From: Candidatus Tayloriibacteriota bacterium
GTDB taxonomy: Bacteria; Patescibacteriota; Minisyncoccia; Phycocordibacterales; PALSA-1337
Assembly: GCA_903893855.1 (NCBI GenBank)
Contig: CAITNV010000023.1
Span: 1-53,396 of the forward strand
DNA: 53,396 bases
Reading direction: 5' to 3'
In this document: positions 1 to 53,396 of the stretch, one piece after another
How the letters are laid out: every line of letters starts with the position of its first letter
Position numbering within the stretch: the first letter of the stretch is position 1
The notes under the pieces: model-generated
What the model was told of the DNA's origin: nothing
Database searches by the model: none
Seen by the model: the letters and a program-made list of their open reading frames with translations, nothing else
Program-made: the position numbers and the translations under genes

Positions 1-20
1 ATAAATAATATTACTAATTC

Positions 21-644
21 CTATCTACTATAAAATTCCAATACCGATCCGACATTAAACAGTAACTCTGTCTGTACAGCTGTAGGAATACCATCAATCG
101 TGATTTCTTTCTTGTCGAGATTGAGCTTTAACCAAGCGGGAATTTTGACCGTCTTGAATCGCTCATCGAGTGTAGTGAAAATAGCTTTCTTTTTGCTACC
201 CTCTCGAATCGCAATAACATCACCAAGCTTTACCTGATATGAAGGAATAGTTACCTTTGTTCCATTGATAGTAAGATGACCATGAGACACCATCTGGCGA
301 GCTGCCTGACGTGTAAGTGCAAAACCTGCTCGGAGTGCTACGTTATCAAGACGTCCTTCGAGGCTTCGAACAAGGAGTTCTGCTGAGTTACCCTTCTCTG
401 CAAGAGCGCTCTTAACGTAGTTAGTAAACTGGCGACCTGGTACGCCATAGCTCATACGAGCCTTCTGCTTTTCGAGCATGCCGAGACCGTAATCGCTCTT
501 TGCGCGAGGCTTGCTTCCACCTGAACGGCCGCGAGGGCTTGGTGTTGAAGCTCCGGTTCGCATAGCGTACTTCTGTGTCTGAGTCTTCTCAAACACTGGT
601 GCTCCGAGTCGTCGTGCTATTTTGTATCGTGGTCCAATTATCAT
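21..644 (-). CDS. rpsD: 30S ribosomal protein S4
   Basis: GPRYKIARRLG N-terminus, LEGRLDNV and ARQMVSHGH motifs; follows rpsM-rpsK. Confidence 0.98.
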   Translation of the reverse strand: MIIGPRYKIARRLGAPVFEKTQTQKYAMRTGASTPSPRGRSGGSKPRAKSDYGLGMLEKQKARMSYGVPGRQFTNYVKSALAEKGNSAELLVRSLEGRLDNVALRAGFALTRQAARQMVSHGHLTINGTKVTIPSYQVKLGDVIAIREGSKKKAIFTTLDERFKTVKIPAWLKLNLDKKEITIDGIPTAVQTELLFNVGSVLEFYSR

Positions 645-662
645 ATAAAAAATTATTAAATA

Positions 663-1154
663 TTAAACTCTTCGTGCTCGCTTAGGCTTCGGTCCGTTAA
701 AAGGAACTGGAGTAGCGTCTTTGATAGAAGAAATAGTTACGCCTTTAGACGTAAAGCCACGAATCGATGATTCGCGGCCTGATCCTGTACCTTTAACAAC
801 GACAGATACTTCCTTAAGTCCCATATGTGCAACCTTAGCAAAAAGAGTCTCACCAACCTTTGCAGCTGCAAAAGGTGTACCCTTCTTAGCACCCTTGAAA
901 CCTAGAGCTCCAGCAGAAGAAGCAGCAACGGCGTTGCCTTTCTCATCAGTAAGGAGGAGTTTGGTGTTATTGTAGGTAGATTGAACATAGAGAACACCCG
1001 TATCAAGGCGTTTTTTGCTTGATACTGCTACGACTACAGGTTCACCAGATGCTTGTTTAGGAGCATCAGCGTTGGTTTTAGCTGTTTTTGGTGTCTTTGC
1101 TGAAGCTGGTTTAACTGCTTCGTCTTTTTTTGTTGTTGTTGCTGGTTTTGCCAT
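663..1154 (-). CDS. rpsK: 30S ribosomal protein S11 with ~45-aa K/A/T/P-rich N-terminal extension
   Basis: STYNNT, GFKGAKKGTPFAA, GSGRES and DATPVPFNG motifs. Confidence 0.97.
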   Translation of the reverse strand: MAKPATTTKKDEAVKPASAKTPKTAKTNADAPKQASGEPVVVAVSSKKRLDTGVLYVQSTYNNTKLLLTDEKGNAVAASSAGALGFKGAKKGTPFAAAKVGETLFAKVAHMGLKEVSVVVKGTGSGRESSIRGFTSKGVTISSIKDATPVPFNGPKPKRARRV

Positions 1155-1189
1155 ATGGTTAGTTATAAGAGGAGAGTAATGAATTAGGT

Positions 1190-1570
1190 CTATGTCTTTT
1201 CTTCTTTCTTACGACCAGAACCCATAGTCTTTCGAACGTTACCTCGGAGTGTTCGAGAGTTGGTCTTTGTTCGCTGGCCTCGTACTGGTAATCGTCGAGC
1301 GTGTCGAGAACCTCGATATGATTTGATGTCCTTCAAACGCTTGATGTTAGCTCCAACTTCACGTCGTAGCTCACCTTCAATTTTGAAAGATTCAACAATT
1401 TTTCGGATCTCATTCTCCTGCTCAACGGTAAGGTCTTTAGCCTTGATGTCTCGGCTTACCTTTGCAGTCTCAAGAATGTGAACCGCTCGAGATCGTCCAA
1501 CACCGTATAGTGTCGTGAGGGCGATTTCGAGCTTTTTATTATCTGGAAGTGTTATACCGAGGATACGCAT
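1190..1570 (-). CDS. rpsM: 30S ribosomal protein S13
   Basis: LTTLYGVG, YRGSRH and LPVRGQRTKTN motifs. Confidence 0.98.
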   Translation of the reverse strand: MRILGITLPDNKKLEIALTTLYGVGRSRAVHILETAKVSRDIKAKDLTVEQENEIRKIVESFKIEGELRREVGANIKRLKDIKSYRGSRHARRLPVRGQRTKTNSRTLRGNVRKTMGSGRKKEEKT

Positions 1571-1612
1571 TTTATTATTTTAATTTATGTAAACTATGTA
1601 TGAAAATTAATA

Positions 1613-1729
1613 CTATCCTTGACGCTGCTTATGTCGTGGGTTTGCTGTACAGATAACAAACACATAACCCTTGCGGCGAACTACGCTGCACTTTGGACAA
1701 TTTTTTTTAACTGATGCTTTTACTTTCAT
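1613..1729 (-). CDS. rpmJ: 50S ribosomal protein L36 (Zn-binding C+ type)
   Basis: [14 protein letters not shown]...[14 protein letters not shown]; start trimmed to ATG at 1729. Confidence 0.96.
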
Positions 1730-1769
1730 TTTGTTCTTCAGGTTATGCGAAATATTTATAATAATGGCA

Positions 1770-1994
1770 CTAGAGTCTTCGAGTAATTCTTGCTCGTCCA
1801 CCATACGAGTCGAGGGTTAGCTCAACCTTATCACCTATCAAAATACGGATATGGTGCATTCGCATTTTGCCTGCTAGATACGCTAATACAATGTCTTCTG
1901 TAGCCTCTATCTTTACACGAAAAAGTGTATTGGGGAGGGCCTCAGTGACAATGCCGTATGCTGCAGGACTTTTTGTTTTTTGGGGTGAATCCAT
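1770..1994 (-). CDS. infA: translation initiation factor IF-1
   Basis: [14 protein letters not shown]...[17 protein letters not shown]; start trimmed to ATG at 1994. Confidence 0.96.
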
Positions 1995-2098
1995 TACTAT
2001 AAAAACGCGTTGTTTATCATAGCAGATACATACTTTAAAAGTCAAGGCCTAACGACCTTGCGTTTTGATATACGCTTTAAAAGTGACGCTATTTGTTA

Positions 2099-3430
2099 TT
2101 ATTGGGTATCAATAGTGATTTTTGATACGGAATCAGGAAACGTATGTCTCCAGAACGGGGTTATTATAGCACGAGCATTGGCAATTGTGCTATACCTATT
2201 GAAAATAGCTTTACTGTCAGCTACTGGAACGCCAGATAAAGCCTTAATAAGGCTGTCTTTTTGAAAAGTACCCGTTATCTTAACGTGACCATTAAGAGCG
2301 AAAGCTATAGGATCTCCTGTCTGATTCTTCAAATTGGCTGTAAAAAGACTAGGGTTAATAGGCGTAAATACCAAGGATTCTACACCAGAAAGCGTGTAGG
2401 AATTAGCTGGGAATTCAGCCATTTGATTGGGAGCAACATTTCGCATAATATCGGTCTTTTTGAACATAATGCCGTAAAGTATGCCGGTGACAGTAACGGA
2501 AGCAGTTGTCGAGCTTATCATTGCAGTAGTTGAAGTGGCGAAATTAACTGCGTATGCATTGTTATAGAGTACATATCCATCCGGAACCAAGACGTGCAGG
2601 TCACTAGTAAGTTCAGAGCTTATCGTCTGTGAAAGACTCGTTACCGCACTCGCAAGTGATGAAGTAGCAATAATCTGAGTGTACCCCAGATATCCACCTA
2701 CAAGGGATCCATTCGGCTTAAGACTACCTGTAATGGCGGTGTACTTTGGAGTATTTGCAAATGATTCGACACGAAAGACCGCGCTGGAATCATTTGGTCC
2801 ATAAGAAGTCATATTGTATTGAGCACCCGCATCTTTAGCGACGATGTAGACAGAAGCGGATCCAGTTGTCGTTCCAGTATCGGTTTTGTGAATCCCCGGA
2901 ACTGTAACTGGATTAGCGGTGACATATAATTGCCCGCGATTATTAGAAAGTAGCGTACCTTGAGGCAATTTCTGAGATGAAGAGCTGTAATTATTGGTAA
3001 TGATGATTTGTCCCCAAGCTTTTTTCTCAACTGAAGGACCTTGGGTTGCTTGCACCGTGGTACTAGCGATCTCATTGGTCTGAATAATCTGATATGGGAA
3101 AGGTGCAGTGTCTTTTGCGGCATTATATGCCCCATTCACCATAATATCTGCGGTTTTTGGGGTAACGACCACAACCGCTTTATCGTAAATATAGGTAAAA
3201 ATGACGTATATACTTGCGCAACAGATCACAAGCGCCAAAACAATGCCAAAAATAGTGCGCCTGCGTAACATTCGTCTACGCTTATTAAAATGACGAAAAG
3301 GCTCAGCGTCAGGCTGGCGCTGTTTACGCTTCGGAGAGACTATTTTTGGTTCGGTTTCTGGTTCAGGTTCAGTGTGAATTCGATGAACCTTAACACGGAC
3401 CATATCTTGTAATACTTTTTTTTCTGGCAT
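2099..3430 (-). CDS. membrane-anchored beta-rich protein, CPR conserved (baseplate-J-like annotation class)
   Basis: Basic N-terminus, one TM helix, GQIIITNNYS...QKLPQGT and YRTxxxVTVPG-like segments, C-terminal ITPFW. Confidence 0.55.
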   Translation of the reverse strand: MPEKKVLQDMVRVKVHRIHTEPEPETEPKIVSPKRKQRQPDAEPFRHFNKRRRMLRRRTIFGIVLALVICCASIYVIFTYIYDKAVVVVTPKTADIMVNGAYNAAKDTAPFPYQIIQTNEIASTTVQATQGPSVEKKAWGQIIITNNYSSSSQKLPQGTLLSNNRGQLYVTANPVTVPGIHKTDTGTTTGSASVYIVAKDAGAQYNMTSYGPNDSSAVFRVESFANTPKYTAITGSLKPNGSLVGGYLGYTQIIATSSLASAVTSLSQTISSELTSDLHVLVPDGYVLYNNAYAVNFATSTTAMISSTTASVTVTGILYGIMFKKTDIMRNVAPNQMAEFPANSYTLSGVESLVFTPINPSLFTANLKNQTGDPIAFALNGHVKITGTFQKDSLIKALSGVPVADSKAIFNRYSTIANARAIITPFWRHTFPDSVSKITIDTQ

Positions 3431-3435
3431 ATATG

Positions 3436-4557
3436 CTAAATTCTAAAAAGCCGATGTAAAACATCCGTATTTACATGAGTCACGACGAAGCGCTGAGTTT
3501 TGGCAAGTATTCCGTCTTTGCCATCTTTATTACTTCTAGCAACTCGCTCTTCGAGCATGTTCTCGAGTGCTCGCTTGAAATGTGGGTAATATTGTTTCGG
3601 CACATTAAGCATAATTTCATACGGCAAGAGTTCATTCTCAGTAGTATCGAGAAACACTTGAGCCCATTTATCTTGCACCGCCATATCAATATGCTTTGAT
3701 GTGCGATTATGTTCGTCGCGATGAAGAGCATTCGCTGCATGAAGAGTGACTTTTGATGCACTCGTATCATGAGATTCTCCGGTCTGACCTGCTACATAGC
3801 GATTGAGCGTCTGATAGCCGAAAGGAAGTGATGTTATTCTTGATATTCGGCCATTATCTACGATGAAAAAATCAGAAAGCTCCCCATGCACATGCGCAGA
3901 TATAAAGCTTGGATCTTCACGCGTAATATTTCGAGAAGAAGCGTAGTGTAGAAGAGTATCTGATTGGCAAGTGATTTTACCCTTAGCATATGCAAAGTGT
4001 GCAACGATTGTATTGTTAATATGCTCGACAATAACTTCAGATGTCATACCAATGCCGAAGAAAACGCTTAATTCTCGGGCTTTTTTATTATTAAATTCAG
4101 CAATTGAATAACCATTGATTGCAACATCGAACAACTTCTGCTCGACGATAGCCATGTCCGGCTGTGCGAGCTTTTTACGCTCTATCGACATGATATCAAG
4201 TACTCGCTGCTGGGTAACAACGGTAGGTTTGTCATATGCTATTGAGACACTCCGGCTCGAAACTGTTATCCATGGACTCGACAATATACAGTCGAAACTA
4301 ACAAGTTGATGTGCGACAGCCTCATGAGCCATGTCCTTTGCAAGTATCGAGAGGACGTTTGAGAGAGCCTTCGTCATGCTCGAAAGAAGATGGAAACTAT
4401 CGCGATGTGGAGCACCTGATATGAGGGCTGACGCGCTCCAGAGTGTATCTGTAGAGAATTCATGGTTATCTCTCGGCGAATGAGCGCGCGGAACAACAAT
4501 GTGTCCTTTCACAACACCGCTTTCAATTTCAAGAATAAGTGAATACAAAGGATTCAT
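3436..4557 (-). CDS. degenerate FtsA/PilM-like actin-fold protein
   Basis: LILEIESGVVKG (phosphate-1-like), INGY, HVHGELSDF and SLPFGYQTL segments. Confidence 0.5.
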   Translation of the reverse strand: MNPLYSLILEIESGVVKGHIVVPRAHSPRDNHEFSTDTLWSASALISGAPHRDSFHLLSSMTKALSNVLSILAKDMAHEAVAHQLVSFDCILSSPWITVSSRSVSIAYDKPTVVTQQRVLDIMSIERKKLAQPDMAIVEQKLFDVAINGYSIAEFNNKKARELSVFFGIGMTSEVIVEHINNTIVAHFAYAKGKITCQSDTLLHYASSRNITREDPSFISAHVHGELSDFFIVDNGRISRITSLPFGYQTLNRYVAGQTGESHDTSASKVTLHAANALHRDEHNRTSKHIDMAVQDKWAQVFLDTTENELLPYEIMLNVPKQYYPHFKRALENMLEERVARSNKDGKDGILAKTQRFVVTHVNTDVLHRLFRI

Positions 4558-4628
4558 ATAATAAAATTATATCATATTTAAAAAAATAAAAAGCGCCACA
4601 TTGTGACGCCTGTTTGTAAACAGTTTTT

Positions 4629-6422
4629 TTAAGCTGCGAGCGACTCCAATTCGCGTTCAACCATGATTCGATAGATATCGCATGTACGCATCAATTCCTG
4701 ATGCGAACCACGCCCGATGATCCGTCCTTTATCGAGAACAAAGATCTGATCCGAATTGCGAATCGTCGACAGACGATGAGCAATGATAATGTTTGTCCTG
4801 CCGGCAAATGCATCTCTTAATTGTCGGTGAACAAGAGCTTCATTTTCCGAATCGATTGCGCTAGTGGCTTCATCAAGGATGATGACTGGCGGTTGCTTTG
4901 CAGCTACGCGTGCTAAAACCACTCGTTGACGTTGCCCTCCAGAGAGTTCGACGCCGTTTTCGCCGATTTGAGTTTCGAAGCCATCCTCTTCTAGGCGGTC
5001 CCAGAATTCACTTATTCGAGTCATCTTTGCCAGTTCGTATAGGTGATCCTTTTCAAAACTGTCAGGATCAATATGTCCGAACGTCATGTTTTCGGCAAGT
5101 GTACCATCCCAAACTGAAGGGTTTTGATCAACATAACCGACATTTTCCCTCCAGTGGCCAACCGCCAAGTCCACCAGATTATGGCCATCAATTAGGATGT
5201 TTCCACCAGTGGGGTCAGCTCCACGAATAATGAGGTTCGCGATGGTTGACTTACCAGAACCTGAGGGTCCGACGAATGCACATGTCGTACCTGGTTCAAT
5301 CGTAAACGATACGTCATGAAGGGCAGATAACGGAGGTTGTTTAGCTGGTTTTTTACCCTTCGGCAATTCATCCTTTGGATAGCTAAATGATACTGACTTG
5401 AACTCAATACGCCCAGAGAATTTTGAGGGACATATCGGGTTCTCACGTTCTGTCACCAAAGGCTTTGTCTCGAGTAATTTGAAATATCGCGCGATATGAA
5501 CAAATTGACGAGTGATATTACGTTGCATGGAACCTATAGAATCAACAGCGTTGAATGCATTGCGCGAAAAGGTTAATGCTGCTACGAGTGCTCCTGATGT
5601 GATTTCCTTGGTATAGACAAAGTGCAAACCAAGGGCTAGCACTCCAAAGACACCAAGTATTGAGAATGGCGAACGAAACATCGATATGCGCTCGATATAG
5701 GTTATCCAAAGATTAATGCCATTAGAGCTGCACGAAAGCTGCTGCTTCCTCAACTTTGCTAGTACTTGCTCTTGTCGATTAGAAAGCATAACGGTTTTCA
5801 TGTGACGAAGTACCTCGAGATAATATTTGCTAAGCTGGTTTTCCATTTCGTTAGCATTAACCACTTTTTCCGTCATAAACCTATTAATAACTATGCTTGA
5901 AAAGACGAATCCAATTCCACCAGTAAGAGCTACGGAACCGAGCCGGTAGTCAATGAAGAATAGTGCGATAATTGAGCCAATGAGTTGTGCCAGTGCAGGT
6001 AGTAGACTGAAACACATAGTTTCGACGATATCGTTGATTGCAGAATCACCCTTTTTAATAACCTCACCTTTGTAGCCTGAATTACCTTTGGTGATTTGCC
6101 CGATCGATAATTTAAATAATTTCGAGAGGGAGAACATCGAAGCTAGATTATTTGCAGCATATGCTACATAGCGTATGTGTATTTGCCCACGTATAAGCAT
6201 GAGTACTTCTTTGCAGATTTCAAGGCATAAAGCCCAAAAAGCCCACCGAAAGACAATCGAGAACGTCTGATTAGCCGCGGCACCGTCAATGATTTGCTTA
6301 TATATGAAGGGCGTGACTAGTCCGAGTAATTGAGCCGAAAACACGACCACACTCAAGGCTACTATGTAGCGCCGAATAGGACGGTATACGTCCCATACCT
6401 GAAGGAATCTTTTTTTGAACAT
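4629..6422 (-). CDS. ABC transporter, fused permease/ATPase (MsbA/Sav1866-like exporter)
   Basis: N-terminal TM domain, Walker A GPSGSGKS, LSGGQRQR signature, ILDEATS, IAHRLST. Confidence 0.95.
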   Translation of the reverse strand: MFKKRFLQVWDVYRPIRRYIVALSVVVFSAQLLGLVTPFIYKQIIDGAAANQTFSIVFRWAFWALCLEICKEVLMLIRGQIHIRYVAYAANNLASMFSLSKLFKLSIGQITKGNSGYKGEVIKKGDSAINDIVETMCFSLLPALAQLIGSIIALFFIDYRLGSVALTGGIGFVFSSIVINRFMTEKVVNANEMENQLSKYYLEVLRHMKTVMLSNRQEQVLAKLRKQQLSCSSNGINLWITYIERISMFRSPFSILGVFGVLALGLHFVYTKEITSGALVAALTFSRNAFNAVDSIGSMQRNITRQFVHIARYFKLLETKPLVTERENPICPSKFSGRIEFKSVSFSYPKDELPKGKKPAKQPPLSALHDVSFTIEPGTTCAFVGPSGSGKSTIANLIIRGADPTGGNILIDGHNLVDLAVGHWRENVGYVDQNPSVWDGTLAENMTFGHIDPDSFEKDHLYELAKMTRISEFWDRLEEDGFETQIGENGVELSGGQRQRVVLARVAAKQPPVIILDEATSAIDSENEALVHRQLRDAFAGRTNIIIAHRLSTIRNSDQIFVLDKGRIIGRGSHQELMRTCDIYRIMVERELESLAA

Positions 6423-6462
6423 GCAGTATCACTTTCTTTTTTTTCTGAGTTATTTTGCAAAA

Positions 6463-6512
6463 TTTTCAAGGACCAAAAAAGCTATGATAGCATTTTATAA
6501 ACGCTATGTCAA
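6463..6512 (-). promoter_or_regulatory. sigma70 extended -10 promoter plus boxA-like motif for the ABC exporter
   Basis: TTGACA (6512-6507), 17 bp spacer, TGcTATCAT, then GGTCCTTGAAAA. Confidence 0.65.
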
Positions 6513-6551
6513 ATTATATGTTGTAATTTACGCAGCAATTCTGCAGACTAT

Positions 6552-8444
6552 TTAACTCAAAACCGCCTTGATTCGACGCACTCCCTGTGCAACTGCTTCT
6601 TCTTTAGCAATTTTGAAAGTCCACTTCCCTTCATCACCAGCAAGTTCACTCGTATTCTTAACGTGTGGTCCCCCACAGAATTCTTTAGAGTAAGCATTCG
6701 CGATATCAGAACCTACATAATAAATCGATACAGTATCGCCGTATTTTTCATTAAAGAAATGCCGTGCACCGGTCTTCTCTGCGAGAGCGAGCGGCAGACT
6801 GACCATAGTAACTGGTATATGAGCAGTAATCTTCGTATTCACAATCTCTTCAACACGCTTCTTCTGTTCATCGGTCATCTTCGCAGGATACGAGAAATCA
6901 AAACGTAATCGTTCAGCCGTAATATTCGAACCCTTCTGCTCCACACCATCTCCGAGTACATCATGAAGTGCCTGATGAAGTAAATGCGTAGCTGTATGAT
7001 AGCGAATGACCATAGGATCATTAGCGTCTGCAAGGCCACCCTTGAACTTCTGCTCTGCTCCAGCACGTGAGAGCGATTGATGCTTCTTAAACTCTTCATC
7101 AAAACCTGCTCGGTCAACTGTGAGCTTTTTGTCCGCAGCTAAAGCCACCGTAAGATCAATCGGCAAACCAAAAGAAGTAAATAGTGTAAAGGCATCAGCA
7201 CCACTAATATTCATGCCATTTTTAGCTAAACGATCGAATTCATGCACCGCACGTGAAAGTGTCCCTGAGAACTTTTCGATCTCTTCTTGAAGGGTCTGTG
7301 CAATTATTGAAGCTTTCGATGTAATGTCTGGGTATGCAGAAGCGTATGTGTGAGCGACTGCACCAACAATTTTCTTTACTGTCTCACTATCAATAGTGTG
7401 GCTTGTGGCATTAAAAACTGCTTTACGAATAAGACGTCGGAGGATGTAACCACGGCCAACGTTTGACGGCACAACTCCATCACCAATAAGGAAAATACTC
7501 GAACGCATATGATCAGCAATAATACGCTGCCTCACAACTTCACTCGAAAGTGTGCGTGTTATATCCATCACATTCTTGAACAGGTCAGTGTCATAGATAT
7601 TATCAACTCCTTGCAACGTCATTGTAAGTCGTTCAAGTCCAGCTCCAGTATCTACCGAAGGCTTAGGGAGTGTGCCGACGATCTTGCCATCTTTCTTCTC
7701 ATACTGCATGAATACATCATTCCATATCTCAAGTACATCTCGAACATCGTCAGCTTGAACATATTCATCGTGACTAATAGTTCGCCCTGCAAAACGATTC
7801 GCCACATCATAAAACATCTCTGAATCCGGACCGCAGGGACCATTGTCTCCCGCTTCCCACCAGTTATTTTTCGCTGGCATGTAGAAAATGCGACCATTTT
7901 CACCCTTGGTAGTATCGCCTCCAGCATCAATATTGTGACGCTTGAAAACATCTCTCCAAATAGCAGCTGCTTCATCGTCACGCGGAGCTACAGCATCACC
8001 TTCGAAAACCGTTACATATAGTCGTGTAGGATCAAGACCGAGACCTTGTTCACCAAGCACATCAGATGTAGAAGTAAGGAAATCAAAGCTCCATTCTATA
8101 GCCTCTTTTTTGAAATAATCTCCAAGCGACCAGTTACCAAGCATTTCAAAAAATGTAGCATGCGACTTATCCCCAATGTCATCGAAATCGACTGTCCTAA
8201 GGCATTTCTGAGAGTCTACAAGGCGTGTAATTAGCTTACCATCGGCAATGTAGGGTTCGCCAAGAAGATATGGGATAAGAGGCTGCATTCCTGCAGTATT
8301 AAAGAGCGTGGGGTTAGTAATACCCTTTTCGTCCGTAGTGATGAGCGAAGCAGATGAAATAATGGTATGTCCTCCGCGTTTAGGATGCGCGAAAAACTCC
8401 AAGAATCGCTTGCGTATATCTGCTGCGGTTAATTGTGTAGGCAT
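6552..8444 (-). CDS. alaS: alanyl-tRNA synthetase, short form lacking the C-Ala domain
   Basis: FNTAGMQP, FFEMLGNWS, DTGAGLER; editing motifs HTATH and CGGPH; ends at GVRRIKAV. Confidence 0.96.
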   Translation of the reverse strand: MPTQLTAADIRKRFLEFFAHPKRGGHTIISSASLITTDEKGITNPTLFNTAGMQPLIPYLLGEPYIADGKLITRLVDSQKCLRTVDFDDIGDKSHATFFEMLGNWSLGDYFKKEAIEWSFDFLTSTSDVLGEQGLGLDPTRLYVTVFEGDAVAPRDDEAAAIWRDVFKRHNIDAGGDTTKGENGRIFYMPAKNNWWEAGDNGPCGPDSEMFYDVANRFAGRTISHDEYVQADDVRDVLEIWNDVFMQYEKKDGKIVGTLPKPSVDTGAGLERLTMTLQGVDNIYDTDLFKNVMDITRTLSSEVVRQRIIADHMRSSIFLIGDGVVPSNVGRGYILRRLIRKAVFNATSHTIDSETVKKIVGAVAHTYASAYPDITSKASIIAQTLQEEIEKFSGTLSRAVHEFDRLAKNGMNISGADAFTLFTSFGLPIDLTVALAADKKLTVDRAGFDEEFKKHQSLSRAGAEQKFKGGLADANDPMVIRYHTATHLLHQALHDVLGDGVEQKGSNITAERLRFDFSYPAKMTDEQKKRVEEIVNTKITAHIPVTMVSLPLALAEKTGARHFFNEKYGDTVSIYYVGSDIANAYSKEFCGGPHVKNTSELAGDEGKWTFKIAKEEAVAQGVRRIKAVLS

Positions 8445-8509
8445 GGGAGAATACTAACAAATTTAGCTGAATATTTCAAAAAAATAGTGCAAAATATTTC
8501 GCGAAAACT

Positions 8510-10360
8510 TTATCGTTTCTTGATAACATTTTTTCGAGCTGGAGATTTTTGAGTTAACTTTCGAAGCTTTTCTATATCAGCCTCAATCTCCGCTATACCC
8601 TCACGGAAGAATTCCGGTGAATACATGTCAATGCCGATTTCAGCGAGGATCTCTTCGGGGCTTGCTTTGCCACCTGAAGAGAGGAATTTCTCAATAGAAG
8701 ACCAGAAGCTCTTGTCCTGACGATATCGTCGAAGAAGCGCTTTCGAAACGAGCATTCCGTATGCGTATGTGTACACATAAAAGAACCGTCGTATATGACT
8801 CCACGATACGAAAGCGTAACCTGCATTAGGTTCAAGATCAAAAACTGGGCCTAAATATTCCTTCATGTTTTTATTATGAAGTTCGGCGATGACTTCTTTG
8901 GTCACAAAACCTTTTGTACGCACAGCTTCATGAATATCCTTCTCGAAATTAAAACAAGCCACTTGTCGGAATATTGTACTGATATCATCGTTAATCTTAT
9001 CGTGCAAAACTACAATCTTTTCCGCATCAGAAAGTGAGTCGAAAACAGAATCCATAACAAGCGATTCGAAGAGTGTACTTGCGGTCTCAGCAAGTGCTAT
9101 AGAGTACTGTGAATATATCGGGCCTTGTGAACGCGACAATTCACCATGGAAAGCGTGACCCATTTCATGACCATAGGTCTTCAAAGAATAAAGATTACCC
9201 ACGTGATTGAGTAGCACAAACGTCGGTAATTTATAGAAACCTGCACAATACGCTCCGCCCTGCTTGCCAACTCGTGGCGCTACGTCAATCTGCCCATTCG
9301 CAATATAGCTATCAAGATAATCAGCGTACTTTTTATCAATAGCTCCGAATGTCTTCTTTAAAATCTCAGTTGATTGTGCAAAATCAAATCCTCTCTTAAC
9401 TGTGCCTATTTTCGCGGCTCGATCTGAATATGAAAGTTTTTTGATCTTGAGGAGTTTTGCTTTCAATTTAAAGAAGGAATGCGCTACATGATTATGTTTG
9501 GTGACGGTAGTAATGAGATTCTCAATAACCTTCGGATCATTGCGATATTCAAGAACGGTCGCTTCATATGGAGTCTTGTAGCCTCGAAGTTCATCTTCGA
9601 TCTTTTTATCTGTGACGACGGCATTCATTTCGGCTTCGGCGGCAGATGCAATTCCTTTCTGAGCTTCATTAACCAAAGCTTCAAGAGCCTTACGTTCACG
9701 AGGGCTTGAGAGCGAACTAACAGAATAATGTGCTTCGGATAATGGCATCTTTTTTCCTTTCCATGTTACCGTAATCGTGCTCAGTAAACGTTCTGTAGCC
9801 ATAATCCACATCTCTCGTGAGGGCATATTTTTGAGATTGAGCACTTTCTCTTCTGAGGTCGTGAGGCTGTAGCGTGCATCAGCAAATATTCGCGAAATGA
9901 GGACCTTAAAACGTGCGAGCTGTGGATCAGCAAGGAATTTCTTTTGAAATTCAGCTGAAATAGTACCGAGTGTAATTAAAAAGAAAGTTAGGGCGTTGGC
10001 GGCTTTGGTCAAGCGATTACCGAGCAAGGCTAATTGCGACGTTGCAATAGTGCCAAGCTCACTTGTTCCCTCAATATCTTTGAGGAAATAAAAATACATA
10101 ATAGGTTTTGAATCGGAATCCTCGGCTAATTTCTCATAATCAGTGAGAGCTTCGAGCAGGGCCTTAGCGTCTCTTGTATAGACCTTATCTGCAACATCAT
10201 ATGTTGACGCAAAGGCTGCATATTTTTTCTCAAGTATTTCAACGTCCTTCATGATAGCTGGATCTTGTGGCGAGCTATATAGAAGAGCGAGATTCCATTG
10301 TGGAGCCTTTGGGCTTGTTTTCTTTATTATCTTTTTAGTTTTTTTTATATTTTTCTTCAT
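8510..10360 (-). CDS. pepF: oligoendopeptidase F (peptidase M3B)
   Basis: GKQGGAYC, HEMGHAFH zinc motif, AETAS, FYVYTYAYG. Confidence 0.92.
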   Translation of the reverse strand: MKKNIKKTKKIIKKTSPKAPQWNLALLYSSPQDPAIMKDVEILEKKYAAFASTYDVADKVYTRDAKALLEALTDYEKLAEDSDSKPIMYFYFLKDIEGTSELGTIATSQLALLGNRLTKAANALTFFLITLGTISAEFQKKFLADPQLARFKVLISRIFADARYSLTTSEEKVLNLKNMPSREMWIMATERLLSTITVTWKGKKMPLSEAHYSVSSLSSPRERKALEALVNEAQKGIASAAEAEMNAVVTDKKIEDELRGYKTPYEATVLEYRNDPKVIENLITTVTKHNHVAHSFFKLKAKLLKIKKLSYSDRAAKIGTVKRGFDFAQSTEILKKTFGAIDKKYADYLDSYIANGQIDVAPRVGKQGGAYCAGFYKLPTFVLLNHVGNLYSLKTYGHEMGHAFHGELSRSQGPIYSQYSIALAETASTLFESLVMDSVFDSLSDAEKIVVLHDKINDDISTIFRQVACFNFEKDIHEAVRTKGFVTKEVIAELHNKNMKEYLGPVFDLEPNAGYAFVSWSHIRRFFYVYTYAYGMLVSKALLRRYRQDKSFWSSIEKFLSSGGKASPEEILAEIGIDMYSPEFFREGIAEIEADIEKLRKLTQKSPARKNVIKKR

Positions 10361-10399
10361 TTCGGTATGATATGTTTGAGTAGTTAATTTAATTTAAAT

Positions 10400-11278
10400 T
10401 TATAGACTACACACTTCATTTATCTCTTTATGGACCGCTTCGATTTTGGTATCGTCAAGACCGATTTTTTGGAGAATGCGTGGGTTGATTTCTTTGCAGA
10501 GAATCACGCCTTCTTTCAATAGATTTTTTTTATCGACATTAGAAAGTGAAGAAAGGCATGTAAATGGATGCAAATGTGACCGTGTAATGAGGTCATGGAG
10601 ATTTCCCTCTGCAGGATAATTCCAACCAATCATTTTAAGCCCCACACATTCCCCATATCGAATAGCTTGATCAGTGAACTTAGTATTCGTCACGAGCCAG
10701 CCTTCGCTTAGAGCACGTTTGGTCGTATCTGGTGCCGTAACGCCATATGTATACGCCTCACCTGCTTTGCGGATATCATCGAACCTCGCTTTAACATAGA
10801 GAGCTACCTTGAGATCAGACTTGAGGCCGAATTCATTGTGGAATTTTGCTTCAACCATAATGAGCTTTTCAGCATTCCATGCGACCACATCAGCTTCATG
10901 CTCAACACAATTACCATGAATGATCTGATCTGTTAGTGTCTCATAGCCCCAAGCTCGAAAAATATTCGATACAAAACGCTCGAATGGAAAACCATCAGGA
11001 CCGAGATCGGCTAGCGCTCGTCGGAGCGAATACCTCGTCGCAGCCGGAAGTGATTCCTTACGTAAAAGACCAAAAGCGTGATGATAAATGTCTGCAGTAG
11101 TCACCAATGAAACTGGTGGTTGTTCAACAGCCTCATGTCCAATCTCTCGCTTCACATGAGCGACGATCTTTGCAATTGATTCTTTACTTCCTCCTGCATT
11201 AATAAGTGATTCTGCTAATTTATTTTCATCAAACGGTTCCTGACTTCCATCAGCCTTGGTTATAAAAAGTTGGTTCAT
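10400..11278 (-). CDS. ATP-cone domain plus Mrr-like PD-(D/E)xK endonuclease
   Basis: ITKADGSQEPFDENKL ATP-cone start; GFPFERF, HEADVVA, VEAKFHN, LVTNTKFT. Confidence 0.8.
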   Translation of the reverse strand: MNQLFITKADGSQEPFDENKLAESLINAGGSKESIAKIVAHVKREIGHEAVEQPPVSLVTTADIYHHAFGLLRKESLPAATRYSLRRALADLGPDGFPFERFVSNIFRAWGYETLTDQIIHGNCVEHEADVVAWNAEKLIMVEAKFHNEFGLKSDLKVALYVKARFDDIRKAGEAYTYGVTAPDTTKRALSEGWLVTNTKFTDQAIRYGECVGLKMIGWNYPAEGNLHDLITRSHLHPFTCLSSLSNVDKKNLLKEGVILCKEINPRILQKIGLDDTKIEAVHKEINEVCSL

Positions 11279-12432
11279 TACACTATACTATCAATAACTC
11301 CCCCACCGAGGCAAACTGCGCCGTCGTATATCACCAATGATTGACCTGGAGATATCGTCATTTGTGGCTCGTTAAACGTCACGATTATTTGATTGCTTTT
11401 CTCTTGCGTAACAGTAATGTCGACAAGTTCCGCACGATATCGGGGGCGAGCATGATACGTCATACCATTTTCAGGCACCACTCCTCGAACCCAATTAACA
11501 TCTGCGAGCTTGATACGCAATGAGCCTTTTACTGGAGTATTAACACCACAATTGGCAGCTTTTGTATTCGAAACCGTGATCGTATTATCATCAATATTCT
11601 TAGCGACGACATAGTATGGCTCATCGTGCGGTGTCTTATGACGATCATCAATAATGAATCCATGTCGTTCGCCAATAGTAAATAAAGCGGAGCCGTCATG
11701 CGAGCCAATTACCGCCCCATGAGTATCTAGCACATTGCCACGCTCCTTTGGAATATAATGTGCGAGGAATTCTTTCACGTCGATTTTGCCGATGAAACAC
11801 AGTCCTTGGCTATCTTTTTTCTCTGCAGTAGGCAGACCGAATGAACGAGCTAGTTCTCGCACCTTTGGCTTCTCAATATCACCAACAGGAAAAAGCGTTC
11901 GCGATACCTGCTCTTGGGTAAGAGTCCATAGGAAATACGATTGGTCTTTATTGGTATCATCTCCAGCGACAAGATCGGTCGTAATGGTACCGTCATCAAG
12001 AGTACGCTTCACTGTACGAGCATAATGTCCGGTCGCCACAAAGTCCGCACCCTTTTTCATTGCCCAATCAAAAAAGCCACCGAACTTCACGTATTTATTA
12101 CACATCACATCAGGATTTGGCGTGCGTCCTCGACGATATTCTTCGATCATATAGTCAACCACGTGTTTCTTGTATTCACTCTCGAGATCAAGCGTGATAA
12201 ATGGAATACCGAGAAGTGCAGCCACGCGCATTGCATCAAGTCGATCGTCTCTCCATGTACACCTAAGGCCAGATATATCGCGGTCCGGTTGCCAGACTTT
12301 GATAAATACTCCAGTGACATCATAGCCAGCTTTAACTAAAAGCGCCGCAGACACTGAGCTATCAACTCCACCAGACATGCCAATAAAGACCTTTTTGCGA
12401 GGTCCTCTGGTGGCTTTGGGGCTATTTGACAT
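11278..12432 (-). CDS. mnmA: tRNA 2-thiouridine(34) synthase
   Basis: MSGGVDSSV, TPNPDVMCN, ATGHYA, KDQSYFL, KKDSQGLCF; start trimmed to 12432. Confidence 0.97.
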   Translation of the reverse strand: MSNSPKATRGPRKKVFIGMSGGVDSSVSAALLVKAGYDVTGVFIKVWQPDRDISGLRCTWRDDRLDAMRVAALLGIPFITLDLESEYKKHVVDYMIEEYRRGRTPNPDVMCNKYVKFGGFFDWAMKKGADFVATGHYARTVKRTLDDGTITTDLVAGDDTNKDQSYFLWTLTQEQVSRTLFPVGDIEKPKVRELARSFGLPTAEKKDSQGLCFIGKIDVKEFLAHYIPKERGNVLDTHGAVIGSHDGSALFTIGERHGFIIDDRHKTPHDEPYYVVAKNIDDNTITVSNTKAANCGVNTPVKGSLRIKLADVNWVRGVVPENGMTYHARPRYRAELVDITVTQEKSNQIIVTFNEPQMTISPGQSLVIYDGAVCLGGGVIDSIV

Positions 12433-13501
12433 ATTTCGCTTTATTGACCAAATGTTCCGCATAGGTTGTAGCATAATGCATATTGCCTTTTGTGTCACTA
12501 AAATAGAACCAGAATGCCGATGGAGTAGGATGCACGGTTGCAGTAAGTGCATCAAGGCCTGGATTGCCAATTGGTGTCGATGGGAGACCTTTATGAACAT
12601 ACGTATTGTATGGTGATGTTGTTGCGAGATCAGTCAAGGTAATCTCAGCACTCGTTTTACCTAAAAAATACATAAAAGGTGGATCAACTCCCAACGGAAC
12701 TCCAGAATCAAGTCGTTTCCAAAGTATTCCTGCCACCATTGCCCTGTCGATAGAGCTTGTCGCTTCTCGCTCGACAATTGATGCAAGAGTAACGATATTC
12801 GCAATCGTACGAGGGTAGATATGATTTGTCTTAGCCTGCAATCGCGATTGTGTTTGCAAAGCAGCGACATCTGGCTCGAGTGTCGAGACTTTATCATTGA
12901 ATGTATCTGTTAGTTCTGCTAACACCGCGGCTGGCGTAGTGTTGGGAATAAAAAGATAGGTATCAGGAAATAAATATCCCTCTGAAGTACTTGCAAGCGA
13001 AAGAAATTCCTTTTCATTGAAAGAAAAGACTGATTCCGAACTTGAGCTAATACTCAAACTTTTCTTCAGAATATCTCCCATATCATGAACCGTACTACCC
13101 TCAGGAAGAGTTACTTTGATAGGATTGAAACCTTGTTCATTATGAATAAGTCGTGAAGCCACACGCCAGACTGTGCTCGGACTCGTGAATAAATAATCCC
13201 CAGCGTTAACTCCAGCACCTCGTCCTGTAAGCTCGATTGCCAAACGAAAAGCCACTGATGATTTAATAATATGCCCATCTACCAATTCTTTCGCAATAGT
13301 TGAGAGCGTAGCATTCTTAGTGACATGCACTACCGTCCCCGAAGTAAATTCACTGGGACTCTGTGCATACTCGTAGGCAACACTTCCGACAATTGCAGCC
13401 ACACACAACAGTAAAACAAAGAAACGAAGTACGTATGATTTTTTACGGACCGGCACTTCACGCTCGCGCATCATAGATAGTTCATCTTGTTCTTCGGGCA
13501 T
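12422..13501 (-). CDS. mltG: endolytic transglycosylase MltG
   Basis: N-terminal TM, EGYLFPDTY, LASIVEREA, SPYNTY, GLPSTPIGNPG. Confidence 0.95.
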   Translation of the reverse strand: MPEEQDELSMMREREVPVRKKSYVLRFFVLLLCVAAIVGSVAYEYAQSPSEFTSGTVVHVTKNATLSTIAKELVDGHIIKSSVAFRLAIELTGRGAGVNAGDYLFTSPSTVWRVASRLIHNEQGFNPIKVTLPEGSTVHDMGDILKKSLSISSSSESVFSFNEKEFLSLASTSEGYLFPDTYLFIPNTTPAAVLAELTDTFNDKVSTLEPDVAALQTQSRLQAKTNHIYPRTIANIVTLASIVEREATSSIDRAMVAGILWKRLDSGVPLGVDPPFMYFLGKTSAEITLTDLATTSPYNTYVHKGLPSTPIGNPGLDALTATVHPTPSAFWFYFSDTKGNMHYATTYAEHLVNKAKYVK

Positions 13502-13527
13502 ACTATGTGAGAAAAATAATATTAAAA

Positions 13528-14817
13528 TTAAATAGGAAGATTTGCTGGAGCCTGACCCTTCTTTGAACCAACACGACCAAGTGTAGGAGTAGCAGCCACC
13601 TGACCTGGGAAGTGGAATATTGTCGCAAGCTCTTCACTATTCAAAACCATTGGATTGCCATGATACGGGTCAAAGAAGAAAGCACGGCGCTTGTAGACAT
13701 TGAGCAGTTCAGCACGCATTTTATTCTGGCGAATATTCTTAAAATCCTGCCATGGGTAACTAAACTTCGGGCTCCACTGATCGCCGCGAGGTTTAAAACC
13801 ATTCATATGCTCGGTATTAAACTGTTTAAACGAACCGAGCATTCCTGAAATATTAGTCGGCGAGAACGACTCTTTAGCACCAATATACATAAGTCGAATT
13901 CCCACATCATATGCTTGCTTCGAGAGCGATCGCTCAATAGCCTTCACGAGGTCCTGTTCACCGGAGGTTGTAATAATACGCTGACCAGAACCAGAATCAT
14001 CCACAGCCATAGCCACTTTGGTCTTTGGATCTCGATTAAGAATCTTATTAATCTCCGCAGCCGCTTCATCCTTCCATTTGTCAGTAGTCTTCCAGAAATG
14101 CCCAGCCTTCTTATGTTCAGCCTTGTGCGCACGAACAATAATCTGTATCCAAGCCTGTTGATTGACCCCAATAGCACCCAAAAATTCAAGTAATGGAGCG
14201 AGCGGATCCACCTTGAATTCTTCTTTAGGATCTTTATCAAGACCATAATCAATGTAGGTCTTTATAGGATAAAAATCGGGCTTCGTAGAAGTAAGCTCGG
14301 CACCCCAAATGACCATTTTATCTCCTTCAAAATGAACTGACTTCGCATAATCATCGACTTCATTTACCTCAATACCGGGGAATTGTGCGTACAGGCTCGT
14401 CTCGATAAAGTTTTTAAACGATGCTCGTGTCCAAATAAAGAAGTGCACTTGACCCTCAAGTGAGACCATTTCAAGTGAAAACCAAGGCCGCATCTTGCCA
14501 AGCCAGAACTTATCGTACCAACTTCCTTCTCCGCCTGTCTGATGAAGCGCGGTTAGAAAAAGCTCCATAGCAGCAGGAGATTTAAACGTCTCCTTAGGTA
14601 GACGAATACCGAGAAGTACCACCTTCTCTTTGTAAATAAATTCAGCACGGACATACTTTACCCATACCTCCCAAAAAATAATAAAAAGCGATATTGCAAC
14701 CGCAATTGGTAAGAACGTAAGAATGATACCCATTGAAGGCTGTATCGTATCCCAAAAACCTTTCAAATCAAAAGTGGAATATAATTGTTGAAATGCTTGA
14801 GTCAAGTTCATACCCAT
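13528..14817 (-). CDS. conserved CPR membrane protein of unknown function
   Basis: N-terminal TM, FSLEMVS, YAQFPGIEV, YPIKTY, LNSEELATIFHFP, APANLP. Confidence 0.6.
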   Translation of the reverse strand: MGMNLTQAFQQLYSTFDLKGFWDTIQPSMGIILTFLPIAVAISLFIIFWEVWVKYVRAEFIYKEKVVLLGIRLPKETFKSPAAMELFLTALHQTGGEGSWYDKFWLGKMRPWFSLEMVSLEGQVHFFIWTRASFKNFIETSLYAQFPGIEVNEVDDYAKSVHFEGDKMVIWGAELTSTKPDFYPIKTYIDYGLDKDPKEEFKVDPLAPLLEFLGAIGVNQQAWIQIIVRAHKAEHKKAGHFWKTTDKWKDEAAAEINKILNRDPKTKVAMAVDDSGSGQRIITTSGEQDLVKAIERSLSKQAYDVGIRLMYIGAKESFSPTNISGMLGSFKQFNTEHMNGFKPRGDQWSPKFSYPWQDFKNIRQNKMRAELLNVYKRRAFFFDPYHGNPMVLNSEELATIFHFPGQVAATPTLGRVGSKKGQAPANLPI

Positions 14818-14840
14818 ATAGTATACCCCAAAGCCAAAAC

Positions 14841-14870
14841 AGAAAAAAGAGCCTCATGGCACTTTTTTCT
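14841..14870. terminator. intrinsic terminator, likely bidirectional
   Basis: agaaaaaagagcc-tcat-ggcacttttttct imperfect inverted repeat flanked by A and T tracts. Confidence 0.6.
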
Positions 14871-14907
14871 GAAAACTATTTTACTAATTCTTTAAAACTT
14901 CTTGAAA

Positions 14908-15936
14908 CTACGCGTTACTGTATTTATTATCTTTATCTTTTTTGAAAAACTTGTGGTTCTGGAGATTGACGACAATAGTGTTTTCCTTTACATATCGTTC
15001 CTTCATAACCTTGTCGACGATCTCTTCTCGAGTAAGTGGACCGTTCTTGTCGAGGATCTTACGAATAACATCCTTAACAACTCCGCTCATATAACCCCAT
15101 TCTGCGAGAGCATATAGACCACGGCCTACGAGAACGAAACGAGGATCCTTAATAAGTTCATTATGTGTCGTTGCAACATGAGCCTTCTTCTTGAAGACCT
15201 TATTGATCTGATTAGCAACTTCTCGGAAATGGATTGGTGAACCATGCTTTCGAATAACAAGGAAAGCGTAATCACGCATACCCTTAGTCTTAATGTTAGG
15301 AGAATGTGATACACCCCATTCACCAATAGCATTCTTACCAACTCGCTTTGAAAGACCGAGCCATCGTCGAACGACTTCCTGATTCTTGTACTTCTCTGAA
15401 ACGCTTTCGAGATGAGTTAGGAATGTATTAACCATTTCTGATTCTGGAAGGAGGTCCTGATCTGAAAGACTTGCATAGAGCTTGTGAAGTGATCCTTCAA
15501 CCTGCGCTGCAAGCTCTTCATTAACATGCCATCGATGCTTGAAATCATCATCTTCTTTTCGCTTCTTAAATGTCTCACCAAGAACAAGGAGAAAGTTAAC
15601 TGCATTCTGTGTAGCTGCATCCTTTGAAACAGTATTAAGGAAATCTTCTTCAACAACGATACCTCCGAGGGAGTGGATGAGGTTTTCGAGTTCTTTAAAC
15701 GCTGCAGTCTCAGACTTGTAAGCCTCTGCTTTGCGAATATTGTTAATAGCGTAGTTTTCAATCTGACGTACTCGCTCACGAGTAATACCATACGTCTTAC
15801 CAATAGCATCAAGCGTCATCTTTGTCGTAGATTTACCAAGACCGTATCGCGACACAAGAACTGCTCGAGCACGATCTGGTAGTACTGCAAGAAGACGCTT
15901 AACTGACTGTTTTGGTTTAAATTGAATTGTTGCCAT
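14908..15936 (-). CDS. sigma70 region-4 HTH plus winged-helix (HARE-HTH/delta-like) protein
   Basis: TLDAIGKTYGITRERVRQIE at N-terminus; HNELIKDPRFVLVGRGLYALAEWG at C-terminus; start trimmed to 15936. Confidence 0.75.
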   Translation of the reverse strand: MATIQFKPKQSVKRLLAVLPDRARAVLVSRYGLGKSTTKMTLDAIGKTYGITRERVRQIENYAINNIRKAEAYKSETAAFKELENLIHSLGGIVVEEDFLNTVSKDAATQNAVNFLLVLGETFKKRKEDDDFKHRWHVNEELAAQVEGSLHKLYASLSDQDLLPESEMVNTFLTHLESVSEKYKNQEVVRRWLGLSKRVGKNAIGEWGVSHSPNIKTKGMRDYAFLVIRKHGSPIHFREVANQINKVFKKKAHVATTHNELIKDPRFVLVGRGLYALAEWGYMSGVVKDVIRKILDKNGPLTREEIVDKVMKERYVKENTIVVNLQNHKFFKKDKDNKYSNA

Positions 15937-16025
15937 TTGAATTAATTTGCTATTAATATGTGTAACTTTATATACATTACTTATATCATTTTGTTGTCTT
16001 GCCGTCAAACAACGTGTCACAAGTG

Positions 16026-18986
16026 CTAGCCGATGACGAAGTTGATAAGACGACCCTTGACATAAATGACTTTTTTGATGTTATTACTATATACTTTATC
16101 CTTAATTCCGTCAAGGTTTAGGGCCTTTTCTTTGACATATGCCTCTGCTTGAGCGTCAGTCATACCCGCGATATCCGTTGCGGGGAATTCGAAGCGAGTG
16201 CGAGTTTTACCGTTGATTTGCACAGGTATTGTGATATTTGCATCGGCAATCTTCGCAGGGTCAAAGACTGGCCAAGGCTCAGTATGAATGGACTTTTTAT
16301 TCCCCATACTTGCCCATAATTCATCAGCCACATGAGGCGCAAAAGGTGCAAGAATAGTAAGTATTATACCATAATGATCTTGCGAAATTGTAGGCATTTT
16401 CTCCATTTCATTAACGGCTATCATGAGTGCTGAGACTGCAGTGTTAAAGTGCATAGTCTCTATATCTTCAGAAACTTTCTTTATCGTGCGATGGACGAGT
16501 TTGTCGGCTTCGGCACTGGTAGTATTCCCCGCCACTTCTTGAAGCACCCCTGCTTTACTTTTTTTGGTGTCTAACGCGACCTTCTCTCGAAGCTTCCAAA
16601 CACGCTCGATGAATCTTCGAGTTCCCACGATACCATTCTCATCCCAAGCAATAGCCTGATCGAAAGGTCCCATGAACATTTCATACAAGCGAAGTGCATC
16701 TGCACCAACTGCTTCAACGATACCATCAGGGTTGACCACATTACCCTTCGACTTCGACATTTTCTCACCTCCCTTTGCAAGGATAAGGCCGTGTGAAGTG
16801 CGCTTTGCATACGGTTCATTGGTAGGCACAAGCTTTTGATCAAAGAGGAATTTATGCCAGAAGCGAGAATAGAGGAGGTGGAGCGTAGTGTGCTCCATGC
16901 CGCCATTGTACCAATCGACGGGAGTCCAGAATTTTAATTTATCTGCCGCTGCGAACTCTTTTTTATTCTTAGCATCAGTGTAACGAAGATAATACCACGA
17001 TGAACCAGCCCAATTCGGCATAGTGTCAGTCTCGCGCTTGGCTTTGCCTTTACACTTTGGACATTTAGTATTGACCCATGAGTCGATAGCAGCGAGGGGT
17101 GATTCACCTGTCTCAGTTGGTTTATAGTTCTTCACCTTCGGAAGCTTCACCGGCAAATCCTTCACCGGCACCGGTACGATACCGCACTTATCACAATGAA
17201 CAACTGGAATCGGCTCACCCCAATAACGCTGGCGAGAGAAGACCCAATCGCGAAGCTTGTAGTTCACCGCTCGTGTAGCAATGCCCTTATGTACGAGATG
17301 CTCAATAATGTCATTACGAACTTCACTCCACTCTCGGCCTTTGAATTCTTTTGGTTCAATGAGGATGCCGTTTTTTACCGCAGGCTTCGATCGTCCCACT
17401 ACCCTATCCCACACAAGCTTCATGCCTTCATGTGTAAGGAAAGCATCCACCTCAGCTGCCGTTAGCCATGACATACTTTCATGGACATTCTTCTCTTCTT
17501 CAGTAATTTCTCGACGATCGCCGTTTTTTAATTTAAATAAAGCAGGCGTAAAATGCGCAAAACGATTTTGTCCTTTCGCTACTTGGTAAAACTTAGCATG
17601 AATAGTGCCACCAAGGATCTTCTCAAAATGTGCGCTGGTATAGCCAGTCTCTTCAGCAATCTCACGAACGCCTGCAACACTCGGTTCTTCGCCCTTTTCA
17701 ATGCCACCAACGACGAAGCCTTGCCATTTCACACCCTTAAGGCTCACACAAAGATATTTATCCTCTGCCCAGTGCTTCACGATACATACCACTGCATTAC
17801 GCTCTACAATAGGCATGTCGTGACGGAAAGCATCGTCACCGCCCACAGTGACTGCGAGAGGCTCAGCGACCTCGTGGAGCGGTATAGAGTACTTCTTCGC
17901 GAATTTATAGTCTCGCTCATCATGAGCGCTACAATTGACCATACCGCTACCATAGTCGGCAAGAGCATACGATGCCACCCAGATCGGAAGATCTCGCCCA
18001 AGTCCTGCATAATTCTCTATATATCGGCCGGTAAATATGCCTTCGAGATCAGTATCGATGTCGAATTTATTCTCAAGCTTCTTTTGCTTGATCTTTGCGA
18101 CGAGCTCGAGGACGGGCTTCTCATATGAAGTTCCCTTTACGAGCTTCTCTACGAGCGGATGTTCAGGTGCGATAACGGTAAATGTCTCCGCACAATAAGT
18201 CTGAGGTACAGAATTATACATCTCAACGGTTATGCCGAGGTCTTTGATCTTACATTTAAAATTAACTCCTTCGCTTCGACCGATCCAATTGCGCTGTTGG
18301 GTCTTAATCTGCTCGAGATAGTCAACAGCGTCAAGGTCTTTGTGAAGCCGGTCTGCATACTTGGTAATAGCGAGCATCCACTGTTCTTTCTCTCGCTTCT
18401 CAACTGCGGTGCCGCAACGTTCGCATTTACCATCGATCACTTCTTCATTGGCAAGACCGATGAGGTCCTTCGGACACCAGTTAATGGTCATGCGCTTCTT
18501 ATACGCAAGGCCAGCATCGAGGAGACGAAGGAAAATCCACTGCGTCCATTTATAATACTTAGGGTCGGTAGTATTGATCTCTCGATCCCAGTCAAATGAG
18601 AAACCGAGCGACTTCAACTGTCGGCGGAAATTGTCAGTGTTGGTCTTCGTAACAATGGCCGGCTGAATTCCGGTCTTAATGGCGTAGTTCTCCGTAGGAA
18701 GACCGAAAGCATCCCAACCAATAGGATAAAGCACGTCATAACCTTCGCGACGACGCTTGTGAGATATGATGTCCATTGCAGTGTTGCTTCGAATATGGCC
18801 AACATGAAGACCGTCACCAGATGGATATGGGAATTCGATCAGGGCGTAGAATTTTTTCGCGGGCAGAGTGGCTTTCGCGGTTTTTTTCGCTGCCGTTTTC
18901 TTTGGGTCAAGCGCTTTAAAAAGCTTTTTCTTTTCCCACACCTTCTGCCATTTCTTCTCTATTTTTTTGTGATCGTATGTTTGCAT
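16026..18986 (-). CDS. leuS: leucyl-tRNA synthetase with inserted NUDIX domain
   Basis: FPYPSGDGLHVGH (HIGH), KMSKS, SRQRYWGEPIP; Nudix box GGIEKGEEPSVAGVREIAEETGY; start trimmed to 18986. Confidence 0.97.
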   Translation of the reverse strand: MQTYDHKKIEKKWQKVWEKKKLFKALDPKKTAAKKTAKATLPAKKFYALIEFPYPSGDGLHVGHIRSNTAMDIISHKRRREGYDVLYPIGWDAFGLPTENYAIKTGIQPAIVTKTNTDNFRRQLKSLGFSFDWDREINTTDPKYYKWTQWIFLRLLDAGLAYKKRMTINWCPKDLIGLANEEVIDGKCERCGTAVEKREKEQWMLAITKYADRLHKDLDAVDYLEQIKTQQRNWIGRSEGVNFKCKIKDLGITVEMYNSVPQTYCAETFTVIAPEHPLVEKLVKGTSYEKPVLELVAKIKQKKLENKFDIDTDLEGIFTGRYIENYAGLGRDLPIWVASYALADYGSGMVNCSAHDERDYKFAKKYSIPLHEVAEPLAVTVGGDDAFRHDMPIVERNAVVCIVKHWAEDKYLCVSLKGVKWQGFVVGGIEKGEEPSVAGVREIAEETGYTSAHFEKILGGTIHAKFYQVAKGQNRFAHFTPALFKLKNGDRREITEEEKNVHESMSWLTAAEVDAFLTHEGMKLVWDRVVGRSKPAVKNGILIEPKEFKGREWSEVRNDIIEHLVHKGIATRAVNYKLRDWVFSRQRYWGEPIPVVHCDKCGIVPVPVKDLPVKLPKVKNYKPTETGESPLAAIDSWVNTKCPKCKGKAKRETDTMPNWAGSSWYYLRYTDAKNKKEFAAADKLKFWTPVDWYNGGMEHTTLHLLYSRFWHKFLFDQKLVPTNEPYAKRTSHGLILAKGGEKMSKSKGNVVNPDGIVEAVGADALRLYEMFMGPFDQAIAWDENGIVGTRRFIERVWKLREKVALDTKKSKAGVLQEVAGNTTSAEADKLVHRTIKKVSEDIETMHFNTAVSALMIAVNEMEKMPTISQDHYGIILTILAPFAPHVADELWASMGNKKSIHTEPWPVFDPAKIADANITIPVQINGKTRTRFEFPATDIAGMTDAQAEAYVKEKALNLDGIKDKVYSNNIKKVIYVKGRLINFVIG

Positions 18987-19027
18987 ATATGTATATGTCC
19001 TTTGACTATATAATAAAAAAAGACCGC

Positions 19028-19177
19028 TCACAAGGGAGCGGAATTTTGACTTTTGACGGGTTCATTGTGTGCCACAGGAAATGCTTCGTAAAAAGCCTTT
19101 CCGGTTCCATAAAGCGCCAACACAACAATTATTAGAATGGCAAACCAAGACGTTAAAAACGTGACGATTATTCTCAT
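19028..19177 (-). CDS. small membrane protein (49 aa), not in ORF track
   Basis: MRIIVTFLTSWFAILIIVVLALYGTGKAFYEAFPVAHNEPVKSQNSAPL; own hairpin leader; terminator ccgctc/gagcgg overlaps the stop. Confidence 0.6.
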   Translation of the reverse strand: MRIIVTFLTSWFAILIIVVLALYGTGKAFYEAFPVAHNEPVKSQNSAPL

Positions 19178-19273
19178 TTTTTTACAAAGTTGACTGCAAT
19201 TTCTGAGAACGACTCTAAAGCAACTTTGTTTACAATACCATGTTTATAAAGAATTAGCTAGGATTTTATTTCA

Positions 19274-19669
19274 TTAAAATACCGCCGCAAGCGCCTTTTT
19301 CAAAACCGGAACAATCCCCTTTTGATTAAAACCAAGCTCCAGTGCCTCAACTTCCTCAATACTCATCCATTTCATGGCCAAGCCTTCATGAAGAATCGGC
19401 TCTTGGTTTGGATTTATTCTGCAGACATAGACTTTATTGGCCCTGCCATTGTCGTAATCCATGAGGAAACTGCACTGGTCGAGCGTAAGATCAATACTGT
19501 ATTCTTCTGTAACTTCACGAATAAGGGTATCGGTATAGTCCTCACCATCGTCGCTTCCTCCACCCGGTATGCACCAACTAAAAGGGTAAGTTTTACTATG
19601 AGCATCACGCTGCTGCATTAGGACTTTATTATCACGCACGAGAGCAAATATGACGCCGATTTTTGACAT
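19274..19669 (-). CDS. NUDIX hydrolase (MutT-like)
   Basis: WCIPGGGSDDGEDYTDTLIREVTEEY; leaderless-type start (TGcTATACT, 6 nt, ATG). Confidence 0.88.
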   Translation of the reverse strand: MSKIGVIFALVRDNKVLMQQRDAHSKTYPFSWCIPGGGSDDGEDYTDTLIREVTEEYSIDLTLDQCSFLMDYDNGRANKVYVCRINPNQEPILHEGLAMKWMSIEEVEALELGFNQKGIVPVLKKALAAVF

Positions 19670-19767
19670 GTGATTAGTATAGCAAATATGCTGTAAATTA
19701 TTAAAATAAAAAAAAGCACACATATCATTGACTTGACAATTTTATATATCATGCTAAGGTACAAATA

Positions 19768-19930
19768 GGCGTAGTGCGGTTTGATCCGGACCCGATTGGC
19801 GAACACTATGTGTTTCGGGCGACTACGTGCGACGGCCAGCGCCTTCCAAGCCGTCTCCGCAGCCTCTCATATTGAGTTGTGCGTGTGATGCGATCACCCG
19901 AAGCCAAATGGTTAGGGTGATCATCTTTTT
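19768..19930 (+). ncRNA. candidate structured small RNA, unknown family
   Basis: TTGACA-16-TGcTAAGGT promoter, several stems, terminator gatcaccc/gggtgatc plus T run; no convincing ORF. Confidence 0.5.
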
Positions 19931-19961
19931 ATAGTATTCCCCACGACTCATCAGAATTTAT

Positions 19962-21113
19962 CTAAATCTTAAACTCCATCACGTCCCCATCCACCACCAC
20001 ATATTCTTTCCCTTCTGTACGAACAAGCCCTTGCTCGCGAGCGGCTGCGAATGATCCAGCTTCAATGAGCTTGCTCCAGAGAATGACTTCGGCGCGGATG
20101 AATTTATCCTTGAAATCCCCGTGAATTGCAGTGCCTGCAAGCGGTGCAGTCCAGCCACGTTCAATAGTCCACGCACGTGTCTCTACTTCGCCAGTGGTAA
20201 AGTATGTGATGAGATTTAGAAGCTCATAGCCCTTCTTGATAAGTTCGTCGATGCCGTCGGAGCCGGCTTTACTCTCCCCTGCGCCAGTCGCCCCCGCGAC
20301 CGAACCGATAAGCCCTTCTCGCATCTCTTTCTTATCTGCATCATTTAAATCCTTGAGTTCATGCTCAATACCCGCATCTACCACGACGTATTTCGATCCG
20401 GTCTGCGCGAAGAAAGCGAGCAATGCTTTGAAACGCTCATCACCTGCGATCTCATCAAGATTACGTCCACCGGCCTTTTTATTGAGCACATACATAATTG
20501 GTTTCGCAGTGAGTAGATGAAGATGCTTGAGAAATGGCATTTCGAGCTCTTCAATTCCCTGCATTACTTCTTGAGATGATATGAGCTTGCCTGCTTCAAG
20601 TGCTGCTATGACCTTGTTGCACAGTGTCGCTTCAGCTACCGCTTCTTTCTTGCCGGCTTTAATCTCTTTACCAAGATTGGCAAGTCGTTTAGTCACCGTC
20701 TGAAGGTCAGCGAGAATGAGCTCGAGATTGATAACTTCGATATCTTTAATAGGATCGATTTTGCCGTCGACGTGAATGATATTGTCATCTTCGAATATGC
20801 GCACCACTTCAGCGATCGCATCAGTCTCGCGAATGTTGGTGAGGAATTGATTGCCAAGTCCTTCACCCGCAGAAGCACCCTTCACGAGTCCTGCGATGTC
20901 AACGAATTCCACTACTGCAGGAATAGTCTTCCCTGTCTTCGAGAATTCTGAGAGCTTCCAGAGCCGTTCATCAGGCACGGCCACAACGCCGACCGATGGG
21001 TCAATCGTACAGAATGGATAATTCTCCGCTGGCACGCTCTTCTTGGTAAGCGCATTAAAAAGCGTCGATTTCCCGACATTCGGAAGCCCAACAATACCGA
21101 TGGATAATTTCAT
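19962..21113 (-). CDS. ychF: ribosome-binding ATPase YchF
   Basis: GIVGLPNVGKSTLFN, NYPFCTIDP, DIAGLVKGAS, C-terminal TGS domain. Confidence 0.97.
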   Translation of the reverse strand: MKLSIGIVGLPNVGKSTLFNALTKKSVPAENYPFCTIDPSVGVVAVPDERLWKLSEFSKTGKTIPAVVEFVDIAGLVKGASAGEGLGNQFLTNIRETDAIAEVVRIFEDDNIIHVDGKIDPIKDIEVINLELILADLQTVTKRLANLGKEIKAGKKEAVAEATLCNKVIAALEAGKLISSQEVMQGIEELEMPFLKHLHLLTAKPIMYVLNKKAGGRNLDEIAGDERFKALLAFFAQTGSKYVVVDAGIEHELKDLNDADKKEMREGLIGSVAGATGAGESKAGSDGIDELIKKGYELLNLITYFTTGEVETRAWTIERGWTAPLAGTAIHGDFKDKFIRAEVILWSKLIEAGSFAAAREQGLVRTEGKEYVVVDGDVMEFKI

Positions 21114-21169
21114 AAGGTGATAGTAGCGTATTTTTGGGGTTGGGGCAAATGAATCTTATTGCATAAACT

Positions 21170-22579
21170 CTACAACACCTCCCTCGCACCCTTGCGATAC
21201 ATAGTAAGTGGTAATGTGCCCAAAGCATGCCAGACTGGGGTGATGAATTTCCATGCAGCCATGACCTCATCGGTACTTGTGAAGAGTGTCTGATCGCCGA
21301 CAACTGCATCATAGAGCACACGTTCATATGCGTCCGGCGTTATCGCTTCAGGAGGAAAGTCTGCGTATTTAAATTTAAGCGTCTTAGGCTCAACGTTGAA
21401 GGTAAAACCGGGAGTCTTCACCCAGAAACGGATCTTGATACTTTCATCTGGCTGAATACGGAACGTAAGCACATTCTGACCCGCGAGTGGATCGCGAGTG
21501 TGATCGTTGGTACCGAATGAGCCGGCCTCATTATTTTTAAAATAAATATCAATCTCTGAGCGATTCTCGGCGAGGCCTTTACCACTCTCAAGAAAGAATG
21601 GCACACCTTTCCAACGGCTGTTCGCAATAGCCGCTTCAAGCCGGAAATATGTCTCGGTACTCGACGCTGGAGAGACTCCTTTCTCAGATGTGTATCCTTC
21701 ATACTGACCACGTAGGCCGAGCTCGCCAACGGTCTTCGGTGTTATGACTTTAAGCCGACTGAGAACCTTCGCTCGTTCGCTACGAATGTGCAGAGCATCA
21801 AGCATTGCCGGTCGCTCCATAGCCACAAGTGCCATCATCTGGAGAATGTGATTCTGTCCCACATCCTTAAGCGCACCAACTGGATCGTAGAATTCCCCAC
21901 GGCCTTCAATGCCGTTCTTTTCCAAGAGCTTGATATGCACCTTATCGATATAACGATAGTTCCATAACGGCTCAAAAAGCGCATTAGCGAAACGGAATGT
22001 CACGATATTCTGCAGTGCCTCCTTCGCGAGATAGTGATCGATACGGAAGATCTGCTCTTCTTTAAAAAGGTCAGCGAGCTTAGCATCAAGCTTACGAGCA
22101 GTCTCAATATCATTACCAAAAGGCTTCTCCACGAGCACACGGGTCCAGCCTTCATTACCTCCGCAAGGAATCGTCAGTCCCGATTCCGAAAGACGGTCGA
22201 GTATGGTCTCATAGAAGGATGGCTGCACAGCAAGATGGAAGAGCTTATTCGAACAGCGATGAAAGCCATCGTCAATAGCAGTGAGTCGAAGCGCGAGTGT
22301 ACTGTATGAAGCCGGACTATCGAATGTTCCTTGTTCATAGCACATATGATCTAGGAAATGCTTTATATCCTCTTCACGATACTGCCCTGCGCGAATATTC
22401 ATATTTTCACGAACGTACTGTCGAAAATCCTCTCGGCTAAAATGTCGCCGAGAAAAGCCAACGATAAAAAACTTCGCTGGCAAAAGCTTCTTTACATACA
22501 GACTAAGAAGAGACGGCAAGAGCTTTCTCTGGGCCAAGTCTCCCGTCACTCCAAAAATGATAAATGTTGTTGGATTCAT
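21170..22579 (-). CDS. zwf: glucose-6-phosphate 1-dehydrogenase
   Basis: GVTGDLAQRKL, VEKPFG, RIDHYLAKE, RWKGVPF. Confidence 0.96.
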   Translation of the reverse strand: MNPTTFIIFGVTGDLAQRKLLPSLLSLYVKKLLPAKFFIVGFSRRHFSREDFRQYVRENMNIRAGQYREEDIKHFLDHMCYEQGTFDSPASYSTLALRLTAIDDGFHRCSNKLFHLAVQPSFYETILDRLSESGLTIPCGGNEGWTRVLVEKPFGNDIETARKLDAKLADLFKEEQIFRIDHYLAKEALQNIVTFRFANALFEPLWNYRYIDKVHIKLLEKNGIEGRGEFYDPVGALKDVGQNHILQMMALVAMERPAMLDALHIRSERAKVLSRLKVITPKTVGELGLRGQYEGYTSEKGVSPASSTETYFRLEAAIANSRWKGVPFFLESGKGLAENRSEIDIYFKNNEAGSFGTNDHTRDPLAGQNVLTFRIQPDESIKIRFWVKTPGFTFNVEPKTLKFKYADFPPEAITPDAYERVLYDAVVGDQTLFTSTDEVMAAWKFITPVWHALGTLPLTMYRKGAREVL

Positions 22580-22759
22580 ATTAAAAACCTTCGCCCCATT
22601 TCTCCCATTTAGGGTAAATTACTCCGGCAACGAAAACACACGGCAAAATAAACGCAGCCGATATAACCCAAGCCACAAAATGGAGACCTTTTTTGATGTC
22701 ATCAATCATGGAATGAATTATAGGTGGATTAAGCACAAAATCAAGTGTATACTATATAA

Positions 22760-23350
22760 ATGCAGCAGTGGTTCATCCATGCATCTCTTGCGTATCCCTT
22801 TCTTGTCTATGGACTTATCATCCTTTTTGCTTGTGCGGAAGGACCGATTCTCTCTATTATCTTCGGTATATTACTGAAACTCGGCTACTTTTATTTCATT
22901 CCGGTATACGCTTCGCTTATGGTTGGTGATCTTATTGGGGATGTTGGCTGGTATTGGATTGGGCGAAAGTTTGGGCATGGTTTCATCCACCGTTTTGGGA
23001 AATACTTCAATATCACCGAGGATAAAGTGGAGAAAGTGACAGAATTATTCCATCGCTATAAGCATAGCATTCTCTTCATATCCAAGATTAGCAATGGTTT
23101 TGGCTTCGCTCTTATCACCCTCATGACTGCGGGTATGGTACGGATTCCTTTTGCGCGGTACCTCGTGATTAATTTGTCGGGACAACTCATCTGGACTGGA
23201 CTACTCTTAGGTGTTGGATTTTTCTTTAGTCAAATGTACACCACAGCAACGAATATTTTCGAACAAATGACGGTTGTTGCTGGCTTCGTCGTCTTAGTAG
23301 TGATTTTTATCGGCTTTTCGAAATACCTTCGCAAGCGTGCGGGGATGTAA
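22760..23350 (+). CDS. DedA/VTT family membrane protein
   Basis: GDLIGDVGWYWIGRKFG motif, AGMVRIPF, multiple TM helices. Confidence 0.88.
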   Translation: MQQWFIHASLAYPFLVYGLIILFACAEGPILSIIFGILLKLGYFYFIPVYASLMVGDLIGDVGWYWIGRKFGHGFIHRFGKYFNITEDKVEKVTELFHRYKHSILFISKISNGFGFALITLMTAGMVRIPFARYLVINLSGQLIWTGLLLGVGFFFSQMYTTATNIFEQMTVVAGFVVLVVIFIGFSKYLRKRAGM

Positions 23351-23401
23351 GCGAAATATTGAGAAATAATCAAATAGTAATAAAATTTTCATTCAAATAA
23401 A

Positions 23402-24172
23402 ATGGACAAAATCTCAATTATCATTCCGGTGCGCAATGAAGAGGACTATATCGATGGCGCCTTGGGACAATTCTTTATTGACCCAATTGCAGGAGAAATT
23501 ATCGTCACTGACGATGGTAGTACCGACCGCACGCGCGAGATCGCCGAGAGTTATGGAGTAATATTCCTCGATCACACCGTCGAGCACCACCTCGCGAAGC
23601 GCTTTCCACACCTTGAGCGATCAACCATCGGAGCAAATCGTAACTTCGGTGCGCGTAATGCCACTGGCGAATTCCTGCTCTTTATAGACGCTGAGACAAG
23701 AATAGAAAATTGCAAGGATTTTATCACAAGATCTTTAAAACATTTTCATAATGATCCGGAGCTCGTGGCCCTTACAGGTGCCCTTTGGGTTATACCCGAG
23801 CTTGAGACTTGGGGTGATCGTTTGGTCTATACAGTATTTAACTGGGTGCATCGCATTAAAAATAACTGGCTCGGCGCCGGTGAAGCTTCAGGTAAATTCC
23901 AGATGATACGCCGCACTGCATTCGACAAAGTCGGTGGCTATCGCGAAGATCTCGTTACTCGTGAAGATGGCGATATGTTCGCAAGACTTTCTCGTATCGG
24001 TACTACCCTCTGTGATCCGAAGCTTGTCGTCCTCTACAGTGGACGCAGGGCTCACGCTATCGGCTGGCCGCGTCTGCTTTTGACATGGCTGTTGGAATCA
24101 TTGAGTTTTGTATTTCGAGGACGCGCGATTAGTACCAATTGGGATCGGATTGATACAAAAGCCAAAAAATAA
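23402..24172 (+). CDS. glycosyltransferase family 2
   Basis: SIIIPVRNEE, DDGSTDRT, RNFGA, FIDAE, ED motif, SGRR. Confidence 0.92.
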   Translation: MDKISIIIPVRNEEDYIDGALGQFFIDPIAGEIIVTDDGSTDRTREIAESYGVIFLDHTVEHHLAKRFPHLERSTIGANRNFGARNATGEFLLFIDAETRIENCKDFITRSLKHFHNDPELVALTGALWVIPELETWGDRLVYTVFNWVHRIKNNWLGAGEASGKFQMIRRTAFDKVGGYREDLVTREDGDMFARLSRIGTTLCDPKLVVLYSGRRAHAIGWPRLLLTWLLESLSFVFRGRAISTNWDRIDTKAKK

Positions 24173-24206
24173 CCGAACAACGATTCACCATCAAATATAA
24201 ATAAAA

Positions 24207-24225
24207 GACCCGCTTTTGAAGCGGG
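24207..24225. terminator. terminator between convergent genes
   Basis: cccgctt-ttg-aagcggg hairpin with an A tract on the left. Confidence 0.65.
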
Positions 24226-24252
24226 TTTGTTGTGTGCGATTCAGAAGGTCAG

Positions 24253-24870
24253 TTAAAATAACTTATAACCGAATACCCTGAACCAACAAACAGCACTGAG
24301 TACAATCATTCCTATTGTGACTTGAGCCATTGCTTGGCTATCGAACTTATATCTTTTATTAAACTTCATCGCACCAAGTGCAAAGAATGGGGCAAGTGCA
24401 AGCGAAATAAAACAAAACTCCAAGCTATGCGGTTTAAGTTCTGCACTGAGGTAGTACATCGCTATTACCCACGCGGCAATTGTTGCAAATACCGCGTGAA
24501 ACCACCCAGCCCACGTCGTACGACCGTGGTGTGCGTGCGCTTCGGGGGTCTTCAGGCTCGCTTTGGCATATCCCCTACCGAGGAAACCAAACAAGACCAA
24601 AATACACGCAAGCACGGCAAACCCCGCGAAGCTAATGAAGTGGAGGTTGCATTCCTTGCGCACACTGAGAATGTACGCAACGATAGGGCTGATAAGAAAA
24701 ATATCTGCCCACACACCGCCATGTTCCATGTACGAATACCCCTTCTGCGGCAGCCGATAACGCATTTGACCTTGGAAAAGGTATCCGTCGACATACGCTG
24801 CAATTGCCTGTGCAAAAACGAACCCCCAACCAAGGAACAAGTACAACCAAAATTCTTCCAACAAGTTCAC
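24253..24870 (-). CDS. polytopic membrane protein, His-rich loops (ORFan cassette)
   Basis: About 6 hydrophobic segments; EHGGVWAD and EAHAHHG; GTG start after GAAAG; leader GCAATTTAACAA. Confidence 0.7.
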   Translation of the reverse strand: MNLLEEFWLYLFLGWGFVFAQAIAAYVDGYLFQGQMRYRLPQKGYSYMEHGGVWADIFLISPIVAYILSVRKECNLHFISFAGFAVLACILVLFGFLGRGYAKASLKTPEAHAHHGRTTWAGWFHAVFATIAAWVIAMYYLSAELKPHSLEFCFISLALAPFFALGAMKFNKRYKFDSQAMAQVTIGMIVLSAVCWFRVFGYKLF

Positions 24871-24976
24871 AATGATCTCTCTTTCTGTTGACCGAATTTT
24901 TTGTTAAATTGCTTATTTCCAATTGTATTTTCAGCTCACAACTGGTACAATACATATATAACACGCTTTTAAATAT

Positions 24977-25720
24977 ATGTCAAAGAATACGTACAGTCTT
25001 GTAATCCCTGCATACAATGAAGAGAAATACATTGGCGATTGTCTCGAATACGCACTGCGCCAAAAAGACTTCTCTGAAATTATTGTCATCGATAATGCGA
25101 GCACCGATGGAACAAAAAAACTCGTTGAAAAGATTGCTAAGGAACACCCACACGCTCTCGGGCGCTTGCGAGTAGTAACCGAGATGAAAAAAGGCCTCAC
25201 TCGTGCTCGCGAACGAGGTCGCTTGGAAGCTCGCGGGAATGTGATTGCATACGTAGACGCAGATACACGCATGCCCGAGAAGTGGCTTGGTATGGTGATC
25301 CATGAATTCGAGAAAAATAAAAATCTCGCTGTGCTTAGTGGCCCATACGTCTATCACGATATTCCCCGCTATGAGCAGCATTTAATTACCATTTTATATT
25401 GGTACATTCTTGCAATGCCGATATACTGGCTGGTCGGTTACATGACCGTTGGGGGTAATTTCGCTATTCGAACATCAGCGCTCGAGAAAATGGGCGGTTT
25501 TGATACGAGCATCGAGTTTTACGGAGAGGATACGAATATTGCTCGTCGCGCTTCAAAATACGGTAAGGTTAAATTTATGCCGAGCCTCTATATGTACACA
25601 TCCGCACGGCGCTTTGAAGGACAGGGCGTGTGGAAAACAGGACTTATTTATATGACGAATTTTGTCACTGAAGTCGTTTTTAAAAAGCCCGTCACCAAAA
25701 AATACGTTGATATCCGATAG
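24977..25720 (+). CDS. glycosyltransferase family 2
   Basis: VIPAYNEE, DNASTDGT, YVDAD, FYGED, SARRF. Confidence 0.93.
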   Translation: MSKNTYSLVIPAYNEEKYIGDCLEYALRQKDFSEIIVIDNASTDGTKKLVEKIAKEHPHALGRLRVVTEMKKGLTRARERGRLEARGNVIAYVDADTRMPEKWLGMVIHEFEKNKNLAVLSGPYVYHDIPRYEQHLITILYWYILAMPIYWLVGYMTVGGNFAIRTSALEKMGGFDTSIEFYGEDTNIARRASKYGKVKFMPSLYMYTSARRFEGQGVWKTGLIYMTNFVTEVVFKKPVTKKYVDIR

Positions 25721-25796
25721 TACTGACAAAAAACACTCAGAATAATGAGTGTTTTTTGTAGTCTTTAAAACTGAGATATTACGATAAATAAACGTG

Positions 25797-25886
25797 CTAT
25801 TTTGTGCCCTGTGTGCAACCACAACTACATGTTCCATCGGCTGCATGCTGGTGATTACAAGCTGGGCATACTTTTGTTTCTGCCAT
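25797..25886 (-). CDS. 29-aa Cys/His-rich metallothionein-like peptide, not in ORF track
   Basis: MAETKVCPACNHQHAADGTCSCGCTQGTK; followed by a bidirectional terminator at ~25729-25757. Confidence 0.65.
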   Translation of the reverse strand: MAETKVCPACNHQHAADGTCSCGCTQGTK

Positions 25887-26043
25887 ATATTATAAATTAA
25901 GGTTTTTTTGTATACATTATGTATCGACCATCCTTATTACACTGCTCATGACAAAAAATTTCACAAAACAGTATTGACACAGACAAATAAAAAGAGCCTA
26001 GTATATAGGCTCCGTGTTGGAACGAGAGACTGTCTAAAGACAG

Positions 26044-26583
26044 CTAGTACGTAGCTCGTCGGAAAGGGATGAAACAAATCAGCACGAGACTGATCAGAAG
26101 CATCAGTAGTGTCCAGCCACCATCAGGCGCTGAGGCGGGAACGGGCGGAGGTGCCCAATGTGCTCCGAATGTTGCATCGAAATAACCGCCGCCAATCCCT
26201 CGAATGGAATCGATCCCCACGATGGCGTGGTTACCAACCCCATCAAACCACGATAAGTGGAAGAACGTAAGACCTGAGATTTGATCCCACTCGAGGGGGC
26301 CAAATGTGGAAGCCGACGACGGATCGTAGATGATTTTGCCGATATTCGGTGTGATGACATAACCACCGAGAACGTCATTGACGTTGCCGTTCACGTTCGA
26401 TGCCTCGGCAAGAAAAAGCTTGCCAGAATAGCCCGGATCTGCACCGTAAATGTCGAACTCGAAGCTTGACCCATTCACGGTGCTGACCTGAAACAAATTG
26501 CCGATGAGGAGAATAACCGCCAAGCATAGGGCCGAAAAGCCCTTATAGCTGGCGCCGACGTAAACTGAAATATGATTTTTCAT
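26044..26583 (-). CDS. secreted protein with VPDSG-CTERM/PEP-CTERM-like sorting signal
   Basis: Signal-peptide-like N-terminus; C-terminal APDGGWTLLMLLISLVLICFIPFRR; start moved to ATG 26583 because the upstream GTG lies in the hairpin leader. Confidence 0.7.
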   Translation of the reverse strand: MKNHISVYVGASYKGFSALCLAVILLIGNLFQVSTVNGSSFEFDIYGADPGYSGKLFLAEASNVNGNVNDVLGGYVITPNIGKIIYDPSSASTFGPLEWDQISGLTFFHLSWFDGVGNHAIVGIDSIRGIGGGYFDATFGAHWAPPPVPASAPDGGWTLLMLLISLVLICFIPFRRATY

Positions 26584-26783
26584 AAGCTGAGGAGGGCTCT
26601 GAAACATCACGCACACCGGCCACGGCGCACGTACTGTCACAATTTAAAAGAACTATATTGCAACGTTATCATGTACACGTCAATTGTCAAGCTTTTTTGC
26701 ACGAAAATTTTATTATTTCTTTATTTGCCAATATTATGGATATGATATGATTACCCTATTAAAATAATTCGAAGTATTTTCAA

Positions 26784-27506
26784 ATGAACACCAAGTCACA
26801 TACACCAGAGACCCTCGTAGCAAATGCCGGTAAGTCCACCGTTATTAACCTTGCCGACAGCATGGGTTCTTGGCAGCGCCTTCCAGTACGAACACATGTC
26901 ATTACCAAAGATGATGTAATGGTCGATGTTCTCCGTCGCTACGCCACAGCGCATATCAAAGCCGGCGATATGATATTCATTAGCGAACGTATTGTCGCTA
27001 TTTCACAAGGCCGTGCTTTCCCTATCAAGGACATTCACCCGAGCAGGCTCGCGAATTTCCTCGTCAAATTCGTCCACAAATCGCCCTACGGTATTGGTCT
27101 TGGAAGCGCGTGGACCATGGAACTAGCTATCCGTGAAGCTGGAGCATTGCGAATCCTCTTTGCGGCGGCTGCATCGGCTTTCACAAAACCCTTTGGTTTT
27201 AAAGGAGTTTTCTATCGAGTGGTTGGTAACAATATTAATGCCATAGACGGCCCATGTTCATATACCCTGCCACCCTACAATGAATACGCAAAGCTCGGCC
27301 CTGCGAAGCCTGACAAAGTAGCACGCGAACTTTCGAAAGCCGTCGGTTGCCCTGTGGTGATTATCGATGCCAATGATATTGGAGTAAATGTTCTCGGGCG
27401 ATCCGATAAGTCTATTTCAATAAAGTTTTGTCAGGCCGTCTTTAAAGACAATCCTCTTGGTCAAACGAAAGAGCAGACGCCGGTGTGTATTGTGAGGAAA
27501 GCGTAA
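26784..27506 (+). CDS. CofE-like (F420-0:gamma-glutamyl ligase family) protein
   Basis: PVRTHVIT, ISERIVAISQG, IDGP, IIDAND, DNPLGQTKEQTP. Confidence 0.8.
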   Translation: MNTKSHTPETLVANAGKSTVINLADSMGSWQRLPVRTHVITKDDVMVDVLRRYATAHIKAGDMIFISERIVAISQGRAFPIKDIHPSRLANFLVKFVHKSPYGIGLGSAWTMELAIREAGALRILFAAAASAFTKPFGFKGVFYRVVGNNINAIDGPCSYTLPPYNEYAKLGPAKPDKVARELSKAVGCPVVIIDANDIGVNVLGRSDKSISIKFCQAVFKDNPLGQTKEQTPVCIVRKA

Positions 27507-27676
27507 TATTATAAAATCAAGGAATATGAAGGGTAAAAATATTGAAGATAGGCTAATAGACTATACTGAAATCCGCGTGTTATTCCCGCTTGGTTCATAC
27601 GGCAGTATCGTGAAATAAAACTAATTCAAAATTCAACTGGATCAGGACTACGTATCGAGGATGATGCTGAGGTATT

Positions 27677-27762
27677 AAAAAACGCCACTCAAGGTGACGT
27701 ACTTTAATGTGCCTGTCTCCAGCTCAGTATGGCCAGATAGGTCTGACGACCCGCAGACACTC
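27677..27762 (-). ncRNA. candidate ~85-nt small RNA (three-way junction plus terminator)
   Basis: TTGCCT-16-TATACT promoter; closing stem GUGUCUG/CAGGCAC; two internal hairpins; terminator plus U6. Confidence 0.45.
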
Positions 27763-27876
27763 ATATAGTATACAGCAAATAATAAAAAAGGCAAATAACA
27801 GCAGGCTTGGTCTAACAAAAGAAAAGGAGCACAACCTTGCGGTAATGCTCCGTGTTTAATTTAGCTTAGCTGTGTT

Positions 27877-28221
27877 TTATTTCCACAACTGCTTGAGGTG
27901 GTACCACGACCACCAGATACCCCAGAAGAGGTAGCGTGGCCGGTCACGCATTCTCCGGCAACCACTGCGACGTTCGCATTGAGCGGCGTACCACATTTGG
28001 TCTCGAGTATATAGGCGTGCCCGATGTTCTTCGTCGCGGCGACGCTTGTCTACTTTGTCAGAGAGCGCGCTCCAACGAGGCCGATCGGGGTCCCGCATCC
28101 TCCAGAGCAATGCCACGATAAGTGGCAGGCCGATTGCGACTAGCCAAGCGTAGTTCATGATGGCCAGCCATAGGATGCCCAGCCACGAGTTAACCGTCGG
28201 TAATTGGATTTCGTCATCCAT
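27877..28221 (-). CDS. hypothetical membrane protein, Arg/Trp-rich
   Basis: AGGAGGA SD; N-terminal TM; third gene of a 3-gene cassette; terminator at ~27825-27851. Confidence 0.65.
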   Translation of the reverse strand: MDDEIQLPTVNSWLGILWLAIMNYAWLVAIGLPLIVALLWRMRDPDRPRWSALSDKVDKRRRDEEHRARLYTRDQMWYAAQCERRSGCRRMRDRPRYLFWGIWWSWYHLKQLWK

Positions 28222-28234
28222 ACGTCTGTCCTCC

Positions 28235-28732
28235 TTATATCGCGACCCCGATGGCTCGCAGTTTGAAGATGATGAGGTCCCGATTAGATGCTACAACCCA
28301 GACTATACCCACCCAAACGGCGGTATATAGAATGTTGATGATTGTGCGTAGGAACAAGTTTGCACCAGTAAGCCAAATGTCTGCGAAGACGAATAGCACT
28401 GGAATTACCACAAACCCGAAGAACATACCCACCGTTGCAGCTGCATTCCATGCCAAGCCTTGGAATGCGAACGAGCCGGCGAGGAGGATTGTGAATAGGC
28501 AATTAATGCCAAACAAGGCAAGAAATGCATCTTCATTTTCCTGCACGGCGGCCTCAATAAAGCCGCTTGCTGTCACGAGCCAAACGAGCGAGGAAACGAC
28601 CAACATAACGGAAAAGGACTGATCATTCTCCGGCGCACAGACAACTGCCATGAAATTCATGGCGAGCCAAACCGGAACGGTCCACTTATGGAGGGTCCGC
28701 GGGCTTTTTACCAACTCTAGGAATTTTTCCAT
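28235..28732 (-). CDS. hypothetical polytopic membrane protein
   Basis: AAGGA SD; 4-5 hydrophobic helices. Confidence 0.7.
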   Translation of the reverse strand: MEKFLELVKSPRTLHKWTVPVWLAMNFMAVVCAPENDQSFSVMLVVSSLVWLVTASGFIEAAVQENEDAFLALFGINCLFTILLAGSFAFQGLAWNAAATVGMFFGFVVIPVLFVFADIWLTGANLFLRTIINILYTAVWVGIVWVVASNRDLIIFKLRAIGVAI

Positions 28733-28751
28733 ATTTTTTTCCTTATAGTGA

Positions 28752-29243
28752 TCAGATTTTTCGCGCCGCTTTCAATTCTGCGATTCGGTTAGTGTACCCA
28801 CGCAGTCCGATGTGGGAATCCGAACTCCCTGTCGAACGCACGAATTCGATGGCGACACCGTCGTGGAAATACACCGTGAACACTTCGACGGGGTGATTTT
28901 CCTCCTTGCGGTACAGCCCGATACTGACTTGCGCCGTAGCATGTTGGCACATTCTGTCTTCACCAACCCAGATGCGCTGTTCAATCCGGTATGGTTTCAC
29001 ATACCGCACCACATTAACAAGCCCTTCAGCCGCTCCGTGGCTATGGTATTCAGGCTCATCACCGAAGTCGAGAATTGCCCTCAAACGTTCGGCAACCTCA
29101 CTGACCTTAACCTCGGGGTTAATGTCAACGTACTCGATTTCAAGCCCCAGCATGGTGCCGAGGCGATTCATCGTGTGGTGGTTTTTGGCACCGAGTGCCG
29201 CTACATTTGCCGGTGTGATAAACCGGCCAATTTTATGGACCAT
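28752..29243 (-). CDS. ORFan paralog family member 1
   Basis: Shares motifs with 41983..42417 and 44427..44867 (P..V.kLG; P..I[ED]Q.I; A.L.I.[LF][YF]; [VI]YF....[PA]..IE). Confidence 0.75.
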   Translation of the reverse strand: MVHKIGRFITPANVAALGAKNHHTMNRLGTMLGLEIEYVDINPEVKVSEVAERLRAILDFGDEPEYHSHGAAEGLVNVVRYVKPYRIEQRIWVGEDRMCQHATAQVSIGLYRKEENHPVEVFTVYFHDGVAIEFVRSTGSSDSHIGLRGYTNRIAELKAARKI

Positions 29244-29422
29244 AAACGATTCTCCGATTGGAATGGCTCATTCTGGGGCCATATTTGCTCGTTGTCCGTG
29301 AGCGACGATCTGACCGTTCATCGGTACAGACACAAGAAAGCTAAGCTAGCTTGCTCATTTCTGTACCGATGGTTTGTCAAAGTTCTTTTAGTACATTATA
29401 ACATATATGGCTATATTGTCAA
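29244..29422 (-). promoter_or_regulatory. promoter, boxA-like motif and structured 5' leader
   Basis: TTGACA-16-TGtTATAAT; GAACTTTGACAA; perfect 12-bp stem catcggtacaga/tctgtaccgatg (29319-29371). Confidence 0.7.
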
Positions 29423-29527
29423 TCATTTTGACACCTCTAAAATATATAGGAATAGAGCCATTTAAATAATAAAAAATCCCACGCAGAGTATGCGCGAGAT
29501 ATTGATGATGTGCCTTTTACTACGAGA

Positions 29528-29935
29528 CTATCCACTTATTCGTACTGCCTCAATGATATGGCAAATAAAGGTCAGAGCTAATCCCCAAAATACAGGAAGA
29601 AGTAATAATTGAGGTGGGGCTTCAGCAATTAAAACAACTGGAGTGAATACGAAACCCGTAACTAGAGCAATGATGTACGTGCGGGCAGTGCGATTGGCTT
29701 GACTGATCGATAGTATCGTCTGAGCCCAACCAGTGACAAATGCGACCAAAACGGCATCAATGCCACAGAGCATGACTGCGATTCCGAGTTTGCAGAGTAG
29801 TGGTAAATTACTCGGAAATGATCCCGTATGGCTAGCCTGATACCTATCGGTATGCAACTGGACGTTACCAACTGCACATAAGGTCAGACCGAGGCAGAAA
29901 ATAATCCCGCCGAATACACTTAATCGTTTTCTCAT
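29528..29935 (-). CDS. hypothetical 4-TM membrane protein
   Basis: Hydrophobic segments; leader GAAAGGACCTTGAAAATG; own terminator at ~29475-29497. Confidence 0.65.
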   Translation of the reverse strand: MRKRLSVFGGIIFCLGLTLCAVGNVQLHTDRYQASHTGSFPSNLPLLCKLGIAVMLCGIDAVLVAFVTGWAQTILSISQANRTARTYIIALVTGFVFTPVVLIAEAPPQLLLLPVFWGLALTFICHIIEAVRISG

Positions 29936-30124
29936 TTTCAAGGTCCTTTCGTTGCGGGAAGTGTAGCATATTGAGCAAGTTTTTTACAACGCGATTATTC
30001 GCGTTTTTTTATGTAAAAGAAGACCGATATCCCGCAGTGTAGCAGTGATTTTTGGTTGCAAAGATAGCGCTTTAGCATTAAACTAAATTAGGTTAACGTT
30101 ACGACTGTAGTACGAAACAATGTT

Positions 30125-30364
30125 ATGAAGAATTCGATTCCACGTAATGAGTTCGCCGATCTAGTGACCCTATATTTCGGCGAAGCAACGAGACGAAGCT
30201 ACGATGCCATACGTAGGGCTCTTGGAGAGAAGCAAAAATTGGCCCCCTGCGCTACCAAGACGTTCCGATTCACCTCAAAGCCTTTTAGAGGGATTCTGAA
30301 CATGCGCAACAACGTCTACACTGAGGACAAGCTCGGCCAGATGCCGAAGACTCGAGATTGGTAA
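30125..30364 (+). CDS. hypothetical protein (79 aa)
   Basis: TTGCAA...TAAACT promoter; followed by gccgaac/gttcggc terminator with T6. Confidence 0.55.
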   Translation: MKNSIPRNEFADLVTLYFGEATRRSYDAIRRALGEKQKLAPCATKTFRFTSKPFRGILNMRNNVYTEDKLGQMPKTRDW

Positions 30365-30454
30365 TTGCAAGTACTCTCGCCGAACTTTATGTTCGGCTTT
30401 TTTATGTTAAATAAAATACCCTGCATCGACTTAAGCGATACAGGGTTTGGAAGT

Positions 30455-31519
30455 CTAGCGATAGGAATCAAGCTCAAGGCGCGAATACACCGCCAAAATT
30501 CGTCTGGCATCCGAGTTTACAGGAATGAGCCTGTAAATATTTTGCCAGATTGGATTGCCACGGGGTCCGATGTCTCGCAGTGCGAATTGTGTCACTTCGA
30601 TTTTACCATGCTTTCGCACAAGTCTATCAAAGACTACATCAGCACTTGAATTACGTTCCAAGTTCGCAAGTACGCGTTGAGCAATTCGCTCCACCATGTA
30701 ATGGTTGAGATACAAAGCGCTCTCAGCAATATGTACCCAATCATCAATGACGTGCTCCAACCGCTCGCATTCGCAGTAGAGGTAGAGAGCATATTGCGCG
30801 AATACGCGATTCGTCATTCTTCCCTCTGCGCTCCTTTGAGTGCGAGTAATATTACGGAGGAAAGATCTCACCTCATGAATATCACCCAATTCGGTAAATT
30901 TCCTGAGCCTTCTCATTTCACAAATCGAAGGATTTTCGATCTTAAGAACCGTCTTGGAAGCCCACAACTTTAGGAATTTAGGGTTGTTTGGGTTGCCGTT
31001 TAGGGCACGGTAACGCTTTACCCACGGAGACCAATTACCAACCTGAGAAGCAGCGATCAAGCAAACTTCAGGATCGGTAACTTCATCGGGATGCTTGCCG
31101 ACAAAAGTTGCCAAAGCCTCTTGACCTCCTGCAAGAGCAGGATTGTCCCAGATACCGTTCCAACTTGGTTCAAGTGACTTACGATGACAATCAATCGCCA
31201 ACCCTAGCCCACCCAAACCTATAGTCCTGCTACGTATTGGGTTATTTAACCACCGAACAGACGCTTCGAGGCTTTTCACATTTGTGCAGAGCTTTAGGTG
31301 CTTGCGAAAAAGGAAAGAAGCTTTTTTCCTTAGTGTTAAATTCCCATAATGGAAACCGAGCACACTCATGATTGTAATCAGATTCTGTGGCCAGAACGCT
31401 GTTGTCTCCTGAAGGAAGGACAGAGCCTCAGCTCCTTTTCCTTCATTCAAAGCTTTGCGAGCAAAAGTTGCTTGGGCTTGTTCTTGCTGTATGCGAAGCT
31501 TTTTTTCCTCATCATTCAT
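30455..31519 (-). CDS. hypothetical alpha-helical protein (354 aa)
   Basis: Long ORF with AAGG SD; no recognised motif. Confidence 0.7.
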   Translation of the reverse strand: MNDEEKKLRIQQEQAQATFARKALNEGKGAEALSFLQETTAFWPQNLITIMSVLGFHYGNLTLRKKASFLFRKHLKLCTNVKSLEASVRWLNNPIRSRTIGLGGLGLAIDCHRKSLEPSWNGIWDNPALAGGQEALATFVGKHPDEVTDPEVCLIAASQVGNWSPWVKRYRALNGNPNNPKFLKLWASKTVLKIENPSICEMRRLRKFTELGDIHEVRSFLRNITRTQRSAEGRMTNRVFAQYALYLYCECERLEHVIDDWVHIAESALYLNHYMVERIAQRVLANLERNSSADVVFDRLVRKHGKIEVTQFALRDIGPRGNPIWQNIYRLIPVNSDARRILAVYSRLELDSYR

Positions 31520-31746
31520 ACATGACCTTATGCTGTATTATTTGTTATACGTTGCGAAATGCAAAGTCCACCTTGGATGATTTCATTATTTTATGAAGAT
31601 GTCAACAGCAAAATAATTGACATCTACTGTAAGCTATGGTAAATATGATACAGTAAAACACGATTCCTTGACCCAAGGTTAGCACAACTGAGTCCGTATA
31701 CATGGTGTGTATAGACTCTGATTGCCAACCTTCAACACAGGAGTTT

Positions 31747-32094
31747 ATGAATCCTCTACTTTCGTTCCTTGCAAATCTTCAGTACAAATTCCTCAAATGG
31801 CGCGTAAACCGTGAAATTTATAACCGTATCATGGCCCACAACCGAGGAAACGATTGTCATGATTACCCGTTCATGGATCGCGAGCAGATGTTGAAATTAA
31901 CCGAAATGCTCGATGTGCAAGCGCTTCTCGACGACACAGAAGCTTGCATCGCTCAAATGCCCACAGGCTATGGCCAAGCGTTTCGCTACATCATGCATCG
32001 GAATCTTTGTCAGCAACTCCTCCGATACCACCAGCTCGCAAAATGGCAAGCCCGTCCGCGCACCGTCCCCGCCGCTTACGCGACTAAAGCGTAG
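31747..32094 (+). CDS. hypothetical protein (ORFan cassette)
   Basis: TTGACA promoter at 31617, long hairpin leader at 31675-31732, AGGAG SD, terminator ccccact/agtgggg; start moved to 31747. Confidence 0.65.
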   Translation: MNPLLSFLANLQYKFLKWRVNREIYNRIMAHNRGNDCHDYPFMDREQMLKLTEMLDVQALLDDTEACIAQMPTGYGQAFRYIMHRNLCQQLLRYHQLAKWQARPRTVPAAYATKA

Positions 32095-32286
32095 TATCTT
32101 GTAATTACGTTACCCCCCACTCAGGAGTGGGGCTTTATTTTATTAATTTCAAAGTTTTATTTTATATTAGTTTAAAAAAATATGTGAAAGATTAACTTGA
32201 TTTTGAGGAAAATAAAATGCGCACCGGCAATGGTACGCTTGATTTGAAAGTTTTAGACTTACATCCCGATACCCTACTGAGTAAGT

Positions 32287-32457
32287 CTAGCCTTTCCTGT
32301 TGTCTGCCAGAATCTGCCGAATAAGTTCAGCAATTGCTCCTACGAATAGGATTGCAATTAGAACACCACCGGCGATTTTGTTTATCCGTAACACTCCCGC
32401 ATCTAAGGCGAGAGTGAAGAGACAGACATACATGAGGTCTTTAAATGACGAGTTCAT
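32287..32457 (-). CDS. small membrane protein (56 aa), not in ORF track
   Basis: MNSSFKDLMYVCLFTLALDAGVLRINKIAGGVLIAILFVGAIAELIRQILADNRKG; TTGACA promoter; GAAAGGA SD. Confidence 0.65.
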   Translation of the reverse strand: MNSSFKDLMYVCLFTLALDAGVLRINKIAGGVLIAILFVGAIAELIRQILADNRKG

Positions 32458-32531
32458 AAATTTCCTTTCCGTTAATCGTTGAACTTGCTAAAGACAAAAT
32501 AACATACGTTATTATTGTTTGTCAAATGTTG

Positions 32532-32604
32532 TGGACCCTACAGGACTCGAACCTGCCACCCCCTCATTGCAAATGAGGTGCTCTACCAGATGAGCTAAGG
32601 GCCC
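32532..32604 (-). tRNA. tRNA-Ala(TGC), CCA not encoded
   Basis: Cloverleaf GGGCCCT/AGGGTCC-A with G3.U70; anticodon arm CCTCA-TTTGCAA-TGAGG; GGTTCGAGTCC T arm. Confidence 0.97.
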
Positions 32605-32658
32605 GCTTTAATACATTGTAACTTATACGAACATTGCTTCCTAGCCGAAAGGTGTATA

Positions 32659-32682
32659 TCTACCAAAACAGCTAAGGGCCCG
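32659..32682 (-). repeat. degenerate copy of the tRNA-Ala 5' end
   Basis: tctacca-aaac-agctaagggcccg versus tctacca-gatg-agctaagggcccg at 32582-32605 (20/24 identical). Confidence 0.75.
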
Positions 32683-32727
32683 TATGTAACGGGTATATTC
32701 AAATTTCAACAACGATAGTATTTTACA

Positions 32728-33771
32728 TTATTTTCCTTCGATTGCAAGTGTCACGATATGATCGAAGAAATCGGGCAGACTTGCGCCCACTGCAGCGAGG
32801 GCTTTGGGGACAATGGACGTCTCGGTAAGGCCGGGTAGCGTATTGACCTCAAGCGCATAAATCCCCCGTCGTGGAGCCACGATAAAGTCAGATCGGGAGT
32901 AGTGTCGAAGCCCAAGCACTCGGTGAATGTCACGGGCCAGACGCTCGAGTTCAGCCTTGATCTCGCTACTAAAATGACTTGGCACTATTTCCTCCGCAGC
33001 GACTTTTTTACCACGATGATCAACAACGTCGTCGCGTGAATATTTCGATTCATAGTCAAAAAAGTCCCGATTGTGGCGAATCTCAACGACAGGCAAGGCA
33101 TAAAGCTCTTCTCCACGGAAATTATCAATGATACCCACAGTCGCTTCAGTGCCCGCGATGAATTCCTCAACCATTACTGGAGCGACGGTACCATCGCGAC
33201 GCACGCTATATTGAAACGCTTTCAAAATATGCGGGGCAAGATCACCATGCGCACGGGCAATTGATATACCAACCGAAGAACCGCTCTCCGACGGCTTCAC
33301 TACGACCGGTAATGAAAAAGTTCTAAAGATAGTATCAATTTTCTCTAAAAGACTTCCATCAGCGAGGCTTGCGGAGTCAATTAAAATATGCCTCGGCGTC
33401 TTTATTCCATAACGCACGAAACTATCTTTCGTCAAGACTTTATTCATTGCCACAGCAGAAGCAAAAGCCTTACTACCCGTAAACGGAACACCATGGGCTT
33501 CCAAAAGCATTTGCACCTTACCATCCTCACCATAGGCTCCATGAAGCGCATTCACCACCACATCCACCTGAGCAAGAGCACGCTCCACCGCAATGGGCAC
33601 ACCTGAGTGATACCACACTCCATCCTTCGAGAGGAGGATATCGTGCACGTGGTATTTGTCGCGAAATTTATCATGCGAAAGACTCGCGAGCACGGTCTTG
33701 CCGGTTGCGAGTGAGACATCGTATTCATCTGAAGGGCCTCCGCGAAGGACACCGACTCTGATAATTGCCAT
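32728..33771 (-). CDS. ddl: D-alanine--D-alanine ligase
   Basis: GGPSDEYDVSL, ALHGAYGEDG, GSSVG, LEVNTLPG. Confidence 0.96.
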   Translation of the reverse strand: MAIIRVGVLRGGPSDEYDVSLATGKTVLASLSHDKFRDKYHVHDILLSKDGVWYHSGVPIAVERALAQVDVVVNALHGAYGEDGKVQMLLEAHGVPFTGSKAFASAVAMNKVLTKDSFVRYGIKTPRHILIDSASLADGSLLEKIDTIFRTFSLPVVVKPSESGSSVGISIARAHGDLAPHILKAFQYSVRRDGTVAPVMVEEFIAGTEATVGIIDNFRGEELYALPVVEIRHNRDFFDYESKYSRDDVVDHRGKKVAAEEIVPSHFSSEIKAELERLARDIHRVLGLRHYSRSDFIVAPRRGIYALEVNTLPGLTETSIVPKALAAVGASLPDFFDHIVTLAIEGK

Positions 33772-33780
33772 ATGGCATTA

Positions 33781-35055
33781 TTATAGCATCATTTTTTTCT
33801 CGAGTCGCTTGCGGTGGAAAGTAATAGCAAAACGATGCGCTTCACTATTGGCAACAAGGATGTGCGCTCGATACGATACAGGGAACGTGGCTGGCGTCTT
33901 CCCCACCATAATATCGCGAGGACGATGATGTTCATCCTTCACCACGGACACGACAGGAATACCGAGGCCACGCTCATTAAGTATATTCTCTGCAGCATTA
34001 ATCTGCGCTGTACCGCCATCCACCACGATAATATTGGGCATTGGCCATTCGGTATGTTCAAGACGACGCCGAAGAATCTCGGTGAGACTTGCAACGTCAT
34101 TGTTGACATCGCGAGAGATTTTAAATTTACGATACTGAGTCTTCTCGATCTCACCATTCTCGACGACGGTCATAACGCCGACATTCTCGGAACCGCCAAG
34201 GTGTGCGACGTCGTAGGCTTCGATGCGGAACGGGGTGTGGGTTGGGGAACCAGTACCTTCTGCAGGTGTTACTACATCACTTTTTTTAATAAGTGACACG
34301 TCCTGAATGTGGCCGAGAGCATAGAGTGTTTTCTTCACTGCGCCGGCCTTTTCGAACTGTTGGGTCTTCGCAAATGCTTTCATCTCTCGCTCAAGCGCGC
34401 GCACGAGGGCTTTCTTTTTTCCTTCGAAAAAGAGGGTGAGATTGCGTATGGTGCGAGCGTATTCCTTGCGAGCCTCTGGCGATCTCGTATCCGGAGAAAG
34501 GCCGATCGATTGGTAAAAAGCTTCATTATATGGCACGCGTGCTCGTGCATCGCGGAAAGGAAAGATCTTGCGAATGATGGCCAAAGCCTCACGAAGAAGT
34601 GCTCCTTGTGGGTAGGGGCCGAATTGTTTACGAATCTTATAGACTGCCGGAGATGAAGTGTCGGCCGCGGTCTTCTCGAGTTCACGCCCACGCACTACGA
34701 TTACACGTGGGAATTCTTCTTCGGTGATGATGACATAGTTATATGAACGATCGTCTTTCTCCTTAGTATTGTAGTATGGCTGGTGCTTCTTAATAAGATT
34801 GCTCTCGAGAATGATGGCTTCGAGGACGGAGTCCGCTTGTTCGTACTTGATATGATCCGCAGTTGCGACCATATCTACGAGAAGTTGCCCGCGGGTGGCG
34901 ATGAGGTCGTCTTTAAAATAACTCTTTACACGATCACGAAGAGACGTAGCACGACCGATATAGAGAATCTTATTATTTTTATTCAAGAAAAAATAAACCC
35001 CCGGTGCATCGGGCAATGGTTTTGTCGTCTTTTTTTTAAAATATCCGCTATCCAT
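33781..35055 (-). CDS. uvrC: excinuclease ABC subunit C, short form without C-terminal HhH
   Basis: GIY-YIG (PGVYFF...YIGRA), UVR motif, RIEAYDVAH, VDGG, EAHRFAITFHR. Confidence 0.9.
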   Translation of the reverse strand: MDSGYFKKKTTKPLPDAPGVYFFLNKNNKILYIGRATSLRDRVKSYFKDDLIATRGQLLVDMVATADHIKYEQADSVLEAIILESNLIKKHQPYYNTKEKDDRSYNYVIITEEEFPRVIVVRGRELEKTAADTSSPAVYKIRKQFGPYPQGALLREALAIIRKIFPFRDARARVPYNEAFYQSIGLSPDTRSPEARKEYARTIRNLTLFFEGKKKALVRALEREMKAFAKTQQFEKAGAVKKTLYALGHIQDVSLIKKSDVVTPAEGTGSPTHTPFRIEAYDVAHLGGSENVGVMTVVENGEIEKTQYRKFKISRDVNNDVASLTEILRRRLEHTEWPMPNIIVVDGGTAQINAAENILNERGLGIPVVSVVKDEHHRPRDIMVGKTPATFPVSYRAHILVANSEAHRFAITFHRKRLEKKMML

Positions 35056-37799
35056 TATGACTTCTTCAAGCTTTTTTTAAGGTATTGACCTGTGAAAGAT
35101 GCAGCGTTCCTTGCGACATCCTCTGGTGTGCCCTTTGCGACAATTTTACCACCTTTTGCTCCTCCCTCAGGACCGATATCAATAATATAGTCAGCAGCTT
35201 TAATAAGATCGAGATTATGCTCAATGACCACAACGGTATTGCCTTTGTTCACGAGTCGCTGGAGAATCTCAATAAGCTTAGCCACATCCTCATAGTGAAG
35301 TCCTACGGTCGGTTCATCAAGAAGATAAATAGTCTTCTGCAAATGCGCGCGATACAGCTCCGCAGATATTTTCACACGCTGTGCTTCTCCACCTGAGAGA
35401 GTCGTTGCAGACTGACCGAGCTCGAGATACCCAAGACCCACTTCTTGCAGGGTCTTTAATCGATCTGAAACAGCAGGAATATCCTCGAAGAATTCAAGTG
35501 CTTCATCGATAGTCATATGAAGAATTTCAAAAACATTCTTCTTCTTGTACTTGATCTCGAGCGTCTCTTTGGTAAATCTCTTGCCGGCGCACACTTCACA
35601 CGGCACATAGACAGTCGGCAAGAAATGCATCTCGACGGCAATCTCTCCATTACCCTGACATGCTTCGCAACGTCCACCCTTCACATTGAAAGAAAATCTT
35701 CCTGAACCCCAGCCTCGTGCTCGCGCTTCTGCAGATGCAGTAAAAAGATCGCGGATATGTGACCAAGCGCCAGTGTATGTTGCGGGGTTTGAACGTGGAG
35801 TACGACCGATCGGTGATTGGTCGATGAGGATAGTACGGCCGAGGTATTCAGTTCCTGCAAAGCTCGCTACATTATAAATTTGCGCAGTTCGATGGCGGAA
35901 TTCGAGGCGAGCTTGGAGATTCTTATGAAGAATCTCATACATAAATGAAGATTTTCCAGAACCAGACACTCCGGTGATAACATTGAAGCAACCGAGCGGT
36001 ACATCAATGTCCATATTTTTAATATTAAATACATTTCCTCCACGAATCATAAGCTTGCCTTTCGGTTCGCGACGTTCATCGGGCATTGGAATCTTTTTGT
36101 CTCCTCGAAGGTAAGCCAGAGTGAGTGATGTTCGAGCACCAAGCTTGTCACTCGATGAACCGCTCGGCTCTCCGTTAGCTGGAAGAGTCTTTGCAGTGAG
36201 CAAGTCTTCAAGCCATCCTTGCACTACCACTTCACCGCCATGCACGCCGGCTTTGGGACCAATATCCACAATATAATCAGAAGCATACATAGTATCTTCA
36301 TCGTGTTCGACGACAATAATAGTGTTACCAATATCACGAAGATGTAAAAGCGTACCGATGAGACGATCGTTATCTCGCTGGTGAAGACCAATAGTTGGCT
36401 CATCGAGCACATAAAGAGCTCCAACGAGGCCGGAACCTAGCTGTGAAGCAAGACGAATACGCTGTGCTTCTCCACCTGAAAGTGTATTGGCTCTTCGGTC
36501 GAGCGTGAGGTATTCAATACCGACATTAATCATGAATTGTAGTCGGTCTTCGATTTCTTTTAGCACCACCTTTGCGATTTCGCGTTCAGTTGGAGTGAGT
36601 GATAATTTCTCAAAGAAATCCCGCGCTTGATCAATAGCTAATGCCGTCGTCTCAACGATATTCTTTCCATCAATACGTACAAAAAGCGCTTCATCGCGAA
36701 GACGCGCTCCGTGACAGCGTTTACATGGATCATCACTAAAGAGCCCTTCGGTACCGAGACCATTACATTCAGGACAAGCTCCATATGGAGAGTTAAATGA
36801 GAAAAGCCGCGGCTCGATCTCGGGATATGAGAAGCCATCGTATGGGCACATGAATTTGACCGACATGAGCTTCTCTTCGGGGCCATTCTCACCGGGCATT
36901 TCAATCTTAATCAGCCCGCTCGCTTCCTCTATAGCCTTTTCAAGCGCCTCTGACAAACGCTCGCGGGCATTCTCCACCTGAGAATTGTTTGCAGGCTTTT
37001 TATCATTTTTATCAGTCTTGTCGCTCTTGTCGGCTTTGTCAGTCTTCACTTTGTCACTCGCGATAACAAATTCACTCAAGAAAATCTCATCAACAAGCAC
37101 ATCAATATCATGCTTTTTATTTTTATCAAGAATAATCTGCTCGCGAAGACGCATGACTTTGCCGTCGATTTTCACACGGTCATAGCCTTTACCCAACATA
37201 TCATAGAGAAGTTGATAGTATTCACCCTTTCGTCCCACAACAACCGGAGCGTAAATGCCCACTTTCGCTTGTGTCACCTCCACACCAAAAACCTCGCGAG
37301 ACTTTTTATTCTTCCCCGTTACCTGCCGAACAATAGTGTCAAGAATTTCTTCTTTCGATAGACGATAAATCGGACGATTACACTCGAGACAGTGAGGTCG
37401 GCCAACGCGAGCAAAAAGCACGCGCAAGTAATCGTAAATCTCTGTAATAGTCGCGACCGTCGAACGTGGGTTATTAGACCGAGACTTTTGGTCGATAGAA
37501 ATAGCGGGAGAAAGACCAGTTATCTCATCAACATCGGGCTTTTGGAATTGGCGGAGGAATTGTCGAGCATATGAAGAGAGCGATTCGATGTAACGTCGCT
37601 GTCCTTCGGCAAATATCGTATCGAAAGCGAGCGAAGACTTACCCGAGCCAGATAGTCCGGTAATTGCCACCATTTTATTACGAGGCATCGTAACCGTAAT
37701 ATTTTTTAAATTATGGGTACGCGCTCCCCGCACGACGATCTCATCGCTTGCAGTGATGGCTTTTTTCGCACCTTTTTGAGCAGTTTTTTTGTCAGTCAT
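35055..37799 (-). CDS. uvrA: excinuclease ABC subunit A
   Basis: Two Walker A motifs ([18 protein letters not shown]), two LSGGEAQR signatures, Zn fingers. Confidence 0.97.
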
Positions 37800-37853
37800 T
37801 GCCGCAAGCGTACCATGAAATGGGGTGAGTGGTCAAACCCACATATTTAAAAT

Positions 37854-38636
37854 TTAATATGTCTCCCCCATTAACTGCGCCAAGACCTCCGGATCACGAA
37901 CATCTACCCAGCGACCTTCGATCTCCATTCCAGCGACACCGTGCTTCGCATTGACAAGCATAGCGATAGCATCGGTCAGTTCATATTCGCCACGAGGAGA
38001 TTTAACGAGCTGACGGGTGAATTCAAAAATATGCGGTTCGAAAATATAAATACCAGCATTGTACCAGACCGTATCGCCTTCAGTAATAAGCCCTTCACGC
38101 TTTAATTCTTCAAGCTGAGCAAGACTCGGCTTCTCGACAAGACGCTTCATATTAAAATCCTGATCAAAAAAAATCACACCTCCTTTAGTCACGTCTTTGC
38201 CCGCAACAACCGTGAGAAGATTCGGCGAATCAGTCTTGGCATGACGCTGGACCATTTTGGTATATGTCTCAGGCTTAACGAGAATATCACCATAGGTTAA
38301 AAGAAATGGAGAGCCACCGATAAAATCCCGAGCTATCTCAGGCGCTTTACCCGTACCATCCTGCACCGTCTGTTCGCCATAGGCTATCGTCAAACCCCAT
38401 TTCGATCCGTCTCCGAAATAATTCGTAATAATCTCGGATCGATGTCCAACTACAATAAAAATCTCTTTAATACCCGCGTCCGCTATGCCCATAATGATGT
38501 GCTCGAGAATTGGCTTGCCAAAAACCGAGAGCATCGGCTTCGGAATGCTCTTCGTCAAATCTCCCATGCGCGTACCTTTGCCCGCGGCTAAAATAATTGC
38601 TTTCATCTTTTGTCCGGCAGTACTTTTCTTAATCAT
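37854..38636 (-). CDS. sugar-phosphate nucleotidyltransferase (RmlA/GCD1-like)
   Basis: ILAAGKGTRM, PKPML, YGD, VEKP, NAGIY, SPRGEYELTDA. Confidence 0.92.
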   Translation of the reverse strand: MIKKSTAGQKMKAIILAAGKGTRMGDLTKSIPKPMLSVFGKPILEHIIMGIADAGIKEIFIVVGHRSEIITNYFGDGSKWGLTIAYGEQTVQDGTGKAPEIARDFIGGSPFLLTYGDILVKPETYTKMVQRHAKTDSPNLLTVVAGKDVTKGGVIFFDQDFNMKRLVEKPSLAQLEELKREGLITEGDTVWYNAGIYIFEPHIFEFTRQLVKSPRGEYELTDAIAMLVNAKHGVAGMEIEGRWVDVRDPEVLAQLMGETY

Positions 38637-38731
38637 TAGGGTAGATTACCACGAAAATAGACGGTTCATCAAATATAAAATAAATAAAAAGACCACACTG
38701 TATATGTGGCCTATTCGACGCTATCAAAGTC

Positions 38732-39616
38732 CTAATCATGCTCAATCTTAACGCTGTATGCTACAGCGTAATATTGATTGTTCGGAAGATGAAACATCGA
38801 GGTAATTTTCTCACTTGAGATGAAAAAATGTCGAATGATGACCATGAAGTGTCCTGAGTCCTCAGTGTCACTCCAAGCTCCAGTACCACTTTCACCCTGC
38901 TCTACCTCGAGGGGAAAAAAGATGTACTGCACACCCGGTTTAACATCTGCAATGAATCCACCCCTCACGATCTGATTAGGGTATGTGCGTAAATGAAAGA
39001 TTCCATCATACTTCTTCATTTCAAGCTCCATGCCTGGTGTAAATTCAACGAAGTGATTCGTCGAAAATGGAAGATAGATAGTTGGGAATGTGGTACCCTT
39101 CGGATCACTTCTGCAAATGATGAAATCATCAGTCAGAATATTTGTACTTGGTACACAGTTAGTGATTGGGACAACGGGCTCCAAACCGCGAAGCTCTCTC
39201 CGACTGATAATGCGATACCCGTATTCTCCGGGCTGATCCTCGAGGACATGATACGCTGTAGCAATATCACCATCCCGAAAATTGGCAAGGAGTGTACCTG
39301 TTCCCATGAGCTGCCATTTGTAATGACTATTGCGACGATAGACAATGTGGACGGGGATTTTATTTGGATCCACCGGCGGGTCAGGAATGTTATGGACGAT
39401 CCACAAGTGTCTGTCGACAATTTTATCATCTCCGCCCTCCAAGCCGAGTGCAATGATTTCTTCCGCACGAACTTTCTGGCAATGCTCATGCCACAGTTCG
39501 AATGCATATCCGGCGACTGCAAGAAGTCCCAATGCGACAAACGTCGCAATGACACTCCTCTGGATGTTTTTTTCTTTTTTATTAAGCGCTGTTTTGGCGC
39601 GTTTTTTGTTTTTCAA
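38732..39616 (-). CDS. membrane-anchored trypsin-like serine protease (divergent)
   Basis: N-terminal TM; GTGTL, ATAYHV (His), DDFII (Asp), QGESGTG (Ser); TTG start after AAAGGG. Confidence 0.7.
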   Translation of the reverse strand: MKNKKRAKTALNKKEKNIQRSVIATFVALGLLAVAGYAFELWHEHCQKVRAEEIIALGLEGGDDKIVDRHLWIVHNIPDPPVDPNKIPVHIVYRRNSHYKWQLMGTGTLLANFRDGDIATAYHVLEDQPGEYGYRIISRRELRGLEPVVPITNCVPSTNILTDDFIICRSDPKGTTFPTIYLPFSTNHFVEFTPGMELEMKKYDGIFHLRTYPNQIVRGGFIADVKPGVQYIFFPLEVEQGESGTGAWSDTEDSGHFMVIIRHFFISSEKITSMFHLPNNQYYAVAYSVKIEHD

Positions 39617-39724
39617 GCAAAACCCTTTGTTTAATCGTTAGTTTTGGGACAAATTCAAAAAAACCATAGCACATTAGCTACTCATTTGTCAAATTTTTAT
39701 AAATTTAAAAAGATTGGCGCGATA

Positions 39725-41824
39725 CTATTTCATCGAACTCTTTCGCGTTTTCGCAGCCTTCCCCTTCTTCTCTTCTTTCGCTGCACGTTCGGTCTTCTTA
39801 CGAAGCGCTTCAAGTTCATCGCGAAGTATCGCTGCAGTCTCGAAATCGAGCACCTTAACAGCTTCGCTCATCTGTCGTTCTTTCTCAGCTATGACCTTCT
39901 TGGGATTTTCTTTGAAAGCAATTTCGTCGATTTTAATAAGTTCGACCACCGCTTTATCATGATCGCTTCGAAGCTGATCGGTAATATCGTGAATCTTTTT
40001 GAGAATTGTCTGTGGAGTGATGCCGTGCTTAGTATTGTACGCGGTCTGAATTGTTCGACGACGCTCGGTCTCGGCAATAGCGCGATTGAGCGATCCTGTC
40101 ATATGATCCGCATAGAGAATCACTCGTCCAGCTGCATTACGCGCAGCACGACCAATAGTCTGAATGAGCGAAGTATCAGAACGCAAAAAGCCTTCTTTAT
40201 CTGCATCAAGAATACCGATAAGCGACACTTCCGGTAGGTCGAGTCCCTCTCGGAGCAAGTTCACACCAATGAGACAATCAAATTTACCGCGACGAAATTC
40301 CGTAAGAATAGTAATTCGATCAATCGTTTTAATATCACTATGTAAATATTCGGCTTTAATTCCCTTCTCTTTAAGGTATACCGAAAGGTCCTCCGCCATT
40401 TTCTTGGTGAGGGTTGTCGCTATCGCGCGTTCATTACGAGCGATGACTTTGGTCGCTTCTTCAATGAAGTCGAAAATTTGTCCTTTATATGTAGTAGATC
40501 CAGTCACTGGCTTAATATCAATCACCGGATCGACAAGACCCGTCGGACGAATGACTTGTTCAACGGTGCGTCCCGCAGGTGGCACGCTAAGTTCTCGCTC
40601 ATAACTACCCGGAGTCGCGGACGTATATATAGTCTGGCCAACAGCCTTGTCGAATTCAGCAAAAGTAAGCGGACGATTATCCCGCGCCGAAGGAAGACGG
40701 AAGCCATAGTCAATGAGCGTACTCTTACGTGAAGCATCGCCAGCATACATTCCTCCAAGCTGTGGCACCGTCACATGCGATTCATCGATGATGGTGAGAA
40801 AGTCGGGAACCATTTCTCCGGTCTTTGGATCCTTCACATGAGGGAAATATGCAAGCAACGTGTCCGGAGCTTCACCAGGCATTTTACCTGAGAAGTGCCG
40901 AGAATAATTCTCAATACCATTGCAATACCCCACTTCGCGAATGAGAGCGAGATCGTATTTCACCCTTCGCTTCAAGCGTTCGGTCTCGATGACTTTGCCG
41001 GCCTTTTCGAGTTCTTTCAATCGCGATTCAAGCTCAGCGCCGATAGTCTTAAATGCTCGCTTTGATTGTTCATCATTACTAATGAAATGCTTCGCAGGGA
41101 AAATAAATACTGTCGCGACACTTCGCACCACAGCGCGGGTAATAGAGTCAATCTCGGTTATACTCGATATCGTTGACATGTCATATTCGATACGATAAAT
41201 AATGCGTTCATTCACCGGCATAATCTCAATAACATTCCCCACTCCACGAAAACTTCCGGGAGTTATGTCTGCGTTAGTACGAGTAAAATGAATATCAATG
41301 AGCCAACGAATGAGTTCATTACGCGAGATTTCCATGCCACGCGCAAGCTTCATATTTACCTTTTGGTATTCTTCTGGTGAACCGAGGCCATATATGCACG
41401 ATACCGAAGCGACAATGATCACATCACGACGTGTGAGGAGTGCTTGTGTCGAAGCGTGGCGAAGGCGGTCGATCTCTTCATTGATCATTGCTTCTTTCTC
41501 GATATAGGTGTCGGTAACCGGCATATACGCTTCTGGCTGATAATAGTCGTAGTATGAGACGAAATAATGCACGGCATTATTAGGAAAAAATTCCCGATAC
41601 TCCTGAGCGAGCTGGGCTGCAAGCGTCTTATTGTGAGCGATGACAAGCGTCGGCTTATTGTGGGCCGCGATAACATTCGCCGCGGTAAATGTCTTACCCG
41701 ACCCAGTAACACCAAAAAGCGTCTGATGACGCAAACCTTTTTTGAGCCCATCAACGAGGCCCTCTATAGCCTTCGGTTGATCTCCTGCTGGTTCAAATTG
41801 TGATACTAAATTAAAAAGTGACAT
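39725..41824 (-). CDS. uvrB: excinuclease ABC subunit B
   Basis: GVTGSGKT, YFVSYYDYYQPEAY, IDESH, NLLREGLD, QTIGRAARN. Confidence 0.98.
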   Translation of the reverse strand: MSLFNLVSQFEPAGDQPKAIEGLVDGLKKGLRHQTLFGVTGSGKTFTAANVIAAHNKPTLVIAHNKTLAAQLAQEYREFFPNNAVHYFVSYYDYYQPEAYMPVTDTYIEKEAMINEEIDRLRHASTQALLTRRDVIIVASVSCIYGLGSPEEYQKVNMKLARGMEISRNELIRWLIDIHFTRTNADITPGSFRGVGNVIEIMPVNERIIYRIEYDMSTISSITEIDSITRAVVRSVATVFIFPAKHFISNDEQSKRAFKTIGAELESRLKELEKAGKVIETERLKRRVKYDLALIREVGYCNGIENYSRHFSGKMPGEAPDTLLAYFPHVKDPKTGEMVPDFLTIIDESHVTVPQLGGMYAGDASRKSTLIDYGFRLPSARDNRPLTFAEFDKAVGQTIYTSATPGSYERELSVPPAGRTVEQVIRPTGLVDPVIDIKPVTGSTTYKGQIFDFIEEATKVIARNERAIATTLTKKMAEDLSVYLKEKGIKAEYLHSDIKTIDRITILTEFRRGKFDCLIGVNLLREGLDLPEVSLIGILDADKEGFLRSDTSLIQTIGRAARNAAGRVILYADHMTGSLNRAIAETERRRTIQTAYNTKHGITPQTILKKIHDITDQLRSDHDKAVVELIKIDEIAFKENPKKVIAEKERQMSEAVKVLDFETAAILRDELEALRKKTERAAKEEKKGKAAKTRKSSMK

Positions 41825-41982
41825 ATGATTACAGTCAATATTACTATACTATATATCGTGAAAACTGATGCTATTGACTTATTTATTATACATGTTATAC
41901 ATAACGTAGCAATTTGACAGCTCCATGGAGAATTAACTCATGGGGTGATTGAACGAAATGATCTTAAATAATATCTAGAAAT

Positions 41983-42417
41983 ATGAATGAAATGACATAC
42001 AGTATCAGCATAAGCCCAGATGCCGTAAGTAAACTTGGTATTCAAACACTCAGGTCAATTAGTTGCACCCGCAAGGGTTTCATTGTGGTGGTCGAAAGCA
42101 TCATTGCAGCCGGTAGCGAAGCTACTACCACTGCCAATGGAAACCTTAAAGCAGTCTTCCACAAGCCAGCAAAAGACTGTAGTATCTTGGTGGATCGATT
42201 GCTGCGAATACTTCGAGGTCCGAAAATTTTTATGATCGAACAGATCATCGAACCTTCGGTACGGAGTGACATCGGCAGCACAGCGAGACTGATAATCAAT
42301 TTGTATCGGGGCGAAGTTCGGCCGGATGATGTGATCATCGTCTATTTCTACAACGACAAACCGATCTGTATCGAACATTCATGGGCCACCGGCGAATGGA
42401 CCTACTCGTTACGTTGA
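41983..42417 (+). CDS. ORFan paralog family member 2
   Basis: Own TTGACT promoter (41874), GCAATTTGACAG, hairpin, terminator at 42425-42455; motifs shared with members 1 and 3. Confidence 0.78.
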   Translation: MNEMTYSISISPDAVSKLGIQTLRSISCTRKGFIVVVESIIAAGSEATTTANGNLKAVFHKPAKDCSILVDRLLRILRGPKIFMIEQIIEPSVRSDIGSTARLIINLYRGEVRPDDVIIVYFYNDKPICIEHSWATGEWTYSLR

Positions 42418-42566
42418 GCTTCAAGCATTCTGATCGAAGGGTCGGAATGCTTTTTCTTTTAGTCTTATAAAAATTTTTTAATAAAGTTGACACTATTAAA
42501 GTTGTATGCTAACGTATTTTTAGGTAGATTTTTAAATAACAAAACCAAGAAAGGCTATAGAAAAAA

Positions 42567-43175
42567 ATGGCTGCTGCAATACATAAAGTTGGAGAACCAC
42601 GCTTCTGGGAAGTGTGGCGACGGTCTGGAGCAATTGGCAGGGTCGTTCCACCGAAAACCATCGATAGTGGACCGCCACTGGGATCAGAGAAAATCGAAGA
42701 ATTGCTCGAGCAGGCTGCTAGATTTGGATTACCCATTTATTTGGGATTCCCGAGAAGCGAGCAGTTCGAGATCTTGGGTGTCATGAATGACCGAACACAG
42801 AGGGTTTTTACTGTGCTATTCTCTATTATGGCTACGCGTAACAATCTCGACAGAACGATTGCAGCACGGGCTTTCGACTCAGCATTCGGAATCACCGAAC
42901 TGCGGGCGTACGGCATGGGCTTACAAGACATGATGTTCTCGAAGATGCAAACCACCGAACTTCTTGCCGAGAGCATTCGATTGGAGGGCATGTATGCTGA
43001 AGTTCAAGACCTCTTGGAGAAAACGATCATGTATCAGTTCCCTCAAGTCGAACTCGGCTCTGCCGTGTGCATTCTAGACGACTTTGTCGTCGCAGTGATT
43101 CCACGGGGCGTTACGTTCGATGACCTCGAAAAGCGATTCCCCGGCTTTAACGAGCAGTTGCTGACGCGAATCTAA
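42567..43175 (+). CDS. hypothetical protein (202 aa, ORFan cassette)
   Basis: TTGACA-17-TGcTAACGT promoter; terminator cccac..tgcc/ggca..gtggg plus T tract. Confidence 0.72.
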   Translation: MAAAIHKVGEPRFWEVWRRSGAIGRVVPPKTIDSGPPLGSEKIEELLEQAARFGLPIYLGFPRSEQFEILGVMNDRTQRVFTVLFSIMATRNNLDRTIAARAFDSAFGITELRAYGMGLQDMMFSKMQTTELLAESIRLEGMYAEVQDLLEKTIMYQFPQVELGSAVCILDDFVVAVIPRGVTFDDLEKRFPGFNEQLLTRI

Positions 43176-43264
43176 TTCTTCACCCACGTGCCGTAAATGG
43201 CAGGTGGGCTTTTATTTAATTGACTTCTATATATTGTGTATTAGTATGTTAAACAAAGCACTTT

Positions 43265-44352
43265 CCCGCCCGACGGCCTCAATTAGAATGAATCATTTTC
43301 TTTTGTTTCTCCGAATTTCTCGGAGATTTTTTTGTTTACGACAAAGGGTTAAGGCTTCAGAAGGGGTTTGAAAGTCGAGGCATTCCATGAATCGATCGTT
43401 AAGCTTCTTTTCCATCTTCTTCCAGAATGTAGGAGGATATTTTGAAATATCACTTCCTTTGGGAACGTCATCACGTATCTCTCCATTTACATTTTCAATT
43501 GATCCTTTCTCCCATGAATGGTAGGGGTGGCAAAAATATATCCTGATACTGAGTTCTTTCTCGAGCTCTTTGTGCCGTACGAAGAGGATATCGTTGTCAG
43601 TGGTTCCTGTCTTCCACTCAGAATACCTTTCTTTGATCTTCCACATCGCTTTGTGGATGGCAGGTACGGTCACGTCATATATCGGTTCGAAAAATGATAC
43701 ACGTAACTTACGATCAGTAGCTGTGAGTACGATCCCTTTTCCTCCTTTCCCTGATACGATGAAATCGAACTCTGCATGCCCGACTCTCATCCTTTCGTTG
43801 ATATACTTAGGTCGTTTGTCGATGAAGGTTCTACCATCAAGGGTACCTTTGTTACCCCTCTTCTTTCCTCGCTTCTTTTCCTTTTTCAATTTCGCCTCGA
43901 TTTTCCTCCCATACGGAGACTTTATGTACCGATATATGCTCTCTTTTGAGATGTAGGGGATATTCTTTTCTCTTTTGTATCTGAGCCTCCCTGAAATACC
44001 TTCAGGTGACTGTCCTGCAAGGAGTGATATCTCAACAAATTCCTTAAGTCTTTTGTCCTCAACAATCTTCATTCCTTGGTATTTTGCTTCTTGACGACTC
44101 ACGTATGCCTTGTGCTTTGCCTTCAGGGGATCATAGATACCATTTACTTTGTTTCTCTCTACTTCATTCCATATTGCTGATGATGCTCGTTGGAGAGCGT
44201 CTCCCACATCTTCATATGAGTATCCTTTCTTTCTCAAGAGATATATTTCATTACGTTCACTGTCAGAAAACCGCGAGAAGTTTCTGGTTCTTAAGTTTTT
44301 TTCATAGGTACAGAATACAGGAGATTCATTCTAATTCAAAAGAGAATTCGGG
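43265..44352 (-). mobile_element. IS30-family insertion sequence (element A)
   Basis: 30-bp imperfect terminal IRs CCCG-N12-AATTAGAATGAATC; TT(T) on both flanks; DDE transposase inside. Confidence 0.88.
43293..44305 (-). CDS. IS30 transposase, frameshifted in an A7 run just after the start
   Basis: SPEGISGRL, EFDFIV, TTDND, YFCHPYHSWEKG; ATG 44305 is out of frame by 1 nt. Confidence 0.85.
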
Positions 44353-44426
44353 TTTTAATATATTTTTCAGACAAATCCCTCAGTACAACAATAAAATAGG
44401 TCACTACGGCAACAACGAAAGGTAAC

Positions 44427-44867
44427 ATGAGCGTCCCAAACATTGAGTATCGTGTAATTAATTGTCCCGAGGTCGCCGCTAAGCTCGGCCACCTCACGTA
44501 CACAGCTATTGATTCGGTCCGCATTAAGCTAATCGTCGCACTACAAGGCATCGTGAAAGCTGACGGCGAAGCAACTGATGAAGCCATCGGCAAAAACCTT
44601 CAGGAAGCATTTGATTTGCACAGTCAAAATGTCACGCCGCTACTAGAAAAGTTCCAGCGTTTGGTACTTGAGCCAGCGCCTCGCCGAATAGACCAAAGTA
44701 TTATTGCCGAAACGGACAGCACGTTGAATAGCAATGCCAAGTTAATACTGACGTTTTTTTACGATGAATCCCCGAGATGTGAGCTCAGAATTTATTTCTG
44801 CGGCGAGCAGCCACTCTTCATTGAGTGCGAATCTCGTGTGAGTACATGGGGCTTTAGATTACGTTAA
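44427..44867 (+). CDS. ORFan paralog family member 3
   Basis: GAAAGG SD; ends WGFRLR, compare WTYSLR in member 2; terminator nearly identical to that of member 2. Confidence 0.78.
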   Translation: MSVPNIEYRVINCPEVAAKLGHLTYTAIDSVRIKLIVALQGIVKADGEATDEAIGKNLQEAFDLHSQNVTPLLEKFQRLVLEPAPRRIDQSIIAETDSTLNSNAKLILTFFYDESPRCELRIYFCGEQPLFIECESRVSTWGFRLR

Positions 44868-44977
44868 TTTATCGCATTCTGATTGAAAGATCAGGATGTT
44901 TTTTATTTATTAAAATTTTGACTAGCCATATAAAAACCCCGCTTTCGCGAGGTCTGGGAACAATGTACGTACTACTG

Positions 44978-45478
44978 CTAAGCCACAGTTGTCTTTCTGG
45001 CGAGGGAAACACTCCACCATTGACCATTGGTAAATACGCAACGAATGCGACGGCCATGGCTAGTCCGACCATTGGTCTGGCAGTATACCCAACCAGACAT
45101 GCACTCCGCTGGCATGGTAATAATCTGGAAGCCAGTCTTCGAAGAGAAGTGCAAGAGTTCTCCGGATCGCACCCGAGCAATGACCGAAGCAACGTACACT
45201 TCACGCTCATTTTTTGTCATGAGCTCAGGTTCCGCAACATCTGATCTTTGCAGTCTAAAGAATTCCCGACGGCCAAAACCATCCCCAAGGTCTCGCCACA
45301 CCACACTTGCATCTTTTGGAGCAAGAGTGTCGCCCCGCTTCTTTTTATAAAGCCGATCCTGTTGTGGGGGCTTGTCACGAACAGTTATCGTCGCAATGAA
45401 CTCTTTCCTTGGTGGCTTTGCACTAGCAGGCACCGTCTTTCTGAACGGACTTCTGAGTAATCTTGTCTCAACTGGCAT
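44978..45478 (-). CDS. hypothetical basic protein
   Basis: GAAAGGA SD before ATG 45478; terminator at ~44935-44953. Confidence 0.65.
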   Translation of the reverse strand: MPVETRLLRSPFRKTVPASAKPPRKEFIATITVRDKPPQQDRLYKKKRGDTLAPKDASVVWRDLGDGFGRREFFRLQRSDVAEPELMTKNEREVYVASVIARVRSGELLHFSSKTGFQIITMPAECMSGWVYCQTNGRTSHGRRIRCVFTNGQWWSVSLARKTTVA

Positions 45479-45613
45479 AATTCCTTTCAACGTTGATGTT
45501 TACTGCATTACCGACATTTTAAACAATGAACATATGAGCATATAAGGTACCGCGCCGTATATGCAAAGAGCCCTGTTTCCGGGGCTCGTTTCTGGGATTC
45601 ATTCTTTCTTTCG

Positions 45614-45706
45614 TTATGAGAGTTTCGAATGCATCACAAAGGCTAGCCCCGGAGTGGTACCAGTAATCAGTAGGGTCACCTTAATAAATGTGGCATTTGA
45701 AATCAT
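45614..45706 (-). CDS. possible 30-aa leaderless peptide (or sRNA)
   Basis: TTTACA...TACAAT, 7 nt, ATG; MISNATFIKVTLLITGTTPGLAFVMHSKLS; terminator gagccc/gggctc at 45568-45587. Confidence 0.35.
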   Translation of the reverse strand: MISNATFIKVTLLITGTTPGLAFVMHSKLS

Positions 45707-45764
45707 GTGTACGATTGTAGCGGATATTGAGGTTTTTGTAAATATGGGGTGTTGAAAAGAAGTT

Positions 45765-46763
45765 TTACCGCTTCCTAAGCAATACTTTCTCCACCGCCGC
45801 TTTAATGTGACTTACTCCCATACCATAGTGCTCGATGAGCTCTGCCGGAGTGCCTGATTGGCCGAATTGATCACGGACACCGATGAATTCCACAGGAACT
45901 GGAGCGTGTTGAGCAAGGCATTCAGCTACTGCACTTCCCATCCCGCCTGCGATCTGATGCTCTTCGACGGTCACTATTGCACCAGTTTCTTGAGCGAGAG
46001 TCCAGATGGCTTGTTCATCGAGAGGTTTAATCGTCGCGAGATTCACTACTTTCACCGCAACACCCTCGTTCTCAAGCTCTTGTGCAGCCGAAAGAGCCTT
46101 ATGAAGAAGCGCGCCCGTGGCTACGATTCCTACTACTGCTTTCCCTTCTTTCGGAGCGAAATATACTTCAGCTTTCCCTATCGTAAATGGCGTCTGATCA
46201 CTCGTAATGATCGGCGTTTTGTCTCGGGCAAGGCGGATGTATACTGGCGTGGTGGTCTTCGCCGCAGCGACGATGGCTTTCCTAGCTTCGATAGCGTCAC
46301 ATGGAGAAAGCACTACCATCCGTGGCATCACTCGGGTAATAGCAATGTCTTCAATTGCCTGATGCGTTCCTCCATCGGGACCGACTGATACACCCGCATG
46401 TGAACCAGCAATCTTCACTGGCCGATAATTGTATGCAATAGTCGTGCGAATCTGCTCCCAATTGCGTCCGGGGCTAAACATCGCATATGAAGTGATAAAT
46501 GGCACTTTACCCATAGCAGCCATACCACTCGCAACCGCCGCAAGATTCTGTTCTGCAATGCCGATCTCGAGGAAGCGCGTTGGGAATTTCTCTTTAAAAA
46601 GGTACATTTGTGTCGATTCAGTAAGGTCAGCACAAAGGCCCACAACATTCATATCTGCTTCTGCAGCCACTACCAAACCTTCGCCAAAACCCTTGCGAAT
46701 CGGAACTTGCTCGACATCTTTGTCGAACATTTTTTCATTGAGTTTTTGTAAGGGGTTCAGCAT
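45765..46763 (-). CDS. transketolase, C-terminal subunit
   Basis: GIAEQN, GPDGGTHQ, PVYIRLAR, VEEHQIAGGMG. Confidence 0.95.
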   Translation of the reverse strand: MLNPLQKLNEKMFDKDVEQVPIRKGFGEGLVVAAEADMNVVGLCADLTESTQMYLFKEKFPTRFLEIGIAEQNLAAVASGMAAMGKVPFITSYAMFSPGRNWEQIRTTIAYNYRPVKIAGSHAGVSVGPDGGTHQAIEDIAITRVMPRMVVLSPCDAIEARKAIVAAAKTTTPVYIRLARDKTPIITSDQTPFTIGKAEVYFAPKEGKAVVGIVATGALLHKALSAAQELENEGVAVKVVNLATIKPLDEQAIWTLAQETGAIVTVEEHQIAGGMGSAVAECLAQHAPVPVEFIGVRDQFGQSGTPAELIEHYGMGVSHIKAAVEKVLLRKR

Positions 46764-46824
46764 TTTAAAATTTTAATAAAGTTTTTGTGATATTTTTATT
46801 GACAAAACATACGCAACAGCTTTG

Positions 46825-47667
46825 CTACATATGAAGCGCTTCGCGGGCAGTAGCAATCTCCTCCGGTGTTGTCGGAGGCTTACCATGCCATTCGAACTTT
46901 CGCTCGAAAGCAGGAATTCCTTTCGATGCTATCGTGCGCGCAAGAATAACCGAAGGCTTGTCGAATATTGCTCGAGCTTCACCGAACGCTCGGTCAATAT
47001 CAAGGAAATTATGCCCATCGCACTCCTGCACATGCCAACCGAAAGCACGCCATTTGTCCCCCAAAGGTTCAAGCGGCATGATATCCTCAGTAAATCCATC
47101 AATCTGTATACAGTTACGATCTACAACTACCGTGAGATTATGCAAACGCTCCTTACCCGCAAGCATAATTGCTTCCCAATTATTTCCTTCATCAAGCTCG
47201 CCATCGCCCAAGAGGCAGAAGATTTGCTTCGACGACACCGCTCCGTGATCCATTCTGTCAGCAATAGCCATACCAACTGCCTGAGAAAGTCCGCAACCAA
47301 GCGGGCCAGATGAAGTCTCAAGTGCCGGTAACCATTCGCGATGCGGGTGCCCTTGGAGTATCGAGCCGAATTTGCGTAGTGTTGCGAGCTTGTCCATAGG
47401 AAAATAGCCCGCATGTGCCATGGTCGCATAGAGTACCGGAGCAATGTGGCCATTTGAGAGGACAAGCCTGTCGCGTTCTAGCCAATCGGGTCGCTTAGAG
47501 TCGTACTTCATCGCACCTGAGAAATAGAGATAGGTAAAAATATCCGCCATATCAAGAGGACCGGCAGTGTGGCCGGATTTTGCCTCGATAAGCATCTCGA
47601 TAATCGACACTCGAATATCGTGCGCTTTGGTTTCAAGCTCGCGGACTTTTGCGTCAGTGAGAGACAT
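46825..47667 (-). CDS. transketolase, N-terminal subunit
   Basis: SGHTAG, RDRLVLSNGH, LQGHP, GDGELDEG ThDP motif. Confidence 0.95.
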   Translation of the reverse strand: MSLTDAKVRELETKAHDIRVSIIEMLIEAKSGHTAGPLDMADIFTYLYFSGAMKYDSKRPDWLERDRLVLSNGHIAPVLYATMAHAGYFPMDKLATLRKFGSILQGHPHREWLPALETSSGPLGCGLSQAVGMAIADRMDHGAVSSKQIFCLLGDGELDEGNNWEAIMLAGKERLHNLTVVVDRNCIQIDGFTEDIMPLEPLGDKWRAFGWHVQECDGHNFLDIDRAFGEARAIFDKPSVILARTIASKGIPAFERKFEWHGKPPTTPEEIATAREALHM

Positions 47668-47704
47668 GCGTATATTATATCATACGCAAGAGTTTGTTTC
47701 GCAA

Positions 47705-48388
47705 TTAAATATTCTCGAACTTCTGGAAAGCGTCTACGACATTACCGTTATCGAAGATGGCCGAACCGACAATAAGCCGATCTGCTCCAGCGTCGCGGAG
47801 AATTCCAGCATCTTCTATAGATACGCTGCCGTCAACCGATATCGTCTTCTCTGGAAAGCGTTCTTTGAGTTCGCGGACCTTCTCAATAACCTGTGGGTTG
47901 AAGTCTTGCCCTTGGAAGCCGATCTTGTCGATACCCATGCACTGCACCACATCGATATCATGAATGTAAGGAGCGATATCATCGACTGGAGTGTCGATAT
48001 TAATTGCGAGACCAATCTCCACCCGACCAAGAAGCGTAGCGATAATTGCCTCCATTCGGTCGGCGATTTTACCCGAGCCCTTCAATGCCTCATAGTGAAT
48101 GATGAGTCGCTTTGCTCCAGCAAGCACCCAGTTCTCAAGCTCGGTCTCAGGGTCAGCTATCATAAGATCCATCTCATAGTCGACATCTTCCCAATACGGT
48201 AGTCCTCGCTCTTCGCGAAGGATCGCTTCGAAGTTATCATCCTGCTTCTTATATGGCCAGCAGGGCTTGGGAGTGAATTTCCCATCACAGATGTCTACTT
48301 GAACAAGATTGACCATACCCTTAACCATCTCGACCTTCTCTTCGAGTTCAGCAAAATCTTTTGGCAGTATAGCGGGGATTATTTCCAT
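47705..48388 (-). CDS. rpe: ribulose-phosphate 3-epimerase
   Basis: QVDICDGKF, DLMI, IGFQGQ, SVDGSV, VGSAIF. Confidence 0.9.
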   Translation of the reverse strand: MEIIPAILPKDFAELEEKVEMVKGMVNLVQVDICDGKFTPKPCWPYKKQDDNFEAILREERGLPYWEDVDYEMDLMIADPETELENWVLAGAKRLIIHYEALKGSGKIADRMEAIIATLLGRVEIGLAINIDTPVDDIAPYIHDIDVVQCMGIDKIGFQGQDFNPQVIEKVRELKERFPEKTISVDGSVSIEDAGILRDAGADRLIVGSAIFDNGNVVDAFQKFENI

Positions 48389-48433
48389 GTATTTAAATTA
48401 ATTATATAAATTGTACACAATACTTCGTACATA

Positions 48434-48964
48434 CTACTCAATCGTATCGATCTCGCGAATCCGACGCGCGTGACGCTCATCACCTGAGAAAGGTGTCTCG
48501 AGAAATATCTCGACTGCCGCTTTCGCTTCATCATCAGTAACGAACCGCGCACCAAGTGAAAGAATATTCGCATCATTATGCTCACGAGCAAGACGAACAA
48601 TGTCGAGGCTGCTTCTATTCTCACTCTTACCCGCGCCGACCTCATCATTCTTCTCAATATAGCCACCACCATAATAGACTGCAGCACGCACGCTTGGGAA
48701 ACGATTACATAGCATAGCTTCGCCATTGCCAGAACCGCCGAGCACGATAGCGGTGTATTTCTCTGGCTCAGTAGCGACACGCATAGCAACAGGCGTGAGG
48801 ATAACAGGATAATCATCTTCGGGATCGAGAGTCTTCGCCCCCATATCCTCCACGTCATAGCCGAGGCTCTTTATGTGTGCGGTAAGGATGGCTTTAAGCT
48901 CAAAGCCTGCATGATCAGAAGCAATGATCACCTTGTGTTTAGTTCCGGTAGTTTTTTTATTCAT
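48434..48964 (-). CDS. rpiB: ribose-5-phosphate isomerase B
   Basis: ASDHAGFELK, DDYP, GGSGNGE, AREHNDAN, RHARR. Confidence 0.95.
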   Translation of the reverse strand: MNKKTTGTKHKVIIASDHAGFELKAILTAHIKSLGYDVEDMGAKTLDPEDDYPVILTPVAMRVATEPEKYTAIVLGGSGNGEAMLCNRFPSVRAAVYYGGGYIEKNDEVGAGKSENRSSLDIVRLAREHNDANILSLGARFVTDDEAKAAVEIFLETPFSGDERHARRIREIDTIE

Positions 48965-49028
48965 AAAATTAAAACGATAGTGAATACCTGTAGTATAGCA
49001 CTATCGTGGGCTATTGTATAAAAATTTT

Positions 49029-49584
49029 GCCCCGCTGCGACTTTGATCTCGAGAGATCGTTGTCGCTGCGGGGCTGGGTGAAGTGCGCCTTATTTTGATG
49101 TCAGTCTAATCCATTCGTCGGTGCTGTGGGGTAGCACCTGTACGAGCGAATTTAGACCTAAACCGACTCGCCGCATGCCATAAGAGGGCAGCCAATAAAC
49201 GGCGGCGTAGTCGGAGAAACATCATCCGATGATAGGGCGGTCAATCACCACGTCTGTGGATGTCGGCTAATATGCTGACGGGACTGCAAGCAGCCCGTGC
49301 TGATAGCTAGCCGTCACTGGGCCCGCCGCTCAGAACAATTTTTGGGCGGGGCCGGTGGACATCCGGGATCGGCGGCCGGGGTCGGCGCCGTGAATCGAGG
49401 CCGGGGAGACATTATATTTTTGGAAGGTGCCGAGACAGGGACGGGACGGGTCTTTCATTTGGAGGCCTTTTTGTTGGGTGGAGCACACTGGCTTGTATAC
49501 TTCACCTTGTTATTTTGCCGTTTGATCGGGTGAATACACTATAACGCTGGTCCCTCAGTAGGGGGCGTACCGGATCAAGATTGA
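49029..49584 (-). ncRNA. candidate large structured RNA or leader with two possible sORFs (49330..49458, 49106..49225)
   Basis: GC-rich chain of hairpins; 46-nt terminal hairpin at 49029-49074; putative promoter lies beyond IS30 element B. Confidence 0.35.
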
Positions 49585-50636
49585 TCTCCCCACCTTTAAA
49601 TACGAAGGGTTGGTATCATTGAATATATGGCTAACAAAAAGAAGCACCTGTCGGATCAGGAGAGATTTTGTATCGAAAAAATGCTTGGAGTTGGAGATAG
49701 TTTTGGAAAGGTTGCGCACACTCTCGGGAGAGGTCTGTCCACCATAAGCGAAGAGGTAAACAGTAATGGAGGAAGGAACGCATATACTGCAGAGAAAGCA
49801 ATACGGAGAGCATACTGGAAGCAGTATCGGAAGAAGCGAAACTGTAACAAAGTAGCTCTCGATGGACACCTTACAAAGTTTGTAGAGAAGAAACTAGAAA
49901 AAGGATGGTCACCCGAGAGTATATCATCTCGGCTTGAAGTACAATCAGGACTTGCATATGCAAGTGCCAAAAGCATCCGCAAGTTCATCAGCAGACGACC
50001 GGGACTTGAGAGATTCCTCTTCTGGGAAAGAAATGATGTGAAAAGCGGTCCCAAAAGAGGAAACAAAATATTTCTCACTGATCCAGAACGTAAATTCATA
50101 GAACTACGCCCTCTCAGGGCTCTCTATGAGTATGGGCATTGGGAAATGGACTTCATTGTATCGAAACACAATGCATGGGTGCTTCTTGTCTGTGTTGAGA
50201 AGTACAGCAAAATACTCAAGCTTGCGCTCATTCCGAACAGAACCACTGACGTGGTACATGAGACCCTTAGGGAGCTTCTTGGGGGATATACCATCAAAAG
50301 CATTACCACTGACAATGATATCGCTTTCAGACAGTGGAGAGAGCTTGAGAGTATACTCTGTACTCATATCTACTTCTGTCACCCCTACCATTCATGGGAA
50401 AAGGGACTGGTGGAGAATACCAACAGATGGATCCGTGAGTTCATACCAAAAAAGACCAACTTGGGGTTGATCTCTTCTGGATTCATTACTGATATTGAAA
50501 ATTACTTTAATCACAAACCGAGGGAGTGTCTCGGAGGATATACCGCATACGAAGTGATGATGAAAAAAGAGTGTGGTAGAATGGTCGAATCATTAGAAAT
50601 TAATTTACCTAGTCTTCGTATTATGGGGTAGGGAGA
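49585..50636 (+). mobile_element. IS30-family insertion sequence (element B)
   Basis: Imperfect 30-bp IRs (22/30 match): tctccccacctttaaatacgaagggttggt versus reverse complement of 50607-50636; exact ends +/-3 bp. Confidence 0.85.
49627..50631 (+). CDS. IS30 transposase (intact)
   Basis: N-terminal HTH, WSPESIS, HWEMDF, ITTDND, YFCHPYHSWEKGLVENTN. Confidence 0.93.
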   Translation: MANKKKHLSDQERFCIEKMLGVGDSFGKVAHTLGRGLSTISEEVNSNGGRNAYTAEKAIRRAYWKQYRKKRNCNKVALDGHLTKFVEKKLEKGWSPESISSRLEVQSGLAYASAKSIRKFISRRPGLERFLFWERNDVKSGPKRGNKIFLTDPERKFIELRPLRALYEYGHWEMDFIVSKHNAWVLLVCVEKYSKILKLALIPNRTTDVVHETLRELLGGYTIKSITTDNDIAFRQWRELESILCTHIYFCHPYHSWEKGLVENTNRWIREFIPKKTNLGLISSGFITDIENYFNHKPRECLGGYTAYEVMMKKECGRMVESLEINLPSLRIMG

Positions 50637-50655
50637 GGAACCTTTCTTGCAAGAA

Positions 50656-50684
50656 TTGATAACATATTTTGACAATAAAGTCAA
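50656..50684 (-). promoter_or_regulatory. sigma70-like promoter now firing into IS30 element B
   Basis: TTGACT-17-TGtTATCAA followed by GCAAGAAAGGTTCCTCT at the IS end. Confidence 0.55.
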
Positions 50685-50730
50685 CAAAATTTAAAATAAT
50701 TACCATAAGGCGAACTTAAGAAACGTAACC

Positions 50731-51513
50731 CTACGGCTGATACGCTTTCACATGTAAGATCTTATCTACAGTTACAAAGGTATACCCTTTCGCACGCAGG
50801 TCCTCAATAAGGGTCGATAACGCTTCAATTGTATTATTTCGAGAATATGATGCACCAGTTTCGTGCCCATCGTGGAAGAGGATTATATTGTTTGGACGGA
50901 TATTATTCATAACCGTAGCGATGATTGTAGTTGAAGAATTAGTATTGACCCAATCTTTCGTATCGATATCCCAACCGACTACCGTATACCCTTCATGTTC
51001 AATCTCCCCCACCATATTTGGACTTGTTGCGCCATACGGAGCCCTGAACAATTCTGGAATGAGGCCGGTTGTGGTAGCGATAATTTCTTCAGCACGACTG
51101 ACATCGACTCGTAACGTAGTCGTCGCTTCGCTCGGCAAAGCGCGTGTGTGACTAAAGCTATGATTCCCTACAACGTCGCCGTCTGCGATTTCTCTTCGTA
51201 TTTCGTCGGGGTGCAGTTTGGCATTTTTACCAATTAAAAAGAAAGTTGCCGGCACCTTCTCGCGTTCAAGGATAGTTAAAATAGCATCGGTGCTTGTGCC
51301 GTATGGCCCATCGTCAAATGTGAGAGCGACGTATTTTGGTAGCTGGATTTTAGTTGATAGCGAAATTTTGCTGCCATTTTCCTCAATAGAAGATATTGTT
51401 GGTTCGGCACCCATCATATGCAGATGAGCGAATGCTGGCACCAATAAAATAACAAAAACTGCAATCGATATTATTAGGACAAAACCACCGCCGTTTTTGT
51501 CTATTTTTTCCAT
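50731..51513 (-). CDS. polysaccharide deacetylase (NodB/CE4), membrane-anchored
   Basis: ALTFDDGP, GNHSFSH, FRAPYG, ILFHDG. Confidence 0.93.
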   Translation of the reverse strand: MEKIDKNGGGFVLIISIAVFVILLVPAFAHLHMMGAEPTISSIEENGSKISLSTKIQLPKYVALTFDDGPYGTSTDAILTILEREKVPATFFLIGKNAKLHPDEIRREIADGDVVGNHSFSHTRALPSEATTTLRVDVSRAEEIIATTTGLIPELFRAPYGATSPNMVGEIEHEGYTVVGWDIDTKDWVNTNSSTTIIATVMNNIRPNNIILFHDGHETGASYSRNNTIEALSTLIEDLRAKGYTFVTVDKILHVKAYQP

Positions 51514-51725
51514 CGTGGGGCGAATCGTATCATAAAAGTAAAGAACTTCGCTTTGAAAATATTCATTCCGCTTTTGCGCATGCTTTCATAGCAAACCTTC
51601 TGGAACTCTTTTACGTCATTACCCTTGTAGCACAGAGCGCCGTCTTTGAAGCAAAGACTACAATATTTATCTGATTCACGCTTCCCTGTATCCTTAGCAA
51701 ATGGCATAAGGCAACTTTCACACAT
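51501..51725 (-). CDS. small zinc-ribbon protein
   Basis: CESCLMP...YCSLCFKDG...PRWK; alternative start at 51737. Confidence 0.8.
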   Translation of the reverse strand: MCESCLMPFAKDTGKRESDKYCSLCFKDGALCYKGNDVKEFQKVCYESMRKSGMNIFKAKFFTFMIRFAPRWKK

Positions 51726-51781
51726 TGTATTTTTCATTTGTTTATCTGTATATTATAATGACTATATTGTACACTTCTCGC

Positions 51782-52795
51782 ATGGATCATCAACCTTCAT
51801 TTGAACAAATTATCGGTGGGACTCAGGAAGATCAAGACGCACTGAGAATTAAAGCCGCTAAAGCAACAGAGCGAGGCATAGAAGAAAAATATGAACAATA
51901 CATTGTCGAAAGAACCTCATCAGAAGATGCGGCTATTAAAAGTGCAGTATCTTATACGAGTGAGGTAGCCCGACAGTATGGATCGACTAAGCAAGTCGAT
52001 GAAAAAAGAATATTTTTATTGAAATCGGGAGCAATTCAAGAGGTTAGTAAGAATGATATGAGGAAGGGGTTTCATGATCCATTCAATCAGATTATTGCTG
52101 TCGATAGATACGAATCAATCGCAGTACTCGCAGTAAGAGTCGCCCATGAACTTTTTCATATGCATAGCTATCACTCAGCTCAAATATTTCAAGACACTAA
52201 TAGTGCCATATACCGAAGTGGGATAGGGATGTTAGGTCGAGAACAAGAGTGGGCATATTTTTCTTTTGCAGAAGAAGCTATTATTGCAACACTTTCAAAA
52301 CGATTTTTCGATGAAGTGATATGTCACGATCCACTCTATGAAGAGGATATCAGATATACCGGCTTGATTAAAGATTGGATAATTAATAATATAAAAGAGG
52401 CTGAATTACCTGAGGATAAAATGAGTTCCCGCATGTCATTCATACAAGAAATACTTATTTTTCCGAATGGTAAAAGCGTGTTTGAAGTATTAATTGATCA
52501 AGAAAAAAAATTCGCCATCAAATTGGGTTATTTTAGTGATAGGTATGAAAAAGAACTCAAGCAAGGAAACATTATGCGAGAGCGACGTAAAGAACGTGAA
52601 GCGTTTTCGATCGTGCTCGATAGAATAATATATCAATCGAAAGGTGCCATAACAAACAAAGAAATCCTATTTGATGCTTTTGCTCGAGCACACTTTACTG
52701 GCAACTATATTCCTCTCGCTAGACTTATTGATGGGGCTCTCGGTAAAGGCTCGTTCAGAGCAATTGCAACCGAACTAGGGGAAAAGTATGACTAA
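51782..52795 (+). CDS. hypothetical protein with HExxH metallopeptidase-like motif
   Basis: VAHELFH plus downstream EEA; leaderless-type start (TACACT, 6 nt, ATG). Confidence 0.7.
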   Translation: MDHQPSFEQIIGGTQEDQDALRIKAAKATERGIEEKYEQYIVERTSSEDAAIKSAVSYTSEVARQYGSTKQVDEKRIFLLKSGAIQEVSKNDMRKGFHDPFNQIIAVDRYESIAVLAVRVAHELFHMHSYHSAQIFQDTNSAIYRSGIGMLGREQEWAYFSFAEEAIIATLSKRFFDEVICHDPLYEEDIRYTGLIKDWIINNIKEAELPEDKMSSRMSFIQEILIFPNGKSVFEVLIDQEKKFAIKLGYFSDRYEKELKQGNIMRERRKEREAFSIVLDRIIYQSKGAITNKEILFDAFARAHFTGNYIPLARLIDGALGKGSFRAIATELGEKYD

Positions 52796-52850
52796 TTGAC
52801 GTGAGCACACAGAATTCCCTCGCCGTCTTTAATCTCCCTATTACTCATGG

Positions 52851-53216
52851 CTAATACCCATTTTCACTCAGGATTCGATCGATATCTTTTGCGAGATCTG
52901 TCGTCGACGGATCTGATTTTGCATTATTTTCAAGGCCCAGAAAATCACCGATTCCGTCTTGGTGATATTCTGGATGATTAGATAATAATTTTACAGTTGC
53001 GATTTTAATTTCGGCAAGAATATACGCGTGGTTTGGAAGAACTGGCGACCCTAGGTCTTGATCAATCATCGCATTAGCTTCACTATGACATTGATCTGAG
53101 TATTTGCGCATCATTTCTATTGCCTCAGGCGCCATATACTCATGATCGTCGAGAACACGAATTACGCCCTCTTCAGTTAGTGGCATCTTTTCGCCAGATT
53201 CAAAAGTTTTATCCAT
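52851..53216 (-). CDS. hypothetical acidic protein
   Basis: ORF with TATACT, 6 nt, ATG start. Confidence 0.65.
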   Translation of the reverse strand: MDKTFESGEKMPLTEEGVIRVLDDHEYMAPEAIEMMRKYSDQCHSEANAMIDQDLGSPVLPNHAYILAEIKIATVKLLSNHPEYHQDGIGDFLGLENNAKSDPSTTDLAKDIDRILSENGY

Positions 53217-53305
53217 GTGATAAGTATACTCTTAACTATCGATAAATAAAATGTGTTACAAAATTCCACAAAAAAACCGCGAAAACGCGGCTGTGAGCTA
53301 AGCAC

Positions 53306-53395
53306 TTACTGAACCAAGACTGCCCGATACGCAATGCTCTTTGGTCTGAAATCAGCAAGTGACCAGAGATCAGGGTAAAACTGACCGCCAATAAA
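53306..53395 (-). CDS. 3' end of a gene running off the window
   Basis: Open frame ...FIGGQFYPDLWSLADFRPKSIAYRAVLVQ* followed by ccgcg/cgcgg terminator with a U tract. Confidence 0.5.
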   Translation of the reverse strand, partial: FIGGQFYPDLWSLADFRPKSIAYRAVLVQ

Positions 53396-53396
53396 C

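What the first reader, a model, noticed from the sequence alone, without database searches (positions are those of the whole stretch)
6463..50684. Recurrent accessory-gene cassette: promoter > boxA-like motif > long hairpin > SD > ORFan > terminator
Seen: unrelated accessory genes each carry a near-consensus TTGAC[AT]-16/17-TGnTAnnnT promoter, followed about 10-25 nt later by a related motif. Instances: GGTCCTTGAAAA (6474-, ABC exporter), GCAATTTAACAA (24912-), GTTCTTTTAAAT (26653-), GAACTTTGACAA (29385-), GGACCTTGAAAA (29946-), TTCCTTGACCC (31664+), GCAATTTGACAG (41909+), GCACTTT|TAAT (43258+). Several continue into a long stem-loop (26608-26633, 29319-29371, 31675-31732, 41921-41945; 19184-19229 has the hairpin without a clear motif), an AAAGG/AGGAG SD and their own terminator. 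Core genes here lack this layout. Known: the motif resembles the NusB/NusE boxA of rrn operons and lambda nut sites (GYTCTTTAACA; TCTTTGAAAA in Firmicutes). Inference: a dedicated, possibly Nus-dependent, expression module for a dispersed pool of rapidly evolving single-gene cassettes. I do not know of this being described for CPR.
Basis: partly seen in the sequence, partly recalled or inferred. Interest (0 to 1): 0.82.

Follow-up and report, generated by a model that had tools for sequence, protein, structure and literature searches.

The report
BoxA-like sites on mRNA leaders
In this tiny lake bacterium, a minority of very strong promoters are followed at once by the same short RNA signal that its relatives use ahead of their ribosomal RNA genes, which suggests that the ribosomal-RNA transcription helpers also act on a set of mostly unknown genes.

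Summary
Partly confirmed. The promoters are real: 43 of 47 strict TTGAC-N-TGnTAnnnT matches in the genome are intergenic. The motif holds for 3 of the 8 cited sites (6474, 26653, 29385), is weak at 3 and absent at 2. It matches the boxA found de novo in the rrn leaders of all 15 relatives examined, which is of the Bacillus subtilis type. A matrix built only from those leaders scores at least 10 bits in the first 70 nt after 15 of 136 strong promoters. The antisense control gives 1, the upstream control 0, and column permutation 0.8±0.9. Across 201 genomes of the order, promoter plus motif gives 128 matches against 32 antisense and 45 at 60-71 nt. Four of five hairpins are real, but hairpins do not go with boxA. 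Strong promoters favour genes without a Pfam family (p=0.002). BoxA adds nothing significant to that (p=0.19). NusA, NusB, NusG and S10 are present. Rho and SuhB were not found. NusB is fused to a Nudix-like domain throughout the order. Best reading: genuine NusB:S10 loading sites on mRNA leaders, not a fixed five-part cassette.

The parts
6484..6512 (-). Strong promoter, TTGACA-17-TGCTATCAT
   Evidence: 11 of 12 hexamer matches plus TG. Promoter matrix score 27.1 bits.
6459..6476 (-). boxA-like 18-mer TTGGTCCTTGAAAATTTT; core 13 nt after the -10
   Evidence: 11.6 bits with the rrn-leader matrix.
4629..6422 (-). ABC exporter gene served by this leader
   Evidence: Pfam ABC_tran and ABC_membrane. 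The best homologue in 24 relatives is only 36% identical.
26663..26690 (-). Strong promoter, TTGACA-16-TGATAACGT
   Evidence: Promoter matrix score 20.2 bits.
26638..26655 (-). boxA-like 18-mer TAGTTCTTTTAAATTGTG; core 13 nt after the -10
   Evidence: 11.6 bits.
26600..26640 (-). Leader hairpin directly after the boxA
   Evidence: -20 kcal/mol, z -2.83.
26044..26394 (-). Gene without a Pfam family. The start is uncertain; the longest frame reaches 26640.
   Evidence: No Pfam family. Start choice.
29395..29422 (-). Consensus promoter, TTGACA-16-TGTTATAAT
   Evidence: 12 of 12 hexamer matches plus TG. Promoter matrix score 20.6 bits.
29370..29387 (-). boxA-like 18-mer AAGAACTTTGACAAACCA; core 13 nt after the -10
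   Evidence: 11.9 bits.
29310..29380 (-). Long leader hairpin (stem 29319-29371)
   Evidence: -34.6 kcal/mol, z -7.67, and 0 of 200 shuffles fold as well.
28752..29243 (-). First of three consecutive genes without a Pfam family (28752-29243, 28235-28732, 27877-28221)
   Evidence: No Pfam family. The next terminator-like site is at 27700-27682.
29931..29948 (-). Weak boxA-like string AAGGACCTTGAAAATGAG, lying between the Shine-Dalgarno sequence AAAGGA and the likely ATG at 29935
   Evidence: 7.8 bits; promoter only 5.1 bits. Sequence read.
41874..41901 (+). Promoter, TTGACT-16-TGTTATACA
   Evidence: 13.2 bits.
41907..41924 (+). Weak boxA-like string TAGCAATTTGACAGCTCC; core 11 nt after the -10
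   Evidence: 5.4 bits.
41915..41950 (+). Leader hairpin
   Evidence: z -2.86.
41983..42417 (+). Gene without a Pfam family, with its own terminator at 42423-42452
   Evidence: No Pfam family. 13-pair terminator-like site.
31617..31645 (+). Promoter, TTGACA-17-TGGTAAATA. The cited motif at 31664 is not boxA-like.
   Evidence: Promoter 11.8 bits; boxA matrix -4.6 bits.
31670..31740 (+). Leader hairpin before the gene 31702-32094 (no Pfam family); terminator at 32115-32132
   Evidence: z -3.62. Terminator-like site. No Pfam family.
24901..24912 (-). GCAATTTAACAA, an E. coli-like TTTAACAA variant, 46 nt after the promoter whose -10 ends at 24955
   Evidence: 1.2 bits with the matrix. The 11-mer CAATTTAACAA is also in the leader of the orthologous gene of congener G001.

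Best explanation
About one in nine strong sigma-70-type promoters of this genome, and one in four of the strongest, is followed in the first 10-50 nt of the predicted transcript by a genuine boxA. BoxA is the short single-stranded RNA signal that loads NusB:S10, and with it NusG and NusA, onto RNA polymerase at ribosomal RNA operons.

SHOWN. The motif is the same as the rrn-leader boxA of this lineage. It is sense-specific and promoter-proximal. It occurs independently at many unrelated genes. The Nus genes are present. Rho was not found.

INFERRED. NusB:S10 binds these mRNA leaders and modifies the elongating polymerase. Because there is no Rho to counteract, the likely effects are faster and less pause-prone elongation through structured leaders and poorly translated genes. 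Where the boxA abuts the start codon, a suhB-like block of ribosome access is also possible. Either effect would tie expression of these mostly unknown genes to the pool of free NusB:S10.

The promoter, boxA, hairpin and terminator are separate, independently assorting parts. They are not one fixed cassette.
For: (1) A Gibbs sampler run on the rrn leaders of 15 relatives, without any seed motif, recovers CTTTGA[AC]A in 15 of 15. In 12 of 15 the motif follows a hairpin. This is the layout and consensus (AUGAUCUUUGAAA) that PMC13753749 reports for B. subtilis, with direct NusB binding (passages read).

(2) A matrix built only from those 15 leaders scores at least 10 bits in the 70 nt after 15 of 136 G000 promoters. 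Controls give 1 antisense, 0 upstream, 1.2±1.0 in Markov simulations and 0.80±0.86 (maximum 5 in 1000) after column permutation. Outside the window's contig the count is 12 of 122.

(3) YTTGA peaks 10-19 nt after the -10. That bin holds 19 of 59 sense hits in 0-100 nt, against 2 of 38 antisense.

(4) Across 201 genomes of the order, promoter plus YTTGAMA at 9-20 nt gives 128 matches in 79 genomes. The antisense version gives 32 matches in 30 genomes. The same motif at 60-71 nt gives 45 matches in 36 genomes. G000 has the most, with 6.

(5) None of the 19 cores doubles as the -35 of a second promoter. Only 2 of 171 pairs of promoter-plus-leader regions share anything, in each case a single 13-mer, so these are independent occurrences.

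(6) Two paralogous secreted proteins, 51% identical, both keep a boxA at 17-19 nt in otherwise different leaders. The leaders of an orthologous gene pair in G000 and G001 share CAATTTAACAA.

(7) NusB, NusG, NusA and S10 are encoded.
Against: - No transcript data exist, so start sites and even transcription are inferred. No RNA run holds this organism.
- The motif is short. There are 238 hits of at least 10 bits genome-wide, most of them in coding sequence, and there is no excess when anchored on start codons (21 sense against 26 antisense).
- The replicate in congener G001 is weak. One contig of 346 kb gives 5 of 47 sense, 2 antisense and 0 upstream.
- G000's own rrn leader is not assembled, so the comparison rests on relatives.
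- The rrn boxA lies 29-96 nt from the -10 and behind a hairpin. Eight of the 19 mRNA sites lie 11-19 nt from it with no hairpin before them.
- A second boxA in the 16S-23S spacer, usual in other bacteria, was seen in only 2 of 11 relatives.
- Rho and SuhB were not found, so the best-known function of boxA complexes cannot apply here.
Confidence: 0.55

Rival explanations
1. A dedicated five-part expression cassette (promoter, boxA, long hairpin, Shine-Dalgarno sequence, unknown gene, terminator) is specific to rapidly evolving single-gene accessory cassettes and absent from core genes.
For: Two window loci show promoter, boxA and hairpin in that order (26600-26690 and 29310-29422), and a third does so weakly (41874-41950). 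Strong promoters are enriched before genes without a Pfam family: 14 of 49 have a family, against 30 of 50 for all window frames, p=0.002. Terminator-like sites are enriched in 26-46 kb. The interval between the glycosyltransferase gene and tRNA-Ala is about 6.8 kb here and about 6.5 kb in G001, with no protein similarity between them.
Against: BoxA follows only 15 of 136 strong promoters. Leaders with boxA are not more structured than those without (mean z -0.75 against -1.23). BoxA-linked genes are not significantly poorer in Pfam families than other promoter-linked genes (3 of 17 against 10 of 26, p=0.19). The ABC exporter, Band_7 and HTH genes carry boxA. The 28752 and 4629 loci head multi-gene runs. 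The promoter-plus-leader regions are not copies of a common unit.
Confidence: 0.15
2. The motif acts in DNA rather than RNA. It would be an operator for an unknown repressor or activator that sits over the start site of a regulon of strong promoters.
For: Eight of 19 sites cluster 11-19 nt after the -10, where repressors commonly bind. BoxA-bearing promoters score higher than the others (median 21.6 against 16.6 bits, p=0.009), as might be expected for promoters that need repression.
Against: The motif is not palindromic or repeated, and its spacing to the -10 is loose (11-48 nt). The same motif sits 29-96 nt downstream in rrn leaders, behind a hairpin, which fits an RNA element. It equals a sequence shown to bind NusB in B. 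subtilis. Its strict sense orientation (15 against 1) is not required of a DNA site.
Confidence: 0.12
3. The motif is a 5'-UTR element unrelated to Nus factors, for example a translation or stability signal. Its likeness to boxA would be coincidental.
For: In several leaders the string abuts the start codon. Distances from core to start of 1, 8, 22 and 22 nt are seen among 17. AAAGGACCTTGAAA(A)TG recurs before unrelated genes in G000 (29946) and in G027. Only 5 of 17 boxA genes have a clear Shine-Dalgarno sequence.
Against: There is no enrichment relative to start codons (21 sense against 26 antisense). The Shine-Dalgarno frequency does not differ from controls (5 of 17 against 37 of 91, p=0.43). 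Core-to-start distances range from 1 to 255 nt. Identity with the rrn-leader element is unexplained under this reading.
Confidence: 0.1
4. Chance. An AT-rich, T-then-A string turns up in AT-rich leaders, and the reader picked look-alikes by eye.
For: Five of the 8 cited instances score below 8 bits. The matrix hits coding sequence often (172 of 238). The general promoter scan finds no excess of loose promoter-like sites (35 found against 39.7±7.3).
Against: 15 are observed, against 0.80±0.86 after column permutation (maximum 5 in 1000) and 1.2±1.0 in Markov simulations. The result holds outside the window contig (12 of 122). Order-wide the counts are 128 against 32 and 45.
Confidence: 0.05

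Closest known systems
rrn-leader boxA of the B. subtilis type (AUGAUCUUUGAAA after a small 5' hairpin; binds NusB). PMC13753749, passages read.
   Same: The core sequence is the same (WWCTTTGA[AC]A). The position in the nascent RNA, soon after a strong promoter, is the same. The NusB, S10, NusG and NusA genes are present. Relatives' rrn leaders have exactly this hairpin-then-boxA layout (12 of 15).
   Different: Here the element is on leaders of protein-coding genes, mostly without a Pfam family. It is often at the very 5' end with no preceding hairpin. Binding is untested.
boxA in mRNA and CRISPR leaders of gamma-proteobacteria (E. coli suhB, a C. koseri parE-like gene). PMC5725501, passages read; CRISPR operons are mentioned in PMC13753749.
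   Same: BoxA lies on non-ribosomal transcripts within about 50 nt of the gene start. A boxA next to the ribosome-binding site could block translation, as at suhB.
   Different: That work found 0-7 putative sites per genome and expected 'only a few regulatory targets' in any species. Here about 15 sites, against about 1 expected by chance, occur in 0.94 Mb. The suhB mechanism ends in Rho termination, and Rho was not found here. No Nus-factor gene was seen among the targets. The supplementary data of that paper were not available to me.
Lambda nut sites (boxA followed by the boxB hairpin, read by the N protein). Arrangement recalled, and stated in the abstract of PMC2724277 in the listing.
   Same: The order boxA then hairpin is seen in three window leaders.
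   Different: The hairpins are long (up to 24 pairs), unrelated to each other and not conserved in the genus. They are not associated with boxA genome-wide. No N-like factor is known here.
Leader-encoded recruitment of specialised NusG paralogues to accessory operons (ops/RfaH, LoaP). Recalled, not tested.
   Same: It works alike in principle: a short element in the 5' leader of accessory or horizontally acquired genes recruits an elongation factor.
   Different: The element and the factor differ. Those systems act largely against Rho or at specific terminators. No search for an RfaH or LoaP paralogue was made here.

Membership tests
boxA (NusB:S10-loading RNA element) | Sequence matches the lineage's own rrn-leader boxA | tested here: met
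Matrix built from 15 relatives' leaders. 15 of 136 promoters have a hit of at least 10 bits. G000's own rrn leader is not assembled.
boxA (NusB:S10-loading RNA element) | Lies on the transcribed strand downstream of a promoter, so that it appears in the nascent RNA | tested here: met
   Sense 15, antisense 1, upstream 0. Order-wide 128 against 32. Start sites are predicted, not mapped.
boxA (NusB:S10-loading RNA element) | Cognate factors NusB, S10, NusG and NusA are encoded | tested here: met
   The NusB domain matches solved NusB structures. It carries an extra C-terminal Nudix-like domain.
boxA (NusB:S10-loading RNA element) | NusB:S10 binds the RNA | not testable with these tools
   Needs a gel-shift, calorimetry or NMR assay with the lineage's proteins.
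boxA (NusB:S10-loading RNA element) | The element is single-stranded in the leader | tested here: inconclusive
   In minimum-energy folds of 19 leaders the element is mostly unpaired, but it is partly paired in some, for example the outer stem at 29310-29387.
E. coli-type rrn antitermination complex | Counteracts Rho; includes SuhB | tested here: not met
   Rho_RNA_bind was not found in G000. The rho model passed its cut-off in 0 of 31 genomes. Inositol_P (SuhB) was not found. G000's completeness is given as 100%.
Lambda nut-type site | boxA followed by a functional hairpin as a unit | tested here: not met
   Present at 3 window leaders. Leaders with boxA are not more structured than controls (mean z -0.75 against -1.23). 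The hairpins are not conserved in the genus.
Sigma-70 promoter with extended -10 | TTGAC, a 16-18 nt spacer, TGnTAnnnT, concentrated in intergenic DNA | tested here: met
   43 of 47 strict matches are intergenic. At 20 bits or more, 50 hits are intergenic and 2 are coding.
   The parts assort independently. Only 2-3 window loci have promoter, boxA and hairpin together. Genes of known families also carry boxA or the strong promoter.

The most novel reading that the evidence does not exclude
In this order NusB is always fused to a Nudix-like domain, the fold of the RNA 5'-pyrophosphohydrolases and decapping enzymes. A boxA placed at the extreme 5' end of a transcript would bring that domain next to the RNA's 5' triphosphate or cap. 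BoxA would then work here not, or not only, as an antitermination signal. It would be a 5'-end tag that lets NusB-Nudix mark rRNA leaders and a set of strongly transcribed accessory mRNAs for 5'-end processing or decay, in a lineage without Rho. The gene next to nusB-nudix is RNase III.
Probability: 0.12. Interest if true: 0.85.

Novelty: new variant of a known kind. Interest (0 to 1): 0.6.

Why it matters
BoxA and the Nus factors are textbook machinery for ribosomal RNA synthesis. Only a handful of mRNA targets are known, all in bacteria that have Rho.

If the sites here are real, a reduced genome of the Patescibacteria group uses the same signal on roughly fifteen protein-coding leaders. (The group assignment rests on the name of a 78%-identical NusB homologue.) Most of these genes have unknown function. 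The lineage appears to have no Rho and no SuhB, and its NusB carries an extra enzyme-like domain.

That would widen what Nus complexes are for. It would give a handle on how these organisms, which have few recognisable regulators, control their large pool of lineage-specific genes. It would also offer a concrete, testable RNA-protein pair.

Tried and rejected
- RNA evidence. No RNA holder was listed for window 24000-33000; only lake and pond DNA runs were found.
- Rfam. Only tRNA-Ala was found in the window at gathering thresholds.
- Tandem-promoter reading. 0 of 19 cores serve as a -35.
- Start-codon anchoring. No excess, 21 sense against 26 antisense.
- Association of hairpins with boxA. None.
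- Shine-Dalgarno strength and leader length do not differ between boxA and control genes (p=0.43 and p=0.91).
- Leader conservation at the ABC exporter. No close orthologue exists (best 36% identity), and upstream regions of the distant homologues were uninformative.
- A second boxA in the 16S-23S spacer was seen in 2 of 11 relatives.
- tRNA leaders. 2 of 33 have a hit of at least 8 bits within 150 nt.
- boxA upstream of Nus-factor genes. None was noticed at nusB, or at the tuf-rpsJ promoter on contig C54. This was not searched systematically.
- A literature search for the motif string returned only primers and an unrelated promoter table.
- The first run of the leader-fold script timed out. 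It was repeated with mononucleotide shuffles, so its z-scores are rougher than those.
- Pfam test. Genes under 90 aa were dropped, and only 26 of 67 eligible control genes were sampled.
- Gene calls are my own crude codon-score calls, so the labels 'intergenic' and 'gene start' are approximate.

Full report
WHAT THE WINDOW IS

The window is contig C23 of a 935,889-base, 62-contig assembly with 43% G+C. Pfam scans of 50 frames show ordinary core genes: rpsD/K/M, infA, alaS, leuS, uvrABC, ddl, zwf, transketolase and others. They are interspersed with 20 frames that have no family over the curated cut-off. These cluster at 24.2-32.1 kb, 38.7-39.6 kb and 42.0-45.5 kb. DNA runs holding the stretch are lake-water metagenomes.

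THE PROMOTERS ARE REAL

The strict pattern TTGAC-N15/16-TGnTAnnnT occurs 47 times in the genome. Of these, 43 fall in the 17.7% that my crude gene calls leave intergenic. A matrix trained on them finds 136 non-redundant intergenic sites of at least 12 bits. Site 31664 just misses at 11.8 bits, and 29946 scores 5.1.

THE MOTIF, CHECKED SITE BY SITE

- Three sites (6474, 26653, 29385) score 11.6-11.9 bits with the matrix described below. Each has its core exactly 13 nt after the -10.
- Site 29946 scores 7.8 bits but is simply the spacer between an AAAGGA Shine-Dalgarno sequence and the ATG.
- Site 41909 scores 5.4 bits.
- Site 24912 scores 1.2 bits. It is a TTTAACAA variant.
- Sites 31664 and 43258 do not match.

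WHAT THE MOTIF IS

G000 has no 16S gene and only the 3' part of the 23S gene at a contig edge. Its own rrn leader therefore cannot be read. I took the leaders of 15 relatives of the same genus, family or order.

A Gibbs sampler run without any seed finds three conserved blocks in them:
- the -35 region;
- a GTGCAAGT block;
- CTTTGA[AC]A, present in 15 of 15 leaders.

In 12 of 15 leaders the CTTTGA[AC]A block follows a hairpin within 14 nt. It lies 29-96 nt after the -10. This is the arrangement and nearly the consensus (AUGAUCUUUGAAA) that a 2026 mBio paper reports for B. subtilis rrn operons, with NMR evidence that NusB binds it (PMC13753749, passages). Two of the relatives read GTGATCTTTGAAAT. 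The same-genus relative reads GAACATTGAAAAT, and GAAC is also the commonest 5' flank of the G000 mRNA sites.

IS IT MORE THAN CHANCE?

An 18-column matrix built only from those 15 rrn leaders was scanned over G000. By itself it is unspecific. It gives 238 hits of at least 10 bits, 172 of them coding. There is no excess upstream of start codons, with 21 sense and 26 antisense hits over 885 genes.

Anchored on promoters the picture changes.
- 15 of 136 promoters have a hit of at least 10 bits in the next 70 nt on the sense strand.
- Controls give 1 antisense and 0 in the 70 nt upstream of the promoter.
- First-order Markov simulations give 1.2±1.0.
- Permuting each column among promoters gives 0.80±0.86, with a maximum of 5 in 1000. 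This control keeps any position-specific composition.
- Leaving out the window's contig, 12 of 122 promoters remain.
- Among promoters of at least 20 bits the share is 12 of 50.
- The bare core YTTGA peaks 10-19 nt after the -10, with 19 of 59 sense hits against 2 of 38 antisense.
- Best-hit positions fall in two groups, 11-19 nt (8 sites) and 25-48 nt (11 sites).

None of the 19 cores of at least 8 bits is the -35 of a further predicted promoter. The 19 regions are not copies of one another: 2 of 171 pairs share a 13-mer and nothing more.

BEYOND THIS GENOME

In one 346-kb contig of the same-genus genome G001, 5 of 47 promoters have a sense hit, against 2 antisense and 0 upstream. The proportion is similar but the result is weak on its own.

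Across 201 genomes sampled from the order:
- the composite pattern (promoter, 9-20 nt, YTTGAMA) matches 128 times in 79 genomes;
- with the motif reverse-complemented it matches 32 times in 30 genomes;
- with the motif in sense but 60-71 nt away it matches 45 times in 36 genomes.

G000 has the most matches, 6. Many matched strings extend to GATCTTTGAAA or GTTCTTTGAAA. Kin are not independent, so these are descriptive ratios and not a statistical test.

THE HAIRPINS

Four of the five cited stem-loops fold far better than shuffles, with z of -7.7, -3.6, -2.9 and -2.8. The one at 19180-19235 does not. But leaders with boxA are no more structured than leaders without: mean z is -0.75 for 19 against -1.23 for 80 (mononucleotide shuffles). 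The hairpins are unrelated to each other and were not found in the genus by DNA search. A few mRNA leaders on other contigs do copy the rrn order of hairpin then boxA.

WHICH GENES

Behind boxA-bearing promoters, 3 of 17 genes of at least 90 aa have a Pfam family over its cut-off. These are the ABC exporter, a Band_7 protein and an HTH protein. Behind a random 26 of 67 eligible strong promoters without boxA, 10 of 26 have a family. These include rpsS, tsf, gatC, a BipA-like GTPase and an MFS transporter. Fisher's test gives p=0.19.

Taken together, promoter-linked genes have a family in 14 of 49 cases. For all window frames the figure is 30 of 50, p=0.002. The two sets overlap slightly. So near-consensus promoters do mark genes of unknown family, but boxA adds no significant further bias at this sample size.

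BoxA-linked genes are diverse. Seven of 17 have a hydrophobic N-terminus, against 26 of 91 controls. Two are paralogues that both keep the motif.

The interval between the glycosyltransferase gene and tRNA-Ala/ddl is of similar length in G001 but shares no protein at E<1e-5. The flanking core genes are 56-66% identical. At this divergence I cannot tell replacement from fast divergence. One unknown gene just outside that interval (24253-24870) does have a 43%-identical orthologue. The two leaders share a conserved promoter and the 11-mer CAATTTAACAA.

THE FACTORS

NusA, NusG and S10 are present. Rho's RNA-binding domain is not found in G000, whose completeness is given as 100%. The rho model passes its cut-off in 0 of 31 genomes; the weak hits look like ATP synthase subunits by their length and score, which is my inference. 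SuhB's family is not found.

NusB is unusual. It is a 319-residue protein with a complete NusB domain that matches solved NusB structures, plus a C-terminal Nudix-like domain. RNase III is encoded next to it. The fusion is full-length in 58 of 60 other genomes sampled from 60 families, at 51-73% identity. The remaining two are cut at contig ends. It has at least 8000 database homologues. In an alignment of 13, the EE of the Nudix box is nearly invariant and several members have a canonical box. G000's copy has AK in place of RE and a one-residue deletion. A search for NusB, Nudix and fusion found no paper on such a protein (listing only).

HOW IT MOST LIKELY WORKS

Shown:
- a sense-strand, promoter-proximal element identical to the lineage's rrn boxA at about 15 unrelated leaders;
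- the binding factors are encoded.

Inferred:
- NusB:S10 loads on these nascent mRNAs and, through NusG and NusA, changes the elongating polymerase.

Without Rho, the plausible effects are suppression of pausing and faster, more processive transcription of structured or poorly translated RNAs. Where the element touches the start codon, a block of ribosome access is possible, as shown for E. coli suhB (PMC5725501, passages). I put 0.55 on the boxA/Nus reading.

The boldest reading that remains open is that the Nudix-like domain acts on the 5' end of boxA-tagged RNAs (0.12).

COMPARISON WITH WHAT IS KNOWN

BoxA on non-ribosomal transcripts is known: suhB, a parE-like gene and CRISPR operons. That work reported 0-7 putative sites per gamma-proteobacterial genome and expected few targets per species.

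The case here differs in four ways:
- density, with about 15 sites in 0.94 Mb;
- target class, mostly genes of unknown family behind the strongest promoters;
- position, often at the very 5' end;
- context, with no Rho, no SuhB and NusB fused to a Nudix-like domain.

My searches for boxA with NusB and Saccharibacteria found nothing on boxA in CPR genomes, and 'Patescibacteria' does not occur in PMC13753749.

I rate it a new variant of a known kind, of moderate to high interest. All of it is computational.

Noticed in passing
G000 contig C8:24428-25384 (L001:949-1908, minus strand), outside the window: NusB is fused to a C-terminal Nudix-like domain (319 aa) and is followed by RNase III. The fusion is full-length in 58 of 60 other genomes sampled from 60 families of the order. 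Some members have a canonical Nudix box; G000's own is degenerate. No paper on it was found.
   Followed up: partly
window 16026-19031 (-) and 19274-19723 (-): The leucyl-tRNA synthetase carries a NUDIX domain inserted at residues 432-529. A separate 149-aa NUDIX protein lies just upstream. Together with NusB-Nudix, this is a striking recurrence of the fold.
   Followed up: no
window 14908-16020 (-): A 370-aa protein has sigma-70 region 4 at its N-terminus (residues 43-97) and a HARE-HTH domain at 248-308. This is an odd architecture for a transcription factor.
   Followed up: no
window 25720-32728, against L068:6844-13428 (G001): The interval between the glycosyltransferase gene and tRNA-Ala/ddl is about 6.8 kb here and about 6.5 kb in the congener, with no protein similarity at E<1e-5. 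The flanking genes are 56-66% identical.
   Followed up: partly
window about 19732-19760 (+): A strong promoter (21.1 bits) points into the gap between the NUDIX gene and ychF, which are both on the other strand. Only a 35-codon frame lies behind it. It may drive a small RNA or an antisense transcript.
   Followed up: no
window 49627-50631 (+) and 43293-44237 (-): An IS30-type transposase (HTH_38 plus rve), and a second frame with only a sub-threshold HTH_38 match, possibly a decayed relative.
   Followed up: no
rrn leaders of relatives, L002-L017: A GTGCAAGT block is conserved downstream of boxA in nearly all 15 leaders and may be a boxC-like or processing signal. Several 16S genes are 1.9-2.2 kb long or are matched in pieces, which suggests insertions.
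   Followed up: no
window 29931-29948 (-) and L089 (G027): The string AAAGGACCTTGAAA(A)TG, which is Shine-Dalgarno sequence, spacer and start codon, recurs before unrelated genes in two distantly related genomes.
   Followed up: no
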